From positions 279,981 through 343,980 of the forward strand of contig NIVC01001597.1 of the NCBI GenBank assembly GCA_002269645.1: a DNA stretch of 64,000 bases, written 5' to 3'. The translations under genes were made by a program, and so were the position numbers. This document shows, one piece after another, positions 1 through 64,000 of the stretch; within the stretch, counting starts at the first letter, position 1; the number at the start of each line of letters is the position of its first letter. The stretch comes from Macrostomum lignano. Lineage: Eukaryota. The notes under the pieces are model-generated. The model was not told where the DNA came from and did not search any database. It saw only the letters and a program-made list of their open reading frames with translations.

Positions 1-410
1 TGGCAACAGTAACCAAATGCTTCGTCTGGCTTCCTGCCTTGATGGTCATCAGCTTGCCGAGACAATTGGCTTATCTCCAAGCCATTGCGATCGTTCTCTT
101 CAGCCAGGCTTCAGAAAACTTGGTTTTGCGCTGAGCCTGAGTTGATGACGATGAACTTGAAGGCAAAGAAAAGCTCATGAATTTGCTTTTGGCTAAAATT
201 AGAAGCTTTTGAAAGCTTGAAGCATGCAATCTGAATTAAATACATGAGCGAGTACAAGTTAATCCTTTACATGTACGTTGTTGTTTCAACTACCGATTTT
301 TTAAAAGTCAATAATGAGCATGAAAGACAAGAAAAAAGGTCCATAGCTTCATTTTTGAGCGCAGAAATGACCTCGTAGTAGCGCAGTTGAGCAGAAAAAA
401 GTGGTCAAAC

Positions 411-529
411 TGCACCCAGGTGAACTGAAGCAATCCAGAGTTAAGTGTCTCGCTTAAGGACACAAATTGTTCCAAGTGGGTCGAGAATCGAACCCCTAAC
501 CATTCAGTTGTGAGCCTGACGCTCTAACC
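411..529 (-). mobile_element. tRNA-derived CORE-type SINE fragment
   Basis: Minus strand reads GGTTAGAGCGTC (A-box-like) ... GGTTCGATTC (B box), followed by GTGTCCTTAAGCGAGACACTTAACT, which resembles the CORE-SINE consensus (GTG.CCTTG.GCAAG.CACTTAAC). A degenerate second copy lies at 17321-17367. Confidence 0.6.
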
Positions 530-746
530 CCTCTTTAATGATTCTAATGATTCTTTCAAGAAACAACTCACTCCAGTCACTAGACTGTTCCTATTCACTA
601 GCCAGCACAATCTTTTGATCAGTAGTGCAGTAACTCTTTTCCCAGTGATTTATATACGTACCAATTGTGTCGAAACAATATACTGAATCATAATCCTATA
701 CTTAAATTTATATCCTATTTTCAGTTAAATTCCAACATTCAAAGAA

Positions 747-2153
747 ATGTCCAATCCAATTGTATATTTTGATATTGACATTGATGGCAAGCCAGCCGGC
801 CGCATAACATTTAAGCTCTATGCTGATATTGTGCCGAAAACTGCTGAGAATTTCCGCGCTCTCTGTACTGGGGAAAAGGGGATTGGTGAGTCAATGACCT
901 ACATTCCATATGAATGACCTATATGCCAGATGAATGACTCATATGACAGGTGAAAGACCCATATCTCAGGTGAAAGACCCATATCTCAGGTGGATGACCC
1001 ATATCTCAGGTGAATGACCCATATCTCAGGTGAATGATCCATATGACAGGTGAATGACCCATATCTCAGGTGAATGACCCATATCTCAGGTGAATGACCC
1101 ATATCTCAGGTGAACGACCCATATCTCAGGTGAATGAACGATATGATAGGTGAATGACCCATATGATAAGTGAATGATCCATATTACAGGTGAATGACCC
1201 GTATCTCGGGTGAATGACCCATATGACAGGTGAATGATCCATATCTCAGATAAATGACCCATATGTCAGGTGAATGACCCATGTCTCAGGTGAATGACCC
1301 ATATGACAGGTGAATGACCCATATCTCAGATAAATGACCCATATGTCAGGTGAATGACCCATATCTCAGGTGAATGACCCATATGACAGGTGAATGACCC
1401 ATATTTCAGATAAATGACCCATATGTCAGGTGAATGACCCATATCTCAGGTGAATGATCCATATGACAGGTGAATGACCCATATCTCAGGTGAATGACCC
1501 ATATGGCAGGTGAATGATCCATATCTCAGGTGAATGATCCATATGACAGGTGAATGACCCATATGACAGGTGAATGATCCATATGACAGGTGAATGACCC
1601 ATATGACAGGTGAATGACCCATATCTCAGGTGAATGATCCATATGACAGGTGAATGACCCATATGACAGGTGAATGACCCATATGACAGGTGAATGACCA
1701 TTCGCAATTCTCAAATGGCAGGCTGACAGCTGCTCACACTTAGCAGAAAATCAATCGCATTGAATCCCTTCAGGTGAAATCAGCGGCAAGCCGCTGCACT
1801 ACAAAAGCAGCAGCTTCCACCGGGTGATCCCGCAGTTCATGTGCCAGGGCGGCGACTTCACCCGCGGCAACGGCACCGGCGGCGAGTCCATCTACGGCGA
1901 GAAATTCCCCGACGAGAAATTCGCGATTAATCACAGCAAGCCGTTCCTGCTGTCTATGGCCAATGCCGGGCCGAACACGAACGGCAGCCAGTTCTTCATC
2001 ACTACTGTCAGTACTAGATGGCTGGATGGCAAGCACGTGGTATTTGGCGAAGTTGTCAGCGGTGAAGACGTGGTTAAACGCATGGAAAGTCTGGGGTCGG
2101 AGTCGGGTCGAACATCTGCCACGATTTTTATTGCTGACTGTGGACAGTTGTGA
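747..2153 (+). CDS. PPIA: Cyclophilin-type peptidyl-prolyl cis-trans isomerase (cyclophilin A-like, divergent-loop type), 172 aa, 2 exons
   Basis: Exon 1 747-885 ([46 protein letters not shown], donor G|GTGAGT); exon 2 1774-2153 (acceptor CCCTTCAG|) continues in frame as [29 protein letters not shown]...[14 protein letters not shown]...[16 protein letters not shown] at 2226. Confidence 0.95.
910..1700. repeat. 20-bp minisatellite (CAGGTGAATGACCCATATCT/GA) filling cyclophilin 1 intron
   Basis: About 40 tandem, slightly variant units read directly, all inside the 886-1773 intron. Confidence 0.97.
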
Positions 2154-2380
2154 CTGTTTTGTGCAGCTGTGTCTGTTACGATTTGTGAATATTTGCTTGT
2201 TTGAGTTAGGACTAGTAATAATGAAAATAAATCGGAATTATTCAATGTTTTGCATTTTGCGTTTTTTGAAAAACCAGAGTCCCGTTTCCTGATTGTTTTT
2301 TTATTTTTATCGTTAAACATTAAATGCAGAGATTCAGGAGTGTAGCTAGGGACCTTTTATATGGGGGCGTTAGCGAGGAG

Positions 2381-2766
2381 CGCCAGCACCAAGGGGCGCC
2401 AGCACCAAGGGGCACCAGCACCAAGGGGCGCCAGCACCAAGGGGCGCCAGCACCAAGGGGCGCCAGCACCAAGGGCGCCAGCACCAAGGGGCGCCAGCAC
2501 CAAAGGGCGCCAGCACCAAATGGGGCGCCAGCACCAAAGCGCGCCAGCACCAAATGGGGCACCAGCACCAGGGGGCGCCAGCACCAAGGGGCGCCAGCAC
2601 CAAATGGGGCGCCAGCACCAAATGGGGCGCCAGCACCAAGGGGCGTCAGCACCAAGGGACGCCAGCACCAAATGGGGCGCCAGCACCAAAGCGCGCCAGC
2701 ACCAAATGGGGCGCCAGCACCAAAGCGCGCCAGCACCAAATGGGGCGCCAGCACCAGGGGGCGCTA
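2381..2766. repeat. GC-rich minisatellite (GGGGCGCCAGCACCAA, 16-19 bp variants)
   Basis: Tandem units read directly. It generates the low-complexity ORFs at 2320-2810. Confidence 0.95.
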
Positions 2767-2914
2767 GCAGATTTAGAGACAACTTTAGCAACCATTTTTG
2801 CCTATACTAGCATATCTGCCCAAGCAGAAAATATTTTAAGCATATATGATAAGATTTCTATAGTTTGTTGAAATGAATCAGAAATCGTTAAAAAAGTATT
2901 GTTAATTATTGCAG

Positions 2915-4534
2915 GCCCTACCGTTTCGTTTGCTAAGCACCGCGGCCAATAAGGCTGGGCGGCCGCAGGTGTTCTTTGATGTTGCCGCCGATGGCAAATC
3001 GCTTGGCCGGGTTATTTTTAGTCTCTATTACGACAAGGTGCCGAAAACGGCCGAGAATTTTAGGGCACTGTGCGCTGGCGACAAGGGTGTTGGTAAGTGC
3101 TCATGTATCATGGAATGGATTGGTTCTGGGTGGTGACTGAGGCATCTGGGTGGTGACTGAGGCATCTGGATGGTGACTGAGGCATCAGGTTGGTGACTGA
3201 GGCATCAAGTTAGTGACTGAGGCATCTGGGTGGTGACTGAGGCATCTGGGTGGTGACTGAGGCATCAAGTTAGTGACTGAGGCATCTGGGTGGTGACTGA
3301 GGCATCTGGGTGGTGACTGATGTATCTGGGTGGTGACTGAGGCATCAGGTTGGTGACTGAGGCATCAAGTTAGTGACTGAGGCATCTGGGTGGTGACTGA
3401 GGCATCTGGGTGGTGACTGAGGCATCTGGGTGGTGACTGATGTATCTGGGTGGTGACTGAGGCATCAAGTTAGTGACTGAGGCATCTGGGTGGTGACTGA
3501 GGCATCTGGGTGGTGACTGAGGCATCAGGTGGGTGACTGAGGCATCAGGTTGGTGACTGAGGCATCAGGTGGGTGACTGAGGCATCAGGTTGGTGACTGA
3601 GGCATCAGGTGGGTGACTGAGGCATCAGGTGGGTGACTGAGGCATCAGGTGGGTGACTGAGGTATCAGGTTGGTGACTGAGGCATCTGGGTGGTGACTGA
3701 TGCATCAAGTTAGTGACTGAGGCATCTGGGTGGTGACTGAGGCATCTGGGTGGTGACTGATGTATCTGGGTGGTGACTGAGGCATCAGGTTGGTGACTGA
3801 GGCATCAAGTTAGTGACTGAGGCATCTGGGTGGTGACTGAAGCATCAGGTTGGTGACTGAAGCATCAGGTTGGTGACTGAGGCATCTGGGTGGTGACTGA
3901 GGCATCTGGGTGGTGACTGAGGCATCTGGGTGGTGACTGAGGCATCAAGTTAGTGACTGAGGCATCTGGGTGGTGACTGAGGCATCTGGGTGGTGACTGA
4001 GGCATCAGGTTGTGACTGATGCATATGAGTTGTGACTGAGGCATTAGTTTGTGACTGAGGCATCAGTTTGTGACTGAGGCATCAGTTTGTGACTGATGCA
4101 TATGAGTTGTGACAGAAGTTTCTATTCTAAAAGAAGTTTCTCTTCAACCTTCAACAGGAAAGAGCGGCATGCCGCTGCACTACAAAAGCAGCAGCTTCCA
4201 CCGGGTGATCCCGCAGTTCATGTGCCAGGGCGGCGACTTCACCCGCGGCAACGGCACCGGCGGCGAGTCCATCTACGGCGAGAAATTCCCCGACGAGAAT
4301 TTCTCCGTCCGTCACAGCAAGCCGTTCCTGCTGTCTATGGCCAATGCCGGGCCGAACACGAACGGCAGCCAGTTCTTCATCACTACAGAGAAGACTCCAT
4401 GGCTGGACGGCAAGCACGTGGTGTTTGGCGAGGTTGCCACAGGCGAAGACGTGGTTAAGGCTATTGAGAAGCTCGGTTCTCAGTCTGGTCGACCGGCTAA
4501 GAAAGTCACGATTGAGGACTGCGGCGAAGTGTAA
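2915..4534 (+). CDS. Cyclophilin 2, probable mitochondrial (CypD/PPIF-like) form with N-terminal extension; start codon not encoded locally
   Basis: Acceptor ATTATTGCAG|GCC at 2914/2915. Exon 2915-3092 encodes [23 protein letters not shown]...[17 protein letters not shown] (donor G|GTAAGT). Exon 4158-4534 (acceptor TTCAACAG|) encodes [21 protein letters not shown]...EDCGEV. The intron is at the same position and phase as in cyclophilin 1. Confidence 0.9.
3126..4111. repeat. 20-bp minisatellite (TGGGTGGTGACTGAGGCATC) filling cyclophilin 2 intron
   Basis: About 49 tandem units inside the 3093-4157 intron. Confidence 0.97.
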
Positions 4535-4896
4535 AACAATGCCAGTTATCATTTTGCTGTTGCTTAAACACTGAGTTTAGACAAAATATACATCTAAGAC
4601 AGCAAGCTATCTGTTTTTGGAAATCATGTTTGTTAAAAAAATTAATCATGTTAATTTAATTCTGCTTTAAAAAGTTTTGTCTTTAGTATTTAAGGATAAA
4701 AGTGGACAGAGTTATAATTTACAAGTTATAAGAGGGACAGTTTAACATTATTCGTTTATCACTACGTGGAGTCTGCAGAAAGGTTGTGATACTCTTGTCT
4801 ATAGATTCTGAACACATGCCCGAAATTCAACTATTTTTGGGAAGTCATTGGGAAACGGAAAGTTTCATTTTTATTCGACTAGAAAGGGATTGTCTG

Positions 4897-5988
4897 TCTG
4901 CGGCGCTAAAATAAGTGCCTGCGGCGCCAAAATGAGTGCCTGTGGTGCCAAAATGAGTGGCTGAGGCGGCAAAATGAGTGCCTGTGGTGCCAAAATGAGT
5001 GCCTGTGGTGCCAAAATGAGTGGCTGAGGCGGCAAAATGAGTGCCTGTGGTGCCAAAATGAGTGCCTGTCTGCGGCGCCAAAATGAGTGCCTGTGGTGCC
5101 AAAATGAGTGCCTGTCTGCGGCGCCAAAATGAGTGCCTGTGGTGCCAAAATGAGTGCCTGTCTGCGGCGCCAAAATGAGTGCCTGTGGTGCCAAAATGAG
5201 TGCCTGTCTGCGGCGCCAAAATGAGTGCCTGTGGTGCCAAAATGAGTGCCTGTCTGCGGCGCCAAAATGAGTGCCTGTGGTGCCAAAATGAGTGCCTGTC
5301 TGCGGCGCCAAAATGAGTGCCTGCGGCGCCAAAAGAGTGCCTGCGGCGCTAAAATGAGTGCCTGTCTGCGGCGCCAAATGAGTGCCTGCAGCGCCAAAAT
5401 GGGTGCCTGCGGCGCCAAAATGAGTGCCTGTGGTGCCAAAATGAGTGCCTGTCTGCGGCGCCAAAAGAGTGCCTGCGGCGCCAAAATGAGTGCCTGTGGT
5501 GCCAAAATGAGTGCCTGTCTGCGGCGCCAAAATGAGTGCCTGCGGCGCCAAAATGAGTGCCTGTGGTGCCAAAATGAGTGCCTGTCTGCGGCGCCAAAAT
5601 GAGTGCCTGCGGCGCCAAAAGAGTGCCTGCGGCGCCAAAATGAGTGCCTGCGGCGCCAAAAGAGTGCCTGCGGCGCCAAAATGAGTGCCTGTCTGCGGCG
5701 CCAAAAGAGTGCCTGTGGCGCCAAAATGAGTGCCTGCGGCGCCAAAAGAGTGCCTGCGGCGCCAAAATGAGTGCCTGTCTGCGGCGCCAAAAGAGTGCCT
5801 GTGGCGCCAAAATGAGTGCCTGCAGCGCCAAAATGAGTGCCTGCAGCGCCAAAAGAGTGCCTGCGGCGCCAAAATGAGTGCCTGCGGCGCCAAAAGAGTG
5901 CCTGCGGCGCCAAAATGAGTGCCTGTCTGCGGCGCCAAAAGAGTGCCTGTGGCGCCAAAATGAGTGCCTGCAGCGCCAAAATGAGTGC
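4897..5988. repeat. 20/24-bp minisatellite (GGCGCCAAAATGAGTGCCTG[TCTG]C)
   Basis: Tandem units read directly. It is the source of the repetitive ORFs at 4845-6063. Confidence 0.97.
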
Positions 5989-6920
5989 TATGTGCATTTA
6001 GGAATTTTAGAAATCATGTACATGTACTGTAGGATTCTTAGCTTTATCCCTCCCCCACTATAAAATCTATGGCGACGCCCCTGGGTTGTATATCAGAGAG
6101 GATTTCTATAGCAGAAATTTGTAAAAGACCTTGAGATGAAATTTTGCAGGTGTGCAAGCTACGAGCGTGTATTATGTAAATTATTAATTCATGTACACTA
6201 CATGAAGCTACAATTGTACATGGAGTCTGTGTATACAGAAGTGGTTGCGGGCTTGTATCTATTGGCCCACACGACTTCAAATACACGGCTAAAACTCAGA
6301 TTGCATCGATGGGGAAAAGAGAGAAAAAGCAGAAGAAAGAGCAGGTTGATGAGGTGGGGAGATTTGTACAATGAGCAGGTATAGCTGACTGCGCGGAGCG
6401 AGCGTACATTCTATAGGGAAGAATGTAGATTTGGGAGGAGATGACTGGAGAGGGATTATATAATAGCCCAAAGCGAGAGAGCAGCCCAAAGGACAGACAG
6501 GGACACAATTGGCTGGAAAGCAAACTAATTGTACTTGCAACGCTGTAAAGTTAGCTGTAAAAAGGCTGCGTTGCATTAATGACTCATGCAGCGCTTCTAC
6601 GAAAGAATCCACATCAACTAGCTAGCGTATTAAGTAACTAGAGCTCAAAGGCTATACCTTTGTGCCTGCAGTCGGATTCAGTTGTTCACATTGAACGCAC
6701 ATTGGGCTAGTACAGGCTGAATAAATAGTACTCAGCAGAAGCAGAAACGACTGTATTGTCTTTCCTGCAGCTCTATTTATTTGCACAGAAGAAATAATTA
6801 TAAAACTTAGAGGCAGAGAGAGACGACTCACTAAATATACACCCGAATAAGATAGATAGAACCGCGTGGACTCAAACAGACAGTAAGTCCTTGCGATAGC
6901 ACAATAGAATAATACATGCA

Positions 6921-9046
6921 ATGCGATTAAAACTACCGTATTATCCGCTGCTAGCGGCTCTGGCAGCTGGCTGGCTCATGGGTGCCCTGACTGTGCTGCT
7001 GCTACTGACTGAACGCGAGGTTGACCTGGTGCCACCTATGCCTGACGACGAGGCGGTCTGGCCCAGTCCAGCTATCGATCCCGGGAATTTCAACTGCAAC
7101 AACCGGCGCCCGAGGCCGCTGCAACCAACTGGCGACTTTGCCGCAGCGATGGCCTGGCAACGGATGCGTCAGAACGACTCGATTTACTATTTCGAGCGAC
7201 CGGGCAAGCTGCTGCCGATGCTGCGCCCGCTGTCCGAGAAGGAGGCCTCGGCCACCTACAGGGCCTCCGTGGCCAGGTCTTGGCTCGGCACCCAGACACT
7301 GGTGATCGCGGCCACTGTGAGAAATGGCATGCCTAACTTGGAGAACAGTTTGCAGAATATTGGCCGACTGCGGACTCTGTTCAGGCAGAGCTGGGTGCTG
7401 CTAGTTGAGAACGACTCTGATGATGGCACTAGAGAGAGGCTGCTGCGGCTGGCCAGGCTCGATCCCCGAGTCCGCGTGCTCGGTTGTGGCCAGCCTAACA
7501 GCAAATCGCCATGCCGAATGAACCAGAGATACCACAGCGGCTCGGCGCACAGGCCCGGCTCCAATATGGAGAGGACAATTGAGGAAGAGGTGCTCTTCGC
7601 CTTGCCGCATCTTTTATCCCGTAGGGAAAGGGTTGGTGATAAAAGATTCTGGGGTTTTTCACTCTAGAGGATGTTGAGGTCGGTCTCTTGATGCTATGGT
7701 GTCTAGAGTGATGCTATTGGTGTCTAGAGTGATGCTATAGTGTCTAGAGTGATGCTATGGTGTCTAGAGTGATGCTATTGGTGTCTAGAGTGATGCTATA
7801 GTGTCTAGAGTGATGCTATGGTGTCTAGAGTGATGCTATTGGTGTCTAGAGTGATGCTATAGTGTCTAGAGTGATGCTATGGTGTCTAGAGTGGTGCTAT
7901 TGGTGTCTAGAGTGATGCTATGGTGTCTAGAGTGATGCTATTGGTGTCTAGAGTGATGCTATGGTGTCTAGAGTGATGCTATGGTGTCTAGAGTGATGCT
8001 ATTGGTTTCTAGAGTGATGCTATGGTGTCTAGAGGGATGCTATGGTGTCTAGAGTGGTGCTATTGGTGTCTAGAGTGATGCTATGGTGTCTAGAGTGATG
8101 CTATGGTGTCTAGAGTGATGCTATTGGTGTCTAGAGTGATGCTATGGTGTCTAGAGTGATGCTATGGTGTCTAGAGTGATGCTATGGTGTCTAGAGTGGT
8201 GCTATTGGTGTCTAGAGTGATGCTATGGTGTCTAGAGTGATGCTATGGTGTCTAGAGTGGTGCTATTGGTGTCTAGAGTGATGCTATGGTGTCTAGAGTG
8301 ATACTATTGGTGTCTAGAGTGATGATTCACGGTCTCTAAAAAGTTGATGTCTATAAAGGGATGCTAGGGTCTTTAGTTTAGAGTTTGATAGGGTCTCTGG
8401 AGGGATGCTAGGGTCTCCAAGCGATGCTAAGAGGGTCTTTAAATCTCTAAAACTGTACATGTATTACAGAGGTAAGAATTTTTGTATCCCGGTTTAGATC
8501 GATCGCGGCCTGATCATGTCCGTCCTGCGCAACGAGTACCTGAACCACGCGTACAAACACCTGGGCAGCAGTGCTGACTTTCTATTGATAATCGATCCAG
8601 ATTTAGCCTGGCACAGCTGGAACCTCAACAGCATTCTGCAAGGTCTGTACTACTTCAAGACGCGGCCGAAGCTGCAGCAGATGTGCGCTAGCACAGTCAG
8701 CTTATACGATGGCAAACTGTACGACCCTTGCACGATTAACTTCTACAACAACAAGCGCTACGGCGAGGACACAAAGTATCCCTACGTAGACATCGAAAAG
8801 TCCATCTTAAAAGGGCCAAGGGACCTGCCACCAGTCAAGGCTGAGAGCTGTTTTCAAGCGTTCTCGTTCTACCGATTCTCTGTGCTGCAATCGCGGAGGC
8901 TGCAATACGAGAGGAGCCACGGCGAGTGGATGTGCGAGCACAACACCCTGTCCAGGCAACTGGACGAGGTGTACCTGGACCCGCAGATGCGACTTGGAGT
9001 GTCGGACAGTGCGAATTACTATGTCTTAAACAGGAATCTGTTTTAA
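6921..9046 (+). CDS. Type II membrane GT-A fold glycosyltransferase (CAP59/GT69- or GT2-like), about 405 aa, 2 exons
   Basis: N-terminal TM helix (YYPLLAALAAGWLMGALTVLLLL), proline-rich stem, LVIAATVRN and VLLVENDSDDGT motifs in exon 6921-7589. Exon 8498-9046 (acceptor GGTTTAG|ATC, phase 0) gives IDRGLIMSVLRNEYL...FLLIIDPDL (DxD). The donor GAG|GTGCTC is weak, so the exact junction is less certain. Confidence 0.75.
7693..8325. repeat. 20/21-bp minisatellite (GTGTCTAGAGTGATGCTAT[T]G) in glycosyltransferase intron
   Basis: About 30 tandem units read directly. Confidence 0.97.
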
Positions 9047-10301
9047 AGCAGATCGACTTTTCAATTTCCAGTTTTATTTAGTACCAAATTAAAAAAATAT
9101 TGGGCTCTGTCCAATGGTCCAAAGGAATTTAAGCGTCACTGAAAGAAATTTGTGTCTGGTCTGTACCTACCCACAGAATATTAAAAATAGACAAAGTAAC
9201 CTGTTGTAAGCTGAGAGTGACTGAGTGAGTGGCCCCTGATTGACTCCCTTCTTTTCTCTTCCTTCCTCTCTTTCCTTCTTTCTTCCTTCTCTCCACTTAT
9301 CATATTTCTCTCTCACCTGGCCCGTAGCCATTAGCTGGATTATTTATTTGGCCCTTGAAGTAAACATTTTGCCGAGCCCAGGCTTAAGTACATGTAAGGC
9401 GTAGTTCTGTTCCCTTTAGACACAGGCAGTCAAGGCAATTTGTCCGTCTTTTAATGAGCGACAAATGCAAAATATATTGTAAAATGATTAATCAATTCAA
9501 AGGAATCAAAAGTTCGAGAACTAGGATTCGCGTCATGCCACGGCTAACAATTGTGCTTGACACGCTTGCTTCATTTAGAATTTGAAGTAACTTGCACTGA
9601 ATGTAACTCGTGTAGCTATATTTGTTATTGTAAATCTCTGCTTTTAATGCGCACTGCCCTATTTGAGAACGCAATGCTTCCTTGAGGAAATCTGTATCAA
9701 AACATTGAAGTAACTGGTAAGACTGCTATTTAATTTTTTGAGTTTCAATACTCACAATAAATTAATATTGATGGCTATTAGAAGTTTGAATTTAATAAGA
9801 CAGGCCATGTGAATACATTGCTAATAATAAACTGTATATAGTGCAAAACAAATGATAATAACAATATGCAGACACCGCAAAGCAAAAAAGCAGCACATGA
9901 TGAGCAGCAGTTTTAACAACTTGAAGTACTACTTAATAAAAAAGCAAAGCTCAATAAAGCATATCATAGAATAAAGATTAATTATTGCACCAACCACAGA
10001 TGCTAGAATACCTAAATGTCACTCAAAAAATGCGCTAATCTAGTCTTTGTTTCAATAGCAACAATCTACTATGGCTTTCTACAAGCAGACGCATTAAATT
10101 AGCGTCATTCATCTTGCTTTACCCACTCTAGGCTGCATTAGGCTCGAAATTATTTAATCAGAAATCAATTAAGGACTGAAGATTGGGCCTAGCTATCAAG
10201 AAAAAGGGGGTGGCGCTTGAGACACCAGCCAGACCGATAAATAATTGGGATTTTCTCTTGCAAGCGTGTCTGACATTGACCTCTTTTCTTACAGCTATCT
10301 T

Positions 10302-10565
10302 ATTGGCTGAGCTAGATTGGGCCAGCCCCTAGACTGAGTTTCGTCCGTCTTGACTTCCCCTCTCTCCTTACTGCTCTCTCATTGGCTGAGCTAGATTGGG
10401 CCTGCCCCCCTAGGCTGAGTTTCGTTCGTCTTGACTTTCCTCTCTCTCCTAACTGCTCTCATTGGCTGAGCCAGATTGGGCCTGCCCCCTAGACTGAGTT
10501 TCGTCCGTCTTGACTTCTCCTCTCTCCTTACTGCTCTCTCATTGGCTGAGCTAGATTGGGCCTGC
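10302..10565. repeat. About 80-bp tandem repeat, 3.3 copies
   Basis: ATTGGCTGAGCTAGATTGGGCC recurs at 10302, 10381, 10461 and 10541. Confidence 0.9.
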
Positions 10566-11086
10566 CAAAGCCTGAGACCACAAATCCGAAAGGAAAGATT
10601 TCTAGCTGACACATTGAATTTCTGCGCAGATAGACTACTGAAAAAGAGTAGACGCTCAAATTTTTACCAGATTAAATTGCGAGTGACCATATCCAGTTTA
10701 TTCTGGTTTCTGTGACACCAAAGGAAGTACTTAATAAAGACAGGCGAAAATCAGCTATCAATAAAAAGTACATACAAAAAGAGGCAATACAACAATATGT
10801 TGAAAATTTTTCGCCTAATTCTTATTTAATGAAAATTATAAAGTGTCAAAAACTGCAAAACTATATTTATTATTATTACAAGGATGAGATTAAAAGCAGG
10901 CTGACAGCGACTGAAAAAATTAAATAAATAAACTAACACCGAGATTAAGGTAGGTTGAAGACAAGGACATGAACTATTAAGTGTAAATAAATAAGTCTAA
11001 TATAATCTGATCTGTATATTAGACATAAGTTTCTAGGGCATAGTGGATTTGGAGGCAAATATGATGGGGGATTAATGGGGCGGGTG

Positions 11087-11980
11087 GATCAGATGGTGGA
11101 TTAAAGGAGGGGCGGATCAGATGGTGGATTAAAGGAGGGGCGGATCAGATGGTGGATTAAAGGAGGGGCGGATCAGATGATGGATTAAAGGGGGGCAGAT
11201 CAGATGGTGGATTAAAGGGGGGCAGATCAGATGGTGGATTAAAGGGGGGCGGATCAGATGGTGAATTAAAGGGGGGCGGATCAGATGATGGATTAAAGGG
11301 GGCGGATCAGATGGTGGATTGAAGGGGGACGGATAAGATGGTGGATTAAAGGGGGGCGGATCAGGTGGTGGATTAAAGGGGGGCGGATCAGATGGTGGAT
11401 TAAAGGGGGCGGATCACATGGTGGATTAAAGGGGGGCGGATAAGATGGTGGATTAAAGGGGGGCGGATCAGATGGTGGATTAAAGGGGGGCGGATAAGAT
11501 GGTGGATTAAAGGGGGGCAGATCAGATGGTGGATTAAAGGGGGGCGGATTAGATGGTGATTGGTGGATTAAAGGGGCGGATCAGATGGTGGATTAAAGGG
11601 GGCGGATCAGATGGTGGATTAAAGGGGGCGGATCAGATGGTGGATTAAGGGGGGGCGGATAAGATGGTGGATTAAAGGGGGGCGGATCAGGTGGTGGATT
11701 AAAGGGGGCGGATCAGGTGGTGGATTAAAGGGGGCGGATCAGGTGGTGGATTAAAGGGGGGCGGATCAGATGGTGGATTAAAGGGGGCGGATCAGATGGT
11801 GGATTAAGGGGGGGGCGGATAAGATGGTGGATTAAAGGGGGGCGGATCAGGTGGTGGATTAAAGGGGGCGGATCAGATGGTGGATTAAAGGGGGGCGGAT
11901 CAGATGATGGATTAAAGGGGGCGGATCAGATGGTGGATTAAAGGGAGCAGATCAGATGGTGGATTAAAGGAGGGCGGATC
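11087..11980. repeat. G-rich 27-28 bp minisatellite (GCGGATCAGATGGTGGATTAAAGGGGG)
   Basis: About 32 tandem units read directly. Confidence 0.97.
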
Positions 11981-12293
11981 AAATCTCAGATTAGATCAGA
12001 AGGCGGACAGAAAATTGAAGCCAGGCCAGCAGCTGCAGAAAGGCGACTCTAATAAGCCAATAAAAATTAATTTATTAGACAAAGAAAATTTTATGTCACA
12101 TTAAGAAAACTATTCTTAACAGATAAAAACTGATAACAAACGAGCTGGCGTAATGCGAGTGAATTGCACAATAACTTGATATAAACAAATAACAATAAAG
12201 ATACGAAAGACATTAATAATAAGACATTAATGTAAAAACAACAGAGTTGCCAAGCAAACTGCAAACTAATCCAGTGACATTTCTAGCAATCAA

Positions 12294-14694
12294 TCACACC
12301 AGCAGCTGACGGGTGAGCAGACTTTTCCTTTGTTCTCTAAACTGATCGCCCACCTCGAAATCTTCTCTGCTGACTGAGTCATCGCCAGATTGGTCAGCCG
12401 GAGATGAAGGAAGCTGAGAAAATCGCTGCTGCTGCTGCTGCTGAGATGCCTCGTTTGAGCTGACGGATCTGCCAGTCGGGCCGAGCTGACATTCAAAGTT
12501 ATTATCAAATGGCTCGTTAATGGGGATATTCGATGAGAACGGGATATCACTAAATAGGGATATTTAAGAATGAGATATCTGTAAATGGCAATATTTGAGG
12601 AGAATGGGATACATGAGATACCGGTAAATAGGGATAATTGAGAACGGGATATCGGTAAATGAGGATATTTGAGAATGGGATATCGGTAAATGAGGATATT
12701 TGAGAATGGGATATCGGTAAATGAGGATATTTGAGAATGGGATATCGGTAAATGAGGATATTTGAGAATGGGATATCGGTAAATGAGGATATTTGAGAAT
12801 GGGATATCGGTAAATGAGGATATTTGAGAATGTGATATCGGTAAATGGGGATATTTGAGAATGGGATATCGGAAAATGGGGATATTTGAGAATGGGATAT
12901 CAGTAAGTGGGGATATTTGATGACAATGAGATATTGGTAAATGGGGATATTTGAGAAAGGGATATCAGTAAGTGGGGGATATTTGAGAATGTGATATCGG
13001 TAAATGGGGATATTTGAGAATGGGATATCAGTAAGTGGGGTATTTGAGAATGGGATATCGGTAAATGGGGATATTTGAGAATGGGATATCGGTAAATGGG
13101 GATATTTGAGAATGGGATATCAGTAAATGGGGGATGTTTGAGAATGAGATATCGGTAAATGGGGACATTTGAGAATGGGATATCAGTAAATGGGGGATAT
13201 TTGAGAATGGGATATCAGTAAGTGGGGGTATTTGAGAATGGGATATCGGTAAATGGGGGATATTTGAGAATGAGATATCGGTAAATGGGGATATTTGAGA
13301 ATGGGATATCGGTAAATGGGGATATTTGAGAATGGGATATCAGTAAATGGGGGATATTTGAGAATGGGATATCAGTAAGTGGGGGTATTTGAGAATGGGA
13401 TATCGGTAAATGGGGGATATTTGATGAGAATGAGATATTGGTAAATGGGGATATTTGAGAATGGGATATCGGTAGATGGGGGATATTTGAGAATGGGATA
13501 GCAGTAAGTGGGGGGTATTTGAGCAGAATAGGACATCCGAAAAATGCTTACAGTGAGTGAGTTATAGCTAGCCGACTCGTCCAGTTCGCTGATTGAGCCA
13601 ACACCGCCGCGGTTGCGCAGGGCTCGCAGGAACAAACCGGCCACTTGAAAAACGTTCTTACCAACGCAATGGTCACAGAGGACGCAGGCCAATAGCAGGC
13701 CCCAGCACAGTAGCACAGTCAGGCCACTGAGCGCTTGCAGAGCGGTAAGCAGCTGCCTTGGTTGCGGCTGAGTCCATGACACCGCCAGCGGCGGCAGAGC
13801 GACTGAGTGCAGCAGCAGACACAGCAGGCAGTGGCAGCGGTACATGCGCAGCTGATGGGGGGCCGAATTCGGGGACATTGCGTACTTTGCTTTAATTCCC
13901 CTAACAGCAGATGTCTAGCTGCCTTTGTTAGAAAATTTATATAAGAAAAAACTCACAGCAATGGTTCTCGAGGTTCGCGCATAGCTCAAAGCCAATATAC
14001 TTAATAGTAACATCTGAAGTAGAAGAGAAACAGATTCAGGTTCTGCCCACTCCGCGACTTTGGGGCGAGTGTTGTGACTTGTGAGTTGTGGATCGTAAGT
14101 CGCGAAAAAGTCGTCATAGAGTGGTTGTGTTAGGGCTTACTCGCTTCTGCTAACTCAAGTAGACTAAATAGAGTTGTTAAAAAATTGTCAAAATTCCTTG
14201 CATTGCCCCAATTTTGGTGCTCAAGCCCCCAATGAATGTGGAATCCCAAGAGAAGTTCAATTTGTGAGCGGCCTGCCTACTCCAAGTAACTCAAGACAAT
14301 CCGAATAAGCAGGTCTTATTCAACCTACCAAAATTGCGCACCACAATGGGAAGCCAAAGGCGCCTGACACATCAAACGCTGACCAATTAACGTTAACTGC
14401 AGTCGTATTAGCCTCACTAATCCGATTTAGTTGGTTAAAACTATTAGCCCGAATGGCAACGCTGGCAGACCAGAAGCTGAAGCCAATCAGAGCCAAACAC
14501 AGCTGCATCCAGCCTAGCAATGGAGGCACCCGCGATCCAACCCGAGACCCGATTATCAATAAGCTGTCATCGTCAATATCGCAGTCACCGCTATTGCTGG
14601 AACTGCGCCATAGCCGGTATGGCTGGTGCGACGACTGCTGCTGAGATGGCAGCTCGTGAACAGGCAAAAACAGGACATCCTCCGGCTGATGCTC
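12294..14694 (-). CDS. Four-transmembrane protein, MS4A/CD20-like topology, about 306 aa, at least 3 exons; 5' start not found
   Basis: Exons 14694-14329, 13914-13552 and 12485-12294 join in phase 0 with GT-AG sites (TTG|GTAGGT, CTAG|ACA, ACT|GTAAGC, GTCAG|CTC). Four hydrophobic segments (LLGWMQLCLALIGFSFW; GAFGFPLWCAILTSAVRGI; CLLCLLLHSVALPPLAVSW; LLTALQALSGLTVLLCWGLLLAC) and a polar Q-rich tail. The family call is tentative. Confidence 0.7.
12521..13522. repeat. About 31-bp minisatellite (GAGAATGGGATATCGGTAAATGGGGATATTT) filling an intron of the 4-TM gene
   Basis: About 32 units inside the 12486-13551 intron. Confidence 0.96.
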
Positions 14695-15169
14695 CTGAAA
14701 ATTCCAAATCTAAAAATCATTTCCAGCCAAAACAAAATGCAAACAAAGATGTAAAAGCACCTGAAAATTTTATAACCAAACTCAGTTTTTTTTTTAATTC
14801 CAGATATTTGAAAAGGCTCAAGATTCAATAGCAAGAGTCAAGATTCAAGATGAGACTAGGTTTTGGTAGATAGAATTAGAAATATATATATACAACAAGC
14901 TGTTGAAACCCGCGGATTTTGAGCCCAGGGAATTCCAATCCCGAAACTATTTTTGCATGTATTCTGAAATCTGAGGCCATACTCAAACAAAAACTTGTTA
15001 ATAGTTAGTAGGATAGAGGTAAACATGAAATGGAGTACAATCGTGTAAAATTAGGGTTTGAGGCAAACATTTGCTATTGTTGGCTCGGCTGGGGTGCTGC
15101 GCAGAATGTCAGACAATGGCAAACTCTGGCCTCTGTCTCTGACTCTCCCTACGTCCCTTGGATCCATTG

Positions 15170-15450
15170 CAACTTCTGTCTTCTTTTCTGTTCCCTCTTT
15201 TCTCTCTCGTCCCTCGTCTCTCCTCTCTTTTCTCTCGTCTCTGCTCTCTCATCTCTCCTTTCTTCTCTTTTATCTCTTCTCATTTATCTCTGCTCTCTAC
15301 TCTCTTTTTTCTCTCCCCTCTTCTCACTCCTCACTCTCCGCTCTCTCAACACTTCCCTCATCTCTCCTCTCTCTTTTTTCTTATCCTTTTCTCGCCTCTC
15401 ATTTCTTTTCTAATCGTTTATTCTATTCCTCTTCTTTCCACTCTCATCTG
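15170..15450. repeat. CT-rich low-complexity tract
   Basis: Almost purely pyrimidine on the plus strand. It produces the L/S/F-rich spurious ORFs at 15030-15565. Confidence 0.9.
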
Positions 15451-16931
15451 CCCCTCAACTATGAGCTGCATTCTTTGGAGATCTGGAGGTAAAAAGTCTG
15501 CCCATCCCTGCTTGGAAAGCCAGTTTGTGGGACGTAGTACTCTCATGATTTTTCTCATGCTTTGATCACGTCATCTTTCTGGCCAATTTGCAATCCTGAA
15601 AGGAATGTGTGTGTATCTTCAGCCCCACTGCAGTCATCAGTCTAACAACCAAGGAAATACGCATTTCTTAGGCCATTTAAATTTTCAAGAAGAAGAAACT
15701 TAAATTTTCCATGGTGTGATTAATTTAGTAAGATTTCATAAATTTCATAAATTGCTTTTTCATAAATCTTTCGCTTTTACAAACCATGCTGGATTGGATT
15801 GCCTTGATTTGGCATCCACTGTTAAACTGCATGGCTGCTAAACGTAGCCTCTCCACTCGCGGGGTGCAGAGAGGGCTTTAAAAATTTATTCCAAAACACT
15901 GTACATTTGCTATGTACACTGAGCCCTATCGCCTGACCCTTGGTCTGGGCTGGGGGGATTCGGGGGAATGAGTGAGTGAGTGGCACAAACAACAAAAAGC
16001 AGACAAACTTCACATGCTTACAGTTTCTGTTCTGATTGAGTTACAGAGTTGAAACTTTACATTAAGACAGAGACAGTCAATGAAAAATTGTGTCAAGTTT
16101 TAAGTCAATTGCTTTATGTGGACCAAACTTATGGAAGCTGAAAGTTAGTCAATTTTAAAACCCCTTTTACACATCTGGGCCCAGATCGGGAAAGAGAGGC
16201 AGGCGGGTGGAGGTTGGGGTGGCTGTCTTGTTGACAAAAAACAGCCTACCTTTAAAGTGCACAGCGCCATTCAGGACTTATTTTGAGACTCAACATTTTA
16301 CATGATTGTGTCAAAATAGTTGAAGATTGTCCGTGTCAAATTTGAAGAGGATCGGTGGAAGTGGGCTGGCGCTATGGAGGATTTAGTGAAAAAATTGCGC
16401 ATTTATAGCAGTTTTTGCACTTTTAGATACTTTTAGATCTTGCTAATCTTAAGTAAGTGATATGAAACCTTGCTAAAATGGTAAAGTGTCATTTTATTTA
16501 ATTTTACTTATTTACTATTAGAGTTGTGATCTTTTGTATTAGTTAAATTGGCCAATTTTTTAAACATTTCTCCATGCTTTTTTGGTAGGCATTTCATGAG
16601 GGGAATCCTTTATATATAGTATTCTGTTGAATATTCTAGGACAAATTCAAAACAACCTACACAAAAACAAAACAAATTTTTTTTTGAATATATAATTCTT
16701 TTGATGGAATTTTTTCAGTATATGAATTATAAATTTTAAAATAACTAAAAAGTACAAATATTATAAAGTGTCTCCTGCCACAAAAATGATCAATTTACCC
16801 AAATCTTCCATTTTTCATTAAAGATAAACTGTCTGTCATCCTTATTAGAATAAGTCTTCATTTTTGCATCTAGTAACCTAAGAAAATGTAACAGGTACAA
16901 ACTTGGGCAGATGTATATATGCAAAGGCACA

Positions 16932-16934
<3 letters not shown>

Positions 16935-16969
<35 letters not shown>
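16935..16969. repeat. (AT)n microsatellite
   Basis: Read directly. Confidence 0.95.
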
Positions 16970-16974
<5 letters not shown>

Positions 16975-17320
16975 GCATATATGCATGTGCATGCACACAT
17001 AAGCTAATGACCTATGTGCACAAATGAGTGTATGTTTATATAAGGAATATATTGCGCATTATATTGATAATTTAGTTATTCATTATATTTTTCAACTATT
17101 AGGCTTAGTTTTACTAATAATAATGATGAAAACAATCAATTATACTTGTCCTAATTGAGCCAGATGTGCAACTGACAGCTTAGCTACAGCTATTATATGG
17201 CAAATCTGAAGGCTGTATATAGTTATTTAGTCAAGGACTAGGGCTAGGGGGTTTAGTCAAGGACTAGGGCTAGGAACTTTTAATTATCCTAGCTAATACT
17301 AATACCTATTTTATAGCTAA

Positions 17321-17367
17321 GTGAACTGAAGCAATATAGAGTTAAGCATCTTGCTCAAAAACACAAT
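17321..17367 (-). mobile_element. Degenerate fragment of the same CORE-type SINE as 411-529
   Basis: GTGAACTGAAGCAAT..AGAGTTAAG..TCT.GCT.AA..ACACAA is shared with 420-466. Confidence 0.5.
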
Positions 17368-17640
17368 TGTTTTTGTTTTAGTAGGATAGGATCCTAAATT
17401 GAATTTCCTAACTTTCAAGTTTAGGATTGTATATAATAATATATGTTGCAAAGAAATCTGCTAAGCTAATAATTATGTATGCCAATAGACTTATATTGCA
17501 TGCAAGAATATACCAAGACAAAAACAAAAACAAGAACCTAAATTTTAAACTTGCAATACAAACAATAAATATATGCAAAAATAAATTAATAAAAACTGGC
17601 CCAATATTTTATTTAACTATAAAGAACCACTTTTTGTAAT

Positions 17641-17907
17641 CATACATGCGCAACTGCTGGCCGATCTGGCCACCGTAAATTGTGGTGGACCAGGGGTAAG
17701 TCGCAAAAATGCCCACCCCAAAGAATACAGACATAGTACTAATTAGATGACGAGGCATTTAGCGCTTATAAGAGAGTCATAGTTACTCCGGCTGTTTACC
17801 CAAAATTGCATTAATGTTGCTCTAGGTTTCTTTCACAGGTAAGTTGCATTTTTGGTCAAAAAGTAAGTCGCATGGCCAGTGTAAATCAGGAGGGTTGCGC
17901 ATGTATG
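17641..17907. mobile_element. 267-bp MITE with 14-bp TIRs and 8-bp TSD (hAT- or P-like)
   Basis: Perfect TIR CATACATGCGCAAC (17641-17654) / GTTGCGCATGTATG (17894-17907). TSD TTTGTAAT at 17633-17640 and 17908-17915. Confidence 0.85.
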
Positions 17908-18076
17908 TTTGTAATATAATTAGGCCTATTTTTGCTACCAAGAAATACCAATGCCAGGCTTCTCTATATGCTTATTTGTATACCAAGGTCCTATGATATG
18001 CCTAATGCTAGATCATTCTATTTTATATACCAATTTTTTATGTATATATAATCCTTAGTCTGGTCTGGGTTGTAAG

Positions 18077-19398
18077 CAGTGTTGGGCAAAGTTCCGGCAC
18101 TTCCGGCACTTTTAGTACCGGAAGTTACTTTTTCTTTAAAGCGGCACTTTTTTCTAGTTCTTTTTTTTAGAATGCCGGACTTCGGTAATGGAAGTTACTT
18201 TTTGATAAGTCCGGTCCTCCGGTACTTGAACATGAATTTTTTGGTGCTAAACAGTCAATTTAATGCTAAATATTTCCCAAAAGCGCAAAACTTTCACCAA
18301 AATGCTCGCAGTACAGTTATAAAAGGTAAAAGATGATCCTAGATCATGTGGTTTTTAATTTTCAAGTTAAAGGACATTTTAAGCATTATATACAATCAGA
18401 ATGAAGTATGTGTAGTTAATGGCAACTACTAATGCGGAAACAAGATACATTCAAAACAATAAACATCCTTGTTTAACAACTCCTTGCAAGTTTTCTAACA
18501 AGCAATAACTACACGTAACAGTACATCAGGATGCTATTAACACTCGTGATTCGTGGAACATTTTTTGAAGGCCGATTTCTTCATTTCGATGTTTGTGCAG
18601 GAAGACACAAGTAATGCATTCTAAGAAGCTGGTTTTAAGTTTTAAATTTTTTGAGGCTAATTTTAATTTTTTGATTGCAGCGCAAAGGCACTATTTAATC
18701 AAGCTATTTTAAAGTCTTGTACATTGGTTCATCTATCAAATTCCAGCCATTTGTTGTTCAACATCTTCTTTTTTAATTGTTAACTGGCATTTCTTAGGCT
18801 GCCAGAATATTATTTTTGACTATAAATGATCCAGCGGTACAAAAGTACTTACACTACTGTAAAAGTATGCTGCCGTAAAACTATAGCACAATCTATAGTA
18901 GGGCGACGAGAATGGCCCACACAAACTAAAAGTCGCCTTAAGTATTCTACACTGATCATTGTGACACATCTATTGGACAAAAATTACTTCTCAAGAGTCA
19001 GAATCAACATTTGAAAATCGGCCTCCAATTTTTTTCTGCGAATCGCGAGTGATTCATCCTGATGTACTCCTAATCTTTTTTGTAAAGGTGTTGTATATTC
19101 ACTCAAATTTTGGATGCGATAATAACAAAAAACATTATGTAGCATCTTTATTTGAGGAATAACATCGTGTTTAACTCAAGACCAACACATTTTTTGTTTT
19201 TCTCACGAAGACATGTTTAGGCGTAAGTACTTTTTAATTGGCGGTTATTTAAAATTAGAAAGGACCGGTAACGGAAGTACCGGAAGTTACTTTTTTTAAA
19301 AAGTACTGGTACCAGAACAAGTGTTAGAAGTTACTTTCCTTGGAACTGGAAGTTACTTCACCGGAAGTTACTTTTTCAGAGTAACTTGCCCAACACTG
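18077..19398. mobile_element. Non-autonomous hAT DNA transposon, 1322 bp
   Basis: TIR CAGTGTTGGGCAA / TTGCCCAACACTG. 8-bp TSD GTTGTAAG at 18069-18076 and 19399-19406. Repeated subterminal CCGGAAGTTACT motifs. No transposase ORF. Confidence 0.92.
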
Positions 19399-20632
19399 GT
19401 TGTAAGCCCAATATTCTAACAAACTAGGCCTATTAAGCTACAACATCTTATTTACAATGTACTTCAAGTAAGATTGAAGGTCTGCTGGATCTAAAGATCT
19501 TTGTTAATTATTTTTCAAATATTAAATTCCTTTACTGGCTTTAGAATAAAGCAATTTCCTAACCAAAATAGGCCTATATGCTATAGTTTGGAAGGCAACA
19601 TGTATGCTAAGATAGGATTTCCTGGCAAACAACAAAGGTTTTACTATTTTTCAGTATATATCAGGGTATATCCAAACATACATGATATAGTAGATAGATA
19701 CACTGAATTTGCATTTTTGAATTGGCATATAAACCTAGCATACAAATGATGTCGTGTCATTTTTTTAGCATTAAACCTAGCATACACTAATAAATACACA
19801 ATCCAAACAATGGCTTATATACCTTATAGTTTGGAAGGCAATATGTATACTGGGACTTCACAGCATACAATAAGGCCATAAGGGTAGAGGGTACTTGTCA
19901 TTTTTCAATGTATATTAGCATATATTCTAGCATACATGACATAATAGAAAATTTTCAGCTCATATCTATGGTATACCTGTGTAGATAGATGTTAGGATCC
20001 AATAAAGTGATTTTATAGCCTATAGGCCTAAATTATGCTATATGCAATGCTGCAATGCAACATTGTCAACAAGGTACAAGGAATAAAAAACTTTACCTCA
20101 TGCCTAAAAATTGCTTTTCCTTAATTTTTAACAAATAGGCCCCCTATAAAAAGTATTTAAAGTAGGCCCCTAATTATAATTTTCCTCCCATGGCACTGGA
20201 TCTAGTATACTGTGTATATAGGCTACACTAATACATGATCTAAACTATAGTATATAGGCCTACCATCAGAAAAAACTCTAATTGAATGGCATAAGTTTGG
20301 GGAAATTAGTTAAGCCTTCTTTGAAATCAATTATAGACACCTATACTAGATAACGATAGAATCATTTTATGATATGGATTTTTAGTATAGGTCCCCTTAT
20401 GGTCATATGGATACTCAGTGGCGCGTCCAGGGGGGCCTGCCCCCCCCCCAATTAGGCCACGGGCCCCTGGCACTCCACTTTCAGTTTTTTTCACTTTGGA
20501 TTTTCCTAAAAATAGTTTAAAAAACAGTTTTTTCTTTTTTACAATTTCAATTTTAGAAACAATATTTTTATACGAGCACTTGTAAGCTGTTGAAACCTGC
20601 GGATCTTTGTGGCAGTCGGGTTGCCACCTTGA

Positions 20633-23600
20633 GGGTGATTCTCATCGAGAGGTTTCGGAGGTTTTGAGGTTTTTCAGAGGTTTCATTTCGAACAAATATT
20701 TTTGCACAAAAATTTTAATACTGTACAAAAATTGAAATCTTACTGAAATTTACTAATGAATACAAATTTTCTTTAGAAAATAGCTCGGAGGTTTCAGATT
20801 CTTTTTAATTTTGCTTCTGATAGGCATGCGCGAAAATTATTTAACTGTTTTTGTGCGAAGTGGTAGTCTGACACATTTCATTTCATTTCATAAGCGCAAA
20901 GTTGCGAATCGTCACAAGTGTGTGTTGTTCCCTTTCAATGCATATTTGTAACTATCCTAATTTCTACTAGACCTGTCCATGTAATTAAATACAGACACTA
21001 TTTACCAATGCGAATTTAATATTGTTTTCTACTTGGTCTTAAGAAAGCTATCAATTTTTAAGCCAGACTTAAATTATGACTAACACTAACAAGACCAAGT
21101 CAGTATTTTTTTCATCAAATCAGTATCAGTCGCTATTTAATATAGATTGTTAGTCTAACTAACTAAAGGCCCTAAATATTTTACTAGGCATATTTAATGC
21201 AAAATGTATTATTTTTATTTCACTTATTTGATATTCTTTTTTTATTTTACATCCAAATTACTAAAAAATTATTTTTATTTGATATTATTTTACTATTTTT
21301 AAATCATCATCCTAAATCCTAACACACTATGCACAGGATAAAAATATTTATTACCTAAGACTAAGTCTCTAATCCTAGTGAATAATTCTCTTCACCAGGC
21401 TTTAAAAATGGCAATTTTTTTATTTGATTGCTCTACCACTACGTATAAATTTGAAAGCTCTAATGAACTGAAATTTTTACTTTTTAATTTTAATTATAAT
21501 TTAATAATAGCTATTTATATTCAGTTATAATTTAAGTTGATATAGGTGAGTACAATTTCTATTACTCTTATACATTAGTAACTTGCTTTAGTTTTTGTCT
21601 TTTTATGCAAATATTCAAAGTAAATAGTAGCTTGTACTTATGTATGCCTAGTTATCACATTTTTATTAAGTTTTTAATTTACTTTATAAGTGAATTGTTT
21701 TAATATTAAACCAATATACTCTCTTATCATTCACAGTAGTTATCATGCCAATGAAATGCATTGTGCCAACCATGTTGGGGAGAAGGTTATAAATCTTTAG
21801 ATTTTCTTATGATGTTAAGTACTTACACTACATCCATATACTAAAATGTAAGACTAACATTGTATTCCTTTATCAATCATGCCATCTTTCCTGAGCCCAT
21901 CAAACTATGGGAATTCGTGCAAAGCAATGGCCTACTAAAATACCATTGCACAAGATAATATGCTTCTAGAAGTCGATTAAATTAATCCACCAAGTGTCTT
22001 TCTTGACACCCCAAGGTCTTCACTACATTTGACTGCAACAAGTGAGTAAATTTTCTAAATGCTGTCTTTCCAATATACATGTTATGAGGATCAAGGGTAG
22101 CTGAAAGCAAAGGCCAATGGTTAGGGCAAGAGATGACATTCATACATGCTACATGGCTAGTGTCCCTAAATTCCTAATGGCGCGATTTTCAGCAAAAGTT
22201 ATGGCATGACCTTTCAGGGAAGTTCATTCCAATGATTAGACAGATAAAATTCCTCATTTCACTATTACCCATTACAGGACATTTTGGTGCAGCTCGACTT
22301 CAGCGTTGTTGCTCATCATTGCAGCACTCGAGTCCCATTGTCGCATTTTTGGGCTTCCAGCATCAACTGGTTCGATAGTCTCAATTGGAGGCCATGAAAA
22401 GCAATGTCAGGCATGCTGGTGCCAATCTTGGAGAGGAATTTGCAGCCCACCTGATTGCCCTGCGGGAATTGTGTCAAGGGAACTCACACCAAGCATTTTT
22501 GTCCAGCAGCAGCAGCAGCCGAGTGCTACTGATCCAAATGGAACTCACTACAACTGACATAATGCGACTGCCCGATTGCACTTTGCTGGCCGTAGCGGAA
22601 ACGGCGCACTGGAGAAGCATCGCCCATGTTCCTCACCCTACAATATTGAGGTCTCGATCACCTCAGTGGTCTTGACGATGTAGGATGCATCTTCATAGAC
22701 ATGTCATTGAACCTGGAGTGCTATGCTGCATCTCAAAAGGCTGGCTAACGTTTTTTCAAGGGTTTAGTGCGGCGAGACTCCAAGTCTGATAGATAACCCA
22801 ATGTCAGCCAGCGTGGAACTTGATACAAGCAAACGAGCTTCACGGTAGTTGCCAATTGGCCTTGCCTTATTTTTTTAGGCCTTACATTTTTAAAACATCG
22901 AACATTGCAAGAATGCATTTCAAAAACAAAGAAGGAACGTTTTGTATTTTCTCTATCAGTATGTATATTTATCTATACATTGCTGTTACATTACCTAAAT
23001 ACGCTATATTATAAATATTCTTTGAGAGTCAAATCAAAACAGTTTAAAAGTTCACATTTCAGATCTTTACATGAGAGAATATAAGTCTTTGCTTGTTATT
23101 TACTCAGATGAAAGTGAAGTTCTTAACTTTGGGAGTTAATACACATATTAAAGACGATGCCTGCAAAAACGAAGGCTGTAGTGCGTCAGCCAGCAAGCAG
23201 TTGAAGAACTTCAGTCACTCATCTCGAAGGCAGTGCGCAGTAGATTAGCCCCTAGGCTGTCGGTTGATGTCATCTGATTAGTAGCTAGAGCACAGCCATC
23301 TTCTGTATGCTGACAACCAAACCAATTGCCACCACAAAAGCAACCAGCCTGCCAAAGCTCTAAGGGTGGCGAGCTAGGTTGCACTGAGACGCAACATAAG
23401 TGGGTATAGGACATGGAATGCCATAATGCCTGTTATTAGATTAGACAAACATGAAGCATTGTTGGCCTGTACAGGCTCAGAATGCAGGCAGGAGACCAGG
23501 CAAGCGGTAGTTCAGGCATGGTATTGGCAGCTGAAACAAAGTATGTTGAAATAAAAGGTATTAATTATAATTACTTTTATCTATAACTTTTCATAAACAA

Positions 23601-24587
23601 TCAATTTCAAAAGTCAATAAACATAATGATTTTCCTATACATGTACATTTGTTCTTGCAATCTTTAAAGATGCCAATAATACATTTATATTGAAGAAATT
23701 ATGATATTTTTAAATAAACAATGTCAAAAATGTGTCCAATGTGACTTTTTAGTTTTAACTCTAGTAAAAATATTGGTATCGGCTATCTAGCTTATTGCTC
23801 AACATAGATTTTTAGCATCAAACAAAGGTGGTGCAATACATGTACAAAGTCTTACTGCAAGCATTTTGTTTGTATAAGAACTAAATCTAAGGTGTTAGAG
23901 CTTTTGTCAGCAGTAGCAGTTGTGCAACTAGTGTTATTTTTTGAGAGAAAAGCTAATAGCTTTTAGTAATTAAAATAAATTTTATGATTAAAAGTTAAAT
24001 GCTCTGCTTTAAGTAATAAAAATGCATACTTGTAATTCTAGGCCATCATATATTTATAAAAAAACATTGAGACAAGAATAATTCTTCTATTTACTTCTCT
24101 TAGGCAGTATGTATGCAGGTCGTCAATGTCATTACATAATTCGAATGCAAAATGGTATGCAGCACACTGCACTCAAAAGTAAAAACAGGAAATGGATGAA
24201 ACAGCTGTCTATTTGTTTTCAGTATATTTCAAGCAGCGCCTTCAAGTCGAATATTTTTTATTTTATTTTTGCACCTTGAATGTAAATGCCAATGGCAACG
24301 ATGACATTACCAGTGTGTTGTGTTGCGTGCAGTGTTTTTAAAAAAACTGCACTTTCAAGCATAAAATAGTTGCCTAAGTTAAATAATTTCCGCGCGTGCC
24401 TATCAGAAGAAAAATTAAAAATAATCCGAAACCTCCGAGCTATTTTCTAAAGAAAATTTGTATTCATTAGTAAATTTCAGTAAGATTTCAATTTTTGTAC
24501 AGTATTAAAATTTTTGTGCAAATATATTTCGAAATGAAACCTCTGAAAAACCTCAAAACCTCCGAAACCTCTCGATGAGAATCACCC
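20633..24587. mobile_element. Mutator-like (MULE) element, 3955 bp, no intact transposase
   Basis: About 210-bp near-perfect TIRs (20633-20846 vs 24377-24587) starting GGGTGATTC. 9-bp TSD CCACCTTGA at 20624-20632 and 24588-24596. Long TIRs with a 9-bp TSD are the Mutator signature. Confidence 0.9.
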
Positions 24588-27313
24588 CCACCTTGATTTA
24601 GGAATTCGTAATTATTATTTTTCGTTCAATTTTACTAAATTTTTGGAAATTAATCGTGTGCCCCAAAACACTCGGAAATTTTCGCGTAATTTTTTCAATG
24701 GTTGTTATTTTCGTCATTTTTTTTTCACAGGTTGTCCTCTCGTCCCAATTTTCGTTCCTCCCATCTGTCCCACCTTTGGAGCGATGTTTCCCCACTCTTG
24801 TTTGTTTTCTTTCCGGTTTTTTTTCTGCGCTACCGCCTCTGCCAACCTTGTGCCCACTCCCTTGCCCAACCCGCTGCCCAGCTGCCCGTCCAAGCTTCGC
24901 CCCTGTTGTTGTTTATTTTGCTATCTATTTATTTTTCATGTTTCTAACGCTACTGCAAAGCGGTCCGCCCCCCCCCCCCCCGGATCGACTGACTGATTGA
25001 CCGACCCCTTAGTAATATATTTTAAAAGGCGTACAAGCCGTATCTTAATCTCTTAGTGCACCACGGCTCTGTTCGAGGAATTATATTCGTCGTACCTAAA
25101 TAACTTTTACCTGCCTGCTAAACTATAATCTTCTATAACAATAATATTCAGTTCAGCAATAATAATAATAATAATAATCGAAAATATTGTTTCATAACTA
25201 ATTCACTAAGCCTATTAGCCTATCTTGAGTTATTTGCCCACGGGGCGTAAAACAAACCGAAGTCTCATCTCAAAGAAAGCTCTGAGACCATTAGACGTTC
25301 CGTAATACGTAAATTACGGTGGTGGCAGCAACTACCCTACTGAAAGTAACAAGTTCAACTCATCGACGCATTAATTTACGGAGTCAGAATCTCCTGTGTT
25401 TCTGCAACTGAACGACCGTGCCGCTCTACGACCGCTCCGCTACGATTACAACTACCCTCCCCCCGGACTTGAGAACCCGGCTGTCGGAGTAAAAGGAGAA
25501 GAAAATTTCGTTGAGATTCGTCTGCGCTAGTTTTCCGGCTTTATTCGTGCTTCAACAACGCCGGCGGCAATTCAAACGAGGAATCCGCCCCACCTCACTG
25601 GTGTCAGCAAATTTTCAAAACCCGACCGAACTAAAAAAAATTCTTCTCCACCCCCGCCTCATCTTGAACGATGTTCTTACAAGCGGCAAATAAACAAAAA
25701 CCTTGTTGAATTTTTCATGGCGCAACTGAAAAATGCCATACAACAAAAACTAGCAAACGTGATACCTAGTATCGCTCTGATTTGTTTATATAGCTAATAA
25801 TATTTGTGCTTTCGGTGTTTTTAATTCTTTAATACAAACGGTTTTGTGACAGTGTAATTCGTAATTTCGTAGAAGCATCGGTATCGTATTTCTTTATCTC
25901 ATTTGCATACCGTACTACTAGTACTGTATTCTTTCATTTATTCTAACAATATTCCATACGTATTATTATCGCTCTTCTGTTACTGTTAAATGCCTTATTT
26001 TTTGTAGCCTCTCTCGTATGTATTTATTCATATTTATTATTTGTATTTCATTCATAATCGTTATTATTTCTCGTAAAGTAGTTTCATCTATGTACATGTA
26101 CTGACGTTATGATATTCTTGCACGATATATTTTATCGATTAATTTGTACATGTACATTGCGCGTGGGGGGCCTGTCTGGCTTTTCGATTAGTGGTGTTGT
26201 CGTTATCTGTTTACCTACCAATTAAATATATGCTTACACTGCAGTCGCGGCCGCTCTCGCCCTTCCCTCCCTCGTTGCTTCGCTCCTCGCTCTAGGCTCG
26301 CGAACCCCTTAGCTATCCGGCCTCCTTGCCTCAACTCTTCCGCCGCCTACCTCGGCCCACCAATTATTAATCAACTGATCCCGATCCTAGCAATTTTCTA
26401 TATATCTAAATCTGCTGTCTTAAGTACAATCTAATTACCCGCTGCACAAAACCGTCTTCCCGCCTTTATTCGTCACAGTTTGTTAGTAGCCCGGTATCTG
26501 GAAAAACAGGCGCCACAAAACTTGACAGTCCGATCTTTACCTCGACCCGAAAGTGAGATTCCAGCGCCGGTTCCTCACAGGGACTTCGCATGTGACATAG
26601 CTGGACATACGACATGTTATCACGTCACCTGTCTCCCAGCCAGGTTTATATATTTTTCAGCTGCTACTGCCATACAGTGCATATAAATCATCCCACTCTA
26701 TAGCTAGTTTGTAGGGATTTAAATGAATAAGGCGTAAAGGCGGTGGTTCTCAATATTATTGCTAATAAGATAGGTTTGTAAGATAGGTCGAAGAAGAAAC
26801 TGCATGCAACCGTTTGATTGCGGGTGCTTTATATTTATAGCTTTCTCATGGAACATTCTGGAAGAGGGAGTTTTCTAGAAAGAGTTCGCGCGGGAATTCA
26901 AGTTACTATATTTAGAATCATATACGGTATAGCGAGGAAATTTCTAGAATGAAATGTTTACTGCATGAATGGTCTAAAAGTTTTGCACAGCTAGGTTTAG
27001 TACAAGGTCACTATAAGTTCTTAACCAGGTGCCACAAAGATTAACAGTCGCCTTGACATGTAACTTTACATTTGCTTTCTTAAAACTGCTTTGATATTCG
27101 AGAAAGAAACTATTTTACTAGGAAACTGCTACTACAGTGACAGGCAGAATTGATAAACTCAGAGAAAGGCAAATAAATTGTTACCGTTTTTATATGAATT
27201 ATCCGTTATGGTCTGTGATGTGCACCCTATGCATGCACGTACATGCAGTTATCACACAGAAGGTATACACGAGCTACATGTACTTGCACACGTTTTACAT
27301 GTTGTACATACAT

Positions 27314-27518
27314 GCATGTAAGGCGGGTACAGCACGCCTGTGTAGCATGAGACAGACTAGGCCTACGGGCTAAGGTCTGCGATCCTACACACCTGCACCC
27401 CCTCTATTCTGGTGCAGGAATGGCAGGAGAACTCTCTCCAAGCTGACTCGCAAGCCGACCCAGGGGTTCACGTCCCGCATGTGTTCAAGGCAGCTCTAGG
27501 GCTGCTGGACTGACTGGG
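27314..27518 (+). ncRNA. HDV-like (CPEB3-type) self-cleaving ribozyme at the LINE 5' end
   Basis: P1 GCAUGU 27314-19 / 27477-82 (G1.U wobble); P2 CCCAG 27459-63 / CUGGG 27514-18; P3 GGG 27464-66 / CCC 27474-76; L3 UUCACGU; J1.1/4 GU; P4 hairpin 27485-27509; J4/2 CUGA with the catalytic-C equivalent at 27510; long structured J1/2. Confidence 0.78.
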
Positions 27519-27914
27519 CTCCGGCGGCGGCAACCCATCCGTGGCCTTTTGGCCAAATTGGGTACGGGCTCCGCCCGGAAGTGCACCTGTGCGTATCAGG
27601 TACCTCTGGCCACGGCTCTGAGGAACAGGTACCACCCTCTGACCTTAACAGGGTATGCGGCCAGTCCGCAGGCTCCGGAGGCAGTCCTCCTGCTTCCCTC
27701 AAGGGCCCAGTGTAGTACCGTGCTGATGGTCCTTTGGTTCGGCCTCTGGTTTTTCCAAGCCGGGCTCTTAGCCGGGGAGTTTCTCGGTTGCTAGCGGTCG
27801 GGCCGGTACGGGCTTAAGCCACCCCCGGTCGCTACCTCTTGGCCTGGTTGTTGGGTTTGGGGTTTCGGCCCAGCGGCTTCTCACCTTCAGTCCCCACTCG
27901 CCTTTCAGCGACTC

Positions 27915-29356
27915 ATGGAGTATTCTTTTACCTCCGACACGTCCGAGGCTGCTGGAGCACCAACCGAGGTTGGCACCGCGGCCCAGCCGGACATTCGCAA
28001 CACCGGAACCCCCGGTGCCTCTCAATCTGCCGCTGCCGCCGCTCAGGATAATACCGGAGTGGCTGGACAAGACAGCGGACCTCAGATTTCGAAAAAGAAG
28101 GCCCGTAGCATTGCTCGCTACAAAGCCTTTCTCCAGCGCAAAGCTGAGGAACGGAGGAATGCGAAAGCCGCCCCTCCGGCCACCTCTGAGGAGGGTGCCG
28201 GTAACTCTGCGAACCCCGCGGAGGAGCCGACATCCGACAAGGGGGTGGACCCGCGCGCCGGTCTGATGCGTCAGGTGCCGCCGAAGCTCCTGGTGCGGCT
28301 GGCCCCTCCCGTGACCGGACCTCTGCCCGTGTGGAAGCTCCCACGGTCGTGGAGGGATCCAAAGCGGGGGGCGCTGGCCAAACCACAAAGCCGAAGCGAA
28401 CCTACGCGGCTATGGCCAAGAGGCAGCCGGCCCTGGTTATCCAAGGCCAGGAGACGCCTCTTACGGCCGAACAGCTCGACCTTATCTGGCGCAGGTTGGA
28501 CTCCCACCTGGTCAAGATGGCCTTGAGCGGCACTACCATTCGAGTCCAAAAGACGAAAGTCGAGGACCAAGCCCTCTATATCCAGCCCGCCGACAGCCAG
28601 TCAGGACAGCAGCTCCTCGAGCTGCTGAAAACCTTCGACTGGGGTACGGAGCTGGAGAACCTGTTCATCTACAGGGAGGACGAGCGACCCCGGACACACC
28701 GGCACCGTGCCTGGATCCCGGCTCGCAGCTGCATCACCAAGGCCGACGAGCTGCGTCACCTGCTAGTGGCTTCCAACCCGGAGCTACCGGCCAACGGTGT
28801 CGTAGTTCACGAGACCATCTCCAAGCCGGGCGGAGACGGTTTCACGGCTATTCTTGGACTGTCGGACAGCTGGATGCTCCGCTACCCGGACATGTCCATC
28901 ATCTCTGTCGGGCTGTTGCAGATTCAGCTCTTTAGCTTTGAGTCTGACGCCACCCGCCCACCGCCCCCGGAGAAGCGTAAGCGGGCAGTCGGGGGCTCTG
29001 CCGGGCGGAAACGCCCAGGAAAAGAAGCTCCCGGTCGTCACGACCCCTCCGAGGACGTGGACCCTGTCAGAGGGAAAGCCGCGAAAGCTGCAGCAACAGG
29101 CGGACGTGGAAAGGGCCGGAAACCCGCCCGGAACACTATCCGCTCTGGTCTGACTCAGCGCGCGAAGCAGCTGCTGGACACCGCCAAGGCCCCCAACCGC
29201 AGCCACCCCCAGCCCAGTGTCACCACTGCGGCTCCCCCGGAAAACCGGGCCGAGAGCGAGAATGCCGCCCAGGTAGCGACATCGCCCTCGACCATGGAAT
29301 CCATCCGGGAGGAGCCCATGGAGCTGGAGCCTGGAGCTATTGGCGAGGCAGAATAG
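27915..29356 (+). CDS. LINE ORF1 (gag-like/nucleic acid chaperone), one frameshift near 28330
   Basis: Frame A MEYSFT...PVTGPLPV (27915 onward) continues in frame B as EAPTVVEGS...QETPLTAEQLDLIW... to TAG 29356. The central domain recalls the DUF4780-type ORF1 of LOA elements (from memory, unverified). Confidence 0.75.
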
Positions 29357-29379
29357 GCAGCTCTCCTGCACAACTCGCC

Positions 29380-32300
29380 TTGAGCCGGCAGGAAGCTGCG
29401 CGGACCACTCCTGGAATCCCCGGAGTGGACATCCTGCAGCTTAACCTGCACCACTGCATCGCGGCCTCGACCAACCTGATGCAGGTGGCAAACTTTGCGA
29501 AACCGGGCATCATCCTACTCCAGGAGCCCTGGACAAAGAAAGGTAAGATTTCGAATATTCCTGCTGGTTTTGACTGTTTTCAAGACCCCCAAAACCCCAG
29601 AGCAGCCATTTTCGTTTCTACCCACCTCAAAGCTTGGCACAGACCGGACCTCTCTGACAGAGACCTCTGTGTCATTCAGTCCAACCACATTATCACCAAC
29701 CGCACGGTCATCATCGCCTCGATCTATATCCCTGGTGATGGCCCCGCGGTTCCACCCAACCTCACCTCCCTCGTGGACTACTGCTCTAACCGTAGGTTCG
29801 AGCTGCTGGTGGCGGGCGACATCAACGCTCACCACACCCACTGGGGCAGTAATACTTCCAATAGCAGAGGCGAGGAACTTCTTGCTTACATCTGCACCAC
29901 CAACACTGAGTTTTGCAACATTGGTGGAACCCCCACCTTTGACAACGGGCGATGGACGGAGGCCCTCGACGTTACCCTCGTCTCCCATGGCTTGGCTCCT
30001 TTAGTCAAGGACTGGGAGGTGTGGGACGAAGAGGAGTCTCTGTCTGACCATCGTTTCGTTCGTTTTCGTTTGCAATCCTCTTGCCCCAAGCCTCACATTC
30101 TGTGGAAAAGGAACGTCCGGAACACTGATTGGACGGCTTTCACGGAAACCCTGAAATGCCAGACAGATCAGCTGACTACCGTCGCTCCAACCACCTGTCA
30201 GGAAGTGGATGACCTTGCAGACTTGCTCAGCAAGACCGTCCTGACAGCCCATGAGGCTTCCTGTCCTCTTAAAGCCTACAAAGGCAAAAAATCCGCCCCC
30301 TGGTGGCACCCGGTGCTCGGATCCCTCCGGCGCAAGGCAAAGTGCCTCCAACGGAAAGCTCGCAAGAGCAAGGACCCAGCTGACCTGGCCGCCTATCAAG
30401 AAGCGATCCGCGACTTTAAGCGTGAAACCAGGAAAGCCAAGTCCGACAAATGGCGCCAATACTGCGCGGAGTTAGAAGGCACCCGCCCTACTTCGCGCGT
30501 AGTTAAGGCTCTCACCCTCGACAAAATGTCAAAGCTCTCAGTTATTAAAAGACCGGACGGCCGGCTCGCTGAGAACCCTGGGGAATCGCTGGACATTATG
30601 CTCACCAGCTCTTTCCCACGTGCCGCACCGCAGCTAGGCCCACCGGACCACTCTCCGGGCGGACAGATCCTGGCTTCGACCATCATTACTAGAGAGAGGA
30701 CGGCTCGCGCCGCAAAATCCTCTCCTTTTAAGTCCCCGGGTCCTGACAACATTTATCCTGCCTTCCTTTATGAGGCAGTTAAAAATGACAGGTTTCTCGG
30801 CCTCCTCTGCAACCTCTTCAAGGCCAGCATTACCCTCGGGTATGTGCCAAAAGCCTGGCAAGAGGCTACGGTAGTCTTCATACCCAAGCCAGGAAAGGGA
30901 GACTATCACTCCGCCAAAGCTTACCGCCCTATCAGTCTGACGTCCTTCTTCCTCAAACTGATGGAACGGCTGGTGCTCTGGCGCCTTCTCCTCGTTGAGC
31001 TGAGGAACTCCCCGCTCTCCCCTAATCAGCACGCCTTTCGTCCTGGACGTTCCATCGAAAGTGCGCTGCACGCCATTGTCGACAAGCTGGAGCGCGCCGT
31101 GCTTGGCAGTGGATACGCGCTATCGCTTTTCCTCGACATTGATGGTGCTTTTAACAATGTGCTCTTTGAAGCCTTTAAGCGAGCCCTGGAATCCCGGGGC
31201 ACGCACGATCACCTCACCCGCTGGATCATGTACATGGTCTCCCATCGTACTGCCACCTCGCACCTCCTGGGACACTCACGCTCCGTGGAAGTCCAGAAAG
31301 GCGGACCGCAAGGTGGAGTCCTCAGCCCGATCCTCTGGAACTTAGTCATGGACGAGCTGCTTTGCAGCCCGCATCCGGACCCTGTTCAGAAGGTCGGCTA
31401 TGCGGACGATGTTACCGCCACTGTGGCTGGACCATCGCCCCCGGTCCTCAGGGACCTCCTTCAAGCCTTCATCCACCGTGCCGAGCGCTGGGCACATAGC
31501 TGCGGTCTCAGGTTCTCTGAATCTAAAACCGTGGCTATCATGTTCACCAGCCGCCGAAACTGGAGGATCGAACCGCTCTCCCTCTACGGCAAACCTGTTG
31601 CCATGGAGAAACAAACTAGATGTCTGGGCGTCACCCTCGACCACAGGTTGAGCTGGACCCCGCACATCCAAACCAAAGCCCGCAAAGCTCTCGCGACTCT
31701 CGCGCAGATCCGCAGAGCTTTCGGTGCTACTTGGGGCCTCACCCCCCGCCGCCTCTGGTGGATTTACACTGCGATTGTTAGACCGGCCATCTCCTTCGCC
31801 GGCTTCATTTGGAACAGTGCCCTAGAGGTGAAAGGGGTTCTTGAGGTTTTAAATAGGGTGCAAGGCCGCGCTTGTCGAGCTATCATGAGCGCGGCTCCCT
31901 CAACGCCCTTCGCTGGCATGAACTCCTTCTTGGACATTCCCCCCCTCGACCTCTTTGTTAGAGGGGAGGCTATGAAAACCACCCGTCGTCTGCTTGACGC
32001 GGGTGTCCAAATCCAGAAGCAGTTTGCCTTCAGAAAGCGGAACCTCCGGCCGCACGGCGACCTCAGCCTGCGAGACCTGGAAGCAGCGAGAGGCCTGCTG
32101 ACCCTCTCGGACGGAATCCCGTCCACGCTCTGCCCCCCGCTCAAATTCAAAACCAGCATTCCACCACGCCATGAAGCGAGAGACAACTGGAAACCCCATG
32201 AAATCCACTGCTTCACTGACGGGTCCCAAATCAACTCCGCCTCTGGATACGGCTACTGCATCGTGTCTGGAGGGAGAACTGTGGCGACCTTCTCCCAACA

Positions 32301-33125
32301 CACCGGCACCTGCTCCACCGTCTTCCAGAACGAAGTTCTCGCCATCAGCTCCTGCGCCATGGAGCTGTACAATCAGCGCGTCTGGGGGAAGGAAATTACC
32401 CTCCACTCGGACAGTCAAGCGGCAATTCACGCCCTTGAGCGCACCACCACCTGCTCGCGTACAGTCTTCGACTGCATCGGGCAGCTCAACCGCTTAGGCG
32501 CCTCCAACAAGGTGTCCCTAAGGTGGATCCCCGGGCATTCGGGCCACCCCGGCAACGAGCTGGCCGATCGCCTGGCTAAGGTTGGCTCGACCGGTTCTTT
32601 TACTGGTCCCCTGCCCGTGGCCCCACCCCCATCGCTGTTGTCACCACTCGGATCAACCAGTGGGTGGCTTCTAAGCACAGGGAGAGGTGGGCTAACGCCC
32701 CCGACTGCCGGCAATCCCGCGCGGCTGTCCCCTGTCCCTCCCCCGCCCTTCGCAGGGCCCTGCTTGGACTCAACCGCAGGGACATCAGGGCGGTTACCAT
32801 GGCCCTCTCGGGTCATGGCTGCTTTGCCAGGCATCGTTACCTCCAGGAGAAAATCCGCAGTGAGGAATGCCCTTTCTGCCTCTCCGGTGTCGAGAATGCG
32901 GAGCAATTCATCTGTGAATGCCCCGCCTTTACTCAGGACAGGCTCACCTACCTCGGCCCAAACCCGGACCTCTCCGACGTTTTCAGGCCCGAGAATCTCT
33001 GCCAGCTCGTCCGCTACCTAAGGGCTACCGGGCGAGCGACAATCCACCTCCTGGACTCTCCGGAGGGGGACCGCGCTGCGGACGCCGGCGCCACCGGAAC
33101 TCCCTGCGCGACACCGCAGCACTAG
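29380..33125 (+). CDS. pol: LINE ORF2 polyprotein: AP endonuclease, reverse transcriptase, RNase H, C-terminal zinc knuckle; one frameshift near 32625
   Basis: APE motifs [24 protein letters not shown]; RT motifs [20 protein letters not shown]; RNase H motifs [30 protein letters not shown]. After a shift in the C-run at about 32618-32635 the frame reads LSGHG...CPFC...EQFICECP, to the stop at 33125. Confidence 0.93.
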
Positions 33126-33369
33126 CTGCCCGTGGTCGCCAGGGGTTAGCGAAATGGGCGGCAACGCCTCCTCGCTGTTTCCGGACGCACGGAGCCCCCT
33201 GCAGCTAAGTCAAGTAAGTCAAGTAAGTTGTACTTGTACATACATAAATGTAATTATTTGTGTTAAGGCAATGGACAAGTTGCATGGTCGTCTCTGATGT
33301 AAATATGCACATATAGTAGTATATATTCACGTGCGCGTCAATCATACCTATACATGTACATCATGCATG

Positions 33370-34449
33370 TGAGGTATTGGTATCTTGCCTGTGGTTGTTG
33401 TCAAGAGCCTTCAATAGAAGTTCTGCCGGCGTTTTCGGGCTATCTCGGGCGGCCAGGCGAATTTCCCAGCGCTGGGCGGTGACCTCTAGCTGGCGATTTC
33501 TTAGAATCGATACTCGTAGCGTAGGTAGTGCTGCCACCAGCTTCGCAGAGTCGCAGCCTTCGGTGAGGTGCTGAGCTCGTAGAAGCAAATAACTAAGACG
33601 ACAGAGAAAGTCAAGCACTTCGTGCAGGTTTAGCAGTTCTCGAGAAGAAGCGTCCACAGTCAGCAGTTCCTGCCGGGCTAGTGCGAGGGTAGAGCGATGG
33701 TGCTAGCTTCGGGAAGGCTAAGCTGTCCTGCTAATAGATAGCAAGAACAATCAGAAGCAGGCACACTCAAAGTCAGGTAACTTGGGAGTTCAAACTTAGC
33801 ACAAACTTGAGGCTTGGGTTGATCCGAAAGGTCCGACAGGCTTGAACGGGAGAAAGGCTGGCACGCAGGCTTGTCTGAACCAAGCCATGAGAGGGGCTGC
33901 ATTTATAGATAGGGAGAATCGATTGCACCATAGCACGAAAGACCCCCGCTGAGGTCAGGAGTGACTCTGTTGCTATTTTTAGCAACGAGCGAGCGGGTTC
34001 TGCCTCAGAGGAGGCAGGGGTCCGGGCGCACGTGATTCCTCATAAACACGAGCCCAGCGCACAATGATGAAATCATTGCACTTTGGACTAAAGAAGGAAG
34101 AAGGCCCTGTCATGTGACTGGCTCACATGACAGGGGAAAAAGGCCCACAAGTGAAGGCACTCGTGACCGTGAGACCGGAAAACAGAACAGCACTCCAAAT
34201 TTGGAGATGCTAAACAGAGAACGAAACAGAGGCAGGCCAGACCAAGCTGTCTGGGCACTGCAAAAAGGGAACACGAAACAGAAGGGGGCAAACGAGGACA
34301 AACAGACAGACAGACAAACAGGCAAGGAACAGGCCAAAGGACAGGCGATAAGGGACAGGCAACTGCCCAGCGGCAGACAGAAGCCTGGGGCGAGAGCGAG
34401 GGAAACAGCTGATTAGTGCGGCGCCTAACTAAACTAGCGACTCACTACA
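33370..34449 (-). mobile_element. Solo LTR (Gypsy-like), 1080 bp
   Basis: On the minus strand starts TGTAGTGA and ends CCTCA. 4-bp TSD CATG at 33366-33369 and 34450-34453. TATA-like CTATAAAT near 33905. Colinear homology to the LTR at 63126. Confidence 0.8.
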
Positions 34450-34943
34450 CATGTACATTTTTTACATACATGTAAGAAATTGTTTCTTTTGGTGTTACAT
34501 GTAAATTAAAAACACATATTTTAGCTATCTACATGTATACTCCTAAGTTCCTACTAAAGTTAATAAGGCTAAAATAGGCTGTTCTTTGTTGCTGATTATG
34601 TGGCAATTGTTTATCGATCCAGGCGTACTCATTTTTAGTATATACAACATTTAAATTTACTGAGTTGTTTGCGCTTAGCGCAATAGCTAATGTTTGAGCC
34701 AACTCTGATTTACAGTAAAGTATAACAATCACCTGTCACTTCGACGCAAAATTGAATAACTACAGTCTGAAAAAGTACTGTTGCATGATCTTTATAGTCT
34801 GATTATAGCTATATAGTTTTTAGATTTTTATTTATTAATAATTTATTTTTAACAGGCATCTACTTGTAACATGTAACAGTGTGTTTTATAAATCAGAAAG
34901 AATCTCCAATGGTAAATATTTAGTTGGCAATTAGTGTTCCTCG

Positions 34944-36239
34944 TTAGCATTTTGACTCAACAGCAGCTAGCATAGTGTTGTACATCTCGCTAAAACAGCT
35001 GCTCAAGTCGCTGTCAGTAGTTGCAGAAATCTCGCAGCCATATTGAAGCACTAGCAGCAAAATGCTTCTCGTATGGGAACAAGTGCTCAAAGTAAGCTCG
35101 ATGCTAACAGCTTCCTTGAGGTGAGCCAATGCATCCTGTGTGAATTCGCCGGCCAAATTAACGGTTGCAGCACCCAGAAGAGTAAAAGCAGATGCGGTTA
35201 AAGGGCTGCCGGGAAAGTGTTCCTTTAAAGCAAACGCGCTTTTACTTAGAAGGACGCTGGCTTTCTCTAAATTCTTCATCAATTCTTCAGTAGAAACAGT
35301 TTGATTCAACGGCTGCTTCTTCCATCTAGCTGTCAGAGGACAGGTCTCTTCATACTCGCTGACTCCTTCGATGTAGTCAGAAAATGCAATGAAATAAATC
35401 TTGGAACGTTCGCTAATAAGGTCTGAGCAGTCGATGAGCTTGCGCGCTACAGCAATCAGTGCACGACTCTTTCGAGTCTGACGCAGTTCAACAAAGCAGG
35501 AAGCCATTCGTAGAATAACGACAATCGACTGGGTGCTTGGCACAATGTCCGAGTCGCTGCGCCGAACCAATTTGTTATTACGCGTTCTACGCTCCAACGA
35601 GAAGTCTAGAAACTGTGGCGCTTTCTCAAAAAATCTACGCCCGCCAACATCTTTTTGAGTAGCGCAGTTCAGCATTAGCCTGGAGACGGACTCGCACATG
35701 AGGCCAGTCAGCTCCGGGGCCAGGGCTGGCCAAGAGTCGCCCAGTCGCAGCAGATATTTAGCAAGCCGGTAGGCACCCTCCGTCAGCCACAGCCAAGCGA
35801 AGCTGCCCCGACGCGAGTCGCTGCACAAGGCCAGATGGGCCTCGTTAACTAAGAACAGAACGCTAGCGAATGCCATTCCTATTCTTTGTCCACCCTCTTC
35901 ATCAATAAACTGATTAGCCAATTGTCTGAAAGCAGCAATACGATCCAATTTGTCTACGGATTTGACAGATGACCAGAGTAGTTCTTCAGCCTGTTGGCCA
36001 ATTAGTGCCAGAAATTCGTCCTGCAGTTCGCAGGCGCTAGCCAGGTCGCTGCTGCAACGACGCCTGAGCTGCTCGTTTGCCAGAATCACCAGTGAGCAAG
36101 CTCTGGCGAACGGAGCCGCGTCACTACATGTAAATTTAAATGCGTTGTTTCTGGCTGTCCAAAACTCTGTATGATCCTGCTCGGGTACAAACCGCAACCA
36201 GGTACCCACTCGGATGATGGGCTCTTGACCAGAGCTCAT
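34944..36239 (-). CDS. Helical/TPR-like array family member T5: single-module (exon 1 only) copy, 431 aa
   Basis: Intact ATG-to-stop ORF homologous to exon 1 of T1-T4 (RRSDSDI, ETCPL, PLTASAFTLLG motifs). No module-2 exon is recognisable downstream. Confidence 0.75.
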   Translation of the reverse strand: MSSGQEPIIRVGTWLRFVPEQDHTEFWTARNNAFKFTCSDAAPFARACSLVILANEQLRRRCSSDLASACELQDEFLALIGQQAEELLWSSVKSVDKLDRIAAFRQLANQFIDEEGGQRIGMAFASVLFLVNEAHLALCSDSRRGSFAWLWLTEGAYRLAKYLLRLGDSWPALAPELTGLMCESVSRLMLNCATQKDVGGRRFFEKAPQFLDFSLERRTRNNKLVRRSDSDIVPSTQSIVVILRMASCFVELRQTRKSRALIAVARKLIDCSDLISERSKIYFIAFSDYIEGVSEYEETCPLTARWKKQPLNQTVSTEELMKNLEKASVLLSKSAFALKEHFPGSPLTASAFTLLGAATVNLAGEFTQDALAHLKEAVSIELTLSTCSHTRSILLLVLQYGCEISATTDSDLSSCFSEMYNTMLAAVESKC

Positions 36240-37653
36240 AGTTTCCGAGGCCTTAGTGACCGGCCTGCTGAAATTGATAGGGAGTTCGGCACAAGATCGA
36301 CAAACAACCCATATACAAAAGCTGCAGATCTTTTCTTCAACTGCATATCAAATCAATAGAAGCTGTCCGTATTTTTTATCTTCTATAGTTCTATTTCTAA
36401 AACTTCTGAAACCCTAGATGTTGCTATTAGAAAAAGTTGTTGAATTTCTCCACGGCATATCCCCACGGCAGCTTATTGAACTTTATCCAAATCTATATGA
36501 TCACTCAGTCACGTGGGCAGCTAAGCAAATATTTAAAATTAACCCTTTTAACGACGTGGAAGTGTTAACAAAGTACTTGATACTATTTAGTAGTTTATTC
36601 GGAAGTTTCTTAAAATAGTGAAAACAAAAAGACGGTTTTTGCAAGGAAGATTTGTTTAGAATAAAAATATGGATATAACGACATATGACGAACATTCAAA
36701 AGGAAAGAAACAATAGTAGACTTTTGATTAGAATTAAGAATACAAAACTACATACAGCATGCTAATAAACTATATGTAAATACCAGATTCAGAAGGACCT
36801 CTGGGGTCCTTGAACAAATGTATTTGAAAGTGCTCTATTCCAACAAGCTGCCGTGGGGATAAGCTGAAAATTATCGACACGGATCTGTGTGGATAAAATT
36901 GGAATTATCGGCACGCAGTGGGGATAAGCACTTCCTTTCAGGAAACGCGTTGACTTGAATTCTCAACAGCAAAGTTACAGTACGCTTGTATAGCTATTTG
37001 ATATAAATATGCATACAGGCGGGCATAAAATATTGAATAATAAAATAAAATGGTGATAAATCTAATTATGTTAGAATCATGAAACATTTTTCAGAAAGTT
37101 AGGTGCAATAAAACGCGAGCTTGATACGGCAAAGCTGACTTTTTAGGTTGATGATTCGCACAAAAATGATGATCTATAAAGTGAATATGCCATGTCGCTG
37201 CCCTTCCTTAGGGCGCACATCCATCATTTCATTTCAAGGTCATGCCCTAAATTACTGCACTGCTAGGGATCTTTTTGATATACAACCCTTTCTGTAACTC
37301 TATGAGCTACCATAGGCCAAAAAGGGAAGCACCAATTCTTGTTAAAAAATATATACACTGTACACGCATATATGTTTTTAGTCAAATAAAAGATGAGATT
37401 TTCCGATTTCCATTGACTTCAAACTCGTTGAATTTCAGCCATGTGTTAAAATCGATAGACAAAAGTATCGTAGAGACAGATGCAAGCTAGAAAAATGGCT
37501 TGACCCATTGAAAATAAGCCAGGCGTGTTTTATAGGCAACTTTTACATGCTGCTAATTTTTATACAAGAACAGTTTTAGATAGCATATACAAACAGAACA
37601 AAACCAAATACGCTAAATATTTTTTCTGATAGATTGTTACTGAAAACGATGAA

Positions 37654-40600
37654 TTAACACTCAGTGTCTCTACCGTAACTGGAATCAACAAGTTGAGCCG
37701 GTTCGCACATCTGCAACAGCTGCTCGTGATTAATCTGCAGTCTGCGAAGTATCCTCTGCTTATCCCGCGGCGCAGCCAGCGTGTACTCATTCAAACCGTT
37801 GAGAAAGTCGTTCCGTCTAGGGATATTGTTCGACGTTCGCGTCATGCGACACTTTGGCACGCAGAGGTAGATCCATTCGCGATCGCAGACACTCTCGTGC
37901 GCGTTCCATAGCTTCATCAGGTAGTGCGAGTAGCACATTATTTCAGTGTAGGTTGGCAGGTTGTCTCCAGGATAAACTCGACCAAACATAGCCTCGCAGG
38001 TTTCTCTGAGATGCTGTTTGCCCTCCCAATCGATAATGGGATCTGGGAAGATGTAAACAGTAGAAGTAAAAGATGTAGGAGCGCATATTCATTTTAGCCA
38101 ATGCCTTTCAAAAATATTCCAGAAACGCACCAACTAATCGCTCAGCAACGAACCGGTCGCCAAGTCGAAGTTCCGTCCATATAGCGTCATCGCCTAGCAG
38201 CAGACTTCTTGTCTCTACAGAGCAATCTCTACTCATTTCTAAGATTGCCTGAAATTGGCCCATTTGGGTTAAGAGAAACACTGAACGTTCACGGCGCATC
38301 TTATGCTGTACACCATCGAAATTACTGTGGGGTTACAATTCTCACTCTGTTCCTACTGCAGCTCAGAGCTTCTACCCTATAACAGCGGGTGAAATCAAGC
38401 TAGGCCTATTTTTCCCATCGTACAATGCGGATACCTTAAAGGGTATTCGACATAAGCCATGCACTTCATATGAATACTAACCAGGGTCAACTCCGCTTAA
38501 CCTGCAGCACTGGAGGTGAATGCCCTAACCAACTTGGCTAGAGATCTTCGATTAATAAACCTATCAAAACCAATAGACAGCTTGACATCTTGTACTCACG
38601 TCAGCAGCAGTCACTATGCCAGACCATTCGCTCTGGCGATCCGACGTTGCAAAGTACACAGCCAGCTTCCTCGCTACATCAATACATCGCCAAGCCCAAC
38701 AACTGGTTGCGCATCCGTTAGCAATCAGGTTGCGCTGGATTTTTAGGCAGGCCCTCAAGCAACTCAGCGCTTTCTCTTCCTGGTCCTCCAGCTGCATCAT
38801 GTTATAGTACATCACAGCTAGCAAAGCGTAGCAATCCCCAGTTAGAGGATGCAGCGGTTCCAACAGCTCCAAGACTCTCGACGCCCGACGAAGTTTAAGC
38901 ACAGCGGCATTATACTGTGAATAAGCCGGTTTTGTGAGATCTTTGACCGCGCTTTTGTAAAGAATGACTGCAGTGGATAAGTGTACACAGGCGTGCAACG
39001 GCGTATCTAGAAGTCCGGTAGAGGTGCACGAATCATAAGCTTCTTGGAATGGCGCCAGTCTACGCTTCGGCTTAGGCATGGGGAGAAGTTCTACATTCAT
39101 ACAATCCTGAGTCAAATCCAACACTGTTGTACTGTTATCCGATGAGCTAATGATATCATTGGTTGCACCGAGTGCATCGTCCAATATTGCGATTCTGTGT
39201 CCGGCAAGAGCAAACACAGGGTCCGATAAACCATTGTCAAGTTTTGGAAGCCAAGATTGTAGTGACTGAATCAAAGATTTGGCACACCGCTTTATCTGCC
39301 TGCTGCGTAGCATCTTACTTGGCAACAGTTCGTTGAGATCGACGCAAACCTCGGCGAGACTGCTGTCAAGTACCGCACCCAGGTGGAACCAGGCCGCGCT
39401 CGCCTCGAAAGCTCCGCGCAGCTCGTTGCTTAACTTTCTACTGTTATTCATCAGGCATCTGGCCGATCGCCAATTGTCAGACCAGAAACGCAGCAGGACT
39501 GAGTCGGTGAAAGAGTACCAGTTTTCCCTGATGTACCTACCAGTCTTTGGAGAGTTCACTGAGTAACCAACAGGTGAAGATCTATTCAGACGCCAATTTT
39601 TTCCCAACTGTAAGCCCAAAAGCACAACTTTTGCCTCATTTGCTTGCCAGAAAGCGCAGCAAACGGCTACGGCTTCTGCCATTTCTGCTACTTTGCCGCG
39701 CTGTAATTTCCTGCGCAACTGAGATAGCTTGAAGCTGCTTTGTCTACTGATGTGCAAAGAGAATTTCTGCGAAAGAAGCTCTTGAACAGCATTTTGCTCC
39801 ACGCCAGCAAGATCTATTGCACACTGAATCAGGTGGAACCTGGCAATAAATAGGCGACATAATATTGCGGCTAGAGCTGAGTCAGTCGCGATGCACTCTC
39901 GCAATCTTCGCCTAAAATAATCTAAACAGTCTTGTCTATAACAGTCGGTGAATCGGAGGTCAACAAGAGGAAGAGAAGGATTTTGGTGCTCAGCAGTCTC
40001 AGCTGCCTCAAGAGGTAGCAAAGATACAGTTGACGAAGAGCTCAGTCGATTCAGCTCAAAATCAACGTCAGACACACCTGCTATTGGATGCTCTTCTTTG
40101 GTTGCACTGAGGTCGTTATGATGCAGAGATTTCTAAAGAAAAAAATTCGGCTAATAATTAGAACATTCCCATTTAACACTTTAATCGTAGATAATATTGA
40201 ATGAGATACTAAGACTTACCACAGAGTTGTGCAGCTCTTTCCATCGGAGTGCAATAGCGCTTTCATCGTTTTCAAATAATCCTGCAGCGACGCTAATTGT
40301 TTGCAACAAATAGCGCATCGTGTTACTCCTTTGCGATAGAGCCATCTCAACCTGAACTGCCTCTTGTAGATACGCGAGAGAAGTATCATTAAACTCCGCC
40401 GTTCTATTAGCTGTCACAATTCCAAGCATTGTAAGCGTTGACGCAAAAATAGTACTTCTAGAAAAGCTCTGTCTCAGCCGGTACGCGCTGCGAGTCAGCT
40501 TTTCCAAAGCGCTGTCGTATAGCTCTCTTAGCTCTCGGGCGTTTAAAATAACCGACCCAGCGTTCAGCTTGCTGTACAAAGGACTTGTACGCTCGAAGTC

Positions 40601-41461
40601 ATTGACACCATCAACATAGTCAATAAAAGCACTCAAGTAGTGCTTGGAAAGCTCGTCTAGAATGGTTGATTTGCCTAGCAGCAAACGGGCTTGACAAATC
40701 AGCGCAGTGCACTTATCCATCTGACGAAGCTCCAAAAAGCACGTGGCCATGTTAACAATAGCTACCATCGACTGCTCGTTCAACAAAATTTCAGCATCGA
40801 TTCTGCGAGTGAGGCCTATTCTCATCCGTCTCTCAATTGCAGCCTGAAAATGCGAGAAAGACTTCAACAAGTACTTGTGCGCGTAGACGTCTTTGACGCT
40901 GGCGCAGTTGAGCAGCAAGCTGCCAATGCTGAATCGAACGCATGCAGCCATTTCTGGTCCGATTTCTTTGCTTTGAAGGCAAATCTTGCCGAGTCTCTGG
41001 GCGCTTTCAACCAGCCAGAACCAGGCCCACGATCCGCACCTTTTTGGATCGCGTAGGGCCATCTGACCTTCGTTTGCTATGAAAACGACAGTAACAAAAT
41101 ATAAAAATGATTTTTCTTCGTTAAAATGAAAATTTGCTAAATATTTGTTGAGTAGTTCTGAGTACTTCTCGCTATCGCTGCAGGTAATGTAGCTCCAAAG
41201 ATCGTTAATCGCTTTTCGTTCCAATAAGTTCATAAAATTTTGTTGAACAGTTTTAGCGTCGTTAAGATTTTGCATTAAAAGGTAATGAAGGCCAAGCATC
41301 ACGTGACAGACAGCTCGTCGCAGAATTTGTTGAGATCGATCCGAATTTTCCGAACTTGAAGCTTCGACAAGCCTAAGACGCTCCTGCCAGTATTGAAGAG
41401 CTTCTTCCCGAGGCACGACTTGAAGCCAGATTCGCATTTCAACCCGCTCCTGATTCTGCAT
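37654..41461 (-). CDS. Helical/TPR-like array family member T4, about 1112 aa, 4 exons
   Basis: Exons 41461-40220, 40132-38600, 38305-38131 and 38042-37654. All junctions are GT-AG with phases 0,0,1; total 3339 nt = 1113 codons. TPR_12-like segment LEPLHPLTGDCYALLAVMYY...ALSCLRACLKIQRNL. Confidence 0.8.
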
Positions 41462-42710
41462 TGTTCTTAGGGTCAGGGTAGCTAAATGTAGATTTTCTCA
41501 GTCTGAAGTAAAAAATGAGATTCAGCTGTAATCAGTGATAATTGAGAATACTATAGCAAACGTTGCTACCTAGACCAAATCTAAAAAGTAGCTATAGCTA
41601 TTTTCCTAAAAATTCAATAGCCCAAGCCGGGTCTACAAAAGGATTATATTCCACGATAAATGTGTTTAAAACGTTTGTTCTTCCGAGAGTTCCACTGCTT
41701 TTTTTAATTGTAGGCAAACCCGCCTAGCCTTATCTACTTACTCCAATTACTAACATTTCCTGGAGCCAAACTACTGATAGTAGCGGAAAAGCAAAACTGC
41801 TTTATCCTTAACTGTAAATTTTACCGATTCTGAACAATTAATTTAGACATAATTAAAATTCGTTGATTTTGGGAGACGCGTTAAAGTTTTCAAAACAGGT
41901 GTAACTAATAGAACTAATACATATAACCGGCATAACTGCTTGTAAAAACCCATATCACAATAAATCAAAAACCCTGAAGCTTTTAAACATTTACGCAGTC
42001 TTAATATATTGTTTAGGCGGTTTGAAATTCAAATCAGGAGTGAAGTCAGTAGCAAATATAAAATTTTCCTTATTATTATTATATTGAATAAATAAACATA
42101 AAATTTACACGGATCATTTTAAAGCCAAATATGTACAGTGCAATAAAACAGATCAGCTGCAAGAAACAAAATATCGAACGAAGTGTTAGACAGAAAAATG
42201 TCAGGTTATTAAGTGGCAAACTATTCAGAGCAAACCTGTAAAAAGCTGTGCAGAGTAGCAAAACAATTTGTTACCTGATAAATCACTCAACTAGCCCAAA
42301 TAGCTCGACAAAATACCTACTGAAAGTCGCTACCAGTAATGCTTTCAAACAGCTGTCAACGTTTTGTCGATTTCGATAAAACAAAATCAAACAAACAAAA
42401 AGATCATAGTTCAAACCGATTATGTACAATAATATTTGAGACCTTGGTGCTCTGTTATGCACTTAAATAAGAGTTAGGGAGATTAAAAAAACTGACAGTA
42501 AAATTTATGTAAAGAGCTCGTTCATACCACCATCAAATAAAACTTGTTCAGCTCACACGAATCCAGAAGTTTTGATTCAAAGGAAACAAAGAAAGAAAGT
42601 TAATCAACGATTCGTGATAAAAAACGCGACTATTCAGCACAATAATAAAGCAACTAAAACCGAATCACATTTTGAATTCCATTTCAATCGCTTAAATAAA
42701 AAAGTGAAGT

Positions 42711-45700
42711 TTAAAAATTCGCAAATTTGTAGTGAAAGCGTTTAGCAAACTTGCATTCATTTAACAGCAGATTGTGATTCCGTTGTAGTCGGGTGAAAAT
42801 TTTGTTTTTTTCCTTGACGCTTTTGCGTGAGTACTCGGAAATACCCAGCAAAAAGTGGTTTCGCTCCACGTCAAGTTTTTCCAGCGGACAATCTCGATTG
42901 TCGCCGTTGTGGCACAGCTCCCAGTGCTGACTAAACAGCTTGTTGAGGTAAGTAGCGTAGACTCTGATCTCGCCATCGCTTGGTAGACAGTCCTCTGGAA
43001 ACTGGCGATCCCTAAACAGATTTGTGAGGCCTTTCATGCTGACAGTTCGCTTTTCTTCCCAGTCTACCAACGCATCTGTAACGTTGATTGATGTTTTTTT
43101 ATAAACGAGGAAATCTTATTTGTCAATATAGCTAGATGGAATTAAAAATCCTAATTAAAAATCCATTCAATAATGAGAAAGTGTGTTCTAAACTGTGTTT
43201 TTACATTCAGGTAAACCAAGTCTCAAATACCAAATGGCTACACGTGCAAATTTACACTCACCTGATAGAGTTTCAGCCAACATAGTCTCGGAATTCGATG
43301 CATCGTCAATATCGACTGGCATTTGACACATCAAAGTCTTTCGACCAAGAAGGGCCTGCCGAAGACAAATATGATTAAATGTACCGCGTCCAGAATATTT
43401 TTTAAAGATTGCATGCATAATAGTGAAAAACTTACAAACAATTTATCGAATATACTTTGCCATTCGCGTTCAATCAGCGCATCCTCATCATTCGTGTTTT
43501 GCCGCAACATACGAAACTGCTCTCTGCGAATTCGGGCCACATCTAAACACTTCCATAGCCAGGGACTGGGCGATGCTTCCTTGACGATGAGATTGCTCTC
43601 AATCCTGGCACACTTTCTGAGACACTGAAGGCATCTAGATTCTTGCTCGTCAATCTGCATCTGACTGGAGTAGAGAACGCTTAAAACAGTGTAACAGTAC
43701 GTCACTTTGACATCATCGCCGCAGATAAGCTCGAGAATTCTAGCAGCTTTCCTAAACTTTAAAATTGCAGCACTGAAACTGTCGTAATGAGGCTTAAACG
43801 GATTAACTTCCCCATAGCGTAATAGCTGAAGACCCGCTTGCATGTGCACCAAAGCGTGGGCCACTGTATCCATTAGACCTCTTTTTTGGCACAGGACGTA
43901 AGCCTCATCCAGTTGTTTCAGCTTGTCGGACGCCTGCGACGTGTCTATTATAAAGTCGAAAGTCTCTAGGATGCCAGTTGACTCTAAAAGGCTAGAGACG
44001 AGACCACCGTGAAGCCTGCGATTACGCCTCCCAGCTGATTGGTTCAGTAGACGATTCAACAATGCGGGAAAGTTCACGCACACAGAGTTTAAGTAACTCA
44101 ATAAAGTCTCAATTCCTGGGCCATTGTGACTTTTTTCTAAACGTTTTAATCGGTTTAGGTCTTGTAGCAAGTCAACTGTGGTTGTAATGAGTTTTTTATC
44201 GGTCTTGTAGCGATCATCGAATGCTACGACGTCATTTAGTCGGTAGAAGCCTTCTGCTAAATAATTTTCCAAGAAAATAAGAGCAGGAATTTCGTCAGAT
44301 TTCCAGCTATTTCGGATCGCGTTGAACAAATCCTGACCGCGCCTGAAACATTCTTGAGCTCTTTTCCAATCGTTGCTTTTCTTGTTACTCAGCCGAAAAC
44401 TATACAAAGCCCAAGAAACAAGCTGCGAAGCGAATGACTCATCGCCATCGTCCCAACGTTGCCGCACCTCTGCGGCGGACTTTTGCTGATAATATTCGAG
44501 CGCATTACCAAGAGCCAGCATGCCTTCATTGACAGTCCAGAATGCGACTACAAAGATCAATTCTCTGCAATGGCGTGGAAAAGATTCAGACATAGCTTTA
44601 AATGAAAAGCTTCCATTGGTTTCTAGCTTCAGACCAAATGCAAGAGAGATCAGGCGTGAGACTTTAGCTTGTCGGCATTCAGCTTTTCTCAAGAAATACG
44701 AGCGTAAATTATGTCTTGAGAGAAATAGAAGGAAAACCAATCTGTGTAATATTTGGCTACGGTCCAGAATATTGTTTAATTCCTTCTTCCAGTAAGCTAA
44801 GCTTCCTTCGCGATATCCATCGGTGAACTCTCTTGCTTTGGCAACTACATTAAAGACACTATCGCTTTGACTGGACGCTTCAACATCGGTAGGAACGTCG
44901 ACTTGAGATCGAATTGTTTCTGGTTCTCTTGTAGTAACGATCTAGAATTAGAATGTGATACTTACATTAGCTCTTACTGAAGTACCGGTATGCTATAAGT
45001 GAAAAAATTAAATTTAAATCATTACCAAGAATAAAAATTATCAATGCTTACGGTAAAGTACAACTCTCGACACTTGTCTCGAGCAGCCTGCGTAGTTGCC
45101 AGCGTGGTACCTTGCTGCAAAATCTGGATCATATTTGCAGCCATAATAGTGTTGGTTTCGAATTTAGACTCTAGCGAAACAGCCTTCTCTAAATAATACA
45201 AACCGCCTTCATGCTCCATTGTAAAGTCGGCTGCTTCGTTCACGCAAACAATGCCCATCAATGTGTACGCAGAAGCGGTAAGCCCAAGTTCGGAGATTTC
45301 TTCCGTTAAATTTTTCAAACACTCGCGCAGGTGTTTCTTTGCACTTCTATATGCTTTCATAAGCTTTTCGCGGTCAAGTAAACGAGAACCCGCATTAAGT
45401 TTACTGGCTAGAGGACAAGTTTCCTCAAAATCAATTAGTCCGTTCAAGTACATGGCATAGGCAGTAAAGTAAGTCTTGCAAACGATTTCAGTATCTGCTG
45501 GTAACTTGTTGAGTTTAAGAGCCTGATCGATCAACTTTCGAGCCTTCGTAGTCTGACGAAGTTCAATAAAAATGGCCGCCAACTTTAGAATTCCTTCGAT
45601 AGATTCATCGACAACTCTAATATCCGAATCTAGCTTGCGAACTATTCTTGAATGTTTTCTAGGCTTCCAATTAATCATGGCTTCAAAACAAAGGAATGCT

Positions 45701-46623
45701 TTAGATAGATACCAATGTTCAAAGGTACCCTGCTGCATTCAACAGCTAAAAAGAATGCTTCCAGTGGCGTGTCTGGATAGGTCGACAAAAACTTTGGACT
45801 CTTCGGGCGCTCTTCGAATATAATCAGTACACAGCCAGAAAAGAAACTTTGTTTTCTCTCTTAGTCTATGCGCTCGGACACTGGTCCGGTTAAAGAGCAT
45901 TAAACGGCATTCGCCCACTATATAATGTAAAGTGATGAACTGAAGTGTGCAAGAATGCTCATGGGTCCACTCAAATGTCAGTTGACTCGACGCAGCCTTT
46001 GACTCTCCGCTTTTGTTGCTAGACTTAGGCTTGAAACATTCTTTTATAAGCTCTTCATACTTGTCTGCATATCTATTAGCCATAAGAAACTTTGCGCTAG
46101 CTTTCACACTGATTCGCCGGTTTGTATTGTTTTCTTTGCTTTCAGTAACGATGCCTTCATGTTGCGAAAGTTGAGACGTTATAGCACCATTTCCTTCTCT
46201 ATTGTCTTTAGGAAGCTTTGAAAAAGCTCGGGTATTATTTCCCTTATTCATACTGCCCTCGTCGATTACACCACCGCTGCATTCAGGGTCCGAATTCGGA
46301 GAGGCGGCGTGGTTAAGCGTGTCTGCAGCTTGTTTGCCAATTAAATTTTTGAACAAATTGAGGAATCTTTGACCTTCCGTTGCTTGATTCCTAAATAGAT
46401 ATTCGTTTCCCAAAAATACAAAGATAAAAGCCTTTGCAAAAAACCCAAATGTCTTTTCAGCATCTTCGTTCTTACATTCATCGACTCCAAGTAGTCCATC
46501 TCTTGTTTTCAGTTCATTGTAACGAGACTTTAAAAAGTCAAAATATTCCTCATTCGGGAAGAAGTTTAACAAGGGTGTCGGATTAGGCGGCTGTGGAAGA
46601 ATCTCTAAGACCGTCGCGTCCAT
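42711..46623 (-). pseudogene. Helical/TPR-like array family member T3, 4 exons, in-frame TGA at 45741-45739
   Basis: Exons 46623-45052, 44941-43436, 43355-43262 and 43075-42711; total 3537 nt = 1179 codons. The only lesion is TGA at a position where paralogs have Ala (FSC*MQQ vs LNCASV / FNCAKR). Confidence 0.72.
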
Positions 46624-46950
46624 TCCAAATTAGCTTGGAACGAGCAAGACTTTACTCGCATCGAGCAGGCACCAGAGACCAGAGTCAACCCGCGCTTCTT
46701 CGGCGAGGGGCTTGTAAATTATTTATACAACACCGATTTAAAACTGAAAATTGAATTACAACAGGCTCGTTAGATTGAATACAAATATTTTAAACTTTTT
46801 TCCTACCTGTATGGCACAGGATATTTATTACTATAAAAATCAAGCGGAATTTAAAAAGTATTATATATTATATACTATATTATTATATTATATTATTTTT
46901 ATATAAAAATATATAATAAAAATATTACTGAATTAGTACTTAACCAAGGT

Positions 46951-47184
46951 GCTAAAGCTACGCTAAGGCTACGCTAACGCTACGCTAAGGCTACGCTAAC
47001 GCTACGCTAACGCTACGCTAACGCTACGCTAACGCTACGCTAACGCTACGCTAACGCTACGCTAACGCTACGCTAACGCTACGCTAACGCTACGCTAACG
47101 CTACGCTAACGCTACGCTAACGCTACGCTAACGCTACGCTTACGCTACGCTAACGCTATGCTAACGCTACACAAACGCTACGCT
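46951..47184. repeat. 10-bp minisatellite (GCTACGCTAA[C])
   Basis: About 23 near-perfect units between T2 and T3. Confidence 0.96.
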
Positions 47185-48255
47185 CGTGGAACTCGTGTAC
47201 TATCTGTCGAAAGAAATTATAAAAACAACGGAAAAGATCATGGTTTATTTTCGTTTCTCAAATTCAAATTCACATCCTAATGAGAGATAAAGTTTTTCAA
47301 AGCATTTGATTTACTGCGAGTCTGGCTATGTGATAATAAGTTTATACCGAAACTAACAATAATATAATATTGTTAAAAAAACTGCAAACGAAAACAAGAA
47401 GTTATAGTTTTAAAAATTAAAAGGCGATCGCTACGCTAACGGAAAAAGCATGAAGATGCAAAGATAAAACAATAATTTTCTTTCGAGTATTGAATACGAG
47501 TAGCTCCGATTAGCTCGTAGAGCTTAGGAAATATTTAAAATAATGAAGAGAAAAACAAGCTGAAAGCAGAAGCTGTTTAAATGGTTTTGATTAAAGCTAT
47601 TGGCACATATTCAAATAAAACGCGTTTTTGACACATTGTATGGGTTGATAAAATGTACATGTACTTTTATTAATAGAGTACTACACTCTATTCAACACAA
47701 CACTGTTTAATGCAAAAGATACATGTAGGGACAAAAAACGAATCTGGACCTTCTAAATCCTACAATGCTTCGAACCCATTCATAATGCTCATATGGCAAA
47801 TTCAGTTTTCAGACCAAGAGCTTATGTCTTTGAAGACTAATGACACGGGAATTCCACTTTTTGTAATATCTTTCTCATACTTGCTTTACTTTCCTATGGG
47901 AAATTGTAACAGAAATGAGGGCAATTTTAAGGACCATTTCAAAAAGATGTGTAAAACACGTGTTAGAAAGAGTAGCTAGCTAATTCGAAGGAATCAGCTG
48001 GTATAACTTGTAGCGAATGTGGCAGTCAACATTTAAAAATTTAATGAAGAACAGCCAAGTCAAAAGTAAAGAAACTATAACGCAATATAACAATATCAGC
48101 AACAAGTCTGCGATTTTTAGAGTGAGATTAAAAAACGGACGGAACCAAAATTAGCACCCAACAAGATTCACTAAGCTAGTAAAAACGTTCCATAAAAAAA
48201 CTAAAGCGTCCTTTAAACTCGTAACCTTGCAGTTTATATTGTCTGCGTTCTATCG

Positions 48256-51200
48256 CTAGTAGGTAACATCATAATTTTCATGAAATTTGCGCGCTTTCGG
48301 GCAAAGCGTCACCAACGAATTGTGAACCTGCTGCAGCTGCTTGATGATGCTGATCTTAACTGTTGCAGTGCTCTCAGAATAGATGTTCATGCCTCGAAGA
48401 AAGTCATTTCGCTTTACTAGGTTATTTCTCGAGAGATTGTCTAAAGTGCATGGATCTTCCCGTGTCTCCTGTTTGCTTTGTTCAGCTGTTCCAGTACTGC
48501 CCTGTTTGTGCCTTGCCATACGGCAACTGACCAAGTGACGGTCGAACAGCTTCATCAGATATCGAGCGTAGCATCGAACTTCAGTGTCAGAGGGCGGACT
48601 ATCTTCGGGAAACTCTCGATCCCACATCATCACAGCGATAGCTTTGAGGCTCCGATTTCGCTTCTCCTCCCATTCGGTTAATGGATCTAGTAAAAAAACG
48701 AATACGTTGGTAAATTTACTTGCACATTCGTAAAATATAGCAACAGGTTAAAAAAGCACTATACTTGGGATATGTATACTCAGTTAGTCAATTTTGAGTA
48801 GTTTTAACAATACAACATTTTCATTGCATTCTCTCTACTTAAAATTGGAAGGTACAAGTAACCTAGCGTCATTAATCATTGTATCTATAAGGAAAAGCGA
48901 TGAAATAAAGACCAGCGCTTTCGATGGAAAATCTAAAAATACGAAAGGCTCAGACCAAGTTTTAACACAGGGCCCATACATAAATTATACATACTAAAAA
49001 GCATGGGTTTGCTCACTAGCAAGCAAAGTAAATATAATTTTCAAGCACAACAAAGGTGAAAAAACCTACCAGTCAGTGCTTCAGTGAGAAGGTTTGAAGC
49101 ACCCAAAGGAGAGGAACCAAAGTCTTGCAAGTAAAATAACGGCCTGTCTTTGTACAACGCAGTCTAAAATAGCGTAAAATCAGCAAATTAACTGAATGCA
49201 CAAATGCGTGATTAAATAGCATGTAAAATATTACAGCACACATGAATTTAGTCCACAATTAATGTGAAAAAATAAGTAAAACACATTTTTAGTATATGAA
49301 GAAGATATCTACGAACCTTAAACTTTTGACTCAACTCATTCCATGACTCGAGATCTTCAGAGAATGAAGCACCATCGCGGTAGTTATTGGAAACTCGGTT
49401 TAGAAATTTTTGAAAGAACTGCACAATCTCTAAGCCTTTCCAAAGCCAAGGACTGGGTGATACGCCTTTCACTACCAAGCGCTTTTCCACGCTTAAACAC
49501 TTCTTAAGACAGAGAAGGCACTGCGTCTGTTGATCGTCTAGCTGAGCGTGATATCGATACATATAGGCAAGAATTAAGTAGCAAAAAGCTGTTTTCACGT
49601 CGTTCGGACACAGTAGCTCGAGTATTCTGGCAGCCTGCCGAAACTTAAGAATGGCGCCACTTAAAGTGCCGTAGGGTGATTTAGTTGGGTCTCTAAATGC
49701 TTGAATAAATAGTTCAATACCCACGTGCATGTGAATGAGAGCATAGAGCTCCGTATCAACCAGCTCCGCTCTTTGACACAAATCATACGCTTGTTGAAGA
49801 ATTTTCAGCTTGCCAACGTAATGCGCAACGGTTAAAACAACATCTAAATTGCATTTATCAGCGGGCTTTTCTTCAGTCTTATTAAACTCATAAGGTAGCA
49901 CTTCCAGCAGATCCAAAAGTCCAGGGAAATTAACCTGAGCTTTATGCAAGCATAACATCAAGTCCGTAGCGGTCGAATCGACAGTACCAATGCTTCGCCC
50001 GACGTCTTTTGAATGCTTATCGACGTCTTTCAGCAACAAAGTCACAGAATGAATAAGTTTATAATTAATTTCGTAAATACTGTCCACTGAGAACATTCTA
50101 TCCAGCTGGTAATAAGCGTTGGATAAATGTTCTTCTAGAAACACGAAAGCAATCCAATCAAGACCTTGTATGCTGGTTTCGTTTTTCTGGACAATTTCAC
50201 TAACCAGATTTAAGGACTCGAAAGCCTCGAGCCAGGAGTTTTTCTGCGAAGCCAAGAAGCTCGTTACAACAGAACAAGCTCCTAAAAGATACGAAACAAT
50301 CATTTTTCCGATCTGTTCTGACCATGAGTCCCTAAAGTCAGTTTTAACAAATGACGAAGCGTTCTTCTTCTGATGCTCCTCTGAGGCTTGCAGAATAAAA
50401 ATAATGCCTTCGTTCACCAACCAAAGTGCAACTAGAAAGACCAACATTTTGTGATCTTTGGGGAACCTCAACTCGAAGTCCTCATATGTAATTCTGGCTA
50501 AACGACAGACATCCAGCTTTATACCGAATCCAATATCCAGTAGGTGTGCAGCCTTCTCTTGTTGATGTTTTGCAGAAGACAAAGCTTGAGTATTCAAATA
50601 ATGGCGAGTAATGCAGAGAATGCAAAACACCCTGACCGGAATGTCTTCGATGTCCTCATACTTGCGTACTAACTTCTTTAAATATGCAAGCGATTCTAGT
50701 CGGTAGCCATCCAAAAAGTCTTTCGAGTCTTTGATCGTACGTATTATAGTCATCCATGCTGAGCCATCGCTTGAATCAACAGAAGACTCGAGATTGCTTT
50801 TCGGTACCATATCAGCTTGGAGATTTGAAGCGCTGCGCACATTGGAGCTCTCATCAGCAGGCTGTGTTCGTACGCTCTTCTCTAAAAATCTTCTTTTGAT
50901 GGCTGAATTCTGAAGAATTTAAAGGAAAATGAAGTAGCATGTTACTAAGCAGGTGAATAAACATGAAGTAATGAAAATAACTATTAAAAGGTATGCAAAA
51001 CTTACAGCTCTGTTGTACAACTCCTTGCATTTTGCAGAGCTAGTCGAGTCAGAACGCAAATTAGCACCAACGTGAAGAAACTGCAACAAATATGTTGCCG
51101 TCACTGTTCCCGACTCCAATGCACACTCCAAATGTACAGCTTTCTCAAAGTTCTGAAGAGCCTCTTCCGAAAACGCACCAGCACTATTGACGAGAACTAC

Positions 51201-52512
51201 AGACAGCATTGTGACAGCTGAAGCAGTGAGAGGATCACTTGCGTAGTTACTTCTCAAAACAGACGCGCTTTTCTCTAAGCATGACTTAGATAATTCGTAC
51301 TTCTTTTTCAAAAAATCTCGATTAAGAGCTTTACTGCTGCAATCAAGACCACTCTTCAACGGGCATGTGTCCTCAAAGTGGCTTACTCCTTCGACATAGT
51401 TGGCGTAAGCTGTGAAGTAGGAGACAAAATCAACGCTTTTGTCTTGCAAGCGATTCAGAAGCTGCTTTCCTAGCTTAACCAGCGCCATACACTTTTGCGG
51501 CAGACGCAACTCTAACAAACAAGCAGCCATGTTCAGAATGGAAGTGATGGACCACCCATTAGGAATAATGTCTGAATCGATTCGTCGAATCAAGCTGGCC
51601 TTCTGAGGTCGCCGCTCGATTGCCCCTTCGGAATATTGGAATGCCTTTACGAGGAACTTGTGCTCGTAAATTGTCTTCCTTTTAGCACAGTTAAACATCA
51701 GTCTGCTCATGGTTAACCTCAAAGAGTTTGCAAGACAAGGGTCGACTGCGACTGCCTTCTGACTGAAGTACTGAGTCGCCAACCAATGGGCAAATTGACA
51801 ATAAGACAACCAATCTGGTTTTTCAGAAGTATCATCGTTCCAGAGTGCGATGGGGCTCGTAGCATTTACCTGCAACGTAATGCGCAGTGACAAATGTTAT
51901 TGCGCTCTTGAAGCCCTGTTTATCATTGGCTTCCTCTGTTTCCGATTGTCTCTTTTGTCTTTCTTGCTGTTGATCAGTGGTTTTTGCCATGCTTGATTGA
52001 TTGTTCTTTGGTTGTATGTCGCTTTCGCTCTTTGTCTCGGTTTTTTGCTTTCTTTGCTCATATTCAAAGTGCTCAGAAGAAATTTTATCAAGGAACTCAC
52101 TGTACTGAGAGATCATAACCAATTTATGTTCGCTGGGTGTTTTTAGTTTTCGCTTATTAGCGGGTTGATCCACACTCTCTTGATTTTCGCCGTGTTTTTC
52201 TTTCTCTACTGCTCCAGACTTTGCTTCGTGACCACTGTTTTCCATCGCTGAGTAGAGTAATTTAAACGCGTCACCCAATAAACTCTCAAACTCTTTCAAA
52301 AAGCGCTCTGTTTGAGCATTATTTTGCCGAACTTGATACTCATTTATCAGCATTACAGTGGAAAGAGATTTCTCGAGGAGTCCAGCATCTTTTGAATGAT
52401 GAACGCGATTATACCTGTCTTTCCAGTACTGCAAGTTGAACGTATTCGCAAAATACTGAAGAAACGCAGCCTCTCCATCTTTAATCAATCCTTGATTTAG
52501 TTCAGAAGCCAT
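48256..52512 (-). CDS. Helical/TPR-like array family member T2; 7-nt insertion frameshift in exon 1, possibly removed by a 55-nt intron (about 1189 aa)
   Basis: Exons 52512-51006, 50909-49317, 49163-49070 and 48686-48256. Insertion GAGCCCC (51858-51852) relative to T1. Removing the GT-AG segment 51869-51815 gives 3570 nt = 1190 codons. Otherwise this copy is a pseudogene. Confidence 0.7.
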
Positions 52513-54775
52513 CAGCTTTGAAATAAGCTATGAAACCCCAAGTCGCCGATATAATTCTTGATCACGAATTGAACGTCACGAATTAAACGTGAACCCAGTC
52601 AGAGACTGGTTTCAGAAATTTTTAAATGGAAGTTTCATCGATAAACAAAATCTGAAAGGAATATAAAGAATAAGCCAGCTGTATGAAACATAATAAGCAT
52701 CAAGCAGTATCATAGCCAGTAATCAAGTAATTTCCCGTTGCCTATCAAAAAACGCTAGGTATTTCATTTGTAGTGCATCATTATTCATAAAATGCTACTG
52801 TAAGTAGACTAATGCAAACATGCGCAGCAAAACTTAGTGTGAATCAGGTTACTATTTGTAACGAAACTATGAAGCATGTTACTAATTATAATGGGAAGCT
52901 GTATCGTGTTACTATTTATAATGAAAAGAGGAATCATGTTACTATCTACAGTATATTGAAAAGAGTAAGCCCTTGTTGGAGTCTTTATAATTTTACTATT
53001 GAGAGCCTTGTTATTGCTGGCAGTTACTGTTCAGTTGATTTTAGAGTTATTGAATTGGAGACTCCCTATTCCTAAGGGATTGGATAAAATCTACGGACCG
53101 ATTCCGATACTCTTAGAGGATTATTGATTTGATTCATTTTGGTACCCTAGAGTAACCGATAGGAGCACACGATTCCGATTCCGCTATTTCTAGAAGACGA
53201 CGCCCTTTCTGGAGGACCTCGTCATTGTTATAGAGTTAAATTTGTTATTAGGGCCCATCTCTGATATCTGCACTCGAGAAATATATCGAAGTCGACGGGT
53301 TAAATTGTTATGTTCATTAAAGTGCTCTCATATTCAGCCGACTTCAGGATTCAAGAAGACTACTCCGGATCGGAGGAAGACTACAAGCTCTACAGACCCG
53401 CCCAACAAAGAAGAGGAGCCTGCACCAGTAAGTGCTCACTGAATTTTGTTCTCATGCTTGAAGTCTGGAAGTGGGAGTTCGTGCGTTTAGACACTAGACC
53501 TAATTCTCTCTCTATTTTCTCTCTCTCTATCTCCCTAGCCCTCTCTCTCTAGTGTGCTAAAGCGAACTCTTTACATACTAGGAAATAGCGCACAGAATAT
53601 CCTTCGGCAAAAAACCTAAAATATACTATTGAAAAGTATCAATAAAATTATAGTGTGCAGGAACTCTAACTGTGTGGGCAAGATTTTGGTACCCGATAGA
53701 ATTGCGACCAAGGGATTTCGGAAGACGCTCCTTGCTAAGTTAAAAAACTACAAAAAACAAACAATTTTTGAGAAGAGTTATGCCAGATATCAACTTTATT
53801 CGACGTTATTACAATTGTTATAGAATTAAAAACAAAAAAATGCTACATTACTGACTTTGGCATTTACACTTCTAACTGTTCAAAATGATAAAAGTAAAAA
53901 AATCTGCAAAGCCTTAAAATCTTATTCATCATTGCTATCTAGGATTCGAGAAATTCCCGCAGTTCTAGTTCAAGAAAATCGTTATAGTACAATAGCTAAA
54001 ATTACATGAATATAGTTAGCCTAAGCGTGTTGAAACGGTGAAACGCACGGAAGCCCGCCCGCTGAAATTTTCTATGGCTGACTTCAATAAATATAACAAC
54101 TCGTACACATATTGGATGAAAATAGCCTGTATTTGGTTAATGTTATACCACCTAAAGCTGTTCGACTTTAAGAATATTCAATTCTCTGCGAAATGCTTAT
54201 TTATCAGTTACTGTTTTTTCGATTCGCAAAATAAGGAGTTTTGACCATAGACAATTTCTTAGATTTCATTTTTTTCGTTTTCCAGAGTGCTCATGTGCAA
54301 ATTGTGTGCAAAGGCTAAGCTCCCCTATGACCCCGCTGTCTTCTGACTGCCATAGACATTTTCAGCGGGCCGTGAAACCGACTGAATGCATTGGAATAAA
54401 TGGGATTTTACCATAGACAGTCTCAGCGGGCTGTGAAACGCGGTTTTTTGTTTATATTGGTAAATTGTTGCCTTACAAAAGTATGCTTCCGCTAAATATA
54501 ACTACGCATAGGAACATCAAAGACAAGTAATAAGAAATAAGGAGAAAAATCAAACCATACTGTAAAAACACCGCATAAAAGGGTAAATTGTTTAAAAGTA
54601 AAGTCAGATTATATTGCACACGAATCACGATGTTGGTACATAAAAAGACAAAAGAAAATAAAATAAAATGTTTCAGCGATTTTTTTCTTTGTGACTAAAG
54701 GCATTCAGACGAAATCAAATAAGTATGTCACACAAAAATGAAGCCAAAAATCAGATAGAATGAATGCAGAGTTTC

Positions 54776-57700
54776 TTAATAACCAACTTCATGATTTTCG
54801 TGGTAGTCCCTCGCTGCTGGGCAGTTTGACAACAATAAATTATGAACTTCTTGCAGCCGATTAAGAATTTTAATCTTCTCCTGTGCGTTGCTCTGAGAGT
54901 AAATATTAAGGCCTTGAAGAAAGTCGTTTCGCCTAACCTCTCCGCTCTGTCCAAACGAATTTGGAATTTGGCATTTACCGTATTTAGAGAAAAAGCAACT
55001 GTCGGAGTGACTGTTGAATAACTTCGTCAAGTATTGGGCGTAACAGCGGATCTCTGTGTCAGATGGCGGACTGGCGATAGGAAATTCACGATCCCGCATT
55101 ATCACTGCGATTGCTTTCAGGTTGCGAGATCGTTTCTCCTCCCAATCGGTGAGTGGATCTGTGCAAAAGTTTAAACAAAAACAGCTTATTGCAATATTAG
55201 CGTCAGATGCGCACAGAACAGCAGTAAAATAGCAATTTTTTAACATTGGCTGGTTAGCTGCCTAAAAAGCGTTAATTAATACTTTGTCGATCCAAGTCAG
55301 GGCGATAGATACGAATAAAAGATATATATTTATTCGCAATAAAATGAGGCGCCTAAAATTTTTAGCACAGCAGACGCAAGCTACCTTCCCTCGCTTTGAC
55401 TCTGTGTATTTTTTGTTGTTTCTGCCCTTTGTGTACTACTACCAGTATGCTTTACACATATTTAACTAACTCGCGGTCTGCATTGTTGCCTTCCGAAAAT
55501 GCTCATTTTAAGTCACGGGTTTCTTTAATTTTTATACACAGCATCCACACCTTTTCAAGTTCAATTTGGCTTATATCATTTACGTTTAAGCCAACTTATT
55601 TCAGTTTTCTTTAAAAAATACACTGCTGTCCAACAGCCTTCTGACCCAGAAAAATGTATAGACGATTGATTTTTCTCAAACCGCACTCTGCTGATTATAC
55701 GAGCAATATTGCATAGGTCGTGTAAACGCATCCCAAGTCTTATGCTGACACAGCTGAATAAACAGGAAATTTAATACTCATTTCAGCTACTGAAAAATAT
55801 ACGCACTAACTACTGAAAACTAGCTGAAATCACCGCTTCTGGGAATGCTTGCCATAGCTTGCCGTTATCTATGGTTTGACTGGGTGCTATACTGAGTGGC
55901 CTATCTAGTGTATATAAGATCGATGGTCTGGGCTGGCCAAATCCAAGTCTGGGCTTGCTTTTCAAGGCCGGACTACCCTAGACTCAGCTTTCTACATACG
56001 GCCATTGGTGTTAAAACAAAATTGCATGTGTAATGAGCAGCTCAGCCGCTGATTAGAGCACATCAAAAGCTAAGCGACTATGTTGATTGTAATATTTCCA
56101 GAAATTCTGTGCATCAATTAGGGTTGGATTTACAACAACTAAGAAACGGAACGGTTTAAGATCCGTTTAGACCTTTCTGATTCGTACGACTTGCTTGCAT
56201 TTTTAAAAAGATTCTGTTTAAATAAAACCCTAAAATAAACCGACCGATGGTAAACACCAACGCTAACATTTATGATTATGCAATTAGACCTAGGTATTAT
56301 TTGCACGCTCTTCCATGTTAAGTAAAACTGATAGCAAGAGCAAATTTATCTATACTCGTCAAAGTTATAGAGGTTATTTCGCTTCGTTTTACTTTTTTCA
56401 GCAACAATAACAGATAATACAGAATGGTCTTCAGTTATCTAAAATGATAAATTGAAAATTCGTACTTATTAAAAAAATAAATGACTGAGAGTCATAAGCT
56501 TAACTTACCCGTTAAAGATTCAACCAAAAGTACATAATTAGTAATAGGGAAGGCGCCAAAGTCACTCAAATAGTATATATTCTTCTTTCTGTTTACGGCA
56601 GTCTAAAATTCAATTTATATTAACAAATATTCAGCTATTTTACAATGAGTAGAAACATGAAAAAGAAAAGTACGTAGCTTTGAAAATATTAATTACCAAG
56701 AACTTTCGACTAAGTTCATTCCACGATTCCAGATCATCATAGAATGAATTACCGTCTCCGTAGTCCTCCGAAATTCGGGCGAAGTACTTTTGAAAAAAAT
56801 GAACGATCTGCAAGCCTTTCCAAAGCCAAGGACTGGGCGATGTGCCCTTCACTACCAAGCGCTTTTCTATGCTTAAACATTTCTCGAGACAGCGAATGCA
56901 TTGCGTATGCTGATCATCTAGCTGCGAGTTATAACGATACATAATACTAAGCATTGTGTAGCAATAAGCCGTCTTGACATCGTATAGATCCAGTAGCTCA
57001 AAAATTCTGGCAGCCTGTCGGAATTTCAAAATCGCGCCATTTAAAGTGTTGTAAGGTGGTCTCTTTGGATTCCTGAAAGCTTGCTGATAGAGTTCGATGC
57101 CCACGTGCATGTGAATCAGAGCATAGAGCTGTGTGTCAACCAGCTCCGCTCTTTGGCACAGGTCATATGCTTGTTGAAGAATGCGAAGTTTATTCGGGTG
57201 GTCGCTTACTCCATAAATTACTTTCAAGTTAAATTTTATCTCGGGTTCTTCTTTGCTGGCTTTAAATTCGTAGGGCTGATCTTTCATCAACTGCAACAGA
57301 TCTGGAAAGTTTACTTGAGCTTTATGCAGACAAATCATTAGATCCAATGTCGTGCCACTCAATGCAGAAGACTCGCTACTCACAAAAATACTTTCAGTGA
57401 AATCTTCAACGTCTTTTAGCAACTCAGTTACGCAGAACATTAACTTAGGATTAGTAAAAAATCTTTCTTCAACAGACACAATTTGGTCCAGCCGAAAGAA
57501 TGCATTAGCTAGAAAATTTTCGATGACTACTAATGCTGTCCGCTCGCAGTCAACTATGTCAGATTTGATTGTTTCAACAAGACCCTTAGCGTGACTTAAA
57601 CAATCCAGGGATTTCATCCAAGTGGTCTTTTGAAATGTAAAAATTTTGAGCAGAATATTTCCAGTCCAAGATAAAAATGATGAAAGCGTTAAAAACACTT

Positions 57701-59768
57701 GCTCTGTCCTAGAAGGAATGTACCTGGCTGGATATAATTCTGAAGCGCGCATTTTCTGATGCTCCTCTGAGGCTTGCAGAATAAAAATAATGCCTTCGTT
57801 CACCAACCAAAGTGCAACTAGGAAGACCAACATTTTGTGATCTTTGGGGAAACTCAACTCGAAGTCTTCATATGTAATTCTGGCTAAACGACAGACATCC
57901 AGCTTTATACCGAATCCAATATCCAGTAGGTGTGCAGCCTTCTCTTGTTGATGTTTTGCAGAAGACAAAGCTTGAGTATTCAAATAATGGCGAGTAATGC
58001 AGAGAATGCAAAACACCCTGACCGGAATATCTTCGATGTCCTCATACTTGCGTACTAACTTCTTTAAATGCGCAAGCGATTCTAGTCGGTAGCCATCCAA
58101 AAAGTCTTTAGAGTCTTTGATTCTACGTATTATAGTCATCCATGCTGAGCCATCGCTTAAATCAACAGAAGACTCGAGATTGCTTTTCGGTACCATAGCA
58201 GCTTGGAGACTTGAAGCGCTACGCACATTCGAGCGCTCAACTTTAGGCTGTGTTCGTACGCTCTTCTCTAAAAATCTTCTTTTGATGGCTGAATTCTGAA
58301 GAATTTAATGGAAAATGAAGTAGCATGTTACTAAGCAGGTGAATAAACACAAAGTAATGAAAATAACTATTAAAAGTTATGCAAAACTTACAGCTCTGTC
58401 GTACAACTCCTTGCACTTTGCAGAGCTAGTCGAGTCAGAACTCGAATTAGCACCAACGTGAAGAATCTGCAACAAATATGTTGCCGTCACTGTTCCCGAC
58501 TCCAATGCACACTCCAAATGTACAGCTTTCTCAAAGTTCTGAAGAGCCTCTTCCGAAAACGCACCAGCACTATTGACGAGAACTACAGACAGCATTGTGA
58601 CAGCTGAAGCAGTGAGAGGATCACTTGCGTAGTTACTTCTCAAAACAGACGCGCTTTTCTCTAAGCATGACTTAGATAATTCGTACTTCTTTTTCAAAAA
58701 ATCTCGATTAAGAGCTTTACTGCTGCAATCAAGTCCGCTCTTCAACGGGCATGTGTCCTCAAAGTGGCTTACTCCTTCGACATAGTCGGCGTAAGCTTTG
58801 AAGTACTTGTAGAGCTTGGTTGATTTCGACAAATCAAAGCGCTTCAGTATCTGCTTTCCTTGTTCAATTAGAACGCGACATTTCTGTGGCAAACGCAACT
58901 CTAACAAACAAGCAGCCATGTTCAGAATGGAAGTGATGGACCACCCGTTAGGAATAATGTCTGAATCGATTCGTCGAATTAAGCTTGCCTTCTGAGGTCG
59001 CCGCTCGATTGCTGCCTCAAAGTACTGGAACGCTTTCACAAGGTACTTGTGTTCGTAAATAGTTTTTTTCATAGCGCAGTTGAACATCAGTCTGCTCATG
59101 GTTAACCTCAAAGAGTTTGCAAGACAAGGGTCGACTGCGACTGCCTTCTGACTGAAGTACTGAGTCGCCAACCAATGGGCAAATCGGCAATAAGACATCC
59201 AATCTGGTTTCTCAAAAGTATTATTGCGCCCAAGTGCAATGTAGCATTTTCCCGCAACGTAATGTGCAGTGATGAATGTTATTGCGCTCTCAAAGTCCTG
59301 TCTGTCAGTTGCCTCATGAAGCTTAGGCTGATTAGCCTCTTCAATTGGGTACTTGTCTGTAAGCGCTTCGGTTTTTAGTTTACTTTGCTCATTTCGAAAG
59401 TTCCGGGCAACGAGTGCATCCAAATACAATTGGTAAATTGCCATCGTTTGGTATTTACTTCGTCCTTCATCCCCATTCTTGCTCCTAGATTCAATAGCCG
59501 CTTTAAGTATTTCAGAAGAATCAGAATCCGCAAAAATGTTTTCCAAAAAATTCACGTAATAGGTTGTTTTGCTAGTATTTTGTCTTATTTGAAATTCATT
59601 TAAAAGCATAACGGTTGAAAGAGACAAATCCAAGGCCCTGGAATCCAACCGGCTTAGAGCTTGCTTGTGTCTTTCTTCCCAATATTTTAAAGTCCCGTCA
59701 TTTGCATAAACTTGAAGAAATAGTGCGTCGTCGTCGGAAATAAGTCGATTGCTCGACATAGTAGACAT
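54776..59768 (-). CDS. Helical/TPR-like array family member T1, about 1150 aa, 4 exons
   Basis: Exons 59768-58392, 58295-56697, 56602-56509 and 55158-54776. Donors GTAAGT, GTAATT, GTAAGT; total 3453 nt = 1151 codons with no internal stop. Confidence 0.82.
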
Positions 59769-60294
59769 GTAAAAAAGAATTTAGTAGACTGGTGTGAACA
59801 AAGTTCTTTAACAGACTGAAAGTGGGTAATATTTTTTACAAACAAATGATTCCAAATAGACAAGTCTACATTAAGTATTTTCACCAAAGCAAGATTAACA
59901 GTAATGTTGAGTACCAACCACAGATACTAGAATAACTACGAGATGGGCCACTCAGGCATATATACTTAGCAAAATAGCTTTTTACTTTCAGTTCAGTAGC
60001 AATGAACAATACAAACAGTATTTTATACGAATAAAGGCAGCTGCATGAGATGACTTTGATAAGTTTAGAAGCCAAGCTTGCAGACGTAAACAGCTTGCTA
60101 ATTATAACAGTTTAGCTATAATGTACATTAGCCACTGAAATTTACAAGGCATATTTAGGCTGGAACAACCGAAGAAGGTATTAAAAATTGGGTGTCGGGG
60201 CAGGAGTAGAGGTTCTGTGAACATGTGTGGAGTCAATAAAGAAGGCATGTATACTTAGCAAAGAGCCAATAAATAAGCATTGTCTTTAAAAATA

Positions 60295-61420
60295 TACTCA
60301 GCAACGGGTCCATGAGAATTGCCGCAGACGAATTTCCCGCAGTGCATTTTTCCCGCGAGCGAATTGCCCGCCGAGTTTTTCCCGCCGAGGTTTGCCCGCA
60401 ATGCTTTTTCCTGCGGCGCATTTCGCAGCTAGATTCTGTCTCCGATGCCCCCCCCCCCAAAAAAAAATGTACATGAGATATGCAGTTACTCTCAAAACGT
60501 TACTCTTTATTGACTTACTAAGCATTGGGGAGGCAATGCAGACAAAATCTGCCGCGTGGCCAAATGCGCTGTAGGAAAAAAGCATTGCGGGCAAGCATCG
60601 GCGGGCAATTCACTCGCGGGCAATTCACTCGCGGGCAATTCACTCGCGGGCAATTCACTCGCGGGCAATTCACTCGCGGGCAATTCACTCGCGGGCAATT
60701 CACTCGCGGGCAATTCACTCGCGGGCAATTCACTCGCGGGCAATTCACTCGCGGGAAATTCACTCGCGGGCAATTCACTCGCGGGAAATTCACTCGCGGG
60801 CAATTCACTCGCGGGAAATTCACTCGCGGGCAATTCACTCGCGGGAAATTCACTCGCGGGCAATTCACTCGCGGGAAATTCACTCGCGGGCAATTCACTC
60901 GCGGGAAATTCACTCGCGGGAAATTCACTCGCGGGCAATTCACTCGCGGGAAATTCACTCGCGGGCAATTCACTCGCGGGAAATTCACTCGCGGGCAAAT
61001 CTCGGCGGGCAAATCTCGGCGGGCAAATCTCGGCGGGCAAATCTCCACAAGCAATTCGCTCACGGGCAAAATGCACTGCGGGCAAATCTCGGCGGGAAAA
61101 GCTCGGCGGGCAATTCGTCTGCTGGCATTTCTCGTGCTCCCCTCAGCAACATCGAAAAGTCGCCATCACAGAAGATTCCGTCTGTGGTCGCCAATTTTGA
61201 AAGTGCAGGTCAAGTTTCTCAATCTTTGCGAGTGACGCGACTTAGGTACGCCGCGGCAGACTTGGGTTGAGGTTTGAGGAATGAAGTCGGGGGGAGCGGT
61301 ATGTGAGGATTGGACGGATTAAAGCGACCCCGATCAGTTTTTAGTTTTTTAATTTCAGAATAGTCCAAGAGAAATTGCTCACTGGCGCATAAAGTGGCGA
61401 CTTTTCAACGTTGCTGTGTA
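60295..61420. mobile_element. Putative non-autonomous TIR element carrying a 15-bp minisatellite
   Basis: Ends TACTCAGCAAC (60295) / GTTGCTGTGTA (61420) in TA-rich flanks. The internal motif CTCAGCAACATCGAAAAGTCGCCA is shared with the element at 61545. Confidence 0.5.
60601..61110. repeat. 15-bp minisatellite (GCGGG[C/A]AATTCACTC)
   Basis: About 26 regular units to 60997, then degenerate units. It is the source of the periodic ORFs at 60507-61235. Confidence 0.97.
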
Positions 61421-61544
61421 CTCGTATATATTGAAATATTTCAGTTTAAATTGCTACTGAACTGAAAGAAGCTCGCACATTAATGGGCTGAGTGGCCCAT
61501 CTAGTATCTAGTTATTCTAGTATCTGAGGTACCAACAATTTTTA

Positions 61545-61828
61545 TACTCAGCAACATTGAAAAGTCGCCACCCTTTGCCCCAGTGAACAGTGTGTTTTGA
61601 CCAGCGTCTACACCTGGCCAACCATTTTGACATAAAAATGTTTGAACAAAAAATGAAAACCAGGCGGAAGCTTCAATCCATCCAATCTTCGCCCTCCGCT
61701 CTTTCCAATCCCTCCTCACCCAGCCCAACTCTGCGTCGCGTGGCGCAAGTTGCGTCACTCAAAAGTCAATACTGAGCTGGAATTTGCTGCGCACTCTCAA
61801 AGGTGACGACTTTTTAATGTTGTTGAGT
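61545..61828. mobile_element. MITE-like element, about 284 bp
   Basis: About 27-bp imperfect inverted repeats TACTCAGCAACATTGAAAAGTCGCCACC / GGTGACGACTTTTTAATGTTGTTGAGT. Confidence 0.6.
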
Positions 61829-63125
61829 CTGGCTGACATAAACTACGGGTACCAGATGAAGTTCGTCAATAATAAATTAATTCTAGTTCTGTCAATAACT
61901 CTAAATGCTAAAATTTTTACAATGTAAATAACGTAAAGCCGAAAAACTAGTGATGCAGTAAATATGTTGGCATTTAAGTTATTTATTTAGTTTTTTGTCA
62001 GTGTGGCAGTCTGCAAGTCTTATGGGTAAAATTAATCATAAGTGTAAAGAATTCACTTTAGATTGAAAACTATAACGCTTTGATACGAAATGGCAAGCGA
62101 CAATGATTTATATTGCTATTGTTGAGCACGATACACTGAAGAGTGTTGTGAAGAGACGGCACGGAGACCTAGGGGTGGATGAGTAAGAGCGGTCAGAATG
62201 AAATGTATAGCGAAATAGAAGGGCACACGCAGTGATCAGGGTAAAACATTTTCTATCAAATACTTTGGAAGGAATAAAGAAATTGTTGTAATTAACTATT
62301 TACGACATAGAAGTTCATTAACTAACAACAGATATCGATTAAAAAATGGTCTCTAGCCAAAAGAATCTGATGTTGCAAAAACAGTAAAATTGAGAATAAT
62401 ATCAGGACAGATTGGAATAGTTTTCCTGGCGCTAAAAATAACCGAATAACAAAAAAATGTATAAAATTCAATCATGCGGCTGTTGATTGGCCCATTGGTT
62501 TAAGGTAAATAGTTTTAAGAATTAGAATTGAACCAGAGAAAAATTATTGAAACGATGTAGCAGTTCGCAGTCACTTTACAGCGAATGCGTGCAATCTCCC
62601 GGAGTCTGGGGCGTCAAAACACACCCACGTAGTCTTCCCACGCGTCTGGACATGATGGTGTGAGCTGCAATCAGCAAGGCGACGGGACGCACGGGCTGGC
62701 GTATGGAGGATACGGTATAGGCAGGCATACCCGGGTCGGCGTCAAGACACGGGTCTTACGATCCCACCGACAACCGAAAGCAAGGCCAGAAAAGAGGCAG
62801 TAGTGGGCGCACTGGTCTTCGACCCCGACCGGCTGTCATATTTACTAGATATGACAGACATATTATTTGCTAATTTCCGGTGTTAAGTTATGGCAATTGT
62901 TAGCAATTTTAAGTCCACGCGAGAGCGAGAGAGAGAAAGAGAGAGAGCGCGACACTGGAATTCACTAAATAAGCCACAGCGCGCAAGGGGGGCAGGCTGA
63001 GAGCGTCTGGACCATGGAGGAAAGAATAGAATGGAGTGCCGATCTGAGCCAGTTATTTTTATCTCGCTCGATTTTCGCTTTCAACATCCCTCTCCCCCCG
63101 TTCCTTCCTATTGGCTGAAAGCATA

Positions 63126-64000
63126 TGTAGTGATCCGCTAGTTTGGTGTTAGGCGTCGCAATATTGTCAGCAGCTTCCTTCGCCCTCGCCCCCGCCCAGG
63201 GTTGCTGTCTGCCGCTGGTCAGCTTCCCGCCCTTCTGTTGCTGTCCTTCTGCGTCTCTGTTCTCAGCCCTCAGCTTTTCTGCTGTAGGCTGTCTCTGTTT
63301 CGTTCCCGTCCCGTTTTCCTCTGTCTTGTGAGCAAGTCACATGACAGATCTTGTGTTCTTGGAGTCTTAAAGTGCAGTAAACATGTTTACTGCACTCGTT
63401 GGCCCTGTTTACCGGGAGAATCACGTGCTTTCGGACCCCTCCCTTCTCTAAGGAGAGGAGTGACTCATGTTGCTAAAAATAGCAACTGAGTCACAGCCGC
63501 GTGTACTCTGACCGGAAACCTCAAGTGACGTCAGTTCTAAAAATAGAACAAGTCACGAGGTCTTGTGCGTGGGTGTTTCCCGGCTATAAATAGGACCCCT
63601 CTTCCCTTGTTTCCGTCAAGGAGGCTTCTTATCTGCGGAGAATCCACTAAGTTCCCGTGTGCGTCAGTGTCTAACTAAGTGCCCTTTGCGCATATTGAAT
63701 CTGCTTGTACTGGTCTGACTGAGACCCACTAAAGCCCAACCTTAAGCCTACGAGAGGCTAACTCAGCCCTCCCATACCAACCAAGCCCGGCAGGTGCTGC
63801 TGACGAGACGCCTTGTACGTTGAACTGCAAATCTGCACCCGGTGGCTGAGTTCGTTGACTTCGTTATTTTGTTCCGACGGGAGCTCACCTCATCGAAGGC
63901 CGAGACCTGAAGGAACTGGTGGCAGCACTACTACGCTACTGAGAGTTGAGAGAACTTCCCACTGAAGAGGCTCGAGTCTTAAGGTAATCTCAAGTGCCTA
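63126..64000 (+). mobile_element. LTR of the same family as 33370-34449, truncated by the window end
   Basis: Starts TGTAGTGA. Shares colinear blocks with the other LTR (GCTAGTTT, CTGTCTGCCGCTGG, AGTCACATGACAG, GAATCACGTGC, GTTGCTAAAAATAGCAAC, CTATAAAT, CTGGTGGCAGCACTAC). Confidence 0.8.

Follow-up and report, generated by a model that had tools for sequence, protein, structure and literature searches.

The window analysed here, that is, the whole stretch formed by the last 64 kb of the Macrostomum lignano contig NIVC01001597.1 (assembly Mlig_3_7), contains two cyclophilin genes that lie next to each other on the same strand (Table 1). Its sequence is identical to that of locus L001. Gene 1 is near-identical to the NCBI protein PAA47628.1 (P0123) and matches the Pfam profile PF00160 with E = 4.5e-47. 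Gene 2 repeats the two-exon architecture of gene 1, and the second exons of the two genes share an identical run of 129 nt. An earlier note on this DNA had delimited gene 2 from the nucleotide sequence. Its exon 1 boundaries (2915-3092) stood, and we corrected the start of exon 2 to 4158, because the intron ends with AG at 4156-4157. Exon 1 of gene 2 is 100% identical across five assembled copies; the 20-nt array in the gene 2 intron comprises 212 copies (4.2 kb) in one of the paralogous loci, L002. The distance from the gene 1 polyadenylation signal to gene 2, previously given as about 690 nt, is exactly 683 nt. It is mostly minisatellite, as had been described: a 16-nt repeat, whose copy number differs among the paralogues, occupies 394 nt of the spacer (2376-2769) and leaves a unique remainder of 289 nt.

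Table 1. Features of the cyclophilin gene pair, in window coordinates. Slashes within sequences mark splice junctions, here and in the text; SL, spliced leader.
Feature	Position	Strand	Remarks
Putative 5' trans-splice acceptor of gene 1 (TTTTCAG)	718..724	+	22 nt upstream of ATG; matches [T/C]TNCAG
Gene 1 (cytosolic-type cyclophilin, Mlig023643 family), CDS exon 1	747..885	+	own genomic ATG; donor TTG/GTGAGT
Gene 1 intron, phase 1	886..1773	+	mainly 20-nt minisatellite 893-1699
Gene 1 CDS exon 2	1774..2153	+	TGA stop 2151-2153
AATAAA poly(A) signal of gene 1	2226..2231	+	sole AATAAA between the genes; kept in 5/5 paralogous copies
Intercistronic region / putative outron of gene 2	2232..2914	+	683 nt
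In-frame TAA closing the gene 2 frame	2903..2905	+	9 nt 5' of the splice junction
Putative trans-splice acceptor of gene 2 (TTGCAG)	2909..2914	+	junction 2914/2915, phase 0; fits [T/C]TNCAG
Gene 2 (Mlig001778 family cyclophilin), exon 1	2915..3092	+	59 codons + 1 nt, no in-frame ATG
N-terminal extension of gene 2, codons A2-P18	2915..2965	+	putative mitochondrial presequence once SL gives M1
Gene 2 intron, phase 1	3093..4157	+	position as in gene 1; mainly 20-nt minisatellite 3125-4113
Gene 2 exon 2	4158..4534	+	TAA stop 4532-4534

The reading frame of gene 2 opens right after a phase-0 acceptor, as the earlier note had claimed. In frame, the codons ahead of the junction read TAA-TTA-TTG-CAG without an ATG; the segment 2904-2914, directly 5' of exon 1, reads ...AATTATTGCAG/, and exon 1 opens from 2915 with GCCCTACCG. 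Only at residue 65, in exon 2 (GKSGM), does the spliced ORF reach its first Met. The ORF is not a chance frame, because it continues as a complete PF00160 domain (E = 2.7e-49; 167.9 bits, cut-off 21.7), in which residues 23-183 of the product match profile positions 3-158 of 159. When aligned to solved cyclophilins, the product contains the motifs of all the residues that we take to form the CypA active site (R55, F60, Q63, N102, F113, W121 and H126). Joining the spliced leader (SL) of M. lignano to both exons results in a 185-aa cyclophilin that starts with MALPFRLL and has no stop before its end.

M. lignano has a single 35-nt SL with ATG at its 3' end (PMC8629364), which removes the concern, raised in the earlier note, that the organism might lack an AUG-ending leader. 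The SL sequence, CGGTCTCTTACTGCGAAGACTCAATTTATTGCATG, contains ATG only once, at the 3' end, and the frame of this ATG has no stop. With no further AUG in the leader, none would precede that of the SL 3' end on the mRNA. The SL acceptor motif published for M. lignano is [T/C]TNCAG (PMC5730564; PMC8629364). The SL 3' end and the gene 2 exon together read TTGCATG/GCC, giving the predicted mRNA junction TTATTGCATGGCCCTACCGTTTCG, with a suboptimal U at -3 and a G at +4 of the AUG. We consider it very probable that gene 2 is a functional cyclophilin gene whose first exon begins at a trans-splice acceptor and which uses the SL AUG as its initiator. The 35-nt SL would be joined at TTGCAG/GCC (2914/2915) of the gene 2 pre-mRNA, so that its 3'-terminal AUG comes to stand in phase 0 with GCC and initiates the 185-aa product. 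This reading, proposed in the earlier note, held up against the leader sequence, the absence of a usable cis-spliced ATG exon (see below) and the NCBI models starting with ALPF.

The NCBI models of gene 2 at three paralogous loci (PAA47629.1/PAA70350.1 and PAA80639.1) are labelled as 5' partial, have 184 aa and begin with the residues ALPF. The partial CDSs in L002, L003 and L004 start at the base right after the acceptor and leave out the three open codons 5' of that base. The 5' ends in the Mlig_3_7 annotation are based on transcripts trimmed of the SL and on peaks of SL reads (TBONE; PMC5730564). Annotated 5' ends could be copied among near-identical paralogues via multi-mapping, so that for this particular copy we infer both the joining of the SL and the use of its AUG. 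No SL-exon junction was retrieved from RNA reads, ESTs or proteins. An exact look-up of four MALPF... variants in a collection of 15 billion proteins, which apparently does not include M. lignano transcript contigs, found no match, and the SL-encoded peptide VSYCEDSIYCM followed by exon 1 as a query returned just two weak unrelated matches. We found no mention of Mlig001778 or Mlig023643 in full texts and supplements. The Rfam scan of the window detected no family and thus no SL RNA gene within it, and ARAGORN detected no tRNA in the window. A tRNA-like stretch at about 440-530 has no Rfam match even at E <= 1.

The assembled copies differ at the last triplet of the acceptor. Triplet 2912-2914 is CAG in the window, L001a and L004, where the acceptor form is ttattgCAGgcc, and ATG in L002 and L003, which read ttattgATGgcc and encode MALPFRLL straight from the genome. 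The copies differ here by a lone dinucleotide substitution within otherwise identical sequence. The adjacent double mismatches inspected between paralogues (12.5-14.2 kb) were all located in repeats or indel-rich stretches, and the other listed ones mostly inside minisatellite arrays. The CA/AT change at the acceptor therefore stands out, which is compatible with an artefact as well as with real variation. It may be either a real swap between start codon and acceptor or a trace left by RNA reads that carried the SL; the latter is conceivable because the assembly Mlig_3_7 was polished with RNA-seq (PMC5730564). Under both explanations the mRNA should read AUG-GCC. We hold it possible, without favouring it, that the difference is real DNA variation, in which the same codon serves as a genomic start in L002 and L003 or as an SL-receiving acceptor in the window, L001a and L004. 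No step on the path between ATG, AAG and CAG, in either direction, lacks both a start codon and an AG acceptor. A conversion templated by SL-bearing cDNA is a related possibility. Similar strings occur at other positions: L004 has TGCATG, the SL 3' end, at the acceptor position of gene 1, and in L005 the SL 3'-end string is found 48 nt upstream of the ATG of a third cyclophilin. In the window and the loci, SL 3'-end k-mers are at chance level (33 6-mers observed and about 31 expected in this sample), and no SL 3'-end match of at least 10 nt is present there. If the variation is real, it would be a natural example of a gene handing its start codon to the SL and becoming dependent on upstream transcription, or taking it back. 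If it is an artefact, it would be a warning that polishing with RNA-seq may introduce bases of the leader at trans-splice sites, which would affect motif statistics and the calling of start codons throughout Mlig_3_7.

The same difference could also be read as a loss of the start codon that left the window copy non-functional. In that case, functional copies would be confined to the L002/L003 type, which has its ATG in the genome and an ordinary 5' UTR; the SL-like 5' UTR end of this type (TTATTGATG) would have been trimmed wrongly, and the expected transcript would be ...GTTAATTATTGATGGCCC. The genomic ATG in L002 and L003 agrees with this explanation, as do the resemblance of the sequence just 5' to the SL 3' end TTATTGCATG and the spreading of annotation among near-identical copies. 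However, three of the five assembled copies have CAG, the ORFs are intact in every copy, and the ATG is itself possibly a polishing imprint. Furthermore, the isolated dinucleotide change yields an exact phase-0 consensus acceptor, which would be rare under neutral decay. We therefore regard a start-loss as improbable.

A second way to obtain a genomic ATG is a cis-spliced upstream exon, such as MQRFRS (2324-2341) or MQRFRSVARDLLYGG (2324-2368), spliced to 2915; the earlier note had named an ATG exon, for instance from 2324, as a finding that would speak against a leader-donated start. Seven ATG...GT combinations in phase 0 exist within 2154-2914, and the segment 2300-2375 is well conserved among the paralogues. 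Their donors (GTAGCT, GTTAGC, GTTTGT, GTCAGC and GTTTCC) are poor, however: none of the seven has the M. lignano GT[G/A]AG, and the candidates reach at most 5/9 against the consensus, compared with 7/9 for real donors. Several candidates also cross the length-variable minisatellite, and the transcript-based models reach in the 5' direction only as far as the acceptor, with the label partial. At the sequence level, the scan between the genes thus found no usable donor, which makes a cis-spliced start very unlikely.

Exon 1 of gene 2 could alternatively be an internal exon of a two-domain fusion translated from the ATG of gene 1. A model of this kind exists in the ML2-based annotation, namely UniProt A0A1I8GH40 (P0125), a chimera of genes 1 and 2 with 348 aa joined at the gene 2 acceptor (...GRTSASI/ALPFRLL...), and two-domain cyclophilins occur in other organisms (P0001). 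The cryptic donor ATT/GTTATT on which the fusion depends lacks GT[G/A]AG and is missing from the window copy, which reads ATTTTTATT instead. Moreover, gene 1 has its own stop and a conserved AATAAA, and the Mlig_3_7 annotation contains genes 1 and 2 as separate genes. In flatworm annotation, polycistronic precursors are known to give rise to chimeric models of this type as an artefact, and such chimeras are taken as operon indicators (PMC12582326). We give the fusion as little credence as the cis-spliced exon. Two other start sites, M65 as the first in-frame AUG in the genome and a non-AUG codon on the trans-spliced mRNA, might be argued from the U at -3 of the SL AUG but can practically be dismissed. 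A start at M65 would remove about one third of the cyclophilin domain, including the first two beta-strands of the fold, and residue 65 is Lys in the paralogue P0121. In addition, the exon 1 ORF is intact and identical in all copies, and no other AUG precedes that of the SL, which has a G at +4.

With the SL AUG as the preferred initiator, the question arises how the gene 2 pre-mRNA would be produced. In M. lignano, operons were defined as same-strand neighbours with a repeat-adjusted spacer of less than 1 kb and an SL trans-spliced downstream gene (PMC8629364). Genes 1 and 2 are neighbours that share a strand, with a spacer of 289 nt after repeat adjustment (683 nt raw), and gene 2 is the putative SL recipient. 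Most likely, the gene 2 pre-mRNA is a read-through product from gene 1. A co-transcript of both genes would be cut by gene 1 polyadenylation, and trans-splicing would set gene 2 free. As an alternative to an operon, a promoter is possible within the 289 nt of unique spacer. Gene 1 also has a candidate acceptor; if the SL were joined there, its AUG would not be in frame and would open a uORF of 16 codons.

The alignments of the cyclophilin domain start at residues 15-19 of the gene 2 product, which leaves an N-terminal extension. Residues 1-18 contain three basic residues (R6, K14 and R17), no acidic residue and two S/T, and the first acidic residue is D23. The basic and acid-free character of the presequence assumed in the earlier note is thus correct, with its basic residues now fixed as R6, K14 and R17. 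The hydrophobic moment (muH) of the extension is 0.61 with an 11-residue window and 0.67 with a 14-residue window, values that 13% of shuffled sequences reach, so that the amphipathicity is not significant (p = 0.13). It is plausible, and in our view probable, that the 17-residue extension is a presequence for mitochondrial import. Yeast Cpr3 and human PPIF (cyclophilin D) are mitochondrial single-domain cyclophilins with a short basic N-terminal extension, and the Cpr3 presequence is comparable in length to the extension of gene 2.

The predicted product is, however, of the divergent-loop type, and its gene is a tandem duplicate of gene 1. The product contains the divergent loop of seven residues (KSGMPLHYK), and in alignments with PPIF and CypA, 161 residues of their chains correspond to its residues 17-184 (168 aa). 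An orthologue of PPIF/cyclophilin D was therefore rejected, as the seven-residue insertion is absent from PPIF (structures such as 2BIT) and CypA. The best matches among solved structures, with E = 1e-80 to 1e-83, are divergent-loop cyclophilins such as C. elegans CYP-3 (PDB 1DYW), 2MC9 and 4HY7, to which the alignment is gap-free across the loop. Unlike the gene 2 product, the solved divergent-loop chains have no presequence-like extension, and a few have other residues before the domain. To our knowledge, the start codons of the divergent-loop cyclophilins represented by these chains are encoded in the genome.

Initiation at an SL AUG is already known in flatworms, and gene 2 would be a clean case from Macrostomum. 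More than 40 S. mansoni cDNAs need the SL AUG for initiation (Cheng, Cohen, Ndegwa & Davis 2006, J Biol Chem 281:733, cited via PMC9851317). These mRNAs, the 'slORFs' of PMC9851317, share with gene 2 an SL ending in AUG, an in-frame junction and an ORF without its own start. In contrast to the S. mansoni mRNAs, gene 2 comes from a free-living macrostomid with another SL sequence, its SL-AUG start is a prediction from sequence and annotation, and two of its paralogous copies show ATG at the triplet that is the acceptor CAG in the window. With the SL genes and operons described for M. lignano (Wudarski et al. 2017, PMC5730564; Ustyantsev & Berezikov 2021, PMC8629364), the locus has in common the same SL, the acceptor motif [T/C]TNCAG, a same-strand pair of genes and a repeat-inflated spacer that falls below 1 kb once the repeats are subtracted. 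A role of the SL AUG as start codon is not a topic of these two studies, and the GenBank entries that resulted from them label the gene 2 CDS as 5'-partial.

With an SL-donated start, the '5'-partial hypothetical protein' of GenBank becomes a complete and interpretable gene. Pipelines that remove the whole SL together with its ATG will label genes of this kind as partial or give them false N-termini, and the latter has happened on this contig. The NCBI model of gene 2 on the contig (P0005) is a chimera without the ALPF start, caused by a tandem duplication of 4784 bp. We rejected its N terminus as an alternative start, since it corresponds to the out-of-frame exon 1 of duplicate copy a joined to cag/GTGTTC inside exon 1 of copy b.

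Two cyclophilin genes lie head-to-tail on the + strand between window positions 700 and 4600, and both products cover the full length of PF00160 (E = 4.5e-47 for gene 1, 2.7e-49 for gene 2). The earlier note had described gene 2 as having no in-frame ATG and as following the AATAAA of gene 1 after a short, largely minisatellite gap, and both descriptions held. None of the 59 codons of gene 2 exon 1 is ATG, the TAA at 2903-2905 shuts the frame, leaving it open for just 9 nt through the AG at 2913-2914, and 394 of the 683 nt from the AATAAA to the putative trans-splice acceptor (2914|2915, the junction) are minisatellite. In the spliced ORF, Met first occurs at residue 65; initiation there would cost the product the N-terminal third of its fold.

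Protein searching turned up M. lignano entries with 99% identity, and comparison with their loci showed the window to be the final 64,000 bases of contig NIVC01001597.1 (assembly GCA_002269645.1, Mlig_3_7). M. lignano uses one 35-nt spliced leader (SL), CGGTCTCTTACTGCGAAGACTCAATTTATTGCATG (PMC8629364), which carries a single ATG, at its 3' end. As had been proposed, this ATG stands in phase 0 with the GCC of gene 2: the SL joined in silico to position 2915 gives a 185-aa product with the C-terminal end GEV, and the acceptor TTGCAG agrees with the published SL-site motif [T/C]TNCAG. As cis alternatives, we considered every ATG in 2154-2914 from which an open frame extends to a phase-0 GT. Seven candidate exons were obtained, including MQRFRSVARDLLYGG, which the earlier note had named; none of the seven has the species' GT[G/A]AG donor core, and their donors score at most 5/9 against the consensus, compared with 7/9 for the two real donors. 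We consider a cis-spliced upstream ATG exon very unlikely. SL-AUG initiation is established in S. mansoni, according to the summary of Cheng et al. 2006 in PMC9851317, and suspected in Macrostomum. Gene 2 is a well-supported new example of SL-AUG initiation and an annotation correction, the mechanism itself not being new.

Annotation at the paralogous loci L002, L003 and L004 provides indirect evidence. Their CDSs start at the first base past the acceptor position and leave out three open upstream codons (L-L-Q), so that the end of the transcript model must fall 0-2 nt from the junction. The M. lignano protein falls in a 90%-identity cluster of six entries, two of which (PAA47629.1/PAA70350.1 and PAA80639.1) are 184 aa long, labelled 'partial', and begin with ALPFRLL. 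In the Mlig_3_7 annotation, 5' ends were placed (TBONE; PMC5730564) with de novo transcripts stripped of the SL and with peaks of SL-containing reads; reads can multi-map among copies. Such 5'-partial CDSs starting at the junction are the footprint expected of a trans-splice site. The NCBI model on the window's own contig, PAA66031.1 (202 aa), was rejected as a source of the real start and is an annotation artefact: its N-terminus is exon 1 in the wrong frame, the ATG used being out of frame in the exon 1 of the first copy of a 4784-bp tandem duplication, and it is joined to cag|GTGTTC within the second. This duplication, which makes the model chimeric, takes in gene 1 and exon 1 of gene 2 together with some 330 bp of intron minisatellite; its copies are perfectly alike save for minisatellite length shifts, and it either arose very recently or is an assembly artefact. 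The model also shows that the pipeline had no proper start codon to use.

We aligned the five assembled copies from the gene 1 stop to the gene 2 donor. Gene 2 exon 1 is 100% identical in all five. Ahead of GCC, the window, the first duplicate copy and L004 carry the triplet CAG, and L002 and L003 carry ATG (ttattgATGgcc); the genomic sequence of the latter two directly encodes MALPFRLL. The dinucleotide substitution stands isolated, flanked on each side by at least 50 bases of identity; the adjacent double mismatches inspected around 12.5-14.2 kb were all within repeats or stretches rich in indels, and most of the remaining ones listed are inside minisatellite arrays. One reading is a real switch, which could have proceeded by substitutions along ATG <-> AAG <-> CAG, keeping a start codon or AG at every step; it is mildly favoured by the restriction of the change to some copies although exon 1 is the same in all. 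Alternatively, Pilon polishing of Mlig_3_7 used both DNA and RNA-seq reads (PMC5730564), so reads retaining the last bases of the leader could have overwritten the acceptor. A third reading is conversion templated by SL-bearing cDNA; the window contains a LINE reverse-transcriptase ORF that seems intact. Two other sites bear on the latter two readings. The likely gene 1 acceptor, cctattttCAG|TTAAATT (window 718-724), is cctaTGCATG|TTAAATT in L004 (7481-7486), TGCATG being the 3'-terminal 6 nt of the SL; in the third-cyclophilin locus L005, ttacATGCATG (ATGCATG at 2946-2952) precedes the ATG by 48 nt. Judged from the assembled sequences, these strings together with the ATG of L002 and L003 suggest polishing imprints or cDNA-templated conversion. 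The mature mRNA would read AUG-GCC under all three readings, each of which thus adds support for SL-AUG initiation. The rival that remains, death of the CAG copies through start loss, leaves unexplained why a double substitution gave three of the five copies an exact, in-phase consensus acceptor. A possible toggle between genomic and leader-donated start codons, or else a polishing artefact, could be the sole part of interest to specialists beyond the gene.

The pair had also been called operon-like. An operon in M. lignano is operationally defined by adjacency, a common strand, a repeat-subtracted spacer <1 kb and a trans-spliced second gene (PMC8629364). The pair is adjacent on one strand, with 289 nt of spacer after repeat subtraction, and would fit this definition with gene 2 trans-spliced as proposed. 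The older ML2 annotation contains a 348-aa chimera (UniProt A0A1I8GH40, ...GRTSASI|ALPFRLL...) in which a cryptic donor in the last exon of gene 1 is spliced to the gene 2 acceptor, and such models are treated in flatworms as markers of polycistronic precursors (PMC12582326). Its donor, ATT|GTT, is absent from the window copy, which reads ATTTTT. Co-transcription of the two genes is therefore slightly the likelier case.

Matches of the gene 2 product to structural sequences begin at residues 15-19, so residues 1-17 reach beyond the fold. The extension is basic and acid-free, as claimed (R6, K14 and R17; the first acidic residue is D23), and its amphipathic moment of 0.61-0.67 is equalled by 13% of shuffles. 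In length it resembles the presequence of yeast Cpr3. It is too weakly hydrophobic for a cyclophilin-B-type signal peptide (compared with P0027 and P0039). Unlike PPIF, of which it is not an orthologue, the product has a 7-residue divergent loop, as in cyclophilins of the CYP-3 and plant type. We consider mitochondrial import somewhat more likely than not.

Gene 2 is a tandem duplicate of gene 1. For roughly their first 230 nt the exon 2s are near-identical, including an identical 129-nt run (1790-1918 and 4174-4302), and they diverge at their 3' ends, whereas the exon 1s are 62% identical, which indicates a gene-conversion tract shared by the two paralogues. If gene 1 were trans-spliced at 724|725, the SL AUG would be out of frame and open a 16-codon uORF (725-772) overlapping the ATG at 747; one leader AUG would then be essential to gene 2 and a hurdle to gene 1.

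Features of the cyclophilin pair and its surroundings (window positions unless stated)
Feature	Position	Strand	Remark
Gene 1 ATG	747	+	own genomic start codon
Gene 1 exon 1	747-885	+	
Gene 1 intron	between 747-885 and 1774-2153	+	phase 1; filled with 20-nt minisatellite
Gene 1 exon 2	1774-2153	+	ends in TGA
Gene 1 AATAAA	2226-2231	+	sole AATAAA in spacer; conserved in all paralogues
Spacer minisatellite	2376-2769		16-nt unit
In-frame TAA	2903-2905	+	closes gene 2 frame
Gene 2 acceptor AG	2913-2914	+	
Gene 2 exon 1	2915-3092	+	
Gene 2 intron	3093-4157	+	phase 1, same codon position as gene 1 intron; 20-nt minisatellite differing from gene 1's
Gene 2 exon 2	4158-4534	+	ends in TAA
Minisatellites	893-1699, 2376-2769, 3125-4113, 4898-5988, 7689-8324, 11063-11981, 12519-13523		
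Duplication copies	about 5660-10443 and 10444-15227 of L001 (stretch of the window's contig)		second copy includes window 1-3421, its end
LINE ORF	29380-33021	+	1213 uninterrupted codons; Exo_endo_phos endonuclease, reverse transcriptase, RNase H; GC-rich block 28-34 kb
Tandem modules (about four)	34944-59768	-	paired long intronless ORFs, 226-530 aa; 22-88% identity between modules

Almost every intron and spacer has its own 16-31-nt minisatellite, and copy number varies among paralogues (gene 2 intron array: about 50 in the window, 212, or 4.2 kb, in L002). The LINE is a non-LTR retrotransposon of intact appearance. No Pfam match was obtained for the paired ORFs of the tandem modules, which represent an unknown repeat element or else a gene family specific to the lineage. 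The minus strand at about 440-530 bears T-arm motifs like those of tRNAs (GGGTTCGATTCTCGACCC); the stretch, not recognised by ARAGORN or Rfam, may be a tRNA-derived SINE remnant. Compared with its twin L002, L003 (NIVC01001247.1) has several 1-nt homopolymer deletions around 5540-5560 and 7000-7500, one of which would shift the frame of gene 1 exon 1 (gtact-ggga); they resemble long-read errors left uncorrected in a duplicate haplotig.

Follow-up and report, generated by a model that had tools for sequence, protein, structure and literature searches.

Organization of the array

The window analysed here, 64 000 nt of Macrostomum lignano contig NIVC01001597.1 (279981-343980), adjoins the contig end and carries on its minus strand, from 59768 to 34944, four genes of four exons each arranged head to tail (copies A-D), followed by a fifth copy, E, that consists of exon 1 only; all array features below lie on that strand and are given in window coordinates. 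The complete locus reads TOP1-G-F-A-B-C-D-E, a seven-member tandem array of which A-E, inside the window, are the last five members. Parts of this locus were found again, in unchanged gene order, on further contigs, which probably represent other subgenomes, the M. lignano genome comprising three paralogous subgenomes (PMC10733133).

The introns of A-D are all bounded by GT and AG (12/12) and occupy corresponding places in the alignment, in phases 0, 0 and 1, and exon 3 is exactly 94 nt long in A, B and C, with differing peptides, and 118 nt long in D. At the amino acid level A and B are 63-67% identical and the remaining pairs 26-37%; the array copies carry the motifs RRxDSDI, ExTCPL, TASAxT, WxxNEG, AYDLCQ, HMHVG and AILKFRxAARIxEL and a C-terminal block of ~125 aa. 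A sequence-only reading of the window had proposed a four-exon gene repeated head to tail with a last copy reduced to exon 1, GT-AG sites at equivalent positions in phases 0, 0 and 1, an exon 3 of 94 nt in three copies of little identity, and a set of named motifs, and the copy map bears out this gene structure, with every named motif found. Its further claim, that each spliced total is a whole number of codons, holds for A (1150 aa) and D (1093 aa), both intact; for B and C the totals are whole codons only if exon 1 begins downstream of the lesions described below, and such lesion-free starts give 1001 and 883 aa, respectively, instead of the proposed 1100-1200 aa.

Copies A and B

Copy A (59768-54776) has exons of 1377, 1599, 94 and 383 nt, in total 3453 nt, encoding 1150 aa with no internal stop. 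Exon 1 (58392-59768), which is module 1, runs for 459 codons from the ATG to the donor GCT/GTAAGT in phase 0, and encodes a peptide identical to the first 459 residues of GenBank model P0016. Exon 2 (56697-58295), which is module 2, comprises 533 codons between the acceptor TTCTTCAG and the donor TTG/GTAATT, with phase 0 at both ends, and its junction is also present in models P0001 and P0015. The linker, exon 3 (56509-56602; 94 nt), ends in phase 1, and exon 4 (54776-55158), which encodes the C-terminal domain and stop, is preceded by an intron 3 of 1350 nt. In the L001 counterpart of A, a 1-nt deletion truncates P0001.

Copy B (52512-48256) measures 3625 nt from its ATG (3n+1). Relative to A, its exon 1 (51006-52512) bears a 7-nt insertion at 51853-51859 that causes a frameshift, and on L001 the same exon bears other frameshifting indels (-6 and -4 nt). 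The omega value is 0.51 (not significant) in the 5' part of exon 1 against 0.31 in the 3' part, and the 5' ~216 codons are under what appears to be relaxed constraint. Exon 2 (49317-50909), present in GenBank models P0002 and P0016, gives an omega of 0.18 in comparison with the L001 copy (p 4e-6). Exon 3 (49070-49163; 94 nt) encodes the peptide TALYKDRPLFYLQDFGSSPLGASNLLTEALT, which is contained in P0016, and exon 4 (48256-48686), placed by the splice-junction model, encodes the C-terminal domain and stop; for these two exons omega is 0.11, and for B dN is significantly lower than dS (p 3e-7).

Cross-hits in blastn between 57742-59311 of A and 50356-51928 of its partner B delimit a tract of ~92% nucleotide identity that takes in intron 1 together with the adjoining 3' portion of exon 1 and 5' portion of exon 2. 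Sliding dS between A and B is 0-0.3 within the tract and saturated beyond it, a pattern that shows the two copies to have exchanged sequence through gene conversion. The GenBank model P0016 (Mlig032872g2), annotated on NIVC01001597.1, corresponds to A exon 1 joined exactly to B exons 2-4, and the annotated B model on NIVC01000421.1, P0002, has B's own exon 1, starting from an internal Met. Copies F, A and B appear to form one transcriptional unit and to be co-transcribed, judging from the common prefix in the annotation's naming convention rather than from reads.

Copies C, D and E

Copy C (46623-42711) has four exons, the first of which (45052-46623) contains an in-frame TGA at 45739-45741, codon 295. 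GenBank model P0003, on NIVC01001597.1, starts at the Met directly after this TGA. In the C counterpart on NIVC01000572.1, P0010, codon 295 encodes Gly and the gene is intact (1178 aa); comparison of the two shows the nonsense allele to be limited to the assembled copy in the window. The junctions of exon 2 (43436-44941) are identical in P0010 and P0003, exon 3 (43262-43355) is 94 nt long, and exon 4 (42711-43075), from the splice-junction model, encodes the C-terminal domain and stop.

Copy D (41461-37654), with exons of 1242, 1533, 118 and 389 nt, is intact and encodes 1093 aa. Exons 1 (40220-41461), 2 (38600-40132) and 4 (37654-38042; C-terminal domain and stop) were placed by the splice-junction model, and exon 3 (38131-38248; 118 nt), which ends in phase 1, encodes the peptide AILEMSRDCSVETRSLLLGDDAIWTELRLGDRFVAERLV, joined likewise in P0005 and P0006. 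Over the whole gene, comparison with L003 gives an omega of 0.38 (p 1e-5). Copy E (34944-36239) is a single-module paralogue, a 431-aa ORF of exon 1 only with its own stop and an AATAAA ~100 nt downstream; tblastn detected no remnant of exons 2-4 downstream of it. The E frame is also open on L003, with an omega of 0.18 and 13 synonymous versus 8 non-synonymous changes (p 2e-4). Neither D nor E is annotated on NIVC01001597.1, and counterparts of D are annotated elsewhere (P0004, P0005 and P0006).

Transcript models and literature

Exactly the same exon junctions occur in GenBank models P0002, P0010, P0005 and P0006, and in P0016 too. The GenBank protein models of M. lignano were built from RNA-seq assemblies (PMC5730564), and as RNA-seq-derived models they show that the array is transcribed and that its exons are spliced in the modelled way, so that the joining of the exons, for which the sequence-only reading had looked to RNA-seq, is independently supported. 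The genes are thus annotated yet unstudied: they are not hidden as separate ORFs, as had been supposed, since GenBank lists their spliced forms as hypothetical proteins; they are nevertheless undescribed in that our literature search found no paper that names or mentions the array proteins. Tissue-expression records searched by family ID gave no match for any member, and searches for function, expression and interaction data on the family returned nothing.

Modules, predicted fold and C-terminal domain

Alignment of module 1 with module 2 by hhalign gave a probability of 94.8% (E 5e-8; 368 colinear columns), a score that the common repeat character of two helical-repeat regions can inflate; as controls, a reversed module gave E 0.67, and comparing the C-terminal domain with each of the two modules gave E 0.26-0.31. 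Exons 1 and 2 are accordingly predicted, as a new result of the present analysis, to encode homologous modules of ~450 aa, one per exon, which suggests an ancient internal duplication. The linker encoded by exon 3 is short and variable, and exon 4 encodes a conserved helical C-terminal domain of ~125 aa unrelated to the modules.

The AF2 model of full-length A is all-alpha, with 47 helices and a mean pLDDT of 54.6 (70-90 in module 1 and 30-45 in module 2). All 22 Foldseek matches of this model below E 1e-3 are TPR/alpha-solenoids (probability 0.93-1.0), with TM-scores of 0.09-0.19, which together with the poor AF2 model make the term 'TPR-like' valid at class level only. In Pfam, A matched TPR_10 (E 0.24) and TPR_8 (E 0.83) below significance, D and E did not match the TPR models, and no copy in the window reached significance; P0010, the C counterpart, matched TPR_14 at E 0.02, and paralogue F (P0013), outside the window, passed the TPR_12 cut-off of 30.1 bits marginally, at 31.4 bits (E 2.2e-7). 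The helical, TPR-like nature attributed to the proteins on first reading gains class-level support from the all-alpha model, the top Foldseek matches and the marginal TPR_12 score of F.

Pfam searches of the window copies and family models revealed neither an enzyme domain nor any signalling domain (NACHT, NB-ARC, TIR and death-fold included), and a regular expression for the Walker A motif, [AG]xxxxGK[ST], gave a single, non-conserved match, in D, in agreement with the earlier statement that no NB-ARC, P-loop or enzyme motif was recognised. No signal peptide or transmembrane segment is conserved in the copies, and the proteins are therefore probably intracellular.

The C-terminal 324 aa were modelled by AF2 with a pLDDT of 76; TPR modules were matched weakly and no fold match fell below E 0.038, leaving the C-terminal domain without a known relative and without an enzyme-like or known fold. 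It contains an invariant H-x3-C...C set and a near-invariant H-x6-C, residues that in the predicted domain could bind a zinc ion. Conservation is concentrated in the C terminus and in the final stretch of each module, three blocks in all, and the first half of each module is poorly conserved; the proposed architecture of a variable sensor and a conserved effector is not supported by this pattern of three blocks, nor by a C-terminal domain that lacks an enzyme-like or known fold.

Distribution and selection

A profile search run exhaustively over 1.84 billion representatives matched eight cluster representatives, all from M. lignano (8/8), as expected of the lineage-specific family that had been proposed. 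The family was found only in M. lignano, a picture that is not separable from the thin representation that other macrostomids have in the databases. Profile searches against all PDB sequences, IFIT1 and IFIT5 included, found no relative at E <= 10.

Apart from the A/B conversion tract, dS between paralogues has reached saturation, which makes the duplications old, and intron positions and phases have been retained over this divergence. In comparisons with copies on other contigs omega is 0.11-0.43, indicative of purifying selection; these comparisons show such selection to act on B exons 2-4, D and E. Old duplications combined with purifying selection do not support the description of the genes as 'rapidly diverging', and dN/dS gave no sign of positive selection. 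Features of birth-and-death evolution, also proposed earlier, were recovered in the C nonsense allele, the decayed 5' part of B exon 1, the truncated copy E and the A/B conversion tract.

Discussion

We think it fairly probable that the locus is an old M. lignano array of all-alpha, TPR-like, two-module proteins whose role would be that of non-enzymatic interaction scaffolds or adaptors. On the basis of fold class and absent catalytic domains, a scaffold role is the most likely one. The proteins would then act through interaction, with the conserved blocks (the ends of modules 1 and 2 and the C-terminal domain) keeping the fold and a common partner, and the poorly conserved first halves of the modules would give each paralogue a separate binding specificity. 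Like the established TPR/alpha-solenoid scaffolds (CL0020; kinesin light chain and LGN for TPR_12, Ctr9, SKI3/TTC37 and the TPR subunits of IFT-A), the array proteins are predicted to be all-alpha with paired helices and lack a catalytic domain; the significant Foldseek matches of A are all TPR solenoids, F is marginally TPR_12, and Ctr9 and SKI3 are close in size to the ~1100 aa of the array proteins. They differ from these scaffolds in that the window copies have no significant Pfam TPR match and no sequence relative beyond M. lignano, and in that the two-module duplication and the H/C-containing C-terminal domain have no counterpart there.

UniRef names separase, SCC4/MAU2 and CHAT-domain are attached to the WormBase ParaSite-derived versions P0011, P0012, P0005 and P0006. 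The array proteins are similarly long, helical and TPR-like, and separase is a weak Foldseek match (E 8e-4, TM 0.12). Neither Peptidase_C50 nor CHAT was found by Pfam (E <= 1) in P0005, P0006, P0012 or the window copies, however, and we reject a separase or CHAT identity; the proteins so named in UniRef have no Pfam match of any kind, and the names are automatic and unsupported.

Helical-repeat families confined to single lineages are a common feature of invertebrate genomes, and the array touches no long-standing question as yet. If our description is true, it would be a clean case of a multigene family with a restricted taxonomic range in a model flatworm for regeneration and sex allocation, in which a ~450-aa module was duplicated internally, one per exon, and then amplified to a seven-gene array that has been kept wherever the locus is assembled repeatedly, probably in different subgenomes. 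RNAi and transgenesis are established in M. lignano, and the array is a tractable case for asking about the role of orphan TPR-like scaffolds. The array is also relevant to the question of how gene conversion, pseudogenization and possibly inter-copy splicing shape arrays after polyploidization.

It is tempting to speculate that the array is a combinatorial splicing locus, in which co-transcribed copies yield mixed module-1/module-2 proteins and B's own exon 1 is dispensable. Intron 1 is in phase 0 in all copies, so an upstream exon 1 can be joined in frame to a downstream exon 2, and P0016 has exactly this form, A exon 1 with B exons 2-4; the names of F, A and B begin with a common transcriptional-unit prefix, and independent frameshifts disrupt the 5' part of B exon 1 in both assembled copies, in contrast to the strong constraint on B exons 2-4. 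The P0016 junction nevertheless lies within the ~92%-identical A/B tract, where transcript assemblers are prone to form chimeras, P0002 joins B's own exon 1 on NIVC01000421.1, and no chimeric model with C or D is recorded; we regard combinatorial splicing as unlikely. Variants that discriminate A from B are YDRA against YNRA upstream and PKVERS against PADESS downstream.

A slightly poorer prospect is that these are lineage-specific intracellular non-self-recognition or defence proteins, either IFIT-like TPR-only sensors or the repeat part of NLR/STAND proteins, with variable helical regions binding pathogen ligands and a C-terminal domain that signals. Divergent paralogues in a tandem array with birth-and-death features, a TPR-like fold and restriction to one lineage would suit this, as would the lack of a signal peptide, consistent with a cytosolic location like that of IFITs and NLRs. 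The vertebrate interferon-induced IFITs are likewise arrayed TPR-type helical paralogues without an enzymatic or NTPase domain and, like the array proteins, probably cytosolic, and IFIT1 and IFIT5 are among the fold matches (E 7e-5 to 4e-3, TM to target 0.30-0.38). These matches do not, however, surpass those to unrelated TPR proteins, the Foldseek matches being generic (Ctr9, IFT-A, SKI3, separase and designed TPRs) and having a TM to query of less than 0.2, and the array proteins are over twice as long and resemble neither IFITs nor any PDB chain in sequence at E <= 10. The NB-ARC-TPR and NACHT-TPR proteins known from fungi and from invertebrates share helical repeats, expansion in one lineage and tandem arrangement with the array, but NLR/STAND membership is rejected, as the array proteins have no P-loop NTPase (NACHT/NB-ARC) and no N-terminal effector domains. 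The absence of any signalling domain, be it NACHT, NB-ARC, TIR, death-fold or another, and of a conserved Walker A motif, omega values of 0.1-0.4 with positive selection not seen, and the agreement of the multiply assembled locus in gene order and content, unlike the copy-number turnover typical of immune arrays, also argue against defence, and nothing from the analysis points to an immune or receptor function. Less probable again is a union of these two ideas, in which inter-copy cis-splicing, as in P0016, would generate mixed two-module TPR-like proteins as a possible Macrostomum-specific intracellular recognition repertoire.

Reproductive genes evolve fast in the genus Macrostomum, and the array might comprise sperm, seminal-fluid or egg genes diverging under sexual selection in this hermaphrodite. 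The lineage specificity and divergence of the family are circumstantial in this respect, and we think such a role very improbable: the lack of a signal peptide makes a secreted seminal-fluid protein unlikely, omega is below 0.45 in all assembled-copy comparisons, and no tissue-expression record was found under any family ID. That the array consists of pseudogenes in decay, or of expressed junk that lacks any function as protein, as the C nonsense codon, the B frameshift, the truncation of P0001 by the 1-nt deletion in the L001 counterpart of A and the unannotated D and E on NIVC01001597.1 might suggest, is hardly credible given that A is intact across 1150 codons and D across 1093, that dN is significantly below dS in B (p 3e-7), D (p 1e-5) and E (p 2e-4), that paralogues with saturated dS retain intron positions and phases, and that C is intact in its NIVC01000572.1 counterpart.

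A transposable-element gene was also considered and rejected: Pfam found no transposase, reverse transcriptase or integrase domain in any array copy, and conserved spliceosomal introns are common to the paralogues. The sole transposable element found is a LINE at 28331-33021, separate from the array.

Structure and transcript support of the tandem copies

The long ORFs within 34944–59768 of the window belong to a family of real, spliced and transcribed genes that is lineage-restricted, old and mostly under purifying selection. All lie on the minus strand, and when the ORF ends were read in three frames and joined at GT..AG sites they formed five head-to-tail units, designated copies A to E. 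Copy A (59768–54776, minus strand; exons of 1377, 1599, 94 and 383 nt, introns of 96, 94 and 1350 nt) is intact and encodes 1150 aa, as is copy D (41461–37654, minus strand; exons of 1242, 1533, 118 and 389 nt, introns of 87, 351 and 88 nt), with 1093 aa. Copy B (52512–48256, minus strand; exons of 1507, 1593, 94 and 431 nt, introns of 96, 153 and 383 nt; 3625 nt counted from its own ATG) carries in exon 1 a 7-nt insertion relative to A, at 51853–51859, which shifts the frame. Copy C (46623–42711, minus strand; exons of 1572, 1506, 94 and 365 nt, introns of 110, 80 and 186 nt) is interrupted at codon 295 by an in-frame TGA (45739–45741). Copy E (36239–34944, minus strand) consists of exon 1 only, an intronless 431-aa ORF with its own stop, and tblastn with A, C and D found no remnant of exons 2–4 downstream of it. 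The introns of A–D are all GT..AG, with phases 0, 0 and 1 in each of the four full copies, the exon boundaries fall at equivalent alignment columns, and tblastn of the window with A, C and D recovered exactly the modelled pieces and no others.

On the evidence of the exon models and tblastn, the sequence-only reading of this locus was essentially correct in describing four-exon tandem copies with these splice sites and phases, and every motif it named is found in the copies. Its statement that each spliced total is a whole number of codons holds for A and D; in B and C it requires exon 1 to begin after the frameshift or the TGA. That reading had missed that two of the four full copies (B and C) are disrupted in the window. 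Canonical poly(A) signals follow B and E but not A, C or D, a pattern too weak for use. Intron 2 of D was considered as a tRNA- or SINE-like element and rejected, having no ARAGORN or Rfam match and no repetition elsewhere.

The best protein matches of the copies are entries named 'hypothetical protein BOX15_Mlig...' from Macrostomum lignano. The GenBank annotation of GCA_002269645.1 derives from genome-guided RNA-seq assemblies, whose division into genes followed trans-splice and poly(A) sites mapped by experiment (PMC5730564). The deposited proteins P0002 (copy B), P0010 (C), P0005 and P0006 (both D) and P0016 contain the same exon junctions as our models, and P0005 and P0006 also include the 118-nt exon 3 of D; transcripts thus support the four-exon structure. 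P0003 (Mlig034560g1) is the copy C sequence, identical from Met296 on, and the DNA around its gene is 100% identical to window 55738–32711, which places the window at 279981–343980 of NIVC01001597.1. P0003 and P0016 are the only two family models on NIVC01001597.1, where D and E are unannotated. The genes had been called undescribed; their spliced models are in fact public in GenBank, as hypothetical proteins only, and none of seven Mlig identifiers occurs in the literature and accessible supplements.

Extent of the family and order of the locus

Among 1.84 billion cluster representatives, a profile built from the five window copies matched eight at E ≤ 1e-3; every one scored below 1e-30 and came from M. 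lignano. They represent A, B, C and D together with two further paralogs, F (P0013, 1094 aa) and G (P0014, 1083 aa), and no dispersed family members were found in the annotated proteome. Word-indexed searches with A and with a five-sequence profile returned P0001 and P0002 only; as known members were missed, these searches are uninformative on completeness.

When the seven types were mapped onto other contigs, three partial orders were obtained, TOP1-G-F-A-B on NIVC01000421.1, G-F-A on NIVC01000215.1 and B-C-D-E on NIVC01000572.1, which together give a full locus of TOP1-G-F-A-B-C-D-E. The window starts at A only because NIVC01001597.1 ends on that side, window base 64000 being the contig end. 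The DV1 genome has been reported to comprise three paralogous subgenomes (PMC10733133), with which it is consistent that each part of the locus was assembled in two or three versions. Downstream of B on NIVC01000421.1, the stretch at 14520–23470 of the region compared is unrelated to the window and contains an ORF of (AEAKA)n-type repeats and another, of 653 aa and without a Pfam match, that may be a transposon protein; C–E were not seen within 9 kb beyond B. This is either a structural difference between assembled copies or a misassembly.

F, A and B share the transcriptional-unit prefix Mlig017162g1-3 which, given the annotation method, suggests that they are co-transcribed and then trans-spliced. 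Each of the five ATGs has a YTNCAG acceptor-like motif 28–139 nt upstream (chance ~0.008), a weak hint of trans-splicing or of 5'UTR introns.

Age, selection and exchange between copies

Amino-acid identity is 63–67% between A and B and 26–40% in the remaining pairs. Nei–Gojobori pS is ~0.78 in all pairs but A–B, a saturation of synonymous sites which indicates that the duplications are old, from which rapid divergence cannot be inferred, and at which dN/dS between the distant paralogs is not computable. Selection was therefore read from assembled copies of the same gene. Against NIVC01000421.1, copy A gave dS 0.009 and ω 0.43 (dN < dS not significant) and the whole of copy B dS 0.060 and ω 0.28 (P for dN < dS 3e-7); against NIVC01000572.1, D gave dS 0.069 and ω 0.38 (P 1e-5) and E dS 0.045 and ω 0.18 (P 2e-4). 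For C, also against NIVC01000572.1, dS was 0.003, with two synonymous and five non-synonymous changes, and ω is not meaningful; the TGA is in the window copy alone. Within B, ω was 0.51 (not significant) over the first 216 codons, where the frameshifting indels differ between the two contigs, and 0.31 over the rest of exon 1, 0.18 over exon 2 and 0.11 over exons 3–4. Thus selection maintains D, the single-module E and the downstream part of B; the N-terminal region of B is in decay, and the loss of C is confined to one assembled copy.

The proposal that these genes diverge rapidly is not supported, given the saturation between paralogs and whole-gene ω values of at most 0.43 for A, B, D and E; nor did we find the solely relaxed or neutral decay named beforehand as counting against the proposal, since dN < dS for B, D and E. 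The family evolves by slow birth-and-death with conversion, which is neither neutral decay nor demonstrably fast adaptive change.

Conversion is seen in A and B, which form a mosaic: a ~1.57-kb tract (59311–57742 in A, 51928–50356 in B), covering the 3' part of exon 1, intron 1 and the 5' part of exon 2, is ~92% identical with dS 0–0.3, amid flanks in which synonymous divergence is saturated, indicating gene conversion or unequal exchange. The tract bears on P0016 (GenBank PAA66035.1, Mlig032872g2), in which exon 1 of A (59768–58392) is joined to exons 2–4 of B (50909–48256), leaving out ~7.5 kb comprising exons 2–4 of A and exon 1 of B. An unusual possibility is genuine splicing between copies, which would be in frame, intron 1 being of phase 0 throughout, and could be functional as exon 1 of B is degenerating. 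Against this, the junction falls inside the converted tract, a stretch in which chimeric assemblies are to be expected, and the B model on NIVC01000421.1 was built with B's own exon 1; P0016 may instead be an artefact of transcript assembly through the near-identical tract.

Between the window and NIVC01000572.1, dS is also mosaic, 0.003–0.005 over B exons 2–4 and C and 0.045–0.069 over D and E, a pattern suggesting that subgenome copies have recombined or converted one another, or that the assembly is chimeric. Copy A on NIVC01000421.1 lacks one base of exon 2 (at ~4640 of the region compared, window 56799), giving P0001 (991 aa) an out-of-frame tail, and the model of a third version (P0015, NIVC01000215.1) retains intron 2; among the versions seen, A is therefore fully intact in the window copy only.

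Protein architecture and proposed role

The family proteins lack a conserved Walker A motif and an N-terminal signal sequence, and none of their segments is convincing as a membrane span. Pfam gave no significant match for any exon ORF or for the six family proteins examined, save F, in which TPR_12 passed marginally. The earlier statement that no NB-ARC, P-loop or enzyme motif is present was thereby upheld. AlphaFold2 modelled full-length A, from a five-sequence alignment, as all-alpha with a mean pLDDT of 54.6 (70–90 in module 1, encoded by exon 1, and 30–45 in module 2, encoded by exon 2). Foldseek matched this model in the PDB to TPR and alpha-solenoid proteins only (Ctr9, IFT-A, IFIT1, SKI3, TSK and separase), with high probabilities and TM-scores of 0.13–0.19, values that give the fold class and not the family. 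The description as helical and TPR-like is consistent with the models at that level; Pfam TPR is not significant on the window copies. The names 'Separase', 'SCC4 homolog' and 'CHAT domain-containing' attached in UniRef to older gene predictions are supported by no domain match.

With seven-paralog profiles, hhalign aligned modules 1 and 2 colinearly over 368 columns (probability 94.8%, E 5e-8; E 0.67 with module 2 reversed). Significance was reached only with these profiles, the first comparison, of window copies alone, having been weak (probability 9%, E 0.004). The gene thus stems from an internal tandem duplication in which each of the two exons holds one helical module of ~450 aa, and copy E represents the form with one module. 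As a third partial module, the C-terminal domain was rejected (E 0.26–0.31 against either module). The last 324 residues were modelled as all-helical (pLDDT 76), with no Foldseek fold match below E 0.038, and three profile searches of PDB sequences found no relative, the sole match being Med4 at E 0.32. In the C-terminal domain an invariant His-x3-Cys precedes a variable-length loop and an invariant Cys, and the last helix carries a nearly invariant His-x6-Cys; to judge from this residue pattern, the domain may contain a putative zinc site.

The products are large, soluble, all-helical, TPR-like proteins without a recognizable catalytic or NTPase domain, and the family, already annotated, is a new and uncharacterized addition to the wide range of TPR-like helical-repeat proteins. 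The residues conserved among A, C, D, F and G cluster in three blocks (A residues ~250–450, 830–950 and 1050–1150). We infer that the proteins act as interaction scaffolds or adaptors, in which the conserved blocks would serve contacts common to the paralogs, and each module's variable first half would confer binding specific to the paralog. That the array encodes defence receptors, as its organization and the fold class might suggest, is unlikely, the defining NTPase and signalling domains being absent, and a rapidly diverging recognition receptor is not supported by any test run. A reproductive role for the family appears quite improbable, and pure pseudogene decay of the array, with dN well below dS, is hardly credible.

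Neighbouring repeats

A non-LTR retrotransposon (LINE) lies at 28331–33021 on the plus strand (GC 0.57–0.61), with a 341-aa upstream ORF and an intact 1213-aa ORF2 containing endonuclease, reverse transcriptase and RNase H domains (Pfam RVT_1, E 6e-31). The ~7.8-kb segment that includes it (about 26228–33996) is missing from NIVC01000572.1, which indicates a recent insertion specific to the window's assembled copy, and the element may still be active. It was rejected as the cause of the truncation of E, since NIVC01000572.1 lacks the LINE and its flank yet has the same truncated E. Minisatellites (period 16–41 nt, 24–50 copies each) are densely packed at 893–13523, within the window's first 14 kb, examples being 3125–4113, 4898–5988, 11063–11981 and 12519–13523. 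An 11-nt array is present in the B–C spacer (46951–47184), and a 15-nt array of 31 copies lies just upstream of A (60601–61113).
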